Assembly (NCBI GenBank): GCA_963514005.1
Contig: OY740805.1
Span: forward strand, 36,146,001-36,210,000
Direction: 5' to 3'
Source of the DNA: Raja brachyura
Taxonomy: Eukaryota
DNA length: 64,000 nt
Part shown: piece by piece, positions 1-64,000 of the stretch
Position numbering within the stretch: the stretch's first letter is position 1
Layout of the letters: each line of letters opens with the position of its first letter
Notes under the pieces: model-generated
What the model was told of the DNA's origin: nothing
Databases searched by the model: none
Seen by the model: only the letters and a program-made list of their open reading frames with translations
Made by a program: the position numbers and the translations under genes

Positions 1-317
1 CTGAGTCTGCGCCGACCCGCGATCAGCCCGTACACTAGTTCGATCCTACACACTAGGGATAATTTACAGAAGCAGATTAACCAGCGCGTCTTTGAAGTGT
101 GGGAGGAAACCGGAGCACCTGGAGGAAACCCACGCAGTCACGGAGAGAACGTGCACGCTCGCACACGCAGACGCACGCACACTCAGACGCGCACACACAC
201 TCGGGATCGAGTTCAATCCTGACTGCCGGTGCTGACCGTCTGGAGTTTGCACGTTCTACTTGTGACTTGTGACCGCGTGGGTTTCCTCTGGGCGCTCTGG
301 TTTCTGCCCACATTCAG

Positions 318-611
318 TCACGGTGGCGCAGCGGTAGTGTTGTTTCCTCACAGCGCCGGAGACCCAGGTTCGATTCCGACTATGGGTGCTGTCTGTGCAG
401 AGTTTGCACGTTCTCCCCGTGACCTGCATGGGGTTTTCTCCGAGATCTTCGGTTTCCTCCCACACTCCAGAGATGTACAGGTCTGCAGGTTAATTGGCTT
501 GGTGTAAATGTAAAAATTGTCCCTAGTGGGTGTAGGATAGTGTTAGTGTGCGGGGATCGCTGGTCGGCGCGGACCCGGTGGGCCGAAGGGCCTGTTTCCG
601 CGCTGTATCTC
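318..611 (+). mobile_element. tRNA-derived V-SINE (HE1-like)
   Basis: ggtggcgcagcggtag (A box) ... ggttcgattcc (B box), central ctgt..ggagtttgcacgttctccccgtg domain, and CR1-like 3' end gggccgaagggcctgtttcc. Confidence 0.85.
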
Positions 612-1140
612 AAAAATTGTGGATGATCACAGTGAATGGTGGTGCTGGCTCGAAGGGCCGAAAGGCCTACTCTTGCAACTATTGTCTATTGTATATAATG
701 GATACTCGAGCGTGCGTTACAGACTGGGATCTTCCCGAGGGTGTTGTGTAAAGAATGAGATTCCCTGGTACCGGATGGGAGGGCAGGGAGATTCCAGAGT
801 TGCTGAGTCATGAGGCTTAGTCATGGTCGGGTGAGCGGTGTTGAGACTATAGGTGCAGGAGTAGGCCATTCGGACATTGCAGCCAGCACCGCCATTCAAT
901 GTGATCATGGCTGATCATCCCCAATCAGTAACCCATTCCTGCCTTCTCCCCATATCCCCTGACTCCGCTATCTTTAAGAGTCCTATCTAGCTCTTTCTTG
1001 AAAGCATCCAGAGAACCGGCCTCCACCGCCCTCTGAGGCAGAGAATTCCACAGACTCACAACTCTCTGTGTGAAAAAGTGTTTCCTCGTCTCTGTTCTAA
1101 ATGGGTTACATCTTATTCTTTTGGGGTTGGAGTCTGAAGT

Positions 1141-1381
1141 GTTCTCCAGAGATGCTGCCTGACCCGCTGAGTTACTCCAGCACTCTGTGAAACGTCACCA
1201 TTCCATGTTCTCCAAAGATGCTGCCTGACCCGCTGAGTTACTCCAGCACTCTGTGAAACGTCACCAATCCATGTTCTCCACAGATGCTGCCTGACCCGCT
1301 GAGTTACTCCAGCACTCTGTGAAACGTCACCAATCCATGTTCTCCACAGATGCTGCCCGACCCGCTGAGTTACTCCAGCAC
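1141..1381 (+). repeat. 66-bp tandem repeat (~3.6 copies) of Penelope terminal sequence
   Basis: Unit gttctcca.agatgctgcctgacccgctgagttactccagcactctgtgaaacgtcacca.tccat starts at 1141, 1207, 1273 and 1339. Confidence 0.9.
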
Positions 1382-1740
1382 CGTCACTGTGTGTCGTGTT
1401 GTCACTTGCGGGCGGAGCACCAAGGCAAATTCCTTGTATGTGAATACTTGGCCAATAAACTTATTCATCAACTTCAGTAAACCACCTCGACCCCTTAAAA
1501 ATTTCCCAAAACACCTTGGAAATTTTCAGCTCTTCCTTGAAAGTCACCTAGCTGATTCTGTTCGAGTTCCCAGCCGAGAAGAGAGAGGGGAAACTCCACT
1601 GATCACCACGGGCCACTTTAACTTCCCCTGACATGAGATCAGCTTTGCTCATTCTTGAGGCCCTGCTCCTCTGCCCTCCCCAGCCTGGCTCCCAGTCTGC
1701 AAGCACCTATCGAACCAGACTGCACACCCCAGGGAGTGCA

Positions 1741-2300
1741 GCTGGAGTATTGTGTGCAGTTCTGGTCCCCTAATTTGTGGAAGGACATTCTTGCTATTGA
1801 GGGAGTGCAGCGTAGGTTTACAAGGTTAATTCCCGAGATGGCGGGACTGTCATATGCTGGGAGAATGGGGCGGCTGGGCTTGTATACTCTGGAGTTTAGA
1901 AGGATGAGAGGGGATCTTATTGAAACATACAAGATTGTTAAGGGTTTGGACATACTAGAGGCAGGAAACATGTTCCCGATGTTGGGGGAGACCAGAACCA
2001 GGGGCCACACAGTTTAAGAATAAGGGGTAAGCCATTTGGAACAGAGACAAGGAAACACTTTTTCTCACAGAGAGTGGTGAGTCTGTGGAATTCTCTGCCT
2101 CAAAGGCCGGGGGAGGCCGGTTCTCTGGATGTTTTCAAGAGAGCTAGATAGGGCTCTTAAAAATGATGGAGTCGGGGGATATGGGGAGAAGGCAGGAACG
2201 GGGGGGTACTGATTGCGGATGATCAGCCATGATTACATTGATTGGCGATGCTGGCTCGATGGGCTGAATGGCCTACTCCTGTACCTATTGTCTATTGTCA
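1741..2300 (+). mobile_element. CR1 LINE 3' fragment
   Basis: [42 protein letters not shown], followed by the 3' tail ending (ctattgt)n. Confidence 0.85.
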
Positions 2301-2660
2301 ATGTTCATACCACTGGGGTCCAAACTATCCAAGCGTAATATGAGGTGCTGCTCCTCCAATTTGCGGTGGGACTCACTCTGACCATGGAGGAGGCCCAGGA
2401 CAGAAAGGTCGGATTGGGAATGGGAGGGGAGGTTGAAGTGCGGAGCCACCGGGCGATCAGGTTGGTTATTGCGAACCGAGCGGAGGTGTTGGGCAAAGTG
2501 ATCGCCGAGCCTGCGCTTGGTCTCACCGATGTAGAGCAGCTGACACCTAGAACAGTGAACGCAACAGATGAGGTTGGAGGAGGTGCAGGTGAACCTCTGC
2601 CGCACCTGGAAAGACTGCTTGGGTCCTTGGATGGAGTCGAGGGGGGAGGTAAAGCGACGA
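2300..2660 (-). mobile_element. Penelope-like element GIY-YIG endonuclease fragment
   Basis: RFTCTSSNLICCVHCSRCQLLYIGETKRRLGDHFAQHLRSV...LEEQHLI..L....PSGMN. Confidence 0.85.
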
Positions 2661-2696
2661 GTGTTGCCTGACCTTGAGATTCGTATTCTATCGCAG

Positions 2697-2801
2697 GTTT
2701 ACCTGGACAGGGCTGCGGAAAATGACGCCCACGCCACCAAGATTCGCTGCACGGCTCACCTGGAGGGCTGTGACTGGGTCGGATCCCTGCGGAACTTCCT
2801 G
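2697..2801 (+). CDS. TRAF-like exon (RING-ZF1 linker and start of ZF1): [35 protein letters not shown]
   Basis: tcgcag acceptor at 2691-2696, gtgagt donor at 2802. 105 bp, resembling the TRAF3 VFKDNCCKREILALQIYC.. and TRAF2 FPDNAARREVESLPAVC..GCTWKG segments. Confidence 0.85.
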
Positions 2802-5800
2802 GTGAGTGATCGGGAAACGGGACGGGGGGGGGGGGGGGGGTGGTGGTTAGAGTTCCCCTTACTTTGTGATACATTGTGTGTGTCTCTCCACACTCGTATT
2901 TATATAGCTTGTGTAGACGCACAGTGTCTCTTGCCCAGAGTAGGGGAATCGAGGACCAGAGGACATAGGTTCAGGGTGAAGGGGAAAAGAATCCGAGGGA
3001 TGACTTTTTCCACACAGAGGGTGGTGGGTGTAGAGAAAAAGCTGCCAGAAGAGGTAGTTGAGGCTGGGACTGTCCCATAGTTCAAGAAAAGTTGGACAGG
3101 TACATGGATAGGACAGGTTTGGAAGGTATGGACCAAACGCAGGCAAGAGGGACTAGCGTAGCGGGGACATTGTTGGCCGGTCTGGGCAAGTTGGGCCGAA
3201 GGGCCTGGTTCCATGTCATTTCCGGTCACGGTGGCGCAGCGGTAGAGTTGCTGCCTTGCAGTGAACGCAGCACCAGAGACCAGGGTTCGATCCCGACTAC
3301 GGGTGCTGTCTGTACGGAGTTTGCACGTTCTCCCCGTGACCTGCGTGGGTTTTCTTCGGTTTCCTTCCACACTCCAAAGACGTACAGGTTTTGTAGGTTA
3401 ATTGGCTTCGGTAAATGTAAAAATTGTCCCTAGTGTGTGTAGGATAGTGTTAATGTGCGAGGATTGCTGGTCGGCACGGACCCGGAGGGCCGAAGGGCCT
3501 GTTTCCATGCTGTATCTCTAAACTAAACTAAATCTGGTGTGTTTGGATAGCTTAATTTGTTTGTCTGGAGGTACAGCATGGAAACAGGCCCTTCGGCCCA
3601 CCCAGCCATCCCCTTACACTAGCACTATCCTACACGCACTAGGCACAATTTACAATTTTACCAAAGACATAGAAAATAGGTGCAGGTGTAGGCCATTCGG
3701 CCCTTCGAGCCAGCACCGCCATTCAATATGATCATGGCTGATCATCCAACTCGGTATCCCTTACCTGCCTTCTCTCCATACCCCCTGATCCCTTTAGCCA
3801 CAAGGGCCACATCTAACTCCCTCTTAAATATAGCCAATGAACTGGCCTCAACTACCCTCTGTGGTCTTCTGAGCAAGGCCACCCACCATCAACCTGCAAA
3901 CCTATCTTTGGGAGGAAATCCATGCTGGTCACAGGAAGAATGTGCAGACAGCACCTAATTTGAGGAAGGACATTCTTGCTATTGAGGGACTGCAGCGTAG
4001 GTTGACGAGGTTAATTCCCGGGATGGCTGGACTGTCATATGCTGAGAGAATGGAGCAGCTGGGCTTGTATACTCTGGAGTTCAGAAGGATGAGAGGGGAT
4101 CTCATTGAAACATATAAGGTTGTTACGGTTTTGGACATGCTAGAGGCAGGAAACATGTTCCCGATGTCGGGGGAGTCCAGAACCAGGGGCCACACGGTTT
4201 TAAGAATAAGGAGTAAGCCATTTAGAACGGAGACGAGGAAACACTTTTTCCTCACAGAGTTGTGAGTGTGGAATTCTCTGCCTCGGAGGGCGGTGGAAGC
4301 CGGTTCTCTGGATAATTTCAAGAGAGAGTTAGATAGGGCTCTTAAAGATAGTGGAGTCAGGGGATAGGAGGAGAAGGCGGGAACGGGGTACTAATTGTGG
4401 ATGATCAGCCATGATCACATTGAATGGCGGTGCTGGCTCGAAGGGCCGAATGGCCTACTCCTGCACCTATTGTCTATTGTCATCTGTAGTCAGGATGGAA
4501 CTCGGGCCCCTGCGCTGTGAGGCAGCAACTCTACTGCTGTGGCGTTGGACTTTTATATTATAGCAGCTCATATTTAGGTGAACTAAACTATTCTCGGCAG
4601 GCCAGATGACCCAGTTTTGGGTCAGGACCCTTTTTCCGACTGCTTTGTGATGTGGGAAGAGAATACCTCCAGAGGTCCAACAGTTGGAGGTCACGTTGCA
4701 GTTGTCTAAGACGTTGGTGAGACCGCATTTAGAATATTGTGTTCAGTTCTGGGCACCTTGTTGGAGGAAAGATATTGTCAAACTTGATGGGGTTCGGTAA
4801 AGATTTACGAGGATCTACTGGCGCTGTGAGCCGCTGCAAGGCAGCAACGTTAAGAGGGAGTTAGATGTGTAAGACAGCAATATTTAAGAGGGAGTTAGAT
4901 GTGGTTAAATGGATCAGGGGGGTATGGAGAGAATGCAGGTACAGGATACTGAGTTGGATGATCAGCCATGATCATATTGAATACTCCTGCTCCTATTTTC
5001 GATGTTACTAATTCTACCGCTGCGCCACCGGGTCCTGTGGCGGGCGGAGCAAAGCTTTTCGCTGTACCTCAAGTGCCTGTGACAGTGTTGAACTAAGTTC
5101 TCGATTCGTCCCACAGCGCACGCACCGCGCCAAGTGCGATTTCCACGTGGTCCCGTGCGCCAATGTGGCCTTTGGCTGCCAGGTCTTCGGCCCCAGGAGG
5201 GAGATGGAGCTTCACGAGAGCCGCGAGTGTAGATGGCGGATGGAACGCTGCCCCCATTGCGAGACCTTCTGCGCCCACAACCTGCTGGAGGTGAGTGTAC
5301 GGCTCAGCCAACTCTGGCCCGTAACGTCATGTTGGGTTGCCAACCTTCTCACTCCCAGATAAGGGATAAACATGGCCAAATAATGGACACAAGATGGCCA
5401 ACTAAGGGACACAAGTGTGTCATCCTGTCCCGTCGCGCGCACGCTCTGTCTGCCGCCACTGATGCGCCGGTGTTTGTGTCTTGCAGGACCACGTGGCGAC
5501 CTGTGGGAAACAGGAGAGCTGCCCTCACTGTGGACAGTCCGACTTAACAAAGACAGAGGTGAGAGCCCTGGACACAGAGAGAGAGATCACTCTGCAATTT
5601 TGCATGTTCCACGTGACCACAGAATTCCTTCAGGATGCTCCGATTTCCACTCGCGTCCCAAAGAGGCACCGGTTACTGGGTTAATTGGCTTCCATAGTGA
5701 GTGAGAGAGTGAGAGAGTGAGAGAGTGAGAGAGTGAGAGAGTGAGAGAGTGAGAGAGTGAGAGAGTGAGAGAGTGAGAGAGTGAGAGAGTGAGAGAGTGA

Positions 5801-6197
5801 GAGAGTGAGAGAGTGAGAGAGTGAGAGAGTGAGAGAGTGAGAGAGTGAGAGAGTGAGAGAGTGAGAGAGTGAGAGTGTGTGTGTGAGAGTGAGTGAGTGT
5901 GTGTGTGAGAGTGAGTGAGTGTGTGTGTGAGAGTGCGTGAGTGAGTGAGAGTGCGTGAGTGAGTGAGAGTGCGTGAGTGAGTGAGAGTGCGTGCGCGAGA
6001 CTGTGTGAATGTGAGACTATGAATGAGCGTGCGTGAGAGTGTGCGTATCAAGGGCAGCACAATGGCGCAGCAGTAGAGTTGCCGCCTCACAGTTCCACAG
6101 ACTCGGGTTCGAACCCGACTCCGGGTGCTGTCTGCACGTAGAATGCACGTTCTCCCCGTGACCTGTGTGGGTTTTCTCCGGGATCTCCGGTTTCCTC

Positions 6198-6233
<36 letters not shown>

Positions 6234-9200
6234 ATACACCACTGTGGACACGGGGTCTGCGCTGACCAGCGATCACCCCGTACACTAGCACTATTCTACA
6301 CAACGAAGGACAATTTATAATTTTCCGAAGCCATTTAACTGACAAACCTGCACAACTTTGGGGTGTGGGAGGAAACCGAAGCACCAGGAGAAAACCCACG
6401 CGGGTCACGGGGAGAACATGCAAACTCCATGCAGACAGCACCCGTGGTCAGGATTGAACCCGGGTCTCCAGCGCTGTGAGGCAGTAACTCTACCGCTGCG
6501 ACAGTTGTTCACACCAGTTCTATGTCATCCCATTTCGTACAAATTCGGGATAATTTACAGGGGGCCAATTAAGCTACAATCCTGCACATCTTTGGGAAGT
6601 GGGATGACACACGCACACGCACACCCCCGAGTCGCTGTTGCAGTGTGCTCCACCACTGTGCCACCCACAGCGCGAGTCGATAACAAGCTCAGCAATTGAC
6701 CTCATGTTTTCCTCCTGCAGTTGGAACAACATTGTGACCCTGTCCTTGGCGTCTGTCCCAAGTTGAAGGTGGCCTGTCCCTTTAAGGAGGTCGGCTGTTC
6801 AGTCCAGGTTAGTACCCTCGCACCTACTCAAACTAGTGAGCTCTCCCAGCTCCGTGTTGAAGCCACGTATGATTGTGCAGGACTTCGGTTGTTCTGCATT
6901 CGGAGTACGGTCATAGTGATACAGCGTGGAAACAGGCCCTTCGGCCCGACTTCGGTTGCCTGCACCGGCCAACACGTCCCAGCTACACAAGTCCCACCCA
7001 CCTGCCTTTGGCCCATATCCCTCTAAACCCTCTATCACAGTCATGAGTGATACAGTGTGAAAACAGGCCCTTCGGCCCAACTTGCCCACACTGGCCAACA
7101 TGTCCCAGCTACACAAGTCCAACCCACCTGCATTTGGCCCATATCCCTTCTGGATAACTAAACTGCAGTAGTTGAGGTACAGTGAAAATATTTTGTTGCG
7201 TGCTATCCAGTCAGCGGAAAGATTATAAATGATTGCCATCAAGCCACCCACACTGTACAGATGCAGGATATAAGGGAATAACGTTTAGTGCAAGACAAAG
7301 TCCGATTAAAGATGGTCTGAGGGTCTCCAATGAGGTAGATGGGAGGTCAGGACTGCTCTGTAGTTGGTGAGAGGATGGTTCTGTCGGGCCATTATGGACT
7401 ACACTCTTCCTGAGACCATCTCCTGACGGCTCTGTTTTGATATAGACTTCCCTATCGTTCATTTTCACAAGTGATGGGAGTAGATTCGGTCATTCGGCCC
7501 ATCAAGTCTACTCCACCATTCAATGGTGGATGATCTATTTTTCCCCTCCTAACCCCATTCTCCGGCCTGGGATGCTGCCTGACCCGCTGAGTTTCTCCAG
7601 CACTCTGTGCCTGCTGCAGAGGTATTCGGAAATAACATGGCTGGTAATGTGACAGAGGGAGACGCGATTCCCGGGATGGTGGGACTGTCATATGCTGCGG
7701 GAATGGAGTGGCTGGGCTTGTACACTCTGGAATTTAGAACGGATGAAAGGGAATCTCATTGAAACATAAAAGATTATTAAGGGATTGGACACGCAAGAGG
7801 CAGGAAACATGTTCCTGATGTAGGGGGCGTGCAGAACCAGGGGCCACACAGTTTAAGAATAAGGGGTAAGCCATTTAGAACGGAGGCGAGGAAACACTTT
7901 TTCTCACACAGAGTGGTGAATCTGTGGAATTCTCTGCCTCAGAGGGCGGTGGAGGCCGGTTCTCTGGATACTTTCAAGAGAGCTAGATAGTGGATAGTGG
8001 AGTCGGGGGGATATGGGGAGAAGGCAGGAACTGGGTACTGATTGGGGATGATCAGCCATGATCACATTGAATGGTGGTGCTGGCTGGAAGGGCCGAATGG
8101 CCTACTCCTGCACCTGTTGTCTATTGGAGTCGGAGTGCAGATGTGACTCGCTTGAGACTTGGGGGAACCAACCTATTTTTAACATGTTTCCTGCCAATAG
8201 CATGTCCAATCAATAATATTTTATTATTAATGTTTAATGTTTTATGTGTCATTCCTAACTGCCACTGTGTGCCGTGTTGTTACTTGCGGGTGGAGCACCA
8301 AGGCAAATTCCTTGTATGTGAATACTTGGCCAATAAACTTCATTCATTCGTCGGATGTCCAACACTTTTCCTCTCTGATCCGCAGCTCCCACAACATGAA
8401 ATGTCCGCCCATCTCCGATCATCCCAGGAGAGTCACCTCCTGCTCCTCCTCTCCCTGGCCACCAGTCTCCGCCCCACATCACCAGGTGAGGGAGGATCGA
8501 CGCCTCAGGATTCCGCCCGGACACCGGCCGGAGAACGTCCGAGGAGCCCGGAGGGTGAGGCGGTGGCTGGAGCGGGGACCGGCCTGCAGTCGTTGGCCGG
8601 CCGGGCGGACAACCTGGAGCGGTGGGTGTGCGGGCTGAACAAGGACCTGGACCGCTACGCCCAGGTGATCGAGGTCCTCCAGCAGAAGTGCCTCCAATAC
8701 GAGCAGGTCATCCAGGGCCTGCAGACGGCGGGCGGGCGCGCCGAGGGTCTGGGGGGCCCGGGGCCCGTCAGCACCGATGGGGTCCTGGTGTGGAAGATCA
8801 AGAACTTCTCTGCCCACCTCTCGGCGGCCAAGGCCGGCCAGCGGCCGTCGTTCTACTCGCCGCACTTCGCCACCCACCCGTTCGGCTACCGGATGTGCTG
8901 CCGGATCTATCCCAATGGCGACGGGGCGGGCAAGGGGAGCCACGTCTCGCTCTTCCTGGCGCTGGTGAGGGGGGAATACGACGAGGTTCTCCCCTGGCCC
9001 TTCAGGCAGAAGGTGACCTTCATGCTCCTGGACCAGGCCGGGCAGAAGCACCTGAAGGAGTCCTTCTCCCCCGACTCCCTGAGCGGCTCCTTCCAGAAGC
9101 CCCGCAGCCACATGAACGTGGCCAGCGGTTGCCCAACCTTTGCCCAACATGCCCTGCTGCACAAGGGACCTGGCCAGTATCTCCGGAACGACACCATCTT

Positions 9201-9240
9201 CATCAAGGTGCTGGTGGACCCCATCGCAGTGCAGATGTGA
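2697..9240 (+). CDS. TNF receptor-associated factor (TRAF2/3/5-like), 3' part: join(2697..2801,5117..5290,5487..5558,6721..6807,8386..9240); 5 TRAF zinc fingers + coiled coil + MATH/TRAF-C domain; RING exon(s) probably upstream of window
   Basis: Five exons each flanked by (Y)nCAG and GT, all phase 0, spliced into an open 430-aa frame ending in TGA at 9238-9240. C-x2-6-C...H-x3-7-C/H zinc fingers, and MATH signature motifs [56 protein letters not shown]. Confidence 0.93.
3226..3530 (+). mobile_element. tRNA-derived V-SINE (HE1-like)
   Basis: Same structure, with a (taaac)n tail. Confidence 0.85.
5117..5290 (+). CDS. TRAF-like zinc-finger exon: [21 protein letters not shown]...[14 protein letters not shown]
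   Basis: ccacag acceptor, gtgagt donor at 5291, 174 bp phase 0-0, Cys/His spacing of TRAF zinc fingers. Confidence 0.9.
5487..5558 (+). CDS. TRAF-like zinc-finger exon: [24 protein letters not shown]
   Basis: ttgcag acceptor, gtgaga donor at 5559, 72 bp phase 0-0. Confidence 0.88.
5697..6000. repeat. (GAGAGAGT)n microsatellite grading into GT/GA repeats
   Basis: Direct inspection. Confidence 0.95.
6721..6807 (+). CDS. TRAF-like zinc-finger exon: [29 protein letters not shown]
   Basis: cctcctgcag acceptor, gttagt donor at 6808, 87 bp. CPFKEVGC matches the last TRAF zinc finger (C-x-F-x-x-x-G-C). Confidence 0.9.
7665..8125 (+). mobile_element. CR1 LINE 3' fragment in TRAF intron
   Basis: Same CR1 3' end as the other copies, ending gcacctgttgtctatt. 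Confidence 0.8.
8386..9240 (+). CDS. TRAF-like terminal coding exon: end of ZF5, linker, coiled coil and complete MATH domain
   Basis: Acceptor ttttcctctctgatccgcag ending 8385. In frame with ORF 8071..9240, whose first ~105 codons are intronic repeat sequence. GC-rich codon usage. Confidence 0.95.
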   Translation, partial: LPQHEMSAHLRSSQESHLLLLLSLATSLRPTSPGEGGSTPQDSARTPAGERPRSPEGEAVAGAGTGLQSLAGRADNLERWVCGLNKDLDRYAQVIEVLQQKCLQYEQVIQGLQTAGGRAEGLGGPGPVSTDGVLVWKIKNFSAHLSAAKAGQRPSFYSPHFATHPFGYRMCCRIYPNGDGAGKGSHVSLFLALVRGEYDEVLPWPFRQKVTFMLLDQAGQKHLKESFSPDSLSGSFQKPRSHMNVASGCPTFAQHALLHKGPGQYLRNDTIFIKVLVDPIAVQM

Positions 9241-9457
9241 CTCGCTCGAGACTTGGGGGGAACCAACCCCCGCCGTCACTTCCGGAGGGCGTTTGGTGGG
9301 TCGGTGTGGGGGGCACCTCGAACTGGACCTTCCGCCACTTCTCCAGACTGGAGTCGACTAGATGGCATTCCGTGCCATCCCTGCTCTAGAGAATTGTAAT
9401 GAGGCAGTGGCTATGGGCCTTCTCTCTGAGTGTTTGTGTGTGTGTGTACAACAGATG

Positions 9458-9790
9458 ATAGGTGCGGGAGTAGGCCATTCGGCCCTTCCAGCCAGCACCA
9501 CCATTCAATGTGATCAATAGACAGTAGACAATAGGTGCAGGAGTAGGCCATTTGGCCCTTCCAGCCAGCACCACCACCATTCAATGTGATCAATAGACAG
9601 CAGGTGCAGGAGTTGGCCATTTGGCCCTTCCAGCCAGCACCGCCATTCAATGTGGACAATAGGTGCAGGAGTAGGCCATTTGGCCCTTCGAGCCAGCACC
9701 GCTATTCAATGTGATCAATAGACAGCAGGTGCAGGAGTAGGCCATTCGGCCCTTTGAGCCAGCACCGCCATTCAATGTGATCATGGCTGA
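9458..9790 (-). repeat. Tandem ~60-70-bp reiteration (5 copies) of the CR1 3'-terminal sequence in the TRAF 3' UTR
   Basis: aggtgc(a/g)ggagt(a/t)ggccatt.ggccctt..agccagcacc.ccattcaatgtg is repeated, continuing into a CR1 fragment to ~10090. Confidence 0.85.
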
Positions 9791-10998
9791 TCATCCCCAA
9801 TCAGTACCCCGTTCCTGCCATCTCCCCATATCGCCTGACTCCGCTATCTGTAAAAGCCCCATCTAGCTCTATTGAAAGCATCCAGAGAACCGGCCTCCAC
9901 CGCCCTCTGAGGCAGTGAATTCCACAGACTGACAACTCTCTGAGAGAAAATGTGTTTCCTCATCTCTGTTCTAAATGGCTCGCCCCTTATTCTTAAACTG
10001 TGGCCCCTGGTTCTGGACTCCCCCAAACATCGGGAACATGTTTCCTGCCTCTGGAGTGTCCAAACCCTTTATAATTTGATATGTTTCAATACGTGTGTGT
10101 ATATACAGTGTAGAAGAATGCTTAATTTGTATTTAACTTATTTTAACCTATCAAACTATTTTGTGTACAGTGGCGGTCGGAATATGTCTCTGCTGAAGTT
10201 TTTTAAAATAAGATTGGGAAAATATGAACATAGTTGTTTGCTACTCAATAGACAATAGCAATAGCTCATCATACACATATTTACAGAACTCTGTTAATAA
10301 GTGGCCTGGTGGCGCAGCGGTAGAGTTGCTGCCTCACAGCGCCAGAGCCCCGGGCTCGATCCTGACTACGGGTGCCGCCTGTACCGAGTTTGTGCCTCCT
10401 CCCTGTGACTGCGTGGGTTTTCTCCGGGTGCTCCGGTTTCAATAAGATTGCCCCCCCCGTTCTTCTAAACTCCAGCGAATACAAGCCTAGTCGTTTCAAT
10501 CTTTCCTCATATGACAGTCCCGCCATCCCAGGGGTCAATCTCGTGAATCTAGGCTGCACTGCCTCAACCACAAGAGCAAATAGTGTCTCAGAATCACAAA
10601 ATGAACATGCTTAACCCTCCAGGACAGCTCCCCCCCCCCCCCCCCCCCCCCCCCTCTCATTCCTGCTTCTCCCCTCTCCAGCTCGGCAAAGCCTGACAGC
10701 ACGTCGATAGATTCAGGAACAGATTCTTCCCCTCCTGTTGTGAGATTCTCAGGTGGCCATCTCAAACGCTTGGGACGAACTTCCCGATCTTCCAATCTAC
10801 CTCACATTGCCTGCGCACTTTAAAAAAAAAATATCTGCACTTTCTCAGCAGCCGTTGCACAACATTTGCACTCTACCACTGGTTCACTGCACTTTAATCC
10901 TTATTAAACCAGGTTCTATTTATTTATTTATTGATGTGACTAATTTATTGACTCTTAATATTTCGTTTTGTAATATTGCAACTGCCGTGCTAATTGTT

Positions 10999-11004
10999 AA
11001 TAAA
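10999..11004 (+). promoter_or_regulatory. Probable polyadenylation signal of the TRAF-like gene
   Basis: AATAAA after an AU-rich unique stretch (ATTTA motifs near 10920) and followed by a GT-rich tract. Implies a ~1.8-kb 3' UTR. Confidence 0.5.
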
Positions 11005-11633
11005 AGTTGATGAACGTTCTCAGCTGCTGTGGGTTTCTTCACACAAGTTTTTAAAAAAAACATTTAATTGCTTCTCGTGCAAGAGCATGAGGTGTGACCC
11101 AACCAAGGTGTAGAAAATCACGAGGGGTATAGATAGGGTGAATGCTCAGTCTATTTTCCAAGGGACAGCATCGTGGCGCAGCGGTAGAGTTGCTGCCTCA
11201 CAGCGCCAGAGACCCGGGTTCGTCCGGTCTGTATGGCGTTTGAACTGTACATTCTCCCTGTGACCATGTGGGTTTACTCCGGGTGCTCCGGTTTCCTCCC
11301 ACATCCCAAAGACGTGCAGATCTGTAGGTTAATTGGCTAGGGTGAGTTGTAAAATAGTCCCTCGTGTGTAGGTTAGTGCTAGTGTACGGTGTGATTGCTG
11401 GTTGGCACTGACCCAGTGGGCCAAAGGGCCCGTTTCCGTGCTGTATCTTAGTTTACAGATATAGCGTGGAAACAGGCCCCTTAGGCCCACCGGGTCTGCG
11501 CCGACCAGCGATCCCCGCACATTAACACTATCCTACACCCAACTAGGGATAATTTTTACATTTACACCAAGCGAATTAACCTACAAACCTGCACGTCTTT
11601 GGAGTGTGGGAGGAAACCGAAGAACCACACACA

Positions 11634-12560
11634 GGAAGGCAGATTATTATCCAAATGGTGTCAAGTTGGGAAAAGGGGAAGTACAACAGGATCTGGGGGT
11701 CCTTGTACACCAGTCAATGAAAGTAAGCATGCAGGTATGGCAGGCGGTGACGAAAGCGAATGGCATGTTGGCCTTTATAACAAGAGGAGTTGAGTACAGG
11801 AGCAAAGAGGCCCTTCTGCAGTTGTACAGGGCCCTAGTGAGACCACACCTGGAGTACTGTGTGCAGTTTTGTTCGCAAAATTTGAGGAAGGACATTCTTG
11901 CTATTGAGGGAATGCACCGTAGGTTTACAAGGTTAATTCCCGGGATTGTGGTGCTGTCATATGCTGAGAGAATGGAGCAGCTGGGCTTGTATACTCTGGA
12001 GTTTAGAAGGATGAGAGGGGATCTTATTGGAACATATAAGATTGTTAGGGGATTGGACATACTAGAGGCAGGAAGTATGTTCCTGATGTTGGGGGAGTCC
12101 AGAACCAGGGGTCACAGTTTAAGAATAAGTAAATTTTATATACATAGCACGTTTAAATCTACTCTCATTGAAACCAAAGTGCTTTACATAGAAGAAATAA
12201 TTAAGTTTCCGTACATCCATAGAAAAACGCTAGAGGCAGGAAACATGTTCCTGATGTTGGGGGAGTCCAGAACCAGGGGCCACACAGTTTAAGAATAAGC
12301 GGTAAGTCATTTAGAACAGAGACGAGGAAACACTTTTTCACACAGAGTTGTGAGTGTGGAATTCTCTGCCTCGGAGGGCGGTGGAGGCCGGTTCTCTGGA
12401 TATTTTCAAGGGAGAGCTGGATAGGGCTCTTAAAGATAGCGGAGTCAGGGGATATGGGGAGAAGGCAGGAACGGGGTACTGATTGGGGATGAGCAGCCAT
12501 GATCACATTGAATGGCGGTGCTGGCTTGAAGGGCTGAATGGCCTACTCTTGCGTCTATTG
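11634..12560 (+). mobile_element. CR1 LINE 3' fragment with internal insertion/duplication
   Basis: ORF 11606..12292 is the CR1 RT C-terminus. The tagaggcagg...accagggg segment is duplicated around an AT-rich insert. Confidence 0.85.
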
Positions 12561-12714
12561 GCTTTCTCAGGGAAAACCCACGCAGGTCACGGGGCGAACG
12601 TGCAAACTCCGTACAGACGCACTCGTAGTCGGGATTGAACCTGGGTCTCTGTAAGGCAGCAACTCTACCGCTGCGCCACTGAGACTGTATCTCCAATGTA
12701 ATTCTCAAGCACAT

Positions 12715-13110
12715 CAGCGCCTCTATTTCCTGAGAAGATTACAGAGAGTCTGCATGTCAAGGAGGACTCTTTCTAACTTCTACAGGTTCACAGTAGAGAG
12801 CTTGCTGACCGGTTGCATCGTGGCTTGGTTCGGCAACTTGAGCGCCCTGGAGAGGAAAAGACTCCAAAAAGTAGTAAACACTGCCCAGACCATCATCGGC
12901 TCTGACCTCCCTTCCATCGAGGGGATCTATCGCAGTCACTGCCTCAAAAAGGCTGGCAGCATCATCAAGGACCCACACCATCCTGGCCACACACTCATCT
13001 CCCTGCTACCTTCAGGTAGAAGGTACAGGAGCCTGAGGACTGCAATGACCAGGTTCAGGAATAGCTACTTCCCCACAGCCATCAGGCTATTAAACCTGGC
13101 TCGGCCAAAA
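12715..13110 (+). mobile_element. Rex1/Babar-like LINE 3' fragment (DUF1891-type)
   Basis: NFYRFTVESLLTGCIVAWFGN...LLPSGRRYRS..T.RFRNSYFPTAIRLLN. Confidence 0.8.
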
Positions 13111-13124
13111 CTCTGATCTTTAAC

Positions 13125-15680
13125 CATATAACAATTACAGCACGGAAACAGGCCCTCTCGGCCCTTCCAGTCCGTGCAGACCATTTATTTTTCCCCTAGT
13201 CCCATCTACCTGCACTCAGACCATACCCCTCCATTCCCTTCCCGTCCATATACCTATCCACTTTACTTTTAAATGTTACAATCGATCCTGCCTCCACCAC
13301 TTCTGCTGGAAGATCATTCCATACAGCCACCACTCTCTGAGTAAAGAAGTTCCCCCTCATGTTACCCCTAAACTTCTGTCCCTTAATTCTCATGTCATGC
13401 CTGCTTGTTTGAATCTTCCCTACCCTCAATGGGAAAAGCTTATCCACGTCAACTCTGTCTATCCCTTTCATAATTTTAAAGACCTCAATCAAGTCCCCCC
13501 TTAACCTTCTGCGCTCCAAAGAATAAAGACCCAACTTGTTCAACCTTTCTCTGTAACTTAGTTGCTGGAACCCAGGCAACATTCTAGTAAATCTCCTCTG
13601 TACTCTATTTTGTTGACATCCTTCCTATAATTAGGCGACCAAAATTGTACACCATACTCCAGAATTGGTCTCACCAATGCCTTGTACAATTTTAACATTA
13701 CTTCCCTACTCCTATATTCAATGCTCTGATTTATAAAGGCCAGCACACCAAAAGCTTTCTTTACCACCCTATCTACATGCGATTCCACCTTCAGGGAACT
13801 ATGCACAGTTATTCCTAGATCCCTCTGTTCCACAGCATTCCTCAATTCCCTACCATTTACCATGTACGTCCTATTTTGATTTGTCCTGCAAAGATGTAGC
13901 ACCTCACACTTATCAGCATTAAACTCCATCTGCCATCTTTCAGCCCACTCTTCCAAATGTCCCAAATCTCTCTGTAGACTTTGAAAATCTACCTAATTTT
14001 CCACAGCACCACCCATCTTAGTATCATCTGCATACTTACTTATCCAATTTTCCACCCCATCATCTAGATCATTGATGTACATGACAAACAACAGTGGACC
14101 CAACACAGATCCCTGAGGCACCCCACTGGTCACCGGCTTCCAACCTGACAAACAGCCATCCACCATTACTCTCTGGCATCTCCCATTCAGCCACTGTTGA
14201 ATCCATCTTGCTACTCCGCCATTAACACCCAAAGATTGAACCTTCATAACCAACCTTCCATGGGGAACCTTGTCAAAGGCCTTACTGAAATCCATATAGA
14301 CAACATCCACTGCTTTACCCTCATCAATTTCCCTAGTAACCTCTTCAAAAAATTCAAGAAGGTTTGTCAAACATGACCTTCCAGGCACAAATTCATGTTG
14401 ACTGTTCTTGATCAGACCCTGTTTATCCAAATGCTTATATATATTATCTCTAAGTATCCTTTCCATTAATTTGCAAACCACTGACGTCAAACTAACAGGT
14501 CTATAATTGCTAGGTTTATTCTTTGAACCGGTTTTAAACAATGGAACAACATGTGCAGTACGCCAATCCTCCGGCACTATTCCCGTTTCTAATGACATTT
14601 GAAATATTTCTGTCATAGCCCCTGCTATTTCTACACTAACTTCCCTCACTGTCCTAGGAAATATCCTGTCAGGACCTGGAGACTTATCCACTTTTATATT
14701 TTTCAAAAGTGTCAGTACTTCCTCCTCTTTGAATCTCATAGTTTCCATTGCTACTCTACTTTTTCCCTTACCTCACATAATTCAATATTCTTCTCCTTGG
14801 TGAATACCGAAGAAAAGAAATTGTTCAATATCTCCCCCATCTCTTTTGGCTCTGCAGATAGCTGTCGATTCTGGCTCTCTAATTGTCCAATTTTATCCCT
14901 CGTTATCCTTTTGCTATTAATATAGCTGTAGAAACCCTTTGGATTTACTTTCACCTTTCTTGCCAAAGCAACCTCATATCTTCTTTTAGCTTTTCTTATT
15001 TCTTTCTTAAGATTCTTTTTACATTCTTTATACTCATCTAGCGCCTCATTTACTCCATGCCTCCTATAATATTGTAGATATCTCTCTTTTTTCGAACAAA
15101 GTGTCCAATTTCCCTTGAAAACCATGGCTCTTTCCGATTTTTACTATTTCCTTTCAACCGAACAGGGACATAAAGATTCTGTACTCTTACAATTTCCCCT
15201 TTAAATGTCCTCCATTTCTCTTCTACATCCTTCCCATAAAACAAAATGTCCCAATTCACTCCTTTTAAATCATTACACATTCCCTCAAAGTTAACTTTTC
15301 TCCAATCAAAAATCTCAACCCTAGGTCCAGTTCTGACTCTCTCCATAATTATATTGAAACTATTGGTATTGTGATCACTGGTCCCGAAGTGCTCACCAAC
15401 GCATACCTCCATCACCTGACCTGCCTCATTTCCTAACAGGAGGTCCAGCACTGCCCCTTCTCTGGTCCTCTATATGTTGCTGCAAAAAACTATCCTGCAC
15501 ACATTTAACAAACTCCAAACCATCCAGCCCATTTACAGAATGTGTTTCCCAGTCTATTTTTGGAAAATTGAAATCTCCCACAATCACTACCTTGTGCTTA
15601 CTACTAATATCTGCTATCTCCTTACATATTAGCTCTTCCAATTCTCGCTCCCCATTTGGCGGTCTATAATACACCCCTAA
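13125..15680 (-). mobile_element. CR1 LINE, 5'-truncated, ORF2 (endonuclease C-part + RT) with frameshifts
   Basis: Contiguous ORFs 15426..15716, 15050..15451, 14751..15125, 13993..14748, 13558..13965 and 13196..13582 give VYYRPPN, GDFNFP, KSPGPD, NYRPVSLTS, DFSKAFDKVPH, GVPQGSVLGP and YADD, plus a CR1 C-terminus. Confidence 0.95.
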
Positions 15681-16069
15681 ATAACCCTTTAATAACCCAT
15701 TATCTGTTATTTGCACTATCAGTTTATTTATTCATGTGTGTATGTATTTATATAATGGTATATGGACGCACTAATCTGTTTTGTATTCATGCCTACTATG
15801 TTCTGTTGTGCTGAAGCAAAGCAAGAATTTCATTGTCCTATCAAGGACACATGGCAATAAACTCACTTGAACTTGGACTTGAACTTAGACCTACCAAAGT
15901 ACAATAGGGGAATCTTGAACCAGCGGGCATAGGTTAAAGCTGAGCTGGGACAGGTAACTGGAGGGGCAACTTTTTCACATCATGGGTGGTGGGTATATGG
16001 AATGAGCTGCCAGAGGAAGTGGTTCTATTAGCAGATGGAATACAGCATTGCAACGTTGGTGTGCGGTCA

Positions 16070-16745
16070 TGTACAGGAAGGAACTGCAGGTGCTGGTTTA
16101 AACCGAAGATAGACACAAAACTCAGCGGGACAGGCAGCATCTCTTGGGAAAAGGAATGGGTGGTGTTTCAGGTCGAGACTTCAGTCTGAAGAAGGGGCAG
16201 AGGTTCACTTGCACCTCCTCCAACCTCATCTACTGTATCCGTTGTTCCAGATTGGGACACTTATCCATTGGGGAGACCAAACGCAGACTTGGCAATCGCT
16301 TCGCTGAACACCTTCGCTCAGTCCGCCTGGACCTGCCTGATCTCCTGGTTGCCAAACACTTTAATTCTCCTTCCCATTCCCGCACTGTCCTTTCTGTCCT
16401 GGGTCTCCTCCATTGTCAGAGTGAGGCTAAAAGCAAATTGGAGGAACAGCATCTTATATTTCGCTTGGGCAGCTTACACCCCAGTGGTATGAACATTGAC
16501 TTATCTAGTCCCCGGCATACCCTCTCTCTCCATCCCCTCCCCCACCGAAGTCACACCAGCTTCTCGTTCTCACCCAGCAAACCCATTCATTGTTCTTTAT
16601 CTTTCCACATCAGTGTCTATCTCTCTCGTTTCCCTTTTCCATGACTTTCAGTCTGAAGAAGGGTCTCGACCGGAAACGTCACCCATTCCTTCTCTCCAGA
16701 GATGCTGCCTGTCCCGCTGAGTTACTCCACCATTTTGTGTCTATG
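16070..16745 (+). mobile_element. Penelope-like element: GIY-YIG fragment flanked by inverted terminal-repeat sequence
   Basis: ORF 16144..16644 encodes GIY-YIG. The terminal repeat (gatgctgcctgtcccgctgagttactcc) is present in opposite orientations on either side. Confidence 0.8.
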
Positions 16746-17664
16746 TGTAGGTATGTTACAATACTTACCTTCAGCGGCGCTGCATTTCTACCACTGGCCG
16801 TGCGCGCGAATTTGGCGCCTGGGGGGGGGGGGGGGGGGGGGGGGTGGGTCAAACTTGAAATGCCGTTTTCTCCTGCCTGTCCGAGATATATTTTCTCGGG
16901 CTGCCAGCTGATGCTGAAAAATTGTTCCGAATTCCGTTCTCGGAAATGTTTTTTAAAAATCACGGGGCAATTTAATCGCTGGAGTAAAAGAAGAAGGCGA
17001 CTTCTAACGCCGTCAACGGCGACAATGGGACGGATCTCACATAGGGGACAAAACATAAGGTAAGTCGTTTATTTTACAAATATACTTTCTTCTTAGGATT
17101 ACTTTAATCAAAATTTCCTTGGCGAAAATGTGATTTTGGCCCCATATGAACTGGCAGTGTTTTTCCTGCTGATATGGGGTTTAAATTCACTGCAACCGCA
17201 ACGTTCCAATTGATCGCGTTCCACAAAAACCCACTCGCAAGATGATTTAAATGGCCGTTCATTAACGGGAGTTAAACATTAAATTCCTTCCATTTAACCT
17301 ATAAATTCATAACAATGAGATTTTAAAATCATGTTATATTGTGAATTCTTGTGTGAATGTTATTTGGACACTTAGGCCATTTAAAAATGTTAATCTTTTC
17401 TTAAGAAATGGAGAGATATGAAATTGAATCAGATGTCAAATTAAACTTCTTTTTATGCTTTATTTGGTGGGATAAATTGCAGACTTGGTTTTTTTAATCT
17501 CAACATTTTGTAACATTGCTACTATATGCAGTCATGTACTTGAGTCGTAGGAATAAATAGTTGTAGACTATTTTCTAAATGGCGAGAGGATTCAGAAATC
17601 GGAGATGCAAAGGGACTTGGGGGTGCAGATGCAGGATTACCAAAAGTTGCAAATTTGAATTGTT

Positions 17665-18850
17665 AGACGAAGGGATTCAAAGTAACATTAGCAAACTTGC
17701 AGATGACACAAAGCTGGGTGGCAGTGTGAACTGTGAGGAGGATGCTATGAGGATGCGGGGTGACTTGGACAGGTTGGGTGAGTGGGCAGATGCATGGAAG
17801 ATGAAGTTTAATGTGGATAAATGTGAGATTATACACTTTGGTATCAAAAACAGGAAGGCAGATTACTATCTGAATGGTGTCAAGTTGGGAAAAGGGGACG
17901 TACAACGGGATCTGAGGGTCCTTGTTCATCAGTCTATGATAGTAAGCATGCAGGTACAGCAGGCAGTGAAGAAAGCGAATGGCATGTTGGCCTTTATAAC
18001 AAGAGGAGTTGAGCATAGGAGCAAAGAGGTCCTTCTGCAGTTGTATAGGGCCCTTGTGAAACCACACCTGGAGTATAGCGTGCAGTTTTGGTCCCCTTAT
18101 TTGAGGAAGGACATTCTTGCTATTGAGGGAGTGCAGCGTAGGTTTACAAGATTAATTCCCGGGATGGCTGGACTGTCGTATGCTGAGAGAATGAATATAA
18201 CCATATAACCATATAACAAAGAATGGAGCAGCTGGGCTTGTACACTCTGGAGTTTAGAAGGATGAGAGGGGATCTCATTGAAACATATAAGATTGTTAAG
18301 GGTTACACAAAAAGCTGGAGAAACTCAGCGGGTGCAACAGCATCTAAGGAGCGAAGGAGATAGGCGATGTTTCGGGTCGAGACCCTTCTTCAGACTAAGA
18401 TTGTTAAGGGTTTGGACATGCTGGAGGCAGGAAACATGTTCCAGATGTTGGGGGAGTCCAGAACCAGTTGCCACAGTTTAAGAATAAGGGGTAAGCCATT
18501 TAGAACGGAGATGAGGAAACACTTTTTCAGAGTTGTGAGTCTGTGGAATTCCCTGCCTCAGAGGGCGGTGGAGGCCGGTTCTCTGGATGCTTTCAAGAGA
18601 GAGCTAGATAGGGCTCTTAAAGATAGCAGAGTCAGGGGATATGGGGAGAAGGCAGGAACGGGGTACTGATTGGGGATACACAAAAGGCTGGAGAAACTCA
18701 GCGGGTGCAGCAGCATCTAAGGAGCGAAGGAGATAGGCGACGTTTCGGGTCGAGACCCTTCTTCCGACCGATTGGGCCTTGATCACGTTGAATTCTCCAA
18801 CTTGCTGGCTAGAAGGGCCGAATGTCTTACTCCTGCACCTATTGTCTATT
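17665..18850 (+). mobile_element. CR1 LINE 3' fragment with nested Penelope-terminal-repeat insertions
   Basis: SKLADDTKLGG...FNVDKCEIIHFG..LEYSVQFWSP. Inserts at ~18301-18396 and ~18677-18770. Confidence 0.85.
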
Positions 18851-20959
18851 GTTAGTAAGGAAGGCAATTGCAATGTTCGCATTTACTTTGAAAGGACACG
18901 AATATAAAAACAGGGATGTAATGCTGAGACTATATAAGGCACTGGTCAGACTGCATTTGGAGTATTGCGAGCAGTTTTCATCTTAATCATACTTTATTAA
19001 CCAAGTCTGTTTTGCAACAGACGAGGAATTTCATTTGCCAGACAGTCTATATACCAATAAAAAGCAACGAGACACACAAAACACATTTTAACATAAACGT
19101 CCACCACATTGACTCCTCCACATTCCTCACTGTGATGGAAGGCGAAAATAAAGTTCCATCTCTTCCCTTCTTTGTTCTCCCCGTGGTTGGGAGCCCTCGA
19201 GCCTCCTGTTGACGGGACGATCTCACTCCCGTAGCCGGCGGTCGGGCCCTCCGCATCAGGGCGATCAAGCTCCCGCATCGGGGGGGATCTCAGCTCCCCC
19301 GCGCCGGGCGATCGGACCCCGGGTCGGGGTAGGTCCAAAAAAAGTTTCCCCCTTCCCCCTTCCCCCCCTCCCGCACCAGCTCCCCCACATAAAACAAACG
19401 AGAAACAATTAAAACAAACTTTTAAAACACTCTAGAAATAACAAAAAAAGTCTAAAAGACAGACTGTTGGTCTTCATAACAAGAGGAGTCGAGTATAGGA
19501 GTAAAGAGGTCCTTCTGCAGTTGTACAGAGCCCTAGTGAGACCACACCTGGAGTACTGTGTGCAGTTTTGGTCCCTTAATTTGAGAAAGGACTTTCTTAC
19601 TATTGAGGGAGTGCAGCGTAGGTTTACAAGGTTAATTCCCGGGATGGCGGGACTGTCATAAGCTGAGAGAACGGAGCGGCTGGGCTGGTACACTCTGGAA
19701 TTTAGAAGGATGAGAGGGGATCTTATTGAAACATATATGATTAATTAAGGGTTTAGACACGCTAGAGGCAGGAAACATGTTCCTGATGTTGGGGGAGTCC
19801 AGAACCAGGGGCCACACAGTTTAAGAATATGGGGTAAGCCATTTAGAATGGAGACGAGGAAACACTTTTTCTCACAGAGAGTTGTGAGTCTGTGGAATTC
19901 TCTGCCTCAGAGGGCGGTGGAGGCAGGTTCTCTGGATGCTTTCAAGAGAGAGCTAGTCGGAGCTGTTAAAGATAGCAGAGTCAGGGGATATGGGGAAAAG
20001 GCAGGAACGGGGTACTAATTGGGGATGATCAGCCATGATCGCAGTGAATGGTGGTGCTGGCTCGAAGGGCCAAATGGCCTACTCCTGCACCTGTTGTCTG
20101 TTGGCAAGGCTGCCATTGACAGCGCCCCCTGGTGGGGCCTTTTGGGCCCCATATGTGAGGAAGGATGTGCCGGCTCTGGAGAGGGTCCAGAGGAGGTTTA
20201 CGAGAATGATCCCAGGAATGAGTAGGTTAACCTATGATGAGCGTTTGCCGGCACTGGGCTTGTACTCGCTGGAGTTTAGAAGGATGAGGGGGGGAACTCA
20301 TTGAATCTTACCAAATCTGTCCTCTATGGCCTGGATAGAGTGGATGTGGAGAGGATGTTTCCACTAGTGAGAGAGTCCAAGAGCAGAGGACACAGACTCA
20401 GAATAAGAGGATGTACCTTCCGAAAGGTGAGAAGGATTTTCCTTAGCCGGAGGGTGGTGAATCTGTGGAGCTGAGGCCAATTCATTGGATATTTTTCAAG
20501 CAGAGATTGAGAGATTTTTTAAGTAGTAAAGGGCATCAAAGATTTATGGGGGAGAAGGCGGGAGAATAGGGTTGAGAGAGAAAGACAGATCGGCCATGAT
20601 TGAATGGTGGAGTCGACTCGATGGGCCGAATGGCCTAATTCTGCTCCTAAAATGTATGAACTAAGCAAGTACATTGACTCGGACTCGGGCAAAGACAAAG
20701 TTCCTATCTCTACAACGTCTCAATGGGTGTGGAGCGGTTTTGATGTAATCGGGGAGCAAGACCCGATCAATGGAACGGACAAAAAACCCGAAGACTCTGG
20801 CCTCTTCTTGACTGCCGAATGCCCAGTGAACGACTGGCTGCTTGTCTGGTCTTCCTCCTCGGTCATTTGGTTCTCTGCGCCTTCGTCCCAGCTAGAGATA
20901 TCAAGATGAAAAGTTAAAACACACTAAAAATGACGTTTGCTGTGAGACGTTTGCTAGCT

Positions 20960-21510
20960 GCACTGTGGCTGGAAGGAAGGCACTACAGAGGGTTATTAAA
21001 ACAGCACAGAGCATCACAAACGCTCAACTACCCTCCCTGGAAGACATTTACAAGGCCCGATCTTTACGCCGGGCGACAAACATCACACAGGACTCATTCC
21101 ACCCTGCCAACCACCTTGTCACTCTGCTGCCCTGTGGGAGGCGATACGGGTCTTTGAAGGCCCGCACTTGCAAACTAACTAACAGTTTCTACCCACGTGC
21201 CATTAGAGAACTTAACTCCAACAGATAACACTACGGGCAACACTACACAATTCAGGGTGCATTATAAAATATTGTATGCTAGAATGTGCAATATAATGTG
21301 CATTTTTTAATTATCTATTACTTATTTTATGCATTGATCTTGTAGTAAATGTAAATGTGAGAGTAAATGGTTGTCTGTGTTATTGTGTTTTGTTCTTTTT
21401 AATCTTTTTATCCTGTGTCTTTTATTGTTTACCATTGAAGGGGATGCACATGAAATTTTGTTGTACAGTTGATGTGCATTGACAAATAAACGTATTTGAT
21501 TTGATTTGAT
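20960..21510 (+). mobile_element. Rex1/Babar-like LINE 3' fragment
   Basis: RKALQRVIKTAQSIT..LLPCGRRYGSLKART..NSFYPRAIRELN, with an (atttg)n tail. Confidence 0.75.
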
Positions 21511-23849
21511 TTCAAATAACAAAAAAATGACAAAAAGACAGACTGTTGGTGAGGCTGCCATCGTTAGCGCCCCCTGGTGGGGCCTTTTGGACCCCACCAC
21601 ACCTGGAGTATTGTGTGCCGTTTTGGTCCCCTAATTTGAGGAAGGCCATTCTTGCTATTGAGGGAGTGCAGCGTAGGTTCACCAGGTTAATTCCCTGGAT
21701 GGCGGGACTGTCGTATGATGAATGAATGGGTCGACTGGGCTTGTATTCACTGTAATCTAGAAGGATGAGAGGGAGTTATTTTGAACCATTTCAAATTCTT
21801 AAAGGATTCGACAGGCTAGATGCAGGAAAAATGTTCCCCATGTTGGGGGGGTCCGGAACCAGGGGGTCGCAGTTTAAGAATAAGGGGTAAGCCATTTAGG
21901 ACTGAGATGAGGAAAAGCTTTTTCACCCAGAGAGTTGTGAATCTGTGGAATTCTCTGCCTCAGAGGGCGGTGGAGGCTGGTTCTCTGGATACTTTCAATA
22001 GAGAGCTAGATAGGGCTCTTAAAGATAGCGGAGTCAGGGGATAGAAACATAGAAAATAGGTGCAGGAGGAGGCCATTCGGTCCTTCGAGCCAGCATCACC
22101 ATTCATTGTGACCATGGCTGATCGTCCCCAATCAGTACCCCCTGCCAGCCTTCTCCCCGCATCCCTTGATTCCACCAGTCCCGAGAGCTCTATCTAATTC
22201 TCTCTATATGTATATGGGGAGAAGGCAGGAACGGGGTACTGATTGGGGATGATCAGCCATGATCACATTGAATGGCGGTGCTGGCTTGAAGCGCCGAATG
22301 GCCTACTCCTGCACCTATTGTCTATTTAGATCTTAGGGCAAACAGGAATATGGGGGAAAGAGCAGGAACAGGGTACAGATTTTAGATGATCGGCCATGAT
22401 CATATTGAATGGAGATGCTGGCTCAAGGGGCCGAATGGCCTACTCCTGCACCTATTGTTCTACGTTTCTATGGTGGGTCAGGCGGTACAGTGCCTGAGAC
22501 CCCGGTTCGACTGCAGGTGCTGCCACCTTGTGACTGCGTGGGTTTTCTCTGGGCGCTCCAGTTTCCTCCCACCCTGTTGACTGCATTTATGAGGTTCATC
22601 AAAAATGTGCCGTTCTTCTCCTTCCAATGGAATACAAACCTCGTCCACAATCACTCCCTGACGACCCGGAGTTGCATTCACATCTAGTTTCAAGTTTCAA
22701 GTTTCAATCTATTGTCACATCTACCAATTGGTACATTGAGACTTGAGTTATCAGACAGCCATACGAATAAAAAGAACACACACACATGATAGGCTTTAAC
22801 ATGAACATCCCCACACAGCAGAATCAGCGATTTCCCACTATGAGGGAAGGCACCAAAGTTCAGTCCTCTTCCTCTTGTTCACAATGGACAATAGACAATA
22901 GGTGCAGGAGTAGGCCATTTGGCCCTTCGAGCCAGCATCGCCATTCAATGTGATCATGCCTGATCATCCCCAATCAGTACCCCGTTCCTGCCTTCTCCCC
23001 ATATCCCCTGACTCCGCTATCTTTAAGAGCTCTATCTAGCTCTCTCTTGAAAGTATCCAGAGAACCGGCCTCCACCGAGGCAGAGAATTCCACAGATTGG
23101 GCGTTACACAAAAAGCTGGAGAAACTCAGCGGGTGCAGCAGCATGTAAGGAGCGAAGGAGATAGGCGACGTTTCGGGTCAAGACCCTTCTTCAGACTGTG
23201 GTGAATTCCACAGATTCACCACTCTCTGTGAGAAAGTGTTTCCTTGTCTCCGTTCTAAATGGCTTACTCCTTATTCTTAAAACTGTGTGGCCCCTGGTTC
23301 TGGACTGCCCCAGTATTGGGAACACGTTTCCTGCCTCCAGCGTGTCCAAGCCCTTAACAATCTTCCCCCGTGGTCAGGGCCTACTGAGGCCTCCGCTGTG
23401 GCCGCTACGGGCGGCCCGATGCTCAGGCCCAGTGATGATGGAACTCAGACGTCGGAACGGAAAAACATTCTCAGCGGCTTGGAGTTTGCGAATCGGCCAC
23501 TTCTTACCGGAGACCGTGGCTCCCAAAGTCCACAGGCCGAGCTCAGCGGAGATTCAACGCTGGCGGCCCGCGGCAAAGGGATCCCAAGACTCCGCGATGT
23601 TGGTCAGCGCCGCCCTTGTTGGAAGCTCTACGAACCCCAGCTCCGTGATGTTGATGCAGCGGCCCCAGCGCTGTATCCTGCGCTGCGCCGCTGCTGCTGA
23701 AGCTCTGGTCCGGGTCCCCGGCAGGAAAGGCTGCTCCAATCCAGTTGGTAGGCCGCGAGGAGAAGGGGGCGAGGCCGTGGCTTGGAGAATAGTCGCATCC
23801 TCACCAGGAAGTGACTGGGAAACCGTTTCCCCCTTAGTCCTTCCAAGTC

Positions 23850-24505
23850 CGACAGAGGTTCAGCTGCACCTCCTCCAACCTCATCTACTGCATCCGTTGC
23901 TCCAGATGCCAGCTGATCTATATCGGTGAGACCAAGCGGAGGCTAGGCGATCGTTTCGCCGAACACCTCCGCTCGGTCCGCAATAACCAACCCGACCTCC
24001 CGGTGGCTCAGCACTTCAACTCCCCCTCCCACTCCGTATCCGACCTCTCGGTCCTGGGCCTCCTCCACGGCCAGAGTGAGCAACACCGCAAGTTGGAGGA
24101 ACAGCACCTCATATTCCGCTTGGGGAGTCTGTATCCTCTGGGCTTAAACATTGAATTTTCTCAATTCTGTTAACCCAGACTGCCTCCTCCCCTTCCCACC
24201 TCTCCCTCAGCCCTCGGGCCCTGGCATTCCTTCTCTCTCTCTCTATCTCCCCCCCCCCCACCCCAAGTTGCACTAGCTTCTCATTTTCACACTACAAACA
24301 GCTACAATGGCCTGTTTCCTTTATCATCGATACTTTTTTGCATATCTTTCACTCATTGTTCTTTATCTCTCCACATCACCATCTATATCTCTCGTTTCCC
24401 TGATCCCTGACCCGTCTGAAGAAGGGTCTTGGCCCGAAACGTCACCTATCTCCTTCGCTCCTCAGATGCTGCTGCACCCGCTGAGTTTCTCCAGCTTTTT
24501 GTGTA
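23850..24505 (+). mobile_element. Penelope-like element GIY-YIG fragment and terminal repeat
   Basis: cacctcctccaacctcatctactgcatccg...tatatcggtgagaccaagcg, then the ctgaagaagggtcttggcccgaaacgtc terminus. Confidence 0.8.
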
Positions 24506-25228
24506 TCCCCCTTACCCTACCCCCCTCCCCCACATAGAAATATTAAGAAACCTCCAGAATGTACTATTTTTTAAACAGACTAAAAATAACAAAAAAAACC
24601 CCAAAAACAGACAGACCGTAGGCAGAGCCTGCCATCAGAATTTAAAAGATTGAGGGGGGATCTGATAGAAACTTACAACATTTTTAAGGGGTTGGACAGG
24701 CTAGATGCAGGAAGATTGTTCCCGATGTTGGGGAAGTCCAGAACAAGGGGGTCACAGTTTAAGGATAAGGGGGAAGTCTTTTAGGACCGAGATGAGAAAA
24801 TCATTTTTCACACAGAGTGGTGAGTCTGTGGAATTCTCTGCCACAGAAGGTAGTTGAGGCCACTTCATTGGCTATATTTAAGAGAGAGTTAGATGTGGCC
24901 CTTGTGGCTAAAGGGATCAGGGGGTATGGAGAGAAGGCAGGTACAGGATACTGAGTTAGATCAGCCATGATCATATTGAATGGCGGTGCAGGCTCGGAGG
25001 GCTGAATGGCCTACTCCTGCACCTATTGTCTATGTTTCTATGTTTCTATCACACGGCTCCCCCTAGTGGAGAATCTACCACCTGCTCTGGCAGCTCATTC
25101 CATACACCCAGCCTCGGTGGGAAACACATGCCTCTCATAGCCCCTCTTACATTTACACACTCTCTCTCTCTCTTTGCACCTCTGTCCCGTTACCTTGGAA
25201 CAAAATACTTTGGATTCTTACCTTGATC

Positions 25229-25260
25229 TTAGTTTTCTTCCGGGTTCAGTCCACGTTTTG
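25229..25260 (-). CDS. Last coding exon: (A)KRGLNPEEN-stop; exon continues to a donor at 25222, so the 3' UTR is spliced
   Basis: ctcctctgatccacag acceptor, TAA at 25231-25229, then gatcaag|gtaaga. Confidence 0.72.
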
Positions 25261-28200
25261 CTGTGGATCAGAGGAGGAGTGGAGTTGAGAACAGGAGCAA
25301 AGAGATCCTCCTGCAGTTGTACAGGGCCCTAGTGAGACCACACCTGGAGTAGTGTGTGCAGTTTTGTTCCCCTAATTTGAGGGAGGACATTCTTGCTATT
25401 GAGGGAGTGCAGCGTAGGTTGACAAGGTTAATTCCCGGGATGGTGGGACTGTCATATGCTGAGAGAATGGAGCGGCTGGGCTTGTACACTCTGGAATTTA
25501 GAAGGATGAGAAGGGATCTTATTGAAACATATAAGATCATTAAGGGTTTGGACATGCTAGAGGTAGGAAACATGTTCCCGATGTTGGGGGAGTCCAGAAC
25601 CAGGGGCCACAGTTTCAGAATAAGGGGTCGGCCATTAGCAACACTGCAGATGACACAAAGCTGGGTGGCAGTGTGAACTCTGAGGAGGATGCTATGAGAA
25701 TGCAGGGTGACTTGGACAGGTTGGGGGTGTGGGCAGATGCAGTTTAATGCGGATAAATGTGAGGTTATCCACTTTGGTAGCAAAAACAGGAAGGCAGATT
25801 ACTATCTAAATGGCGTCAAGTTGGGAAAAGGGGAAGTACAACGGGATCTGGGGGTTCTTGTCTATGAAAGTAAGCATGCAGGTACAGCAGACAGTGAAGA
25901 AAGCGAATGGCATGTTGACCTTTAGAACAAGAGGAATCGAATATAGGAGCAAAGAGGTCCTTCTGCAGTTGTACAGAGCCCTGGTGAGACCACACCTGGA
26001 GTATTGTGTGCAGTTTTGGTCCGCTAATTTGAGGAAGGACATTCTTGCTATTGAGAGAGTGCAGCGAAGGTTTACAAAGTTAATTCCTGGGATGGCAGGA
26101 CTGCCGTATGCTGAGAGAATGGAGCAGCTGGGCTTGTACACTCTGGAGTTTAGAAGGATGAGAAGGAATCTCATTGAAATATATAAGATTATTAAGGGTT
26201 TGGACACGCTAGAGGCAGGTAACATGTTCCCGATGTTGGGGGAGTCCAGAACCAGGGGCCACAATTTAAGAATAAGGGGTAAGCCATTTAGAACGGAGTG
26301 GAGGAACCACTTTTTCCTCACAGAGAGTTGTGAGTCTGTGGAATTCTCTGCCTCAGAGGGCGGTGGAGGCCAGTTCCCTGGATACTTTCAAGAGTGAGCT
26401 CGATAGGGCTCTTAAAGATAGCGGAGTCAGGGGATATGGGGAGAAGGCAGGAACGGGGTACTGATTGGGGATGATCAGCCATGATCACATTGAATGGCGG
26501 TGCTGGCTTGAAGGGCCAAATGGCCTCCTCCTGCACCTGTTGTCGATTGTGGCTCTTTAGCCTGGTGTCCACTGCCGTGCTTTGTTCCTTGTGATTCTTA
26601 CCCGTCACGTTCAGCTCATCATATCCGTCATCCTGCCTGCAGAGCAAAGAGGTGATCACGGGGTTAATGAGACGAGGGCTCTGGCTCGTTGCCATTCTAA
26701 CTTTAACTTTCTAAACTATATTTCTGTCATTCCTACTTTAAGGGCGGCGCGGTGGCGCAGCAGTAGAATTGCTGCCTCACAGCGCCAGAGACCCAGGTTC
26801 GATCCCATCTACGGGTGCTGTCTGTACGGAGTTTGTACGTTCTCCCCGTGACCTGCGTGGGTTTTCTCCGAGATCTTCAGTTTCCTCCCACACTCCAAAG
26901 ACGTACAGGTTTGTGGATTAATTGGCTTGGTTTGAATGTAAAAACTGTCGCTAGTGGGTGTAGGATAGTGTTAATGTGCGGGGATCGCTGGTCGGCGCGG
27001 ACTTGGTGGGCTGAAACTGTATCTCTAAACTAAACTAGTGCACGGGGTTAACTTTGGCTGGCATGGACTCAGTGGGCCGAAGGGCCTGAATCCACGCTGT
27101 TACTCTGGGTGTGTGGAACGAGTTGCCAGTGGAGGTAGTTGAGGCAGGTACTATAACAACACGTAAAAGTCATTTGGACAGGTGCACGAGAGGAATAGAT
27201 CGGGTAGACGCACAGCGTCTTTTACCCAGAGTAGGGGAATCGAGGACCAGAGGACATAGGTTCATGGTGAAGGGGAAAAGATTTCATAGGAATCCGAGGG
27301 GTAACTTTTTCACACAGAGGGTGGTGGGGGTATGCAACGAGCTGCCAGAGGAGGTAGTTGAGGCTGGGACTATCCCATCGTTTAAGAAACAGTTGGACAG
27401 GTACGTGTGCATGACCTTGGCGCCTTTCAGAGGGGGGCGGGCTTAAGGGGTTGGACAGGCTAGATGCAGGAAGATTGTTCCCGATGTTGGGGAGGTCCAG
27501 GACAAGGGGTCACAGCTTAAGGATAAGGGGGAAATCCTTTAGGACCGAGATGAGATGGACTTTTTTCACGCAGAGAGTGGTGGGTCTCTGGAACTCTCTG
27601 CCACAGAGGGTAGTTGAGGCCAGTTCATTGGCTATATTTAAGAGGGAGTTGGGTGTGGCCCTTGTGGCTAAGGGGATCAGAGGGTATGGAGAGAAGGCAG
27701 GTACGGGATACTGAGTTGGATGATCAGCCATGATCATATTGAATGGCAGGCTCGAAGGGCCGAATGGCCTACTCCTGCACCTAATTTCTATTTTTCTATG
27801 TTTCTATGGATAGGACAGGTTTGGAGGGTTATAGACCAAGAGCAGGCAAGTGGGACTAGAGCAGCTGGGACATTGTTAGCCGGTGTGGGCAAGGTGGGCC
27901 GAAGGGCCTGTTTCCACACTGTATCACTCTATGAGTCTATAACTGCAGATGCTGGTTTAAACTGAAGATAGGCACAAAATGCTGGAGCGACTCAGCGGGA
28001 CAGGCAGCATGTCTGGAGAGAAGGAATGGGCGACGTTTCGGGTCGAGGCCCCTTAGATGGATAGAGAAGGTTTAGAACAGGGGTGGGCAACCTTGTTCTG
28101 CATAGGGTGCGGACGGATGTCTGTGAGTGGATGGCAGGACACATCTATCACGTGCTCACGTGGATCCCACCCAGCACGCCACCCGGAGCGCTGGCCACTA

Positions 28201-31200
28201 GTTGGGGTCACTCACCAACACGGCACACCTACGGACCATTGCCTTGGCTCTGTCCTGAAGGGCGGTGGCTCAAATGGCTCACACTCACTCGCCCCCGGCC
28301 TACAGACAACGCAGATCCCCGACAGTGAAGCCCAGACACAGAAGGTGCGCGGGCGGCCGTGCCGGCGGCTTTGCGCAGGATGCGGTACAGTCGGCACTGG
28401 GCGCCACTCGGCTGCTCCGCCATTGCGACCACCAGCACAGGCCTCCTTGCAACACCGCGCCTCGGGCCCGGGAGGTACCGGAGGTGCGGAAGTCTGTGGG
28501 ACGGGTAATTACGGGGAACAAGATCCGCCTGCGGGCCGGGTAATACCGGTTTACGGGCCGCATTCGGCCCGGGGGCCGTAGGAAAGTAGGCTATTATCTG
28601 AATGGCGGATGATTAGGAAAAGGGGAGATGCAACGAGACCTGGGTGTCATGGTACACCAGTCATTGAAAGTAGGCATGCAGGTGCAGCAGGCAGTGAAGA
28701 AAGCAAATGGTATGTTAGCATTCATAGCAAAAGGATTTGAGTATAGGAGCAGGGAGGTTCTACTGCAGTTGTACAGGGCCTTGGTGAGACCACACCTGGA
28801 GTATGGCGTACAGTTTTGGTCTCCTAATCTGAGGAAAGAGATTCTTGCCATAGAGGGAGTACAGAGAAGGTTCACCAGACTGATTCCTGGGATGGCAGGA
28901 CTTTCATATGGAAAAAGACTCGATAGACTTGGCTTGTACTTGCTAGAATTTAGAAGATTGAGGGGGGATCTTATAGAAACTTACAAAATTCTTAAGGGGT
29001 TGGACAGGCTAGATTCATGAAGATTGTTCCCGATGTTGGGGAAGTCCAGAACAGTTTAAGGGGGAAGTCTTTTAGGACCGAGATGAGAATTTTATTTTTT
29101 CACACAAAGAGTGGTGAATCTGTGGAATTCTTTGCCACAGAAGGTAGTTGAGGCCAGTTCATTGGCTATATTTAAGAGGGAGTTAGATGTGGCCCTTGTG
29201 GCTAAAGGGATCAGGGGGTATGGAGAGAAGGCAGGTATGGGATACTGAGTTGGATGATCAGCCATGATCACATTGAATGGCGGTGCAGGCTCGAAGGGCC
29301 GAATGGCCTACTCCTGCACCAATGTTCGATGTTTTTATGTTTCTATGACCCCTGATTTAGAGGTTTATGGGCCAAGCATGGGCAGGTGGGATGTGTAGGT
29401 TGGTCATCGTGGGTCAGCATGGGCAAGCTGAGCACAAGGGCCTATTTCTGTGCAGCAAGTCTCCTTGACTCCAGACACTAAAAACATAAGATAAATAAAC
29501 AACTCACTCCATCTCATCATCCCCCACCGATGCGTTGGGAGGTTGGTCCGTGGACGGTTTTTGAACGATAATCGCGTATTGTATCCCCTCGTCCGTGGAC
29601 GTCTGTTGGAGCAGAAGGATTAGATTCAGAGGCGATGGACGACAAAAGCGTAGAAGAAAAATTCAGTTCAGTCCATTGCCACGTGTACCGAGGTACAGTG
29701 AAAAGCTTTTGTTGCGTGCTATCCAGTCAGTGGAAAGACAATAGACAATAGACAACAGGTGCAGGAGGAGGCCATTCGGCCCTTCGAGCCAGCACCGCCA
29801 TTCAATGTGATCACGGCTGATCATCCCCAATCAGTACCCCGTTCCTGCCTTCTCCCCATATCCCCTTACTCCGCTATCTTTAAGAGCCCTATCTAGCTCT
29901 CTCTTGAAAGCATCCAGAGAACCGGCCTCCACCGCCCTCTGAGGCAGAGAATTCCACAGACTCACAACTCTCTGTGAGAAAAAGTGTTTCCTCGTCTCTG
30001 TTCTAAATGGCTTACCGCTTATTCTTAAACCTCGGGTGCTGTCTGTACGGAGTTTGCACGCTCTCCCCGTGACCGCGTGGGGTTTTCTCCAGGTGCTTTG
30101 GTTTTCTTCCACAAAGTGTTTCCTCGTCTCCGTTCTGAATGGCCTACCCCTTATTCTTAAACTGTGTGGCCCCTTGTTCTGGACTCCCCCAAATCTAACT
30201 CTCTCTTGAAAACATCCAGTGAATTGGCCTCCACTGCCTTCTGCAGTAGAGAATTCCACTAATTCACAACTCTCTGGGTGAAAAAGTGTTTCCTATCTCC
30301 GTTCTAAATTGGCTACATCTTATTCTTAAAGTGTGTGGCCCCTGGTTTTGGACTCCCCCAACATCGGGAACATGTTTCCTGCCTCTAGTGTGTCCAAACC
30401 ATTAATAATCTTAAGAAGGAACTGCAGATGCAGTTGTGAAGAAGTGTCCCGACCCAAAATGTTGCCTATTTCCTTCGCTTCGTAGATGCTCAGCTCCTAA
30501 CAGCATGGTGTGCTGACAATAACCTGGCCCTCAACTCCAAGAAGACCAAGGAGCTCATTGTGGACTTCAGGAGATTGAGAGGCTGCACGCACACCCCCAT
30601 CCATATTAACAGGACAGAGGTGGAACGTGTCTCCAGCTTCGGGTTCCTGGGGTTCAACATCTCCGATGACCTCTCCTGGACCCACAACACATCCTCGCTG
30701 ATCAAGAAGGCTCGCTCAAGAAGGCTCACCAGCGTCTCTTCTTCCTGAGGAGACTTAAGAAGGTCCACCTGTCTCCCTAGAGTCTGGTGAACTTCTACCG
30801 CTGCACCATCGAGAGCATCCTTACCAACTGCAGCACAGTATGGTGTGGCAACTGCTCTGTCGCCGACCGGAAAGCTCTGCAGAGGGTGGTGAAGATTGCC
30901 CAACGCATCACAGGCTCCTCACTCCCCTCCATTGAGTCTGTCCATAGTAAACGATGCCTGCACAGGGCGCACAGCATCGCCAGGGACAGCTCACACCCCA
31001 ACCATAGACTGTTTACCCTCCTCCCATCCGGGAGACGCTACAGGTCCCTCCGCTGCCGGACCAGCAGGCTCAAGAACAGCTTCTTCCCTGCGGCTGTCGC
31101 ACATCTCAACGCTGCGCCTCAATGACTGCCTGTCTCCACCCCTCCCCCCGGACACTGTATATGTATAGATGTATATACTCATACTACTGCGCAATTACTT

Positions 31201-34200
31201 GTTTATTCATAAGTTCGCCCTTCGGAGATACCAACTGCATTTTGTTGTCTCTGTATTGTACACTGCACAATGACAATTAAAGATTGAATTGAATTGAATT
31301 GCTACCGCAGCAGCTGAGTTTCTCCAGCACTTTTGTCTACCTTAATAATCTTATATGTTTCAATAAGAACCCCCCTCTCATCCTTCTCTACTCCAGAGTG
31401 TACCTGATTACAATTAAGCCGTTTACGGTGTAGTTACAGATAACATTTAGTGCAAGGTAAAGCCAGCAACATCCAATTAAACATAGTCCGAGGCTCTCCA
31501 ATGAGGGGTTCAGCACTGCTCTCTGGTTGTGGTAGGACGTGTGCGGACGAGGTGCCGACAGACAAGAGGCCGAAGCAAAGAAGACGACGCCAAAGAACCG
31601 AATAGAAACGAGGCCGAAACGCCAATGAACCGAAATAGTCTGAAGACGAAACATCTACTAATTAAAAGGATGGGACGCCTAAATGCAAACTAACCGAAAG
31701 GGCGGGACGCCTAAACGCCTACGAACTGAAACGTTGCGTCGCCTAAAAGCAAACTTACCAAATGGCCACTTAGTCGATACGCCACCTACCCGAAAGGCGG
31801 CGTTGCCTACAGGCCAACGGGCCGACTGCCGCTCAACAGAAACGTCCAATAACGGACTTGGCGTTGCCAGGGGGCGGGACTTGTCAGCGATTGGTCCAGA
31901 CCTCCGTGTCCATTACATCACTGTGAAGGCATGAACATTGTCCCAAACCTCCTCTCCACCCGACCCACAGCTCTCGGAGGGTGGTCGTGGGAGAGTGGGG
32001 GCTGTCCCGAGGGATGCGCACCTTCGGTCGCTTTCAACTTGGTGCTTGGGTTCAGATTGCCCAGTCACCTATGGCTTGTGTAGGAAAATGAACCCCACGC
32101 TCCCGTCTCTCCCTTCTCTCTCCTCCCTTCCTTCTCTCTTCTCTCTCTAGCCTCCTCTCTCTCTCTCCTCCTCTCTCTCCTTTTTATTTTCCAAAAACTT
32201 ATTCAACTCAATCATATAATGACAACACATCAAAACATAATCAAAAATAACACTATAACAAACAAATCATTGTAGTACAACAGTACATTCATTGTTTACA
32301 ATATTCTCAACCCCACGCGGTGACCAGCGTTGACGGAAGGCCTCCAGAGTCCCCGTGGANNNNNNNNNNNNNNNNNNNNNNNNNNNNNNNNNNNNNNNNN
32401 NNNNNNNNNNNNNNNNNNNNNNNNNNNNNNNNNNNNNNNNNNNNNNNNNNNNNNNNNNNNNNNNNNNNNNNNNNNNNNNNNNNNNNNNNNNNNNNNNNNN
32501 NNNNNNNCGGTAGCGTCCCACAGTCACTGACCGCGATACACCGCCTCGGACCCCAACCTCCACACCAGGGCGATTCCCCTCCGACCCCCCGGTCTTTGAC
32601 ACCCACACCAGAGTGATTCACCCTGGCCGCGGGGACAGACGGTTTATTTAATACCGTCTCGGTGTTTGCGGAACGCACCCACGCTCCCACGAACAAAACA
32701 GGCAGCATCTCTGGAGAGAAGGAATGGGTGACGTTTCGTGCCGAGACAATTCTTCAGAGTGTGTCCGAAGGGTCTCGACCCGAAACGCCACCCATTCCTT
32801 CTCTCCAGAGATACTGGCTCTTCAGCTGAGTTACTCCAGCATATTATGTCTATCTTTGGTGTGTCTGAATAATGGTTTAAGAATAAGGAGTAAGCCATTT
32901 AGAAAAGGGAAGAGGAAACACTTTTTCCACACAGAGAGTTGTGAGTCTGTGGAAATCTCTGCCTCAGAGGGCGGTGGAGGCAGGTTCTCTGGATGCTTTC
33001 CAGAGAGAGTTAGATAGGGCTCTTAAAGATAGCGGAGTCAGGGGATATGGGGAGAAGGCAGGAACGGGGTACTGATTGGGGATGATCAGCCATGATCACA
33101 TTGAATGGCGGTGCTGACTCGAAGGGCCGAATGGCCCACTCCTGCATCTATTGTCTATTGTCTAATTTGGCTCCTACGCCTTATGAACAGGTAAGAAGGA
33201 AATGAGTAGACAATGGGCCGAATGGCCTCTGATGTTGGAAGGATAGGAGGAATGTTATGGTAGGTTCATGCTTACGTTTCCGTGGGAGATGTGGATTATG
33301 TTCCTCTGGGTCTTCGTATCTGGGGGAGAAGCGGATGAGAAAACGTCAGTGGCTATCGCTGCAGCTGAAGGCAACAGTGGGACGGAGACATTGGGTGGGC
33401 AGCAGTGAATGGGGGGCACATCCAGGAGCGAGGGATGCGGACGGAGATCCGGAGGGAGGGATGGTGGGGGAAGGAGAGAGGGGAGAGGGGGAGGAGGGAG
33501 GGATGGGGGAGTTGGGGAGGGGGAGGAGGAATGGAGGAGAGAAGGATCGTAGGGTGTGAGTGGAGGAGTGAGGGAGCGATGGTGGTGGGTAGGGAAGGAG
33601 GGAGGTGAAGGGAGGGNNNNNNNNNNNNNNNNNNNNNNNNNNNNNNNNNNNNNNNNNNNNNNNNNNNNNNNNNNNNNNNNNNNNNNNNNNNNNNNNNNNN
33701 NNNNNNNNNNNNNNNNNNNNNNNNNNNNNNNNNNNNNNNNNNNNNNNNNNNNNNNNNNNNNNNNNNNNNNNNNNNNNNNNNNNNNNNNNNNNNNNNNNNN
33801 NNNNNNNNNNNNNNNNNNNNNNNNNNNNNNNNNNNNNNNGGGAGGGGAGATGAGAATGGGAGAGCGGGGAGGGGAGGAGAGGGGAGAAGGGAGAGGAGGG
33901 GAGCGGAGGGTAGATGAGGAGAGGGGAGAAGGGAGGAGAGGGGAGGGCAGGAGAGGTGAGAGGAGGGGAGCAGAGGGAGGGGAAGGGGGGGGAGAGGAGG
34001 GTAGATGAGGAGAGGGGAGAAGAGAGGAGAGGAGAGGGGAGGGGAGGGAGGAGAAGGGAGGGGAGGGTAGATGAGGAGAGGGGATAGGAGAGGAGAGGGG
34101 AGGGGAGGAGAAGGCAGGGGAGGGGAGGGGAGGGGAGGAGAGGTGAGGGGAGTGGAGGAGAGGGGAGGGGAGGGGAGGGGAGGTGAGAATGGGAGAGCGG

Positions 34201-37200
34201 GGGAGGGGAGGAGAGGGGAGAAGGGAGAGGAGGGGAGCGGAGGGTAGATGAGGAGAGGGGAGAAGGGAGGAGAGGGGAGGGCAGGAGAGGTGAGAGGAGG
34301 GGAGCAGAGGGGAGGGGAAGGGGGGGAGAGGNNNNNNNNNNNNNNNNNNNNNNNNNNNNNNNNNNNNNNNNNNNNNNNNNNNNNNNNNNNNNNNNNNNNN
34401 NNNNNNNNNNNNNNNNNNNNNNNNNNNNNNNNNNNNNNNNNNNNNNNNNNNNNNNNNNNNNNNNNNNNNNNNNNNNNNNNNNNNNNNNNNNNNNNNNNNN
34501 NNNNNNNNNNNNNNNNNNNNNNNNNNNNNNNNNNNNNNNNNNNNNNNNNNNNNNNNNNNNNNNNTCGATCATGCCTGGTGCCGGGGAGGGTTTGGTTATG
34601 GCGGTGCGGACTGACTTGCCTCCATCTTGGTCGGGTGGTGCGTTGAAGGTCCTCAGGCTGTAAGGAGAAAGCGGGTAGAGTGGTCAACACAGAGGGAGAA
34701 AACGTGGCCCCCGCTTCCACCTGCGTCTCCTCATGCGGCGGCACGGTGGCGCAGTGGTAGAGTCACTGCCTCACAGCGCCCGGTTCCATCCCGTCCACGG
34801 GTGCCTTCTGCATGGAGCTTGTACCTTCTCCCCGCGACCTGTGTGGGTTTTCTCCAGGTGCTCGGGTTTCCTCCCACACCCTAAGTACGTGCGTATTTGC
34901 AGGTTAATTGGCTTCTGCCAATTGTAAAATTGTCCCCAGTGTGAGTGTGGGTGGGATAGTGCTGGTGGATGGGGAGGATCGTTGGTCGGCGCGGACTCGA
35001 TGGGCCGAAGGGCCTGTTTCCGCGCTGAATCTCTCAACTAAACTAAGTTCAACTATCTGACCTTGACGCCCCCCTGAAAGATATAAGATTGTTAAGGGTT
35101 TGGACACGCTAGAGGCAGGAAACATGTTCCCGAAGTTGGCGGAGTCCAGAACCAGGGGCCACACAGTTTAAGAATAAGGGGTAAGCCATTTAGAATGGAG
35201 ACAAGGAAACACTTTTTTCACACAGAGTTGTGAGTCTGTGGAATTCTCTGCCTCAGAGGGCGGTGGAGGCCGGTTCTCTGGATACTTTCAAGAGAGAGCT
35301 AGATAGAGCTCTTAAAGATAGCGGAGTGAGGGGATATGGGGAGAAGGCAGGAACGGGGTACTGATTGGGGATGATCAGCCATGATCACATTGAATGGCGG
35401 TGCTGGCTCGAAGGGCCGAATGGCCTACTCCTGCACCTATTGTCTATTGCACGTTCTCCCTGTGACCACGTGGGTTTTCTCCGGGCGCTCCGGTTTCCTC
35501 CCACACTCCAAAGAGGCACAGGTTTATTGACTTCTGCAAATTGTAAATTATCCCTGGAGTGTGTAGGATAGTGCTAGTGTATGGGATGATCGCTGGTCGG
35601 CATGGACTCGGTGGGCCGAAGGGCCTGTTTCCTCGCTGTATCTCTGAAGCCTACAGTAAAGCAGACTGGCATCAGTCTGAAAAAGGGTCTGGACCTGAAT
35701 CGTCACCCATTCCTTCTCTCCAGAGATGCTGCCTGACCCGCTGAGTTACTCCAGCACTGTGTCTATCAGCGGGTGTAACGATGGTTCGCGAATGACATTC
35801 ACGGTTGTTGAATCCATACCAACCTTTCCATGGGAAGGTAGATCGATGGGTTTGCCAGCTGGGATTCCTGTCAAAGGCAAAGAAAGCTGATCACAAATCT
35901 ATTCCGTGCATTGGTATGTTCGTAAGAGCAGAATTAGTCCATTCGGCCCATCAAGTCTACTCCGCCATTCAATCACGGCTAATAGACAATAGACAATAGG
36001 TGCAGGAGTAGGCCATTTGGCCCTTCCAAGCCAGCACTGCCATTCAATGTGATCATGGCTGATAATCCCCAATCAGTACCCCGTTCCTGCCTTCTCCCCA
36101 TATCCCCTCACTCCGCTATTTCCCCTGACATCTCCCCATATCCCCTGACTCCCCTGACTCCGCATCCAGAGAACCGGCCACCACCGCCCCCTGAGGCAGA
36201 GAATTCCACAGACTCACCACTCTCTGTGAGAAAAAGTGTTTCCTCTAAATGGCTTACTCCTTATTCTTAAACTGTGGCCCCTGGTTCTGGACTCCCCCAA
36301 CATCGGGAACATGTTTCCTGCCTCTAGTGTGTCCAAGCCCTTAACAATCTTATATGTTTCAATGAGATCCTCTCTCATCCTCCTAAACTCCAGAGCGTAC
36401 AAGCCCAGCTGCTCCATTCTCTCAGCATATGTCAGTCCCGCCATCCTGGGAATTAACCTGGTGAACCTACGCTGCACTCCCTCAATACCAAGAATGTCCT
36501 TCCTCAAATTAGGGGACCGCAAATGCACACAATACTCCAGGTGTGGTCTCACTAGGGCTCTGTACAACTGCAGAAGGACCCCTTTGCTCCTATATTCGAT
36601 TCCTCTTGTTATAAAGGCCAACATGCCATTCGCTTTCTTCACTGCCTGCTGTACCTCCATGCTTACTTTCATAGACTGATGTACCAAGACCCGCAGATCC
36701 CGGATGATCTATCTCTCCCTCCTAACCCCATTCTCCCGCCCAATGATGGTCCAATTCTACATGGCCATCGTAGATTCTGTCCTAACCTTCTGCATCATGG
36801 TCTGGTTTGGCTCAGCCACCAATCACGGCATCCGGAGCCGGCAGCAAATCGTCCAATCAGCTGAGAAGGTTTTAAAGAAGGAACTGCAGATGCTGGAGAA
36901 TCGAGGGTTACACAAAAAGCTGGAGAAACTCAGCGGGTGCAGCAGCATCTAAGGAGCGAAGGAGATAGGCGACGTTTCGGGTCGAGACCCTTCTTCAGAC
37001 TGGCAGTCTGAAGAAGGGTCTCGACCCGAAACGTCGCCCATCTCCTTCGCTCCTTAGATACTGCTGCACCCGCTGAGTTTCTCCAGCTTTTTGTGTAACC
37101 CCCAGCTGAGGTTATTGGCTGCAACCTTCCCTCCATTGATGAACTGTACACTGCAAGGGCCAGGAAGCGAGCGGGTAAGATCATCTCTGACCCCTCTCAC

Positions 37201-40200
37201 CCTGGCCACAAACTCTTTGAATCACTTCCCTCTGGAAGGCGACTCCGGACTGTCAAAGCTGCCACAGCCAGACATAAAAACAGCTTTTTTCCACGAGTGG
37301 TAGTTCTACTCAAAAACCAAAAATCTGTAGCCTCCTTTTGTTCTGGTATTTTATTTAGTTCACATGTTTAATCGATAATGTTTCATTATTAATGTTTAAT
37401 GTTTTATGTGTCATTCCTAACTATCACTGTATGTCATGTTGTCACTTGCGGGCGGAGCACCAAGGCAAATTCCTTGTATGTGAATACTTGGCCAATAAAC
37501 GTATTCAAACATTCATTCATTCATTCTCCGCATAAACCTTGACACCTGTACTCCAGCACTTTTGTGTGTATCTTCAGTTTAAACCAGCATCTACACTTGA
37601 CGTTTTACCTCCCCCCTTGACTCCATCCAAGGACCCAAGCAGTTTTTCCAGGTGAGGCAGAGGTTCACCTGCACCTCCTCCAACTTCATTCATTGCATCC
37701 GCTCCTCTATATGTCAGCTGATCTACATCGGTGAGACCAAGCGTAGGCTTGGCGATCGCTTCGCCTAATACCACCGCTCGGTTCGCAATAACCAACCTGA
37801 TCTCCCGGTGGCTCAGCACTTCAACTCCCCCTCCCATTCCGAATCCGACCTTTCTGTCCTGGGCCTCCATGGCCAGAGTGAGGACCACTGCAAATTGTAG
37901 GAGTAGCGCCTCATATTTTTTGCTTGGGCAGTTTGCACCCCAGCGGTATGAATATTGACCTCCAATTTCAGGTAGTCCCTTCTTTCTCCTCCCCTTCTCA
38001 GTTCTCCCTCAGCCCACTGCCTCCACCTCTTCCTATCTTTTTCCCACACCCATCCACACTCACATCAGTCTGAAGAAGGGTTTTGCTCCGTAGATGCTGC
38101 CTCACCCGCTGAGTTTCATCAGATTTTTGTCCACCTTCGTTTGTACAGCATCTGCAGTTCCTTCTTAAACATCTGCAGTTCCTTCCTCCACATCCTACTA
38201 TTTCCCCCACTTTCCTCCCCATCAATGTTGCAGATCCATTTCCCACCCCAGTTCTGTTGCAAAGTCAACAGATTTAACTCTGCCGTTCCCCCCCGGCCTT
38301 TCCGCAATTTATCTTGGATCCTCCGTCGGCTGCGGGTCCGTTCCAATTGGACTCACCAGTTCCGGCTCGTCATCCGTAAGAGGTGAAGTCGGATCAGCTG
38401 CAAAATTAATTATGTACATATTAATGTAGGCAAATTAGCAAGCCCCGCCCACTTACTTAGCATAGAAACCACACCCCCATTCCCTGTTCACCCCCCAGCC
38501 CCTCCAATTCTTTTCCCGTGCAAACACAGAGTTGCAAACATAAGGGCCGAATGGCCTACTCCTGCACCTATATCCTATTTTCTATTGAATGGCGGTGCTG
38601 GCTCGAAGGGCTGAATGGCCTACTCCTGCCCCTATTGTCTTTTGTCCATTGAATGGCGGTGTTGGTTCGAAGGGCCGAATGGCCTACTCCTGCACCTATT
38701 GCCTATTGACCAGTGCGGCCACAGTGGCGCAGCGGTAGAGTTGCTGCCTCACAGCGCCAGAGACCCGGGTTCGATCTCGATTACAGGTGCTGTCCGCTAT
38801 CTTTAAGAGCCCTATCTAGCTCTCCCTTGAAAGTAACCAGAGAACCGGCCTCCACCACCCTCTGAGGCAATTAAGGGATTGGAAACGCTAGAGGCAGGAA
38901 ACAGGTTCCCGATGTTGGGGGAGTCCAGAACCAGGGGCCACACAGTTTAAGAATAAGGGGTAGGCCATTTAGAACGGAGATGAGGAAAGACTTTTTCACC
39001 CAGAGAGTGGTGAGTCTGTGGAATTCTCTGCCTCAGAGGGCGGTGGAGGCCGGTTCTCTGGATACTTTCAAGAGAGAGCTAGATGGAGGTCTTAAAAATA
39101 GCGGAGTCAGGGGATATGGGGAGAAGGCAGGAATGGGGGTACTGATTGGGGATGATCAGCCATGATCACATTGAATGGCGGTGCTGGCTCGAAGGGCCGA
39201 ATGGCCTACTCCTGCACCTGTTGTCTATTGTCCATCCAACGTCTCCCTGTGGCTGGAAGTCTCTAATCCAGGCACCATTCTGGTACGGGGCTTTAAAACC
39301 ACAGGCTCAGCTCTGGATAAAACGCTGAGTTTACTTACCGTCTGTCACCATTGGAGTCAAAGGGAATGCCTCTAAACTGTGGAGCAAGGAAGAAAGAACA
39401 GTTAGTGTTGGAAGGAACTGCAGGTGCCACTTTACACCGAAAATAGGCACTAAATGCTGGAGTAACTCAGCGGGCCAGCCAGCATCTTTGGAGAAAAAGA
39501 ATAGGTGACATTTCAGGTCAAAGATGGAACGCAACCCGCAATGACATCGACTCACAGAGTGATACAGTGTGGAAACAGGCCCTTCGGCCCAACTCGCCCA
39601 CACCGGCCGACATGTCCCAGCTACACTAGGCCCACTTGCCTGCGCTTGGTCCATATCCTTCCAAACCTGTCCTATCCATGTACCTGTCCAACTGGTTTCT
39701 TAAACGATGGGATAGCTCCAGCTTCAGCTACCTCCCCTGGCAGCTTGTTCCATACTCCCACCACCCTCTGTGTGAAAAAGTTACCCCTCGCATTCCTAAT
39801 AAATCTTTTCCCCTTCATCTTGAACCTATGTCCTCTGGTCCTCGATTCCCCTACTCTGGGCAAGAGACTCTGTGCATCTACCCGATCTATTCCTCTCATG
39901 ATTTTGTACACCTCTGTAAGATCTCCCCTCATCCTCCTGCGCTCCATGGAATAGAGCCCCAGCCTACTCAACCTCTCCCTATAGCTCACACCCTCTAGTC
40001 CTGGCAACATCCTAGTAAATCTTCTCTGAACCCTTTCAAGCTTGACAACATCTTTCCTATAACATGGTGCCCAGAACTGAACACAATATTCTAAATGCGG
40101 CCTCACCTATTCCTTTCCTTTCCTCCAGAGATGCTACCTGACCCACTGAGTTACTCAAGCAGCTAGTGTCAAAGATTGAACAATTAAGTGACCTTTACAC

Positions 40201-43200
40201 AATAACTGCACTCATATCTTAGTTTAGTTTAGTTTATTGTCACGTGTACCGAGGTACAGTGAAAAGCTTTTTGCTGCCTGCTATCCAGTCAGCGGAAAGA
40301 CAACACATGATTACAATCAATCCACTTACAGTGTACAGACACATGGTAATGGAATAACGTTTAGTGCAAGGTAAAGCCAGTAAAGTCTGCTCAAGGATAG
40401 TCCCAGGGTCACCAGCGAGGTAGATAGTAGTTCAGTGTTTAAGAAGGAACTGCAGATGCTGGAAAATGGGAGGTAGACAAAAATGCTGGAGAAACTCAGC
40501 GGGTGAGGCGGCATCTATGGAGCGAAGGAATTGGTGAGGTTTCGGGTCTGAGGAAGGGTTTCAGCCCAAAACGATGCCTATTTCCTTCGCTCCATAGATG
40601 CTGCCTCACCCGCTGAGTTTCCCCAGCAGTTTTGTCTACCATAGATAGTCGTTCAGGACTGCTCTCTGGTTGTGGTAGGATGGTTCAGTTGCCTGATAAC
40701 AGCCAGGAAGAAACTGTCTCTGAATCTAGAGGTGTGCGTTTTCACACTTCTGTACCTCTTGCCCGATGGGAGAGGGGAGACAAGGGACTGTTAAAGTGAA
40801 TGTTAAAGTGTGTAGCAACCACCCACCTTTGATCCAGAATAGTACCTGTGAAAGAATGGAGATAAAAAGAGAAAATATACTATTAGAGACACAAGGAACA
40901 GGCAGATGAAACCAGTTTAACCAAGCATCATGCTTGACACATAAATTGTGGGCCAAAGGACCATTGGCTGAAATCGCTTTTAAAACATGAGGGAGGGGGG
41001 GACACACAATGAGGCCTGTAAGCGAGCAGGCAAGATCATCTCTGACCCCTCTCACCCTGGCCACAAACTCTTTGAATCACTTCCCTCTGGAAGGCGACTC
41101 CGGACTGTCAAAGCTGCCACAGTTTTTATCCACGAGTAGTTGCTCTACTCAATGCCCAAAAATCTGTAGCCTCCCTTTGATCTGGTATTTTGTTGGTTCA
41201 CATGCTTAATCATAGAATCATAGAAAATAGGTGCAGGAGTAGGCCATTCGGCCCTTCGAGCCTGCACCGCCATTCAATATGATCATGGCTGATCATCCAA
41301 CTCAGTATCCCGTACTTGCCTTCTCTCCATACCCCCTGATCACTTTAGCCACAAGGGCCACATCTAACTCCCTCTTAAATATAGCCAATGAACTGGCGTC
41401 AACTACCTTCTGTGGCAGAGAATTCCACAGACTCACCACTCTCTGTGTGAAAAATGATCTTCTCATCTCGGTCCTAAAAGACTTCCCCCTCATCCTTAAA
41501 CTGTGACCCCTTAAACTTACAGGCGAGAATGAAATGCTCGGAGAAGGAGAAAGAGGTGCAGCGAGTGCACAGGCCTTGAGCCTGGTGAGACGCAGGAGGA
41601 GCCCGGCGGGGAGTCACCCCACAGAGCTCAGTCCCTCCACGTACTAGAGTCTCCCAACCCCTGCAGAGTGGTTATCAAGATGGCTGATCCGTGGGCGGTT
41701 GCTGCTGGGACGCAAGTCGGGGCCTGATCAACCCCGGCTGGGTTGCCTGGGTGAGGGTGCCTGATGGTGTGAGACCCGAAACACGCGATGACCCCAGGTC
41801 ACATCACTGAGGATGCGTCCCAGCGCATCTAGAAGATGTATATTTTTCACTTAACCCAAAATCATCTGGCCCTGCAGGCGCATTTTTTTTCAATTAGTTT
41901 TCGCGACCTGGGAACTGCAGACAGACCCGGGGCACGCAGGTGACCTGGGCGTTACAGTCAGGCCTGCCAGCCAACCTGGGCGCGTGGGCGAGCTGGGAAC
42001 TGCAGGTCCTTTGGCCCACTGTGTACACTAGCACCATCCGACACACTTGGGACAATTTACAATTTACTGAAGCACATAACCTACAAACCTGTACATCTTT
42101 GGAGTGAGGGGCAGGCGAGCTGACGTGGAAGCTACAGCCAGTCAAGTCAAGATTCAAGAGAGTTTATTGTCCTGTGTCCCAGATACGACAATGAAATCCT
42201 TGCTTTGCTTCAGCACAACAGAATATTACATGGAAACATAGAAGCATAGAAAATAGGTGCAGGAGGAGGCCATTCGGCCCTTCGAGCCAGCACCACCATT
42301 CATTGTGATCATGGCTGATCGTCCCCAATCAATAACCCGTGCCTGCCTTCTACCCACATCCCTTGATTCCACTAGCCCCTAGAGCTCTATCCGACTCTCT
42401 CTTAAACCCATCCAGTCATTTGGCCTCCACCGCCCTCTGTGGCAGGGAATTCCACAAATCCACAACTCTCTGGGTGGAAAAGTTTTTTCTCACCTCAGTC
42501 TTAAATGATCTCCCCTTTTTTCTAAGACTGTGGCCCCTGGTTCTGGACTCGCCCAACACTGGGAACATTTTTCCTGCATCTAGCTTGTCCAGTCCTTTTA
42601 TAATTTTATATGTTTCAATAAGATTCCCCCTCGTCCTTCTAAACTCCAGTGAATACAAGCCTAGTCTTTTTTTTGGTAGGCATAAATAAATACAGAACAG
42701 ATCGGTGTGTCCATATACCATTGCATATATATATATATACACACACACAAATAAATAAACAGATAAAGTGCAATGGGCTATTAATGATCAGATTTTGAGT
42801 TGAGTTTAATAGCCTGAGGGGCTATGGGGAAGTAGCTGTTCCTGTACTTGGATGTTGCAGATTTCAGGCTCCTGTACCTTCTACCTGAAGGCAGCAGGGA
42901 GATGAGTGTGTGGCCAGGATGCAAGTCCCGGGGCAAGCGAGCCCACCTGGGACTGGCAGTAGCGCCAAGGTCACAAAACAATGGGGGGGGGGGGGGGGTT
43001 GCCCCCCCCTCTCAAACCATGGGGGGGAGGGTGCATTTCTATGTTCTATGTCCCATAAGGTCTCCCCACATTTTCTGGCATTCTAGAGATTAAAAAATTC
43101 AATCTTATTAATTAGAGTCATATTAGAAGTCATAGAGTGACACAGCGTGGCACGCTGGCCATTTGGCCCAACTCGCCCTCACTGGCCAACATCTCCCAGC

Positions 43201-46200
43201 TACACTAGTCTCACCTGCCTGCGCTTGGTCCATATCCCTCCAAACCTGTCCTGTCATGTACTTGTCCAACTGTTTCTTAAACGTTGGGATAGTCCCAGCC
43301 TCAACTACCTCCTCTGGCAGCTTGTTCCATACACCCACTAAAAAGCCACCCCTCAGATTACTATTAAATCTTTTCCCCTTCACCTTGAACCTATGTCCTC
43401 TGGTCCTCGTTTCCCCTACTCTGGGCAAGAGGCACTGCCTACCCTGAATAAAATTATAACATAGTAATAACTAAATATAAATAGTAAAGGCATGGGAGAA
43501 TTATGCCTATGTAAGAGATCGATCTCTTAGGTAGGCATAATTCTCCGTGCCTTTCATCCGCAGCGCTTGTAACACGGGAAGCTCTGTGCAGCCCACGTGC
43601 CGTCAAGCGCTGCCTGAAGCCGTCAGTTTCAAGCGGGGCTGAAGGCAGCAGAAATTCTGCCTTTGCGGGGTTTTCAAATATGGGTTTCAGTTTCTTGGCA
43701 GGGTTTTCAAATATGGATTGTCAATATTTTAAGTGTATGTTAGGTAACAAAGAGAGAAGAATGGAGTTTGTGTGCCAATAATGTGGTAAGTACATTTTGT
43801 GTTTATATTTTTAAATATTGTATTTCCCGGGGTGTGGGGGTGGGGTGGAGAGCTCCTTTCCAAGCATTTGGCGAGTCTGGCCCGGGGTTAAGTTGCGGGG
43901 AGGGCACGAATGTTATGAATGAGGGGATTGGGATAATGCCACTTGCAACACTCCTTGCACAGAGGTGTGCAATGCCACCGCATTGAGGCAGATGGGGGGG
44001 GGGGGAGAGAGAGAAGTAGCTCGGGTGGCTGAGCGGCCGCTGGGCCGGACAGCGGAACCAGCCGCCACCGTAGCTCCTTCTGCCGGTCCCCGCTCACCTC
44101 TGGCAGCTCTCCGTCTAAAAACCTCTCTCCTGCCGCTCGCTGGCCTCACTCATGTCCTTAAATTCCGACAGCGCGATTGAGGTTACTCGGCTGTGGGAAT
44201 TTAAGGATTTTCAGGAAGCCGCTGACATGAGCGAAATCGGCGAACGGCAGGTGACAGGTGTTCCGACGGAGAGCACTGACAAAGGTGAGCGGGCCGGCAG
44301 AAGGTGCTGAAGTGGCGGCTAGTTCTGCTGTCGGGTCCCGTTGGCCGCTCCCCGAGCTACTTCTATCCCCAGCTACAGTGCGTGGCTTCACGCCCGGAGA
44401 GCTGCGCTAGTTGTGAGTGAGTGAGTTACTGGCAGTATCCCTGACACCCTCCTTCTCAACACTCGTGCCCTCCCCACAACTTTACCCCTGACTCTCCACA
44501 TGCTGTGAAAGGAACTGTTCCCCCAATTGGTCTAGGAAGCCTAGGAAGGGCAAATTGAAATGTCACTGCTTTTAATTAATTTATTTATTTAACGGAGAGA
44601 ACCATCTGCGCATGCGCGGTTTAATTCTTTTAAGCGGACTGAGTGCCTACCCTGAGTAATTACTCACGGCACGTGCCTGCTGTGTGTCTACCCGATCTAT
44701 TCCTCTCATGATTTTATACACATCTATAAGATCACCCCTCATCCTCCTGCGCTCCAAGGAATAGAGTCCCAGCCTGCTCAACCTCTCCTTGCAGTTCACA
44801 CCCTCTAGTTACTGAAACCATAATGTGTGACACACTGTCCCATCCAGTCCCAGAGGGGGAATGGATAGTGTGTTACAATAGACAATAGGTGCAGGAGTAG
44901 GACATTAGGCCCTTCGAGCCAGCACCGCCATTCCCAGTGATCATGGCTGATCATCCACAATCAGTACCCCGTTCCTGCCTTCTCCCCATATCCCCTGACT
45001 CCGCTATCTTTAAGAGCCCTATCTAGCTCTCTCTTAAAAGTATCCAGAGAACCGGCCTCCACCGCCCTCTGAGGCAGAGAATTCCACAGACTCACAACTC
45101 TCTGTGAGAAAAAGTGTTTCCTCGTCTCTGTTCTAAATGCCTTATTCCTTATTCGTAATCTGTGTGGCCCCTGGTTCTGGACTCCGCCAACATCGGGAAC
45201 ATGTTTCCTGTCTCTAGCGTATCCAAACCCTTAATAATCTTATATGTTTCAATAAGATCCCCTCTCATCCTTCTAAACTCCAGAGCATACAATACAATAT
45301 ACAATACAATACAATATTTTATTCCATGTCATTTAAACCTCAGTGAGGCTCAAACCAAACTCCGTTTCCACAGCCATACAAACAAAGACAATTCCTACAA
45401 ATACAAACAATTCACTTTACACAAACATCCATCACAGTGAATCTCCTCCTCACTGTGATGGAAGACAAAGTCTTTTCTATACAAGCCCAGCCGCTCCATT
45501 CTCTCAGCATATGACAATCCCGCCATCCCGGGAATTAACCTTGTAAACCTACGCTGCACTCCCTCAATAGCAAGAATGTCCTTCCTCAAATTAGGGGACC
45601 ATATCGGCACACAATATTCCAGGTGTGGTCTCACCAGGGCCCTGTACAACTGCAGAAGGACCTCTTTGCTCCTATACTCAACTCCTCTCGTCATGAAGGC
45701 CAATAGCCCATTCACTTTCTTCACTGCCTGCTGCACCTGGGTGACACACTGACCCACCCAGTTTGACTGGTCAGAGAGTTAAATAGTTCAACGTCCTTAC
45801 GTTTGGCTCTGCGGGTTTGCCTGCAGAGGTGGATGGAGACGAAGAGGATGCAGCCTTCCAACACGACCGAGAATGCCAGGATCAACAGGAGAATGGTGGC
45901 ACGTTTTATCTTCCCTGTGGAGAAGACAACAGCTCAGAACCTGCAAACAGCAACAGGCCATTCGGCCCCTCAAGGTCAGTCCAGCACACAGCTACATGCG
46001 GGCAGATCTGAACAGTTTATCATTGTATCAGCGAAGGTGACGTTTCTGGTCGAGACCCTTCTTCAGATTTAGTTTAGTTTAGTTTAGCTTTGTTTAGTTT
46101 AGTTGAGTGTAGTTTAGTTTAGAGGTACAACACAAAGACAGGCCCTTCGGCCCATCAAGTCCGCGCTGACCAGCGATCCCCGCACACCAACACTATCCTA

Positions 46201-49200
46201 TACACACTAGGTACTTGGGAAGAAAATAGGTGCAGGAGTCGGCCATTTGGCCCCTCGAGCCAGCACTGCCACTCAACATGACCACGGCTGATCATCCAGA
46301 ACCAGTGCCCCATTCCCGCCCTCTCACCAGATAACTATACCAAGCCTCTTAACCTACAAACCTGTACATCTTGGGAATGTGGGAGGAAACCGGAGCACCC
46401 GGAGAAAACCCACGCAGGTCACGGGGAGAGCGTACAAACTCCGTTCTGTGGTCAGGATGGAATCTGGGTCTCTGGCGCTGTGAGGCAGCAACTCTACCGC
46501 TGCTCCAACGTGCCGAGCGGTGTTGGCCAGGGACGGAGCGATCCCAGGTGGGATACACCTGTCCACGTTCTGAGAGTCCACATCACAGAGGATCTGACAT
46601 GGACAACACACGCTGCCGCACTGGTGAGCAAGGCAAGGCAGCGCCTTTACCACCCCAGGCAGCTGAGGAAATTCAGAGTCTCTCTGAGGGTCCTTCAGTG
46701 CTTCTACTCTGGGGCTGTAGAAAGCATCTTGTCCGGCAACATCACGATTTGGTTTGGGAACAGCTCTGCCCAGGACAGGAAGGCTCCGCAGAGACTAGTG
46801 CGTTCAGTTGATCGCACCACGGGAACTACACTCGCCCCCCCTGCAGGACCTATACACCAGGAGGTGCAGATCCAGAGCCAGCAACATTATGGGGGACCCC
46901 TACCCCCCCAGCAACGGACTGTTCCAGCTGCTACGGTCAGGCAAGCGCCTCCACTGTCAGAATTGTAAACTCTGACCTCACCAGGGAATAATTTACTGTT
47001 GCGTCTTTTTAAAATGTAAATATTGGTTCAGTTGTTCTGTAGTTTTTGCCCAATCCGCAGGCATGGCCACTTTCATTTCATTGCATATCTTGTATATGTA
47101 TGTGACAAATAAAGTTGACCAGGCTAGACCAGAGTAGACCAGACTAGACTTGATATGACTAGACATGACATGACAAGATTAACATGACTCGACTTCTCCA
47201 CGGACGCTGCCCGTACACACGGATAAACCACTCACCTGTCCCGTTCACTTCCAGACTCACGCCTTCTCCATCAGCCTCACCGAGTCCTTCTATCCGCACC
47301 TTGCAGTAGTAATCTCCAGAGTCACTCTGCCTCACATCCACCAGTTGTATAGAAGTGTTGAAAGAGTCATCTTGGAGCGGCCCGATCACACGGCCTGCGT
47401 ACTCCTGAGTTTCATTGGAGACTTGTTTGCCATCCTTGTGCCAGCTGTACTCGCTGGCACCTCTGGAGCGATTGGCATTGTGGGCACAGCTCATGAGGAC
47501 AGTTTGGCCCTCATCCGCGACTATTCTGGACTGGCCTTGCTTCACGGCGAAATACTTGTTTCTTCCAGCTGCGAAATCAAAAGCAGAGCATCAATGCCCC
47601 CTGTTGGACCGAAGATAAACACTAAACGCTGGAGTAACTCAATGCTGTTCTTCTTTGTTCCAACGTCAACTCGTCACCCATTCCTTCTCGTTTCAGAAAG
47701 AACGGCAGATGCTTGTGAAATCGAAGGTAGACAGAAGGAAGAAAATCTGCAGACCCTGTCAATTAGATGCAAAATGCATAGAATGGATTGGATGGCTGCA
47801 AACCAGACATACACCTTGTAAATAATTGTAAATAATGTTGCAGAGTTTAACTATGCCGAGTGTTAATTGGATGAGGTATTGAGCCTTGTCTGGGTTTCTT
47901 GCAGATCAGGGTAAATGTTTCTAAGTTGGCTTCCTACCGAAGTCCGGTTTGAATACATTGTTTTAGCTGCTGTATTATTGGGTCCTGCTTTGTTTTAGCT
48001 GCTGTATCAATGGCCCCTGTTTGGACCGAAGATAGACACTAAACGCTGGAGTAACTCAAAGCTGTTCTTCTTTGTTCCAACGTCAAATCGTCACCCTTCT
48101 CGTTTAAGAAATAACTGCAGATGCTTGTTAAATCGAAGGTAGATTTGCAAAATGCAGGAAAAACTCAGCGGGTGAGGCAGCATCTATGGAGAGAAGGGAA
48201 TTGGTGACATTTCTGGCCTAGATCCTTCATCAGTCTGAAGAAGGGTCTCGACCGGAAACGTCACCAATTGTGACTACCCATTCCTTCTCTCCAGAGACAC
48301 TGCCTGACCCATTGAGTTACTCCAGTTTTTTGTGTCTGTCTTCGGTGTAAACCAGCATCTGCAGTCCCCTCCTTAGGAGGCAAATTTACTGTCAAAACAC
48401 GGGGGGGGGACACAATTTCTTAGCGGCCTCGCGCACACACACACGTGCAAGGCTTCAGCCATGGGCCCTATGGACGGTAACATCGGGAGCTGACCTGGTT
48501 GGTGACCGACTCCGAACTCCAGCAACAGCAGCTTCGTCCGCCCCGAATCGTGGGGCTTGAATCGGCCCGTTTGCGGGGTCTTCCATCGCCAGCGCGGCTT
48601 AAAACCGTGCTTCAACATTGGGAGCCTCGATCGCCTTGTTGCAGCAGTTTGATTTTAAGCCACGCTGGGCATTGAAAGGCCCCGCGAACGGGCCGATTCA
48701 GCCCTTAGAAAGTGACTGATCTGGATCTTTCAAAATCTACAATGTGATACATAACACTTAAATAAATAAATAAATAAAACTAAAGCAAATAAAGGCAAAC
48801 AGAAGAACCAACCTTGGAGGGGGGAGAGAGAGAGAGATGGGAATAAAATACTAAATAAGGTGAGTGACCTTAATGAGGGACTTACCTGCAAGCCACCCAG
48901 GAAACCTGTTCAACCGGATTCCTTAATGACCTAACCCGTTTAAATCTGATACCCGTTTAAATCTTTCCCATCCACCAATATATCCAATTAGTTCAAATGG
49001 TAATTGTACCTGCATCAGACAGCTTTCAAAACACAATTGTTGACACATCATGTTAATATGATGTTAATAGAGACATTTAACAAGTGCTTAATAGTGACAC
49101 CCCTGTTAATTCTGGCCAAATTGGAGAGGCTAGGACATTAAAATGGGGTAAAAGCTTCAGGGCTGTTGGGAGATTTAGTCAATTTGGAATTGCTCTGTGC

Positions 49201-51521
49201 AGTGTTGGGACAAGCTGCGGAGTGGTGCCAATGTGTCTAGAGCCTCGATACAAGTTGCAGGAAAAGAATAAGAACATCTGCAGACCCTGTCAATTAGATG
49301 CAAAATGCATAGAATGGATTGGATGGCTGCAAACCAGACATACACCTTGTAAATAATTGTAAATAATGTTGCAGAGTTTAACTTTGCCGAGTGTTAATTG
49401 GATGAGGTATTGAGCCTTGTCTGGGTTTCTTGCAGATCAGGGGTAAATGTTTCTAAGTTGGCTTCCTACCGAAGTCCGGTTTGAATACATTGTTTGAGGT
49501 GCTGTATCATTGGGTTAGGGAAATGTCTGTTATGTATGGGGTTAATCGATATCTGTAATTGGATTATTAAGAGACCAACCCCATGTAGTTCGGCCCCTCG
49601 AGGTCCCGGGACCTATAAAGGTCCACTACCACGAGGTCCCACATTGATCATCTGGGAGAGCGCTTCGGACTGCGCTTTGTTAAAATAAAGATTAGTTGTT
49701 CAAGTGCTAGATTCAGTGTTTCTGACTGAAACTAGACTGGAGGGAAGCTTAGAACAAACAATTTACATGGTGACACATCATGTTAATACGATGTTAATAG
49801 AGACATTTAACAAGCGCTTAAAAGTGACACCCACCACTGTCTCATGGAAAGCGGAGATTTTAATGGGTTTTTTTCACCGAAATTCAAAATCCAGATTAAA
49901 AAACATGGGGTGGGGGGGGGGGGGAAACACACACGTGTCCACACACCGCCCCCCCCCCCCCCACCCCCACCCCATGCCCCTCCAGGATTTCATGCCTTTC
50001 TACACACAGTGGACGTGGGTGCCTGAGGAAATATGCTGTTTTTAATCGACTCGTTTTATGGATCAGTCACATCTCTCTCTCACTGGATTTGATTGACTGA
50101 AAGATACCGCGTGGAAATCGAGTGACCGTCAGGGGATTTGATAATAGCGTCTCATTCACTCACTCACTCACTCACTCATTTATTAACTTCTGTCGCGGGC
50201 TGTGGGTCTGATTCACTGGAGATAGCGGAGTGATCACTTACCGTTCACTGTGAGATACGTCCCTGTCCCATATGCCTCGCTCCTCAGAGTTTTCACCTGA
50301 CAGAAATACAGACCGGAATCGTTAATCCGCACGTTATTCAATTGTATAGAAGCGTCCGTGTCTGTAGCCGCTGCATCCGGCGCTTTGAGTCTGAAGACAC
50401 GACCTCTGTATTCCGCTGTTTTATTGGAAACAGACGTCCCATTTGTGGCTCCCTTGAACCAATAGTTGGCCCATATTTGATCCGCGGCGTTGTGACTACA
50501 CGGGATAATCACCGTGTCGCCTTCAGTGGCCGCAATCGTGGACGTGTCTTGAATGACTGCGATCTTCTCAGCGTCAACACCTGCGGGCGGCAAGCAAAGT
50601 CTACTTGGTACTTGGGACCCGCTGGCTACACGGTCCCTAGCTTTCTCTCTTCATCCCCTTCCCCGTCCCAGTTCTCCCACCAGTCTCACTGTCTCTGACT
50701 ACATTCTAGCTCTGTCCCGCCCCCTCCCCCTCCCCTGACATCAGGCTGGAGAAGGGTCTCGACCCGAAACGTCGCCCATTCCTTCTCTCCAGAGATGCTG
50801 AGTTACTCCAGCATTTTGTGTCTGCCAACGAGTTAAACCGGCATCTGCAGTTCTTTCATACACATGTACCTGACCAAATGTCTATTAAATGGCATGATGG
50901 TACCTGTCTCAACTACCTCCTCCAGCAACTTGTTCCCTATACCTCGATTCACCGACTCTGGGCAAGAGACTCTGTGCGTCTACCCGATCTATTCCTCTCA
51001 TGATTTTAGACACCCTTATAAGAACCCCTCCCTTCATCCTCCTGTGCTCCAAGGAATAGAGTCTCAGCCTACTCAACCTCTCCCCACAGCTCACACCCTC
51101 TAGTCCTGGCAACATCCTCGTAAATCTTCTCTGTACCCTATCCAAATTCCACAGTTTACAAGCCCAGCTGCTCCATTCCCTCTGCATATGACAGTCCCGC
51201 CATCCCGGGAATTAACCTGGTGAACCTACGCTGCACTCCCTCAACAGCAAGAATGTCCTTCCTCAAATTAGGGGACCAAAACTGCACACAATACTCCAGA
51301 TGCGGAGTAAATACGGGACAAAACCAATTTAGCCCAATATACGGGATGTCCCGGCTAATACGCGACAGTTGGCAAAACGCTATTGGCACCCCATGCCTCC
51401 TCGCCACCCCTCATCAACCCCCCCTCCCCTCTCTTCCCAACAGCGACCCCACTGCGAAACAGAAATCCAACTCACCCGCGGCCACAGACAGGATCCACAC
51501 TATGGCGCCTGGCCCCACCAT
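25229..51521 (-). CDS. NKp30/NCR3-family receptor with two VJ-type IgV domains and long tyrosine-motif tail, 405 aa: complement(join(25229..25260,26602..26636,29508..29602,33276..33319,34620..34657,35824..35867,38357..38397,39339..39376,40827..40845,45801..45914,47236..47568,50242..50580,51476..51521))
   Basis: 13 exons sum to 1218 nt (406 codons with stop). Every junction has an AG acceptor and a GT donor (one GC), and phases match throughout (1,1,1,1,2,1,0,2,1,0,2,1). Both V domains resemble human NKp30 (EG-x4-(P/S)C-x-x-NA, W, V-x-N-x-T-x-E(Y/F)xGR(V/L), C-x-V...GLG..xGxG). Confidence 0.85.
25275..26548 (+). mobile_element. Two tandem CR1 LINE 3' fragments
   Basis: ORFs 25356..25676 and 25810..26397 are CR1 RT C-termini. 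Confidence 0.85.
26602..26636 (-). CDS. Cytoplasmic micro-exon 8 (35 bp): (E)QDDGYDELNVT
   Basis: ctctttgctctgcag acceptor, gtaaga donor, phase 2-1. Confidence 0.78.
26742..27035 (+). mobile_element. tRNA-derived V-SINE (HE1-like)
   Basis: Same structure. Further copies at ~11170, 34740, 51650, 54900 (-) and 62130. Confidence 0.8.
28078..28581. mobile_element. hAT (Charlie-like) non-autonomous element remnant
   Basis: CAGGGGTGGGCAACC 5' end, with gcgggccg / ggcccgggggccgtag subterminal motifs. Confidence 0.45.
28580..29346 (+). mobile_element. CR1 LINE 3' fragment (second subfamily)
   Basis: ORF 28628..29020, with a tail ending in (ttctatgt)-like repeats. Confidence 0.85.
29508..29602 (-). 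CDS. Cytoplasmic exon 7 (95 bp): TSTDEGIQYAIIVQKPSTDQPPNASVGDDEM, ITIM IQYAII
   Basis: ccttctgctccaacag acceptor, gtgagt donor, phase 0-2. Confidence 0.8.
30490..31300 (+). mobile_element. Rex1/Babar-like LINE 3' fragment
   Basis: LNSKKTKELIVDFR..VERVSSF.FLG, NFYRCTIESILT, LLPSGRRYRS, with an (aattg)n tail. Confidence 0.82.
32360..32507. other. Assembly gap (other gaps: 33617-33839, 34332-34564, 55544-55724, 62427-62853)
   Basis: Runs of N. Confidence 0.99.
33276..33319 (-). CDS. Cytoplasmic micro-exon 6 (44 bp): (D)TKTQRNIIHISHGN
   Basis: ttttctcatccgcttctcccccag acceptor, gtaagc donor, phase 1-0. Confidence 0.72.
33440..34331. repeat. Polypurine (GGAGA-type) low-complexity tract bounded by gaps
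   Basis: Almost exclusively G/A on the + strand, with internal ~150-bp reiteration. Confidence 0.9.
34620..34657 (-). CDS. Cytoplasmic micro-exon 5 (38 bp): (S)LRTFNAPPDQDG, with GC donor
   Basis: ctttctccttacag acceptor, GAG|GCAAGT donor (GC-AG consensus). Phase 2-1 restores the frame. Confidence 0.68.
35824..35867 (-). CDS. Cytoplasmic micro-exon 4 (44 bp): ESQLANPSIYLPME, YxxM motif
   Basis: ctttctttgcctttgacag acceptor, gttggt donor, phase 0-2. Confidence 0.75.
35980..36695 (-). mobile_element. CR1 LINE 3' fragment
   Basis: ORF 36214..36687. Confidence 0.85.
36905..37101. repeat. Near-perfect ~197-bp palindrome of Penelope terminal repeat, carrying two minimal hammerhead motifs
   Basis: gggttacacaaaaagctggag...cttcttcagactg is mirrored by cagtctgaagaag...ctccagctttttgtgtaaccc. 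Confidence 0.85.
37600..38175 (+). mobile_element. Penelope-like element GIY-YIG fragment and terminal repeat
   Basis: Same GIY-YIG-coding sequence as the copies at 2300 and 23850. Confidence 0.75.
38357..38397 (-). CDS. Cytoplasmic micro-exon 3 (41 bp): (A)DPTSPLTDDEPEL
   Basis: ttaattttgcag acceptor, gtgagt donor, phase 1-0. Confidence 0.75.
39339..39376 (-). CDS. Cytoplasmic micro-exon 2 (38 bp): (S)LEAFPLTPMVTD
   Basis: ttctttcttccttgctccacag acceptor, gtaagt donor, phase 2-1. Confidence 0.78.
39545..40106 (-). mobile_element. CR1 LINE 3' fragment (third subfamily)
   Basis: ORF 39672..40106: [27 protein letters not shown]. Confidence 0.85.
40827..40845 (-). CDS. Cytoplasmic micro-exon 1 (19 bp): (R)TILDQ
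   Basis: Long polypyrimidine tract ttttctctttttatctccattctttcacag, donor gtgggt. Phase 1-2 is required to join the next exon. Confidence 0.75.
43430..44678. mobile_element. Unclassified non-autonomous insertion (AGGCAC...GTGCCT ends) interrupting a CR1 fragment
   Basis: CR1 sequence ...ctctgggcaag resumes as ctgtgtgtctacccgatct on the other side. Subterminal direct repeat tgcctaccctga. Confidence 0.55.
44880..45738 (-). mobile_element. CR1 LINE 3' fragment with nested insertion
   Basis: ORF 45395..45757 and CR1 tail at 44880-45285, interrupted at ~45290-45480. Confidence 0.8.
45801..45914 (-). CDS. NCR3-like transmembrane exon: (G)KIKRATILLLILAFSVVLEGCILFVSIHLCRQTRRAK
   Basis: gttgtcttctccacag acceptor, gtaagg donor, 114 bp phase 1-1. 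~24-aa hydrophobic stretch followed by a basic stop-transfer sequence RQTRRAK. Confidence 0.88.
46560..47160 (+). mobile_element. Rex1/Babar-like LINE 3' fragment
   Basis: VHITEDLTWTTH..KARQRLY..FYSGAVESILSGNITIWFGN. Confidence 0.75.
47236..47568 (-). CDS. NCR3-like IgV (VJ-type) domain 2
   Basis: 333 bp phase 1-1. EGQTVLMSC...YSWHKDG...EYAGRV...DSGDYYCKVRIEGLGEADGEGVSLEV, close to NKp30 CRVEVLGLGVGTGNGTRLVV. Confidence 0.93.
49104..49767 (+). mobile_element. Putative LTR (TG...CA) of an LTR retroelement
   Basis: Starts TGTTA, ends TTACA, TATAAA at 49614 and AATAAA at 49684, followed by PBS-like TGGTG. Confidence 0.5.
50242..50580 (-). CDS. NCR3-like IgV (VJ-type) domain 1
   Basis: 339 bp phase 1-1. 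EGDTVIIPC...YWFKG...EYRGRV...DSGLYFCQV...YGTGTYLTV, with canonical Cys-Trp-Cys, DxxxYxC and a J-like GxGTxLxV. Confidence 0.93.
51476..51521 (-). CDS. NCR3-like leader exon: MVGPGAIVWILSVAA(G)
   Basis: ATG at 51521, hydrophobic core, gtgagt donor in phase 1, completed by GVDA in the next exon. An acceptor (tttatccag) 2 nt upstream of the ATG implies an upstream 5' exon. Confidence 0.8.
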
Positions 51522-52439
51522 CACTGGATAAACCAAAGAGGTAAAATGGAAATTCAGCGACCAGCTCCTGAGCCCATTCCCCCTCCCCTATCCCGGATGA
51601 ACCATTCGCGACCCGACCTTCTACCGATGTGTATTCTCCGTCACCCCCAACTGAGGCGGTGGAGTCACGGCCTCGCAGTGCCAGAGACCCGGGTTCCATC
51701 CCGACTGCGGCCGCTGTTTGGGACCGCGTGGCTTTTTCTCCGGGATCTCCGGGATCTCCGGTTTCCGCCCACACTCCAAAGACCCATCGGTTCGTGGGTT
51801 AATTGGCTTGTGAGAAATGCACACTGTCCCCAGTGTGTGTAGGGTAGTGTTGGTGTGCGGGGAATTGCTGGTCGGCGCGGCCTCGGTGGGCTGAAGGGTC
51901 TGTTTCCAAGTTGTATGTCTGAACTAAACTAGGGTTTTGTAATCGCTACCGGCCTGTCCAAAGCGGCCATTCACGGTCAGGGATCGTGCAGTCGATGCAT
52001 TGGCCCGTGTCCACGGACTGGCCCTTTCCAAGAGTATTTCATTTAAAATTTTTTTTTTTTTTTTTGTTAGAAGCATTGTACATACATCTTAATCATGATA
52101 TGCAACATAATACATTTTGTGTACAACTTCTCTTTTTAATTTTTTTTAATACACTTTAACCTATAATAGAAAGAAAAAGAGAAAGAATAGAAGAATGAGA
52201 CTAGTGGTGAAGTGTAGTCCGCAGTGGTCGGTGTTAGATGAATGATGATGGTTAAGTAGACTGCGTGCTTGAGAATGTGAAAAACAAAAAGAAAATGAAG
52301 AAAAAATAAAAGAGGGCCTTAAGAAGGGAAAGGAAATAAGTAAAAAATCCAAAGAAGGTAGAGCTAAACGAAAAAGAAAGGGAATGTGCCTAACTCATAG
52401 CGATTCACACCCTTCACCTAGTTCTAAAACAATAACTTA

Positions 52440-54080
52440 CTAGGGTTATGCTGCACCATATGATACTTGTAACAAATCAATAAAAGGTGACCATACTCTT
52501 AAGAATCGTTCTTGTTTTCCTACTAGAACGAGTCTCATTTCCTCGAGATGTAATATTTCCGACATATTTGTGATCCACATTTTAAACGTTGGGATAGGAG
52601 CGTTTTTCCAGAATTTAAGCATATGATTTTTGTGCCGTTATTAAACCATAGTTTAGGAAACATCTTTGAAATATGGTTAGTTCAGAACAGGTTTCCCTTG
52701 CTCCGAAGATAATTAATTCTGTGTTTGGGTCCAGTCTTAATTTAAATATTTTTGAAAAGCTTTCAAAAATGTCCTTCCAAAAATTCTGAGGTTTTGCACA
52801 GGAAACAAATGAGTGTGCTATTGTTGCCTCGTTAGTTAGGCACTTATCACAGAAGGGAGAGACGTTTGGAAAGATTTTATTTAGTTTTGTTTTTGAGTAA
52901 TATAATCTGTGTACAATTTTAAATTGGATCAGTGTATTTCTAACGTTAATCGAACATTTATGTACATATGACATATAATCTTCCCGTCTGTCCTTGGGAA
53001 TTTCTATAGCCAATTCTTGTTACCATTCTTTTCTTATACCTTCTGTCAAAGGAAAATCTATCTTTAGAATAGTATGATAAAAATATGATGTTAAATGATC
53101 CAAATTCTACCTTATTCATGCCTTGCTCTTGAAGGTCCAACTTCTAATTTTGATCATCTTGCGACTGTTTCTGCCACATAATCTCGGGTTTGTAAGTATC
53201 TAAAATATTGATTGTTTTCCAAATTGTATTTAAGCTGTAAGTCTTGGAATTGTAAACATTTTCCCTCTTCATACAAATCTTCCCAAGTCTTAATCCCCAA
53301 TCGTTCCCAGAGCGTAAACGTTTTGTCAATAGTCGATGGCTTAAACGCCGGGTTGTTAGCTATCGTTGAGAGAAGCGAAAGATTTCTTAATTTAAGGGAG
53401 GATTTGATTTGTCTCCAAATTCGTATTGTGCTGCGAATCATCAGGTTTCTCTTATATATTGTGTTCTTCAATGTTATTGGGCAGAAAAGGATCGCTCCTA
53501 TGTTAAAATGAGTGCAATCCTCCTTCTCCATTATTGTCCATTCTGCTGTTGTGATGCACGATCCAACCAGTACATTATATTTCCAATGTTCACTGCCCAA
53601 TAGTAGTAGGTAAATTTGGCAAGTGTGAGTCCACCATATTCTTTAGGCTTACATAAATGTATTCAATGGGATTTATAGTCCCATATGAAATTTGTACTGT
53701 ATGAGTCAATTTTTTAAAGACGTTTTTAAGGTATATATGTAGGTATTGATTGGAATAAATACAGTATTTGTGGAAGAAAAATCATTTTAATGGCATTTAT
53801 TCTGCCTATTAAGGTCATCGGTAGTGTTTTCCAAAATTGGATCGACGTTTGTAATTTAGTAAGTAAGGGCAGATAATTTGTGTTAAATAGAGATTTCTAT
53901 TTTCTGGTAATTTGAATACCCAAGTATTTAAATCTTTCTGTGGTAATTCTAAAAGGGTATTTTAAAATATGTGTTTTATCGTCATTATTTCACTTTTATT
54001 CCAATTTATTCTATATCCTGAAAAGGAACCAAATTCTTCTATTAAGTTTAATAGATGTGGTATGCTAATTTGTGATTTTG
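52440..54080 (-). mobile_element. L1-clade LINE ORF2 C-terminal fragment
   Basis: LIQFKIVHRLYYSKTKLNKIFPNVSPFCDKC..HSFVSC (CCHC zinc knuckle) and WERLGIKT..FQDLQLKYNL..FRYLQ. AT-rich, with a poly(T) tract on + near 52050. Confidence 0.8.
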
Positions 54081-54109
54081 TCATATATAATAATACATCT
54101 GCATATAAT

Positions 54110-54110
54110 C

Positions 54111-54195
<85 letters not shown>
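54110..54195. repeat. (TA)n(CA)n(TA)n microsatellite
   Basis: Direct inspection. Confidence 0.95.
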
Positions 54196-54196
<1 letters not shown>

Positions 54197-54519
54197 TTAA
54201 ATATATTGTTATTAGAGGTAAGCAATAAATTGGCAAACACATATTATGGTAGAAATATTTAGTGTACATCAATCATACATTATTAATATTATCAATTGAA
54301 TCATTCTGCCTCTAATAGTTTAAAAAAATATATAGATTAAGAGTAATAAAAAGAAGAAAGATAGAGAGAGAAAAAAGAGAAATTAAAAAATAAAATCATA
54401 AGGAATGGAAAAATTTACCATTAATACATCATTGGAGATAAGATCAAGGAATATAGAGTATAACTTTTCATCTGATCCCGAGTCCGTTTCAGTTCGGTTC
54501 CCCTGCCGAACCAATCTAC

Positions 54520-54875
54520 CCTTTTAAGTAATCGATGAAAGAAGACCATATTCTAACAAAGAGTTCTTGTTTTCCCTATTAAGGCAAATCTGATTCTTTC
54601 CAGGTGTAGGGTCTCCGACATTTCCATGATCCACATTTTAATTGTGGGAGTTAAAGGGCCTTTCCAAAATTTTAATATTAATTTCTTCCCGATTATTATA
54701 CTGTAATCTAGGAAATTTCTTTGGCTTGTTGTAAGTGTTAAACTTTGTTCTGATATTCCAAGTATTATTAGCTTTGAGTCCGGATCCAGTTTAGTATTAA
54801 TAAATTCAGTATAACATATTTTATGATTAGATTTTTTAGTATTGTAACCGTGAATATTGGGGTGCATTCTAGAGT
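54520..54875 (-). mobile_element. L1-clade LINE ORF2 3' fragment
   Basis: LIILGISE..LDYSIIIGKKLILKFWKGPLTPTIKMW..HLERIRF. Confidence 0.7.
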
Positions 54876-56382
54876 ATTTAGTTTGTTGTTTGTTTCAGAG
54901 ATAGGAAACAGGCCCTTCGGCCCAACTACCTCACACACCAACACTATCCACACGATCACCCCGTACACCAGCACTCTAAGGTCGATTTACAATTTTTACC
55001 AAAGCCAATTAACCTACAAATCTCTACGTCTTTGGAGTGTGTGAGGGGGAAACCGGGGCACCCGGAGTAAACCCACGCGGGTCACTGGGAGAACGAGCAA
55101 ACTCCGTACAGACAGCGCCCGTGGTCAGGATTGAACCCGGGTCTCTGGCGCCGTGAGGCGGCGACTCTACCGCTGCGCCACCGTGTCTCGCGTAAAGATT
55201 CCCGGTATCTGCAGTCTTTGTGTCTCCGAGATACAGCCACACAATGAATACAGTACAGATGTAATTCTAAAGTCTACCTTAGAGTTGTGAGTCTTTCTCC
55301 CCTGCAGCGATCAAGTCTTGCTGGATGCACCTTGTATCTCCTGGTCGCGGCTCAAATCTGTCTCCCTTGTAGATGCCAACTGACTTTGCGTCCTCTCTCC
55401 AGCCTCCGCTCTCTCTCTCCATCCAATCTCACATCACAAGAGACGTGCCGGCTTGTAGGTTAATTGTCCCTGTTGTAACATTGCCCCCGAGTGAGAAGAT
55501 AGTGGTCGACAAAGCGGGATAACACGAGGGACCTGTTTCCTCTNNNNNNNNNNNNNNNNNNNNNNNNNNNNNNNNNNNNNNNNNNNNNNNNNNNNNNNNN
55601 NNNNNNNNNNNNNNNNNNNNNNNNNNNNNNNNNNNNNNNNNNNNNNNNNNNNNNNNNNNNNNNNNNNNNNNNNNNNNNNNNNNNNNNNNNNNNNNNNNNN
55701 NNNNNNNNNNNNNNNNNNNNNNNNCCTCTCTCACTCTCCTTGTCTCTGTCTCTCTCTCTGTTTCAGTTTTTTTCTCTCTCTCTGGTTGTCTCTTCATCTG
55801 TCTGTCACACTCAATCTCTCTCTCTCTCTCTCTCTATCTCCCTCCCCCCCCCCCTCTCTCTCTCTCTCTCACACACTCTCTCTCTCCCTCTCTCCCTTTC
55901 CCTCTCTCTGACCGCCGGTACAAGAATAAGTAGACTTTGTGCGCTTGGGTCGCGGTTTGAAGGACTAGCACTCGCTCTATTTCCATGTCAGCGTGAACAG
56001 ATCAGGCCGAGCGCGCTAGCGAGCAGCCGAAGTCAGAAGTGGCTATTTGTGATCTTTAAGCGAGAGTATTATTAGAGCGATATATAGCGCGGAAACAGGG
56101 CCACGGTAGACACAGGGTGCTGGAGTAACTCGGCGGCTCTTCAGTGTAAGTCAGCATCTGCAGTTCCTTCATGCACATAAAGAATTGCAGATGCTGGTTT
56201 ATACTAAAGATAGACACAGAGTGCTGGAGTAACTCAGCGGGTCAGGCAGCATCTCTGGAGGAAGGAGGATAGGCTCTGTGGTCGGGACCCTTCCGAATCT
56301 GCAAATCTGAAGAAGTGTCTCCACCCAAAACATCGCCCATCCCGCCCCCCCCCCCACACACACACACACACAGAGTCACATA

Positions 56383-57898
56383 CAGTGGCTTGCAAAAGTT
56401 TTCATACCCCTTGAACTTTTCCACATTTTGTCACGTTACAACCACAAATGTAAATGTATTTTATTGGGATTGTATGTGATAGACCAACACAAAGTGATGC
56501 ATAATTGTGAAGTGGAAGGAAAATGATACATGGTTTCCAAAGTTTATTACAAATAAAAAACTGAAAAGTGTGGCGTGCAAAAGTATTCTGCCCCCCTGAG
56601 TCAATACTTTGTAGAACCACCTTTCGCTGCAATTACAGCTGCAAGTCTTTTGGGGTATGTCTCTACCAGCTTTGCACATCTAGAGACTGAAATTTTTGCC
56701 CATTCTTCTTTGCAAAATAGCTCAAGCTCAGTCAGATTGGATGGAGAGTGTCTGTGAACAGCAATTTTCAAGTCTTGCCAGAGATTCTCAATTGGATTTA
56801 GGTCTGGACTTTGACTGGGCCACTCTAACATATGAATATGCTTTGATCTAAACCATTCCATTGTAGCTCTGGCTGTATGTTTAGGGTCGTTGTCCTGCTG
56901 GAAGGTGAACCTCCGCCCCAGTCTCGAGTCTTTTGCAGACTCTAACAGGTTTTCTTCCAAGATTGCCCTGTGTTTGGCTCCATCCATCTTCCCATCAACT
57001 CTGACCAGCTTCCCTGTCCCTGCTGAAGAAAAGCATCCCCACAGCATGATGCTGCCACCACCATATTTCACAGTGGGAATGGTGTGTTCAGGGTGATGTG
57101 CAGTGTTAGTTTTCCGCCACACATAGCGTTTTGCATTTAGACCAAAAACTTCAATTTTGGTCTCATCAGACCAGAGCACCTTCCTCCACATGTTTGCTGT
57201 GTCCCACACATGGCTTGTGGCAAACTGCAAACGGGACTTCTTATGGCTTTGTTTCAACAATGGCTTTCTTCTTGCCACTCTTCCATAAAGGCCCGATTTG
57301 TGGAGTGCATGACTAATAGTTGTCCTGTGGACAGATTCTCCCACCCGAGCTGTGGTTCTCTGCAGCTCCTCCAGAGTTACCATGGGCCTCTTGGCTGCTT
57401 CTCTGATCAATGCTCTCCTTGCCCGGCCTGTCAGTTTAGGTGGACGGCCATGTCTTGGGATGTTTGCAGTTGTGCCATACTCTTTCCATTTTCGGATGAT
57501 GGATTAAACAGTGCTCCGTGAGATGTTCAAAGCTTGGGATATTTTTTTATAATCTAACCTTGCTTTAGACTTCTCCTGTATTTATACTGAGATTAGATTA
57601 CACACAAGTGGACTCTATTTACTAATTAGGTGACTTCTGAAGGCAATTGGTTGCACTGGATTTTATTTAGGGGTATCAGAGTAAAGGGGGCTGAATACTT
57701 TTGCACGCCACACTTTTCAGTTTTTTATTTGTAAAAAAATTTGAAAACCATGTATAATTTTCCTTCCACTTCACAATTATGCACCACTTTGTGTTGGTCT
57801 ATCACATAAAATCCCAATAAAATACATTTAGGTTTGTGGTTGTAACATGACAAAATGTGGAAAAGTTCAAGGGGTATGAAAACTTTTGCAAGCCACTG
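56383..57898 (-). mobile_element. Tc1/mariner DNA transposon (DD34E, IR/DR-type ~210-bp TIRs), defective
   Basis: TA|CAGTGGCTTGCAAAAGTT...AACTTTTGCAAGCCACTG|TA with TA target duplication. Long TIRs with an internal CAAAAGT(A/T)TTC..CCCC repeat. Confidence 0.96.
56601..57577 (-). pseudogene. Tc1 transposase, N-terminally deleted, with in-frame stop
   Basis: ORF 56601..57410 has WSDETK, QQDNDPKH and SPDLNPIE (34 residues between the second D and E). The upstream paired-like part (YKKISQALNISRSTV*SIIRKWK..GRPPK) has a TAA at 57506-57504, and the start region is missing. Confidence 0.9.
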
Positions 57899-59334
57899 TA
57901 AGCATTCAAGTACATTAGCTAATGTCCACATGCATTGAGACAGAGTGGGGAAATGCTAACAAACCACAAATGATTGCCGGATATTCTCACAGACCAGGCG
58001 TCTCTGACACAGATGCGATGTTATTAATACAGACACATTCGCAATGTCAGAAATACAAGCAGTCGTTCACACGGTCTGCTGAACCACACACTCGGTTAAA
58101 GCTGGGCAGTAGAACACGTAGTCCAGTCACTGACCCAAAGACAGATGCTCTCACACACACACACGCACACTCTCTCACGCACTCTCTCACGCACACACAC
58201 ACACACACACAGCTTTTATCACCGCATCGAGTGACAACGTGTTCCCCGGCAAAAACAAACAGGGCAAATGTTTAGTAAATAAGTCTGGGCAATTCAAGGA
58301 AGAATTATTGATGCTGGGTGGGACGACCCATTGTTGGAATCACACACACACACACTGTCTGATGCGATTGCAAAAGTAGAAATCCCCACAGCATTGAACA
58401 AGTGATTAGACGTGTTTGTATTAACACCCAAGGCATAGAAGGATACAGACCAGTAACGGTAAATAGGTTCATTGTATTTGTGTTACATGGACCTTGCCAG
58501 GGCCTGAGGGCCAGAGCTACAGGGAGAGGCTGGGCTGGCTTGGACTCCATTCTATGGAACGCAGGAGGCTGACAGGTGATCTTATAGAGGTGTACAACAC
58601 CATCTGGGATATTGATAAAGTATATCTTTCGCTGGGCAGGAGTATCAAGAACCAGTGGGCATAGTTTAGTGTTTGGTTTAGTGATACAGCCCGTCGGCCG
58701 ACCGAATCCACACCGACCAGCGGTCCCTGTACACCAGCGCTATCCTACACACTGGGGACAATTTACAAATTTACAGAAGCCAATTAACCTGCAAACCTGT
58801 ACGTCTTTGGTGTGTGGGAGTGTAGATTAGTGTCACTCATACTGAGCTCCGCCCACAGGCTTATCAGAGATCTCTCTGTCTCTCTCTGTTTCTCTCTGTT
58901 AGACTAGTAGTATGCATGCGGAGATGAAAGTTCTTTGAGTTACTGCTGCAGAGTTGCTAATAAAACACTATGGATTAGACAATAGACAATGGGTGCAGGA
59001 GTAGGCCATTCAGCCTGAGCCAACACCGCCATTCACTAGTGGATAAGTGGAAGTGGCTGCGCTGCTTGGCAGCTGCTGCTAACCTGCAGTCCGTCTGGTT
59101 TTTATTTTATTTTAGTCTTCGTGTCTGTTTTTAGTGATTATTTTTGGTTTATTAGGTTGTGTATGTGTGTGTTGGGGGGGGGGGGGGGGAGGGGGGGGGG
59201 AGGGGGGGGAGAAACGGGGTTTTAGTCTCTCCCTTCAGGGGGATGCGACTTTTCTTGTCGTGTCCCCCATCACCGTCTCCGTCTGTGCTGAGGCCCTAAT
59301 GGTGGAGCTGGCGGCCTTCCAGCAGCGGCGGCAC

Positions 59335-64000: not shown

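What the first reader, a model, noticed from the sequence alone, without database searches (positions are those of the whole stretch)
2697..51521. TRAF and NCR3-like genes tail-to-tail: possible primordial MHC class III neighbourhood
Seen: the two genes converge, with ~16 kb between their stop codons. Knowledge: human NCR3 lies in MHC class III beside TNF/LTA/LTB. TRAF1 and TRAF2 map to 9q33-34 and TRAF5 to 1q, chromosome regions related to the MHC paralogon, while the human MHC itself has no TRAF. Inference: this TRAF may be the MHC-linked ohnologue, preserving an ancestral TNF-pathway/NK-receptor linkage.
Basis: inference. Interest (0 to 1): 0.7.

Follow-up and report, generated by a model that had tools for sequence, protein, structure and literature searches.

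The report
Lost TRAF gene in ancient MHC
This skate-like DNA holds an NK-receptor-like gene next to a TRAF immune-signalling gene of a separate lineage that humans lack, whose relatives lie on the MHC (immune gene complex) chromosome of catshark and axolotl, so it is likely a forgotten original MHC gene, although the exact side-by-side position is probably a local arrangement.

Summary
Observation confirmed. A TRAF gene (+, five exons 2697-9240, RING exons upstream of the window) and a 12-exon NKp30/NCR3-family gene (-, 51521-25229) converge; 15,988 bp lie between the stops, without an assembly gap or a third gene found. The TRAF is 91% identical to a Leucoraja 'TRAF2-like' protein but forms its own clade (100/100) with shark, ray, coelacanth, caecilian, salamander, lizard and turtle proteins. 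Relatives map to the MHC chromosome in catshark and axolotl, and by name plus record length to class III in sawfish; reedfish class III also lists a TRAF (sequence unseen). Relatives of both genes share a chromosome in 8 of 8 comparable species. A sister position to TRAF1 is not rejected (AU p=0.29), to a skate TRAF3-like gene it is (p=0.015), but the root is unresolved and no vertebrate TRAF2 was in the tree. The tail-to-tail adjacency is not seen in the sawfish annotation (0.65 Mb, nine genes apart), the receptor's closest catshark relative lies in a second, C4-linked cluster, and its tail has no TRAF-binding motif. Verdict: probably an unrecognised MHC class III TRAF ohnologue; no evidence for a functional pair.

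The parts
2697..2801 (+). TRAF exon (end of RING region, first zinc finger); upstream RING exons lie outside the window
   Evidence: 97% to P0001 residues 69-103
5117..5290 (+). TRAF zinc-finger exon
   Evidence: 91% to P0001 104-161
5487..5558 (+). TRAF zinc-finger exon
   Evidence: 92% to P0001 162-185
6721..6807 (+). TRAF zinc-finger exon
   Evidence: 93% to P0001 186-214
8386..9240 (+). TRAF last exon, 855 nt: coiled coil plus whole MATH (TRAF-C) domain and TGA
9241..25228 (.). Intergenic stretch, 15,988 bp, gap-free, 56% repeated elsewhere in the window; no third gene found
51476..51521 (-). NCR3-like gene, leader exon with ATG
50242..50580 (-). NCR3-like V domain 1 (single exon, J-like G-x-G end)
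47236..47568 (-). NCR3-like V domain 2 (44% identical to V1; 60% to Mobula V2)
45801..45914 (-). Transmembrane exon; no Arg or Lys in the helix, one Glu
39339..39371 (-). Tail exon (predicted; acceptor 39371 keeps the frame, the nearer AG at 39376 would need a further small exon that was not found)
38357..38397 (-). Tail exon (predicted)
35824..35867 (-). Tail exon with YxxM motif (predicted)
34620..34657 (-). Tail exon with a GC splice donor (predicted)
33276..33319 (-). Tail exon (predicted)
29508..29602 (-). Tail exon with ITIM (IQYAII)
26602..26636 (-). Tail exon with DxGYxxL (hemITAM-like) motif
25229..25260 (-). Last coding exon with TAA (predicted)

Best explanation
The window is likely a piece of a skate's MHC class III region that carries a TRAF gene of a separate jawed-vertebrate lineage, probably the MHC-side genome-duplication sister of TRAF1/TRAF2, next to a two-domain NCR3-family receptor, and their direct contact is probably a lineage-specific arrangement within an old neighbourhood. 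Shown: gene structures, convergence, the separate clade, the shared chromosome. Inferred, mechanism: the TRAF (RING, zinc fingers, coiled coil, MATH) would trimerise on the tails of TNF-receptor-family proteins and act as a ubiquitin-ligase adaptor as TRAF2/3/5 do, possibly recruiting cIAP through a TRAF2-like coiled-coil segment. The receptor would signal through its own tyrosine motifs (ITIM, YxxM, DxGYxxL), likely inhibitory or mixed, and not through a charged membrane adaptor as human NKp30 does. The two proteins are not predicted to act on each other. Inferred, history: one TRAF1/2-type gene lay in the proto-MHC, the duplication left TRAF1/2 on the chromosome-9 paralogue and this gene in the MHC, sharks duplicated it, and mammals lost it. 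Odds by step: MHC location 0.9, TRAF1/2 ohnologue 0.6, adjacency lineage-specific 0.7.
For: Clade of 20 database proteins plus the window, support 100/100, apart from TRAF1, TRAF3-like, hemichordate and coral rows (full-length). Catshark orthologue lies on the same record as LOC119975535, which PMC10751288's supplement places on the MHC chromosome. Axolotl orthologue lies on a record of 848,590,089 bases; PMC12619710 gives MHC chromosome 13 as 848.6 Mb. Sawfish orthologue P0002, named TRAF3-like, record 19,913,265; the chr34 table ends at 19.83 Mb and lists one TRAF3-like gene after BAG6 and FAM102A-like. Reedfish MHC chr1 lists a TRAF3-like gene between AIF1 and DDAH2, the interval that holds NCR3 genes in three elasmobranchs. 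Same record for TRAF-clade and Ig relatives in 8 of 8 comparable species. Reedfish chr9 carries TRAF1-like and traf2b among prrc2b, aif1l, a CLIC gene, sapcd2, ier3/ier5l, a TOR4A-like gene and PBX3, paralogues by name of the genes around the sawfish TRAFs. AU tests: with TRAF1 p=0.29, with the TRAF1/hemichordate group p=0.21, with skate TRAF3-like p=0.015. A coiled-coil motif occurs in the window, 11 of 22 clade members, 7 of 8 TRAF1, 6 of 11 hemichordate or unnamed TRAF2-like, 0 of 8 TRAF3-like, 0 of 4 coral-type rows and 2 of 1150 shuffles; the RING region scores best against human TRAF2. Tail motifs are shared with Mobula, Hypanus and catshark relatives.
Against: No genome is held for the window, so no MHC marker was seen beside it. 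The tree does not resolve where the clade attaches; the free tree does not join it to TRAF1, its stem is long, and it lacks vertebrate TRAF2, a named TRAF5, TRAF4 and TRAF6. MATH alone scores slightly higher against TRAF3 than TRAF1 or TRAF2. Pfam's cIAP-binding model PF16673 does not hit the clade (0 of 7 database members and the window exon); the match to the TRAF2 coiled-coil structure is E=0.81; the motif was written after seeing the sequences. Chromosome placements rest on record lengths and names, not coordinates, and some of these chromosomes are about 200 Mb or more. The reedfish gene's sequence was not seen. A 65-kb unannotated stretch follows the sawfish TRAF, wide enough to hide this receptor gene, and the white shark and catshark tables give no names for most genes, so conserved adjacency is not excluded.
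Confidence: 0.62

Rival explanations
1. The TRAF lineage is MHC-linked but is not a TRAF1/2 ohnologue: it is an older TRAF branch without surviving invertebrate members, or an early intron-poor duplicate that moved into the MHC before sharks and bony fish split.
For: Unresolved attachment and long stem; hemichordate TRAF2-like coiled coils score much higher against a TRAF1 profile (32-66 bits) than clade members do (3-25 bits); one 855-nt exon covers coiled coil and MATH, whereas human TRAF1/2 have introns in MATH (recalled).
Against: Rich paralogy between its MHC neighbours and the TRAF1/2 block; shared coiled-coil motif and RING score; TRAF1 grouping not rejected.
Confidence: 0.22
2. One reading: the tail-to-tail TRAF/NCR3 contact is ancestral and was kept because of shared regulation or a TNF/NK functional link.
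For: Reedfish TRAF3-like lies in the AIF1-DDAH2 interval beside three uncharacterised genes; same chromosome in 8 of 8 species; the sawfish gap downstream of TRAF could hide an unannotated gene.
Against: Sawfish annotation: 0.65 Mb and nine genes between; the receptor's closest catshark relative lies at 30.5 Mb between C4B-H and RGL-like, not in the AIF1-DDAH2 cluster at 13.5 Mb; convergent genes share no promoter; no TRAF-binding motif in the tail.
Confidence: 0.1
3. The adjacency is an assembly mis-join, or the block lies outside the MHC in this species.
For: Repeat-rich (55% of the window), gapped assembly; the Leucoraja orthologue is on a 0.74-Mb scaffold; no read support obtained.
Against: No gap between the genes; both genes' relatives share the chromosome in 8 of 8 species, so the pairing is not random.
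Confidence: 0.06

Closest known systems
Vertebrate TRAF1/TRAF2 (human 9q33-34; reedfish chr9, the MHC paralogue 9)
   Same: RING region scores best against TRAF2; coiled-coil motif in register with the TRAF2 cIAP-binding helix; conserved receptor-groove motifs; paralogous neighbours.
   Different: Own clade with long stem; shorter coiled coil, no PF16673 hit; Pro in place of Leu/Ile in the R-x-Y-x-x-G-D-G motif in all 13 clade rows checked; one terminal exon; MHC location.
TRAF3/TRAF5
   Same: Slightly best MATH scores; several members carry the database name TRAF3-like or TRAF5-like.
   Different: Sister position to skate TRAF3-like rejected (p=0.015); coiled-coil motif absent from 8 of 8 TRAF3-like rows.
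NKp30/NCR3 family of V-J-type receptors (MHC class III)
   Same: Family profile finds human NKp30 first; single-exon V domains ending in a J-like motif; MHC-linked relatives, one beside a gene labelled NCR3 in the catshark table.
   Different: Two V domains, no basic residue in the membrane helix, 130-residue tail on eight exons with ITIM, YxxM and DxGYxxL; human NKp30 has one V, a membrane Arg and a short tail (recalled).
MHC class III ohnologue pairs such as CLIC1/CLIC3, PRRC2A/PRRC2B, AIF1/AIF1L, NOTCH4/NOTCH1, PBX2/PBX3
   Same: One copy in the MHC and one on the chromosome-9 paralogue.
   Different: The MHC copy of TRAF is absent from human, and the word TRAF does not occur in the main text of five MHC-evolution papers searched for it (searches cover six texts, all with 0 hits).

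Membership tests
TRAF family | C-terminal MATH (TRAF-C) domain preceded by a coiled coil | tested here: met
   Pfam PF21355 E=1e-41 on the last exon; helix 65-115 before the strands in a low-confidence model
TRAF family | N-terminal RING and TRAF zinc fingers | tested here: met
   Zinc-finger exons in the window; RING seen in the 91-97% identical orthologue P0001, its exons lie outside the window
TRAF1 | Orthology: falls inside the vertebrate TRAF1 clade | tested here: not met
   Separate clades, each 100/100
TRAF2 | Orthology with vertebrate TRAF2 | tested here: inconclusive
   No vertebrate TRAF2 in the trees; reedfish has traf2b on chr9 besides its MHC TRAF; MATH scores against human TRAF2 are lower than against TRAF3 and TRAF1
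TRAF1/2 group | cIAP (BIRC3)-binding coiled coil, PF16673 | tested here: inconclusive
   No Pfam hit; motif and weak structural-sequence match present
TRAF3/5 | Sister or member of the vertebrate TRAF3-like branch | tested here: not met
   AU p=0.015 with one vertebrate row only
MHC ohnologue (2R) | Located in the MHC across jawed vertebrates | tested here: met
   Chromosome level for catshark and axolotl, class III for sawfish by name and length; not seen directly for the window
MHC ohnologue (2R) | Paralogue in a paralogous block with paired neighbours | tested here: met
   By gene names in the sawfish chr34 and reedfish chr9 tables
MHC ohnologue (2R) | Duplication dated after invertebrate chordates, before jawed-vertebrate radiation | tested here: inconclusive
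   Root unresolved; grouping with TRAF1 neither found nor rejected
NCR3/NKp30 family | Single-exon V-J-type Ig domain most similar to NKp30 | tested here: met
Canonical NKp30 | One V domain, basic residue in the membrane helix, short tail | tested here: not met
   Two V domains, Glu only, 130-residue tail
Canonical NKp30 | Binds B7-H6 and is expressed on NK-like cells | not testable with these tools
   Needs binding and expression work

The most novel reading that the evidence does not exclude
Jawed vertebrates originally had a further TRAF, the MHC ohnologue of TRAF1/2, resident in class III beside NCR3-type receptors and on the same chromosome as the TNF/lymphotoxin genes. It survives in sharks and rays (two copies), reedfish, coelacanth, caecilians, salamanders, lizards and turtles, was lost in mammals, and is hidden in databases as TRAF2-like or TRAF3-like. 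The proto-MHC thus held TNF ligands and their intracellular adaptor together.
Probability: 0.55. Interest if true: 0.7.

Novelty: new member of a known kind. Interest (0 to 1): 0.56.

Why it matters
It would add a missing gene to the reconstructed primordial immune complex: an intracellular TNF-receptor adaptor in the MHC itself, completing a paralogue pair with TRAF1/2 on the chromosome-9 block. It corrects a widespread mis-annotation (one clade carries the names TRAF1-, 2-, 3- and 5-like) and gives a testable extra branch of TNF-receptor signalling in non-mammalian vertebrates, with a model available in axolotl and Pleurodeles. The receptor adds an ITIM-bearing, multi-domain form to the NKp30 family. 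The adjacency alone is of little importance.

Tried and rejected
Own genome: none held. Word-based search with V1 alone for longer proteins: no hit among 240 candidates, weak evidence; the profile search listed 9 proteins, none from a skate, sawfish or white shark. Sequencing runs: no RNA holder listed; no read evidence was obtained, so exon models and the junction stay unconfirmed. Search for a further small tail exon between 45800 and 39377: no convincing candidate. V-domain tree: V1 groups with Mobula and Hypanus (99/98) but shark orthology is unresolved, and the domain cutter missed four proteins and the ray V2 domains. Coiled coil of P0295 against PDB: 0 hits. Single-sequence structure model: mean pLDDT 52, not used for a fold search. 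ESM Atlas: generic TRAF clusters only. Rfam and tRNA scans: nothing. Earlier scan notes: nothing in four look-ups. Literature: ten searches turned up no paper that describes an MHC-linked TRAF, judged from listings; two shark NCR3 papers asked for by recalled DOI were not held. Axolotl supplement text: 0 hits. Matching white shark and catshark protein accessions to unnamed LOC rows by number order was considered and is too loose to use. TRAF binding to the receptor tail rejected: no motif, although shuffled tails show the TRAF2/3/5 motif 37% of the time. Anolis, turtle and caecilian records were not tied to their MHC chromosomes by any search.
Full report
Observation. The window holds two host genes among transposon debris. 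On the plus strand five phase-0 exons (2697-9240) encode the zinc fingers, coiled coil and MATH domain of a TRAF. Each matches Leucoraja erinacea P0001 at 91-97%, so the source is a skate-like fish; the RING exons lie upstream of the window. On the minus strand a 12-exon gene runs from ATG 51521 to a stop ending at 25229 and gives an open frame of 397 residues, 47-49% identical end to end to Mobula and Hypanus proteins. One tail exon needs the second of two nearby acceptors and one intron has a GC donor, so the tail model is predicted. The stops are 15,988 bp apart, with no N gap between them and no third gene among the frames scanned (7 of 120 frames hit Pfam, none a plausible host gene).

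What the TRAF is. The homologue search (120 of 216 hits listed) ranks first 46 proteins from rays, sharks, coelacanth, caecilians, salamanders, squamates and turtles (four unnamed), labelled TRAF1-, 2-, 3- or 5-like. I put 18 of these and two cluster members into a tree with TRAF1, TRAF3-like, hemichordate, mollusc, brachiopod and coral rows: with the window they form one clade at 100/100 (full-length subset of 25 rows). The bird and frog hits tested are TRAF1. No mammal or teleost name appears among the 120 listed, which is weak evidence of absence; that human has no such gene is established knowledge. Elasmobranchs have two copies: the window's branch (Leucoraja, sawfish P0002, stingrays, catshark, white shark P0013) and a second branch (white shark P0295, Heterodontus, Pristiophorus).

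Where it lies. I read PMC10751288 as abstract, passages of the main text and eight of 98 parts of its supplementary tables, plus three term searches there. The sawfish MHC chromosome lists a TRAF3-like gene at 5.88 Mb (after BAG6 and FAM102A-like, before a DDR gene) and a TRAF2-like gene at 4.61 Mb between ABHD16A and NFKBIL1, with three NCR3-like genes at 5.11-5.22 Mb. P0002 bears the first name and its record length fits that chromosome. The catshark orthologue shares its record with LOC119975535, which the table places on the MHC chromosome. The axolotl orthologue's record length equals MHC chromosome 13 (passages of PMC12619710). Both white shark copies lie on one 115.8-Mb record, compatible with chr19, whose table I read up to 112.4 Mb. 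Relatives of the TRAF and of the receptor share a record in 8 of 8 comparable species (two Mobula, Hemitrygon, Hypanus, Heterodontus, Cetorhinus, catshark, Chiloscyllium plagiosum). Chiloscyllium punctatum was left out because its receptor protein comes from a scaffold-level record; in Heterodontus and Cetorhinus the TRAF is the second copy; only 10 of 150 and 4 further Ig hits were looked up.

Is it an ohnologue? The neighbourhood fits: reedfish chr9, the MHC paralogue 9 of that paper, carries TRAF1-like and traf2b among prrc2b, aif1l, ier5l, PBX3, a TOR4A-like gene, ier3, a CLIC gene and sapcd2 within about 10 Mb, while PRRC2A, AIF1, IER3-like, TOR4A-like, CLIC1 and SAPCD-like surround the sawfish TRAFs. 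The phylogeny allows it but does not show it: the attachment is open, holding the clade with TRAF1 costs 2 log units (p=0.29), with the wider TRAF1/hemichordate group p=0.21, with the skate TRAF3-like gene p=0.015. No vertebrate TRAF2 was available. The coiled coil shares a motif with TRAF1 and hemichordate TRAF2-like proteins and not with TRAF3-like ones, in register with the human TRAF2 helix of the cIAP complex at a non-significant E=0.81. Against this, PF16673 is not hit, MATH scores slightly favour TRAF3, and a single exon covers coiled coil and MATH, unlike human TRAF1/2 (recalled).

The receptor. A profile of its relatives finds human NKp30 far ahead of other solved structures. It differs from NKp30: two V domains, no basic membrane residue, and a 130-residue tail with YxxM, an ITIM and a DxGYxxL motif, all three kept in Mobula, Hypanus and catshark (motif names are recalled). 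Its closest catshark relative in my set, LOC119975535 (tail E=1e-11), lies at 30.5 Mb beside a gene labelled NCR3, between C4B-H and RGL-like, not in the AIF1-DDAH2 cluster at 13.5 Mb, whose protein I did not have. Shark NCR3 variants have been described (recalled: Kinlein 2021, Janes 2023; not held), so this form may already be named.

The adjacency. In the sawfish annotation the orthologous TRAF is 0.65 Mb and nine genes from the nearest NCR3-like gene and faces a DDR gene across 65 kb; an unannotated receptor there is not excluded. In white shark, catshark and sawfish the NCR3 cluster is bounded by AIF1 and DDAH2, and white shark TNF-family genes lie about 5 Mb away. Class III order is clearly shuffled among these species. 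The receptor tail has no TRAF-binding motif. The regional linkage is therefore old, the direct contact probably not, and nothing points to a functional pair.

Novelty. The gene is visible as an unremarked row in published tables. The word TRAF occurs 0 times in the main texts of PMC10751288, PMC12227049, PMC12619710, PMC9679377, PMC12863176 and PMC10210626 (term searches), and ten library searches gave no paper on an MHC-linked TRAF (listings only). Figures, subscription papers such as Ohta 2019, and the supplements of the Anolis, newt and amphibian papers were not seen and may mention it. Verdict: a new member of a known kind, probably an overlooked MHC class III ohnologue lost in mammals; interest 0.56.

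Noticed in passing
PMC10751288 supplement, sawfish chr34 4.61 Mb; white shark chr19 111.43 Mb; P0295, P0016, P0019: A second elasmobranch copy of the same TRAF clade exists; a TRAF2-like gene sits between ABHD16A and NFKBIL1 in sawfish, with an unnamed gene at the same place in white shark. A FAM102A-like gene lies near both sawfish TRAFs, suggesting a local block duplication.
   Followed up: partly
P0029-P0046: Lizard, snake and turtle members are mostly about 350-380 aa: RING and MATH kept, most zinc fingers lost.
   Followed up: partly
P0134, P0136, P0287 (Mobula hypostoma, consecutive accessions): The receptor is an apparent tandem family in rays with two to five V domains; Heterodontus has one- and three-domain forms with a membrane Glu like the window's.
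   Followed up: partly
window 8134-8175: About 40 bp that copy the TRAF stop codon region (9228 onward) lie in the last intron, as at the edge of a local duplication or insertion.
   Followed up: no
window 56381-57900: Tc1-type DNA transposon with long terminal inverted repeats; transposase frame 56604-57503 (-) lacks an intact N-terminus.
   Followed up: partly
window 13561-15731 (-), 52618-53019 (-), 60826-61569 (-), 23838-24170 (+): Broken LINE reverse-transcriptase and endonuclease pieces and a GIY-YIG (Penelope-like) piece; 55% of the window recurs within it.
   Followed up: partly
window 34620-34614 (-): Predicted GC-AG intron in the receptor tail.
   Followed up: partly
PMC10751288 supplement, catshark sheet: Two further NCR3-like genes (LOC119975535, LOC119975537) flank the C4/RGL genes and are not labelled NCR3; the sheet title says chr37 while gene symbols in it indicate chromosome 13.
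   Followed up: partly

What the first reader, a model, noticed from the sequence alone, without database searches (positions are those of the whole stretch)
2697..9240. Mosaic TRAF that fits no single TRAF1-6 orthologue: candidate additional TRAF paralogue
Seen: five zinc fingers with a TRAF2/3/5-like exon layout (105/174/72/87 bp, all phase 0). The coiled coil [13 protein letters not shown] resembles the TRAF1/2 cIAP-interaction segment FENIV(C/A)VLN(R/K)EVE. The MATH domain has TRAF3/5-like [23 protein letters not shown] and DTIFIKV. Coiled coil plus MATH lie in one 855-bp exon, whereas mammalian TRAF2/3/5 split this region over several exons. The coiled coil is short (~50 aa). Inference: a divergent TRAF lineage retained in cartilaginous fish and possibly lost in mammals.
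Basis: partly seen in the sequence, partly recalled or inferred. Interest (0 to 1): 0.7.

Follow-up and report, generated by a model that had tools for sequence, protein, structure and literature searches.

The report
Extra MHC-linked TRAF lost in mammals
This skate gene belongs to a separate, ancient branch of the TRAF immune-signalling adaptors, also found in sharks, early-branching bony fish, amphibians and reptiles; it likely sits in the MHC region, was likely lost in mammals, and is predicted to form a trimer that likely binds TNF-receptor tails.

Summary
The five exons are real (phase 0, AG/GT, 430 aa, no stop). The protein is 92% identical to a little-skate 'TRAF2-like'; the RING lies upstream of the window. 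It belongs to one fully supported clade with named members in 46 species: sharks, rays, bichir, sturgeon, paddlefish, gar, coelacanth, caecilians, salamanders, turtles, squamates. None was found in teleosts, frogs, crocodilians, birds or mammals. Full-length AU tests reject sisterhood to TRAF3 or TRAF5, and sawfish has a separate true TRAF2. Best reading: an extra TRAF1/2-type gene in MHC class III, possibly the missing chromosome-6 paralogon copy (tree unresolved). The receptor groove is conserved, a homotrimer is predicted, the cIAP-binding segment is eroded, and the coil next to the MATH domain is replaced by a linker. I found no paper describing it.

The parts
2697..2801 (+). Coding exon, 105 bp, phase 0: end of RING region and first half of zinc finger 1 (first exon inside the window; the RING exon or exons lie upstream)
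   Evidence: AG/GT, open frame; matches P0123 aa 69-103
5117..5290 (+). Coding exon, 174 bp, phase 0: zinc fingers 1-3; skipped in shark isoforms, and its equivalent is missing from reptile members
   Evidence: (zf-TRAF E 0.004)
5487..5558 (+). Coding exon, 72 bp, phase 0: zinc fingers 3-4
6721..6807 (+). Coding exon, 87 bp, phase 0: zinc fingers 4-5, with a 4-residue insertion shared with amphioxus and hemichordate TRAF2-like proteins
   Evidence: (zf-TRAF E 5e-4)
8386..9240 (+). Terminal coding exon, 855 bp: end of zinc finger 5, low-complexity spacer, coiled coil, linker, MATH domain, stop codon
8584..8727 (+). Coiled coil of about 48 aa (TRAF-N)
   Evidence: sequence; helix 282-339 in the model of the sawfish orthologue; heptad contacts 281-337 in the predicted trimer
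8617..8649 (+). Eroded homologue of the TRAF1/2 cIAP-binding segment (5 of 11 residues as in TRAF2)
   Evidence: the shark B copy P0122 hits PF16673 at E 3e-5, below cut-off, and TRAF2 chain 3m0a_A at E 0.0023
8728..8769 (+). Gly/Pro-rich linker that replaces the conserved coil next to the MATH domain
   Evidence: alignment; spacing 46-62 aa in 45 of 46 clade proteins against 69 in all 9 TRAF1/2-type references; pLDDT under 50 at 335-352 of the orthologue model
8770..9222 (+). MATH (TRAF-C) domain with a TRAF1/2/3/5-type receptor groove; the middle serine of the serine triad is glycine
   Evidence: residue roles from PMC6125299

Best explanation
This is the 3' part of a skate gene from a separate, gnathostome-wide TRAF subfamily, likely of the TRAF1/2 branch, that likely lies in MHC class III and is predicted to form a homotrimer that would bind PxQ/E-type motifs in TNF-receptor tails and would signal mainly through its own RING rather than through recruited cIAPs. 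Shown: intact exons, separate clade, conserved groove residues, eroded cIAP segment, lost coil next to MATH, intact RING ligands in orthologues. Predicted: the trimer. Inferred: receptor binding (about 0.8), MHC location of the skate copy (about 0.85), weak or no cIAP binding by this copy (about 0.55), origin as the chromosome-6 paralogon counterpart of TRAF1/TRAF2 (about 0.55), and repeated loss in teleosts, frogs, archosaurs and mammals (about 0.75). It would act as a competitor or modulator of TRAF2 on the same receptor tails.
For: Clade 100/100 with a long stem in MATH and full-length trees; 52 of 52 candidate rows on one side of a 100-supported branch. Full-length AU tests: with vertebrate TRAF3/5 p 0.0002, TRAF5 p 6e-5, TRAF3 p 3e-5, whole bilaterian TRAF3 side p 0.011 (rejected); with vertebrate TRAF1/2 p 0.33 (not rejected). 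Full-length trees put it on the TRAF2 side (84/89; 94). TRAF1/2-type coil homology. Groove: positions equal to TRAF2 R393, Y395, D399 and F410 are identical in 46 of 46 clade proteins; F447, S455 and F456 in 45 of 46; S453 in 44 of 46 (roles). C3HC4 RING pattern in 42 of 46. Trimer score 0.73 against best control 0.03; mark reached by 21 of 30 solved pairs and 0 of 23 single chains; contacts agree 89%, pLDDT 82. TRAF trimers are solved, so this pass may come from likeness. Synteny: sawfish chr34 (MHC) lists LOC127586120 'TRAF3-like' beside BAG6 and FAM102A-like, and LOC127586057 beside ABHD16A, NFKBIL1 and CSNK2B. Reedfish chr1 lists LOC114651186 between AIF1 and DDAH2, while traf2b and TRAF1-like are on chr9. 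Contig lengths of P0001 (19,913,265) and P0121 (115,848,844) fit the ends of the MHC chromosome lists (19,829,058 and 115,613,256). NCR3-like V exons lie downstream in the window. A green-turtle model fuses this MATH to an MHC-I-like domain.
Against: The free trees never join the clade to vertebrate TRAF1/2; they leave it outside a group of vertebrate plus most invertebrate TRAF2-like rows. The RING/zinc-finger partition marginally rejects a union with vertebrate TRAF1/2 (p 0.038), and the union without lamprey rows is borderline (p 0.0497). MATH alone cannot tell TRAF1/2 (p 0.29) from TRAF3/5 (p 0.23), and one quick MATH tree nested the clade beside TRAF5 (86). The best PDB score for the terminal exon is TRAF3 (178 bits; TRAF1 172, TRAF2 163, TRAF5 159). 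Protein-to-locus links rest on names and contig lengths, not accessions. The reedfish protein was not seen. In reedfish an NCR3-like gene is off the MHC chromosome, so NCR3 adjacency does not prove MHC location. No expression or binding data.
Confidence: 0.72

Rival explanations
1. Same separate subfamily, but it descends from a pre-vertebrate TRAF2-type duplicate (related to one amphioxus lineage) and is not a whole-genome-duplication copy of TRAF1/2.
For: The best non-clade hits to both clade profiles are amphioxus TRAF2-like proteins (449 and 399 bits). It shares the compact RING with amphioxus P0028 and the zinc-finger-4 insertion with amphioxus and hemichordate. The RING/zinc-finger tree joins it to P0028, weakly (76/49); AU p 0.17. 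A single terminal exon, as in TRAF6 (recalled), needs no intron loss.
Against: Shared features may be ancestral states. A long stem (0.95-1.28 changes per site) pulls it rootward. Its place in MHC class III beside FAM102A-like mirrors TRAF1/2 on the chromosome-9 paralogon (the human FAM102A position is recalled).
Confidence: 0.3
2. A true chimera: a TRAF1/2-type N-terminus and coil joined to a TRAF3/5-derived MATH domain at the rearranged linker.
For: The linker replaces conserved coil exactly between the two parts. TRAF3 is the best PDB hit for the MATH. A quick MATH tree nests it beside TRAF5. MATH-only AU does not reject TRAF3/5 (p 0.23).
Against: MATH identities are flat, 46-56% to all 38 outside rows. 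Both loop-length states in the shark and coelacanth MATH match TRAF1 and invertebrate TRAF2-type rows, not TRAF3 (alignment). The careful MATH trees do not nest it in TRAF3/5. Long-branch attraction to TRAF5 is the simpler cause.
Confidence: 0.1
3. It is a fast-evolving one-to-one orthologue of TRAF1, TRAF2, TRAF3 or TRAF5 that annotation mislabelled.
For: NCBI names members TRAF1-, 2-, 3- or 5-like. AU does not reject sisterhood to TRAF1 (p 0.22) or TRAF2 (p 0.11). No chondrichthyan TRAF1 protein was in my trees.
Against: Sisterhood is not orthology. The clade spans sharks to lizards, and so does TRAF2 (Pristis, Narcine, Varanus, Talpa). TRAF1 runs from pike to birds as its own clade, and an elephant-shark traf1 is listed separately. 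Reedfish lists four separate genes: TRAF1-like, traf2b and TRAF2-like on chr9, and the MHC one on chr1. TRAF3 and TRAF5 are rejected by AU.
Confidence: 0.03
4. Functionally it is a TRAF2-like cIAP-recruiting adaptor, redundant with TRAF2, which would explain its repeated loss.
For: The cIAP segment is recognisable, and better kept in the shark B copy and coelacanth (6-7 of 11 residues). The receptor groove is the same type as TRAF2's.
Against: Only 1 of 12 clade proteins scanned hit PF16673, at 24 bits against a cut-off of 30.5, while 4 of 4 TRAF1/2-type references scored 71-114. The window copy has 5 of 11 residues; amphibian, ray-finned and reptile members have 1-5. The segment is near-invariant in true TRAF2 (11 of 11 in 4 of 4).
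Confidence: 0.25

Closest known systems
TRAF2 and TRAF1 (vertebrate; on the chromosome-9 MHC paralogon)
   Same: C3HC4 RING ending CxxC, five zinc fingers (TRAF2), homologous cIAP-binding coil, MATH groove residues. Phe at the L432 position and a non-serine middle triad residue recall TRAF1.
   Different: Separate clade; about 50% MATH identity; no TRAF1/2-type insertion after the RING; eroded cIAP segment; coil next to MATH replaced by a linker; coil and MATH in one exon (TRAF1/2 split it; recalled); MHC class III instead of the chromosome-9 paralogon.
TRAF3 and TRAF5
   Same: Compact RING region, groove residues, several MATH motifs; best PDB hit for the MATH is TRAF3.
   Different: Rejected as sister in full-length AU tests; they lack the cIAP-type segment (0-3 of 11) and have a long coil.
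TRAF6 and TRAF4
   Same: TRAF6 also encodes coil plus MATH in one terminal exon after 159/72/78-bp zinc-finger exons (recalled, no call).
   Different: MATH scores only 109-118 bits (TRAF4) and 64-70 bits (TRAF6) against 159-178 for TRAF1/2/3/5; their receptor hot spots differ (PMC6125299). Neither was in my trees.
Amphioxus TRAF2-like proteins (Branchiostoma P0028, P0045)
   Same: Top non-clade profile hits; compact RING (P0028) and zinc-finger-4 insertion.
   Different: They keep the full cIAP segment (PF16673 71 bits) and the coil next to MATH.
NCBI automatic models 'TRAF2-like / TRAF3-like' (e.g. sawfish LOC127586120, LOC127586057; reedfish LOC114651186)
   Same: Very likely the same subfamily; listed in the supplementary gene tables of PMC10751288.
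   Different: Not recognised as a subfamily: the main text of that paper has 0 occurrences of 'TRAF'.

Membership tests
TRAF family (TRAF1-6 type) | C-terminal MATH/TRAF-C domain | tested here: met
   PF21355 E 1.3e-41; PDB TRAF chains E to 4e-51; fold search top hits all TRAF domains
TRAF family (TRAF1-6 type) | Coiled coil (TRAF-N) before the MATH domain | tested here: met
   Helix 282-339 in orthologue model; about 48 aa in the window; separated from MATH by a linker
TRAF family (TRAF1-6 type) | TRAF-type zinc fingers | tested here: met
   Five ligand sets; zf-TRAF above cut-off in the 92%-identical orthologue
TRAF family (TRAF1-6 type) | N-terminal RING | tested here: inconclusive
   Outside the window; present in P0123 and in 42 of 46 clade proteins
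TRAF family (TRAF1-6 type) | Trimer through the TRAF domain | tested here: inconclusive
   Predicted only, on the sawfish orthologue: 0.73 vs control 0.03; 21 of 30 and 0 of 23 in calibration; may be from likeness to solved trimers
TRAF1/2/3/5 receptor-binding type | Hot-spot residues R393, Y395, F410, F447, S453-S455, F456, C469 (TRAF2 numbering) | tested here: met
   Window has all except S454 (Gly), with Phe at L432 as in TRAF1
TRAF2 orthologue | Nests in the gnathostome TRAF2 clade and is the only such gene per species | tested here: not met
   Separate clade; sawfish and Narcine have both
TRAF2 orthologue | cIAP-binding domain PF16673 above cut-off | tested here: not met
   0 of 12 clade proteins above cut-off, 1 weak hit; none for the window exon
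TRAF1 orthologue | Nests in the TRAF1 clade; next to C5 on the chromosome-9 paralogon | tested here: not met
   Outside the TRAF1 clade; TRAF1-C5 synteny from PMC7768046; TRAF1-like genes listed on other chromosomes. Sisterhood not rejected (p 0.22)
TRAF3 orthologue | Groups with TRAF3 | tested here: not met
   AU p 3.2e-5; a separate TRAF3/5-group protein exists in little skate, P0084
TRAF5 orthologue | Groups with TRAF5 | tested here: not met
   Full-length AU p 6.4e-5 with two mammalian TRAF5 rows only; one quick MATH tree placed it beside TRAF5 at 86
MHC-paralogon copy of TRAF1/2 | Located in the MHC proper | tested here: met
   For orthologues, by name and contig length; for the window itself only through the NCR3-like neighbour
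MHC-paralogon copy of TRAF1/2 | Sister to vertebrate TRAF1/2 to the exclusion of invertebrate TRAF2-like genes | tested here: inconclusive
   Not in the free trees; AU p 0.33 full length, 0.038 RING/zinc fingers, 0.29 MATH
MHC-paralogon copy of TRAF1/2 | Shared intron positions with TRAF1/2 in the coil-MATH region | not testable with these tools
   No vertebrate genome collection here; by recall TRAF1/2 have introns there and this gene has none

The most novel reading that the evidence does not exclude
Jawed vertebrates began with an eighth TRAF, encoded in MHC class III as the chromosome-6 paralogon partner of TRAF1/TRAF2. It has a detached short stalk, signals without cIAPs, was duplicated in sharks and rays into a cIAP-poor and a cIAP-like copy, was trimmed to RING plus one finger plus MATH in reptiles, and was lost independently in teleosts, frogs, archosaurs and mammals.
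Probability: 0.4. Interest if true: 0.72.

Novelty: new variant of a known kind. Interest (0 to 1): 0.56.

Why it matters
TRAF1-7 is treated as the vertebrate set (PMC6125299). An extra, ancient member inside MHC class III would add an intracellular adaptor of TNF-receptor signalling to the region that carries the TNF-family ligands (white-shark chr19 list), and would fill an empty slot in the MHC paralogons. It also gives a natural experiment on how a TRAF works with an eroded cIAP site and no coil next to the MATH domain, with reptile versions as a minimal form. In practice it corrects dozens of misleading 'TRAF1/2/3/5-like' labels. The parts are all familiar, so this is an evolutionary and comparative-immunology finding, not a new kind of system.

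Tried and rejected
RING exon inside the window: a splice-site scan of 1-2700 gave only repeat-derived candidates and tblastn found none. Pseudogene or artefact: rejected (intact frame, GC3 0.62-0.86, 92% orthologue). Other genes near the TRAF: an exon scan of non-repeat DNA (56% of the window is self-repeated) found only the NCR3-like gene; it would miss low-GC exons. Accession look-up to tie proteins to gene loci could not be made, so those links rest on names and contig lengths. Careful mixture-model trees did not finish; quick ones are cited. All AU tests used LG+G4 on 33 rows without reptile members, TRAF4 or TRAF6; the groups were named after seeing earlier trees. Literature: seven searches aimed at a prior description returned none. 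Passage searches for 'TRAF' gave 0 in the main texts of PMC10751288, PMC12227049, PMC12619710, PMC12863176 and PMC7674686; their supplements, except that of PMC10751288, were not read. Two papers most likely to bear on this (MHC paralogon gene lists; shark NCR3), asked for by DOIs that I recalled, were not held. No open paper with cIAP-contact residues was found, so those roles are recalled. cIAP binding was not modelled because no skate cIAP was available.
Full report
Observation. The last exon holds a MATH domain (Pfam E 1.3e-41) whose best solved relatives are TRAF3 (178 bits), TRAF1 (172), TRAF2 (163) and TRAF5 (159), well above TRAF4 (109-118) and TRAF6 (64-70). Five zinc-finger ligand sets are present. 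The spliced protein is 92% identical to residues 69-495 of a Leucoraja erinacea 'TRAF2-like' protein, so the window is from a skate and the 68 N-terminal residues with the RING are encoded upstream of it.

A separate subfamily. Searching with the last exon gave a block of shark, ray, coelacanth, caecilian and salamander proteins at 271-411 bits, then a drop to 208 (paddlefish, also a member) and about 190 or less for ordinary TRAFs. Two profile searches added bichir, sturgeon, gar, turtles, lizards and snakes. By my count of the names the members come from 46 species: 13 elasmobranchs, 4 non-teleost ray-finned fish, coelacanth, 5 amphibians, 6 turtles and 17 squamates. All 52 candidate rows tested lie on one side of a branch with support 100, and the clade is 100/100 in careful MATH and full-length trees. 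No member from teleosts, frogs, crocodilians, birds, mammals, lungfish, chimaeras or lampreys appeared among the 120, 120 and 92 proteins listed. Those searches are word-limited (7,719-8,000 candidates), so absence is provisional. An exhaustive scan of 1.84 billion 50%-identity representatives returned only five full-length clade clusters and two partial ones, all already known; the other high scorers were tandem-MATH proteins, and the next full-length hit was amphioxus (score table only). A hidden member would have to sit inside those clusters or have diverged to background level. Sharks have two copies, A (the window's type) and B; in Heptranchias both are on a contig of the same length.

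Not an orthologue of a known TRAF. In a 33-row full-length set, AU tests reject joining the clade to TRAF3 (p 3e-5), TRAF5 (p 6e-5), vertebrate TRAF3/5 (p 0.0002) or the whole bilaterian TRAF3 side (p 0.011). They do not reject vertebrate TRAF1/2 (p 0.33), TRAF1 (0.22), TRAF2 (0.11), lamprey TRAF2-like (0.14) or one amphioxus lineage (0.17). Sawfish and Narcine carry both this gene and a true TRAF2, and little skate carries a separate TRAF3/5-group protein. Against a neat placement: the free trees leave the clade on the TRAF2 side but outside vertebrate TRAF1/2, the RING/zinc-finger partition marginally rejects the vertebrate TRAF1/2 union (p 0.038), the MATH partition cannot choose (0.29 against 0.23), and a quick MATH tree nested it beside TRAF5. 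TRAF4 and TRAF6 were not in the trees, TRAF5 had two mammalian rows only, and reptile members were left out of the AU set.

'Mosaic'. The window MATH is 46-56% identical to every one of 38 outside rows, vertebrate or invertebrate, and the motifs called TRAF3/5-like recur in amphioxus, brachiopod and sea-anemone proteins. The coil is of TRAF1/2 type: the shark B copy hits PF16673 weakly and the TRAF2 cIAP-binding chain 3m0a_A at E 0.0023. Zinc finger 4 keeps an insertion shared with amphioxus and hemichordate TRAF2-like proteins. The simplest reading is an old TRAF2-type lineage that kept ancestral states and then evolved fast; a real chimera stays possible at about 0.1. On exon layout, I recall human TRAF2 as 99/162/75/75 followed by four exons, TRAF3 as 105/168/81/75 followed by four, and TRAF6 as 159/72/78 followed by one 813-bp exon; these come from no call. 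If right, the zinc-finger introns are family-wide and the single last exon is shared with TRAF6.

Location. About 19-41 kb downstream, on the minus strand, lies a gene with two V-type Ig exons and a transmembrane exon; the best solved match of one exon is NCR3 (E 6e-9) and NCR3 ranks near the top for the other. PMC12227049 calls NCR3 MHC-linked (passages). In the supplement of PMC10751288 (searches and parts 6, 7, 17, 19 and 24 of 98), the sawfish MHC chromosome 34 lists two TRAF-like genes in class III, each shortly after a FAM102A-like gene: one between ABHD16A and NFKBIL1, one between BAG6/FAM102A-like and a DDR-like gene, with three NCR3-like genes between them. The reedfish MHC chromosome 1 lists a 'TRAF3-like' gene between AIF1 and DDAH2, while traf2b, a TRAF1-like and a TRAF2-like gene are on chromosome 9. 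The sawfish member P0001 has the same name as the second gene and a contig of 19,913,265 bp, against a last listed feature at 19,829,058; the white-shark member P0121 has 115,848,844 against 115,613,256. These are inferences, because the accession look-up could not be made. A green-turtle gene model joins this clade's MATH to an MHC-I-like domain; its middle piece resembles NFKBIL1 by recall only. TRAF1 lies beside C5 on human chromosome 9 (PMC7768046 passages) and chromosomes 1, 6, 9 and 19 are the MHC paralogons (PMC10751288 and PMC7674686 passages). A TRAF1/2-type gene in the MHC proper fits a genome-duplication copy (about 0.55); an older duplicate is the rival (about 0.3).

How it most likely works. 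PMC6125299 (parts 1-2 of 4) names the groove residues by which TRAF1/2/3/5 bind Px(Q/E)E and PxQxT motifs. Mapped through mole TRAF2, R393, Y395, D399 and F410 are identical in 46 of 46 clade proteins, F447, S455 and F456 in 45, and S453 in 44; S454 varies (Gly in the window; Ala in TRAF1) and C469 is Ser in 26. Receptor-tail binding is thus likely but untested. The stalk differs: from the cIAP segment to the MATH domain there are 69 residues in all 9 TRAF1/2-type references but 46-62 in 45 of 46 clade proteins, because the conserved coil next to MATH is replaced by a Gly/Pro linker, which is low-confidence in the model of the sawfish orthologue. Three copies of that orthologue's coil-MATH region still score 0.73 as a trimer against a best control of 0.03 (mark reached by 21 of 30 solved pairs and 0 of 23 single chains; 89% contact agreement, pLDDT 82). 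TRAF trimers are solved, so this may reflect likeness. The cIAP segment matches TRAF2 at 5 of 11 positions in the window, 6-7 in shark B copies and coelacanth and 1-5 in amphibians, ray-finned fish and reptiles; by recall the changed positions include cIAP contacts. The RING ligands are intact in 42 of 46 and the RING lacks the TRAF1/2-type insertion that, by recall, hinders E2 binding in TRAF2. I therefore infer a receptor-proximal trimer that competes with TRAF2 for the same tails and relies on its own RING more than on cIAPs. Reptile members of about 365 aa keep RING, one finger, coil and MATH and drop the other fingers, which points to those as the core.

Novelty. The genes exist as automatic 'TRAF1/2/3/5-like' models and as unremarked rows in one supplement. 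Seven searches of the open library found no description of the subfamily (listings only, plus passages of PMC11401434, PMC12619710, PMC12863176, PMC11997178 and PMC11117997). Most subscription papers are not searched and two relevant ones were not held, so prior mention cannot be excluded. Verdict: a real, apparently undescribed variant of a known family; interest 0.56.

Noticed in passing
window 50241-50580, about 47234-47568 and 45801-45914 (minus strand): NCR3/NKp30-like receptor with two V-type Ig exons and a transmembrane exon that carries a glutamate; candidate cytoplasmic exons near 38360-38400 and 29528-29602, the latter with an ITIM-like tyrosine motif. A two-domain, possibly inhibitory NCR3 relative; the splicing of the tail is not verified.
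   Followed up: partly
window 8130-8173 and 9224-9268: A 45-bp stretch spanning the TRAF stop codon is repeated at 93% identity in the intron just before the terminal exon; possibly a remnant of an old tandem duplication of that exon.
   Followed up: partly
P0136-P0145 and P0197-P0207 (turtles, lizards, snakes): Reptile members are about 365 aa and lack zinc fingers 2-5, with the deletion starting at a phase-0 exon border seen in the window.
   Followed up: partly
P0227 (Chelonia mydas): A fused gene model: MHC-I-like domain, transmembrane segment, a piece recalled as NFKBIL1-like, and this clade's MATH; likely an annotation fusion of neighbouring genes.
   Followed up: partly
P0084 and P0086 (Leucoraja, Scyliorhinus 'TRAF3-like'): A chondrichthyan TRAF3/5-group clade that is unresolved between TRAF3 and TRAF5; it may be the shark TRAF5 or a further paralogue.
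   Followed up: partly
P0175, P0160, P0219 (alligator, frog, pike TRAF1): Non-mammalian TRAF1 proteins keep an N-terminal RING, unlike the RING-less mammalian TRAF1 of the reviews.
   Followed up: no
window 56601-57503 (minus strand): A 300-aa Tc1/mariner-type transposase reading frame without internal stops.
   Followed up: no
window 13124-15731, 52615-54894, 60823-61569: Fragments of LINE-type retroelements (reverse transcriptase, endonuclease); 56% of the window is self-repeated and there are five N gaps.
   Followed up: no

What the first reader, a model, noticed from the sequence alone, without database searches (positions are those of the whole stretch)
26602..35867. One tail carries three different tyrosine motifs: YxxM, ITIM and hemITAM-like
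Seen: SIYLPM (35824-35867), IQYAII (29508-29602) and EQDDGYDEL (26602-26636), each on its own exon. Knowledge: YxxM binds PI3K p85 (CD28, ICOS, DAP10). I/V/L/S-x-Y-x-x-I/L/V is the ITIM consensus (SHP-1/2, SHIP). DEDGYxxL is the Syk-recruiting hemITAM of CLEC-2 and Dectin-1. Inference: a switchable costimulatory/inhibitory receptor. A hemITAM-like motif on an Ig-superfamily NCR3 relative would be unusual.
Basis: partly seen in the sequence, partly recalled or inferred. Interest (0 to 1): 0.75.

Follow-up and report, generated by a model that had tools for sequence, protein, structure and literature searches.

The report
NKp30-like ray receptor with three-tyrosine tail
This gene of a ray-like fish is predicted to encode a relative of the killer-cell receptor NKp30 that lacks NKp30's usual membrane charge and instead carries three tyrosine signalling motifs, kept across sharks and rays, so it likely sends both activating and braking signals through its own tail.

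Summary
A 13-exon model gives a 405-aa leader-V-V-TM-tail protein whose 135-aa tail holds exactly these three tyrosines. Both V domains are NKp30/NCR3-like; shark orthologues sit in MHC class III between RGL-like and C4B-H. All three motifs recur in 8 of 11 named shark and ray species, and 11 of 12 invariant tail residues lie in them. YxPM and the ITIM fit their consensus in 9 of 9 full tails. The hemITAM label fits only partly: DGYxxL in 2 of 9, the triacidic run in none. The membrane helix has Glu, not NKp30's Arg. New point: the ITIM lies in a frame-neutral three-exon cassette whose loss would leave YxxM-x6-YxxL, ITAM spacing; that join occurs in two paralogue models, but both lost the first tyrosine. 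No reads and no binding data. Verdict: real, conserved, self-signalling variant of the NCR3 family; the key paper on shark NCR3 could not be read.

The parts
51476..51521 (-). leader exon (ATG, signal peptide), phase 1
   Evidence: leader resembles that of Mobula XP_062903900.1
50242..50580 (-). V1 exon: single-exon VJ-type IgV domain with GxG G strand
   Evidence: Pfam V-set E 2e-10; NKp30 E 2e-9; 53% to Mobula V1; AF2 pLDDT 89.7
47236..47568 (-). V2 exon: second VJ-type IgV domain
   Evidence: Pfam V-set E 1e-9; top PDB hit NKp30 E 9e-9; 100/100 clade with stingray membrane-proximal V
45801..45914 (-). transmembrane exon; Glu259 in mid-helix, no Lys/Arg in the helix
   Evidence: hydropathy; Glu in the same column in 6 of 12 aligned rows
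40827..40845 (-). tail exon c1 (19 nt, phase 1 to 2)
   Evidence: splice sites and phase; weakest-supported exon
39339..39376 (-). tail exon c2 (38 nt, 2 to 1)
38357..38397 (-). tail exon c3 (41 nt, 1 to 0)
35824..35867 (-). tail exon c4 (44 nt, 0 to 2): Tyr320, I-Y-x-P-M (YxxM)
   Evidence: I, Y, P, M invariant in 9 of 9 tails; same 14-residue length as the block after the Heterodontus X5/X6 isoform difference
34620..34657 (-). tail exon c5 (38 nt, 2 to 1, GC donor); first exon of the frame-neutral cassette
   Evidence: homologous block follows the YxPM in relatives; a Chiloscyllium model ends after the same 12 codons
33276..33319 (-). tail exon c6 (44 nt, 1 to 0); cassette
   Evidence: needed for frame
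29508..29602 (-). tail exon c7 (95 nt, 0 to 2): Tyr361, ITIM IQYAII; last cassette exon
   Evidence: ITIM consensus in 9 of 9 tails
26602..26636 (-). tail exon c8 (35 nt, 2 to 1): Tyr389 in acidic GYDELN motif
   Evidence: E384 D386 Y389 E391 L392 N393 invariant in 9 of 9
25222..25260 (-). tail exon c9: last 10 codons, TAA at 25229-25231, then a GT donor (possible 3' UTR intron)
   Evidence: matches the C-terminus of Mobula and Hypanus models

Best explanation
The gene is predicted to encode a two-V-domain NKp30/NCR3-family receptor that lacks the transmembrane Arg of NKp30 and likely signals through its own conserved tail, with Tyr320 (YxPM) likely docking PI3K p85, Tyr361 (ITIM) likely docking SHP-1/2 or SHIP, and Tyr389 (acidic YxxL) likely acting as a Src-family/Syk hub. 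Shown: motifs, reading frame, family, conservation, MHC class III position of shark orthologues, TM Glu. Inferred: ligand (a B7-type protein by family), clustering helped by the polar mid-helix residue, phosphorylation by Src-family kinases favoured by the acidic residues before Tyr389, and a net output set by which tyrosines are phosphorylated and which SH2 proteins the cell holds, as debated for CD96. Tyr389 is better read as a CEACAM3-Y230-type half-ITAM than as a strict CLEC-2 hemITAM.
For: Open 405-aa frame over 13 phase-compatible exons. 12 of 135 tail residues invariant in 9 species, 11 of them in the 30 positions around the three Tyr (hypergeometric p 1e-7, related rows); identity to the window 16-20 of 30 in motif windows against 18-39 of about 100 elsewhere. 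NKp30 is the best non-antibody PDB match of both domains; family profile E 1e-29 for NKp30 against 1e-18 for SIRP-alpha. NKp30 normally uses a TM Arg and has no tail signalling (PMC6514059 passages); here no Lys/Arg in any of 12 TM rows. Paralogue Heterodontus XP_067865770.1 keeps the Tyr389 motif without the ITIM, so that motif is a separable module. CEACAM3 pY230 binds Src-family kinases, PI3K, Nck and Vav (PMC7026191 passages).
Against: No transcript or binding evidence. The hemITAM acidic run is incomplete and D(-2) is Y/F in 7 of 9. A matching ITIM need not work: the NKp44-1 ITIM did not recruit SHP-1, SHP-2 or SHIP in one study (PMC6514059). Tyr361-Tyr389 spacing is held at 28-30 residues in 8 of 8 tails, which equally suits one phosphatase with two SH2 domains. 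The TM Glu is Q, G, S, H or T in 6 of 12 rows. Three assembly gaps lie inside the gene.
Confidence: 0.55

Rival explanations
1. A purely inhibitory checkpoint-type receptor: Tyr361 and Tyr389 together engage the two SH2 domains of SHP-1/2, and YxPM serves mainly as an AP-2 endocytosis signal, as YVKM does in CTLA-4.
For: Tyr361-Tyr389 spacing 28-30 in 8 of 8 tails while Tyr320-Tyr361 varies 36-43; sibling shark NCR3-like proteins carry tandem ITIMs with the same [IV]QYxx[LI] first motif (P0047, P0076, P0009); hydrophobic Y/F at -2 of Tyr389 in 7 of 9 is ITIM-like; CTLA-4 YVKM drives endocytosis (PMC11599192).
Against: Asp/Glu at +1 and +2 of Tyr389 is disfavoured by SHP SH2 domains and typical of Src/Syk ligands (recalled, not from a call); Gly at -1 in 8 of 9 is the residue that marks activating hemITAMs (PMC12669754); a paralogue keeps Tyr389 without the ITIM.
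Confidence: 0.25
2. A splice switch: skipping the 177-nt cassette c5-c7 removes the ITIM and brings Tyr320 and Tyr389 ten residues apart (YxxM-x6-YxxL), an ITAM-like motif for Syk/ZAP-70; the long form inhibits, the short form activates.
For: The skip keeps frame and gives Y-Y distance 10 in the window model; the same c4-to-c8 join stands in two RefSeq paralogue models from a shark and a ray (P0151, P0158); CEACAM3 shows that an ITAM-like motif tolerates Met at one +3 position.
Against: In both models with the join the first Tyr is lost (Asp, Cys), and in the Mobula one the last too, so no natural two-Tyr short form was seen; none of the 5 Carcharodon isoforms or 2 Heterodontus isoforms read shows the skip; ITAM spacing arises by chance in about 19% of placements; Met and Pro in the first half and no acidic residue at -3 in the window depart from the ITAM consensus.
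Confidence: 0.13
3. The exons are chance motifs or a decayed gene without function.
For: No reads were laid on the gene; exons were picked partly by phase.
Against: Intact 405-aa frame; motif-focused conservation across sharks and rays; exon borders match isoform ends in relatives.
Confidence: 0.03

Closest known systems
NKp30/NCR3 and the shark NCR3 family (nurse shark QTT61898.1, QTT61904.1)
   Same: Single-exon VJ-type V domains, best PDB match NKp30, groups with named shark NCR3 against SIRP-like outgroups (98/96), orthologues in the MHC.
   Different: Two V domains (relatives 1-5), TM Glu instead of Arg, 135-aa nine-exon tail with three Tyr motifs; white shark orthologue lies about 13 Mb from the labelled NCR3 cluster and is left unlabelled in PMC10751288's table.
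CD96 (human)
   Same: Ig-superfamily receptor with ITIM plus YxxM in one tail and debated sign of output (PMC9866520 passages).
   Different: Nectin-binding, 45-aa tail, no acidic YxxL; not homologous beyond the Ig fold.
CEACAM3 and the CEACAM1/3/4 set
   Same: IgV receptor whose single pTyr hub is likened to a hemITAM; ITAM-like motif with one Met; ITIM and ITAM versions within one family (PMC7026191 passages).
   Different: There activating and inhibitory motifs are on separate genes; here both kinds share one tail.
CLEC-2 / Dectin-1 hemITAM receptors
   Same: DGYxxL in this species; acidic context; Gly at -1 in 8 of 9.
   Different: They are type II C-type lectins with a lone N-terminal YxxL and acids at -2, -3, -4 (PMC3576117, PMC3819593); here type I IgSF, two other Tyr motifs, -4 never acidic, -2 mostly Tyr.
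CD28/CTLA-4/ICOS/CD28X family
   Same: YxxM tail motif, GxG G strand, B7-binding relatives.
   Different: No PPP/EIP CDR3 motif, no YxxxxT TM motif, not a single V; none of the nine members described in PMC11599192 (parts 2-4 read) matches.

Membership tests
NCR3/NKp30 family | non-rearranging VJ-type IgV on one exon, GxG in G strand | tested here: met
   both V exons
NCR3/NKp30 family | sequence closest to NKp30 among known receptors | tested here: met
   V2 top hit NKp30; V1 has three antibody fragments marginally above NKp30; profile 1e-29 vs SIRP 1e-18, partly circular as the profile holds named NCR3; fold search ties NKp30 with SIRP-gamma at Z 14.4, rmsd 2.5, 105-106 aligned
NCR3/NKp30 family | MHC linkage | tested here: met
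   met for orthologues: white shark LOC121291130 and catshark LOC119975535 between RGL-like and C4B-H in PMC10751288 supplement; the window's own chromosome is unknown
Mammalian-type activating NKp30 | TM Arg pairing with CD3-zeta/FcR-gamma | tested here: not met
   Glu259, no Lys/Arg in the helix in 12 of 12 rows
Mammalian-type activating NKp30 | one V domain, short tail without own signalling | tested here: not met
   two V, 135-aa tail, three Tyr motifs
NCR3/NKp30 family | binds B7-H6 | not testable with these tools
   no binding data
hemITAM | DGYxxL consensus (PMC3819593) | tested here: inconclusive
   met in the window and Mobula, 2 of 9; GYxxL in 8 of 9
hemITAM | acidic residues at -2, -3 and -4 (PMC3576117) | tested here: not met
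   window 2 of 3 (plus E at -5); 1 of 3 in 7 of 9 tails; -4 is Q, H or K
hemITAM | dimer bridged by Syk tandem SH2 | not testable with these tools
   no phosphotyrosine or binding test available
ITIM | I/V/L/S-x-Y-x-x-I/L/V | tested here: met
   9 of 9 full tails; consensus as in PMC12669754
ITIM | recruits SHP-1/2 or SHIP | not testable with these tools
   none
CD28 family | YxxM tail motif | tested here: met
   I-Y-x-P-M in 9 of 9
CD28 family | single V with PPP or EIP in CDR3; YxxxxT in TM | tested here: not met
   read from the translation against PMC11599192
ITAM (cassette-skipped form) | YxxL/I-x(6-8)-YxxL/I | tested here: inconclusive
   spacing met in the modelled skip; first +3 is Met; the form itself not seen with both Tyr

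The most novel reading that the evidence does not exclude
An ancient MHC class III NKp30 relative of sharks and rays carries a split ITAM: two halves on separate exons held apart by a three-exon ITIM cassette, so that one splice choice flips the same receptor from a phosphatase-recruiting brake into a Syk/ZAP-70 plus PI3K activator, without any adaptor chain.
Probability: 0.13. Interest if true: 0.8.

Novelty: new variant of a known kind. Interest (0 to 1): 0.52.

Why it matters
NKp30 is the rare NK receptor traceable from sharks to mammals, and it is known as an adaptor-coupled activator. A subtype kept in both sharks and rays, in MHC class III beside C4, that signals through its own PI3K, phosphatase and Src/Syk-type motifs would show that the family held a CD28/CTLA-4/PD-1-like co-signalling receptor early on, and gives a concrete, testable link between NK receptors and T-cell co-receptors. 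The orthologues are annotated only as 'uncharacterized' in RefSeq. Each motif class and each pairing has a precedent, which caps the surprise.

Tried and rejected
No whole genome held. Word-based search with V1 among longer proteins: 0 of 240 candidates; the profile search also missed known members, so these searches are lossy. Sequencing runs: no RNA holder listed; 16 possible RNA runs with small shares only; no reads were laid, so expression and splicing stay open. Kinlein et al. 2021 on shark NCR3 genes not held. Idea that the tail arose by tandem duplication of a three-exon unit: phases repeat, but same-phase exons are only 9-14 of 35-44 bases alike and only 1 of 9 proteins gave p<0.05 uncorrected; not supported. 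First tree put V1 beside pIgR-like rows by long-branch attraction; rebuilt without pIgR-like, Ig light chain, P0054 and some duplicate domains (17 of 83 rows dropped) it joins stingray V1 at 99/94. Fold search does not separate NKp30 from other IgV. ESM Atlas on the Mobula tail: no hit at 0.9 or more, no structure over TM 0.3. Earlier findings: none in 4 look-ups. CD28-family membership rejected. TM Glu as a built-in adaptor for Arg-bearing siblings considered weak: it sits mid-helix, deeper than their basic residue (read). No complex prediction was run.
Full report
Observation. The E of EQDDGYDEL is a codon split across two exons. Joined directly, the three exons leave the frame after the first. 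After masking repeats by self-comparison I read the unique stretches and found the rest: leader, two V exons, a TM exon and nine small tail exons. The 13 exons are phase-compatible and give 405 aa with a 135-aa tail holding exactly three Tyr: 320, 361, 389. One donor (34620) is GC. This model is my prediction; no reads were laid on it. In the six-frame translation of the window, 55 of 2982 Tyr are followed by xxM, 200 fit the ITIM consensus and 1 fits DGYxxL, this one.

Family. Both V exons match Pfam V-set. Human NKp30 is the top PDB hit of V2 (E 9e-9) and the best non-antibody hit of V1 (E 2e-9, behind three antibody fragments). A 22-sequence profile scores NKp30 at 1e-29 and SIRP-alpha at 1e-18 (it contains named NCR3, so partly circular). 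The V1 model (pLDDT 89.7) ties NKp30 and SIRP-gamma at Z 14.4, so fold does not decide. In a tree of 66 V domains, V1 joins stingray V1 domains (99/94) and V2 the stingray membrane-proximal domains (100/100), inside a group with nurse shark NCR3 set against two SIRP-like rows (98/96) (114 columns, many forks open, human NKp30 not included, 17 rows dropped after long-branch attraction). The organism is therefore likely a batoid. In the supplement of PMC10751288 (search plus parts 5, 9, 17 of 98 read) the white shark orthologue LOC121291130 lies on the MHC chromosome between RGL-like and C4B-H, unlabelled and about 13 Mb from the five genes labelled NCR3; the catshark orthologue LOC119975535 lies between RGL-like and a gene labelled NCR3, near C4B-H. 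The window's neighbour is a TRAF3-like gene; sawfish has TRAF2-like and TRAF3-like genes in its MHC class III.

Conservation. The searches and cluster look-ups gave 25 protein models of this subgroup from 11 named species. 12 of 25 models, from 8 of 11 species (Mobula hypostoma, Hypanus sabinus, Scyliorhinus canicula, Heterodontus francisci, Chiloscyllium punctatum, Carcharodon carcharias, Cetorhinus maximus, Stegostoma tigrinum), carry all three motifs. The other 13 are partial or truncated models (including the only ones for Mobula birostris, Hemitrygon akajei and Chiloscyllium plagiosum), isoforms without the tail, or paralogues with other tails. For the count I aligned one full tail per species plus the window, 9 rows chosen because they had the tail. 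12 of 135 window tail residues are invariant, 11 of them within Y-5 to Y+4 of the three Tyr (30 positions; p 1e-7, rows not independent). Motif 1 is I-Y-x-P-M in 9 of 9; motif 2 fits the ITIM consensus in 9 of 9; motif 3 is E-x-D-[DYF]-[GE]-Y-[DE]-E-L-N in 9 of 9. Tyr361-Tyr389 spacing is 28-30 and Tyr320-Tyr361 36-43 in the 8 tails. Sharks and batoids split well over 200 million years ago (recalled).

The hemITAM label. PMC3576117 (passages) defines acids at -2, -3, -4 and shows they are needed for phosphorylation; PMC3819593 (passages) gives DGYxxL; PMC12669754 (passages) shows Gly at -1 favours activation. The window has G-1, D-2, D-3, Q-4, E-5. Across 9 tails G-1 holds in 8, D-3 and E-5 in 9, D-2 in only 2 (Y in 6, F in 1), and -4 is never acidic. 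So an acidic single YxxL is conserved, a strict hemITAM is not. CEACAM3, an IgV receptor, has a single pTyr hub likened to a hemITAM that binds Src-family kinases, PI3K, Nck and Vav (PMC7026191 passages); that its sequence is YEEL is recalled. YxxM with ITIM occurs in human CD96 (PMC9866520 passages).

Membrane helix. NKp30 uses a TM Arg to bind CD3-zeta or FcR-gamma and NCR tails lack signalling except NKp44 (PMC6514059 passages; a figure legend in PMC12272517, claims ITAM/ITIM in NKp30 isoforms, at odds with this). Here no Lys/Arg occurs in 12 of 12 helices; the mid-helix column is Glu in 6 and another polar or small residue in the rest. Polar mid-helix residues promote helix association (established knowledge, not tested), which would supply the dimer that single-YxxL signalling needs.

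Exon design. All seven exons c2-c8 have lengths of 2 modulo 3, so dropping one or two breaks the frame and dropping three keeps it. Dropping c5-c7 removes the ITIM and leaves YxxM-x6-YxxL with the tyrosines 10 apart. The same join stands in RefSeq models of paralogues in Heterodontus (XP_067865770.1) and Mobula (LOC134346461). Against a working split ITAM: the first Tyr is Asp or Cys in these two, the Mobula one lost the last Tyr as well, the isoforms read for the intact Carcharodon (5) and Heterodontus (2) genes do not show the skip, and such spacing arises in about 19% of random placements. For other species the distance of 10 follows only if borders are the same. Whether those models reflect splicing or exon loss is unknown.

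Mechanism. Most likely (0.55) a self-signalling, dual-output NCR3-family receptor: PI3K at Tyr320, phosphatase at Tyr361, Src/Syk-type hub at Tyr389. Rival (0.25): pure inhibitor using Tyr361 and Tyr389 as a tandem phosphatase site and YxPM for endocytosis. Rival (0.13): splice switch to an ITAM-like form. All SH2 assignments are inferred from motifs.

Novelty. NCR3 genes of sharks, some with ITIMs (seen here in sibling models), are a known family. Searches listed no paper describing this tail, and PMC11599192 (parts 2-4 of 6 read) has no matching CD28-family member. But Kinlein et al. 2021, which reports shark NCR3 subtypes, was seen only as a reference entry and could already describe it; the two nurse shark NCR3 proteins I could identify (QTT61898.1, QTT61904.1) belong to other subgroups. 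PMC12227049 was seen as passages. Rated a new variant of a known kind, interest 0.52.

Noticed in passing
window about 4983-9240, + strand: TRAF gene (MATH domain closest to TRAF3, E 7e-52) lying tail to tail with the receptor gene; sawfish has TRAF2-like and TRAF3-like genes in MHC class III.
   Followed up: partly
window 39376-26602, - strand: All seven tail exons c2-c8 have length 2 modulo 3 (38, 41, 44, 38, 44, 95, 35); no sequence trace of duplication was found.
   Followed up: partly
window 25222-25260, - strand: A GT donor follows the stop codon by 7 bases; shark orthologues have longer C-terminal extensions, so a once-coding downstream exon or a 3' UTR intron is possible.
   Followed up: no
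window 56601-57503, - strand: 300-aa open frame that reads like a Tc1/mariner transposase, upstream of the receptor gene (family recalled, not searched).
   Followed up: no
window 32360-34564: Three assembly gaps and a purine-rich low-complexity tract inside the introns around c5-c6; tail length against orthologues needs no hidden exon.
   Followed up: partly
P0001, P0002, P0157, P0160, P0171 (relatives): V-domain number varies from 1 to 5 in this subgroup, with near-identical tandem V copies in Mobula and Carcharodon.
   Followed up: no
P0151, P0158, P0017 (relatives): Paralogues with motifs knocked out (Tyr to Asp or Cys, ITIM block absent) or with a TM Arg and no motifs suggest paired activating, inhibitory and decoy receptors in the cluster.
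   Followed up: partly
sawfish NC_067438.1 5.896-5.961 Mb (PMC10751288 supplement): A 65-kb stretch without a listed gene follows the TRAF3-like gene, where an unannotated orthologue could lie.
   Followed up: no
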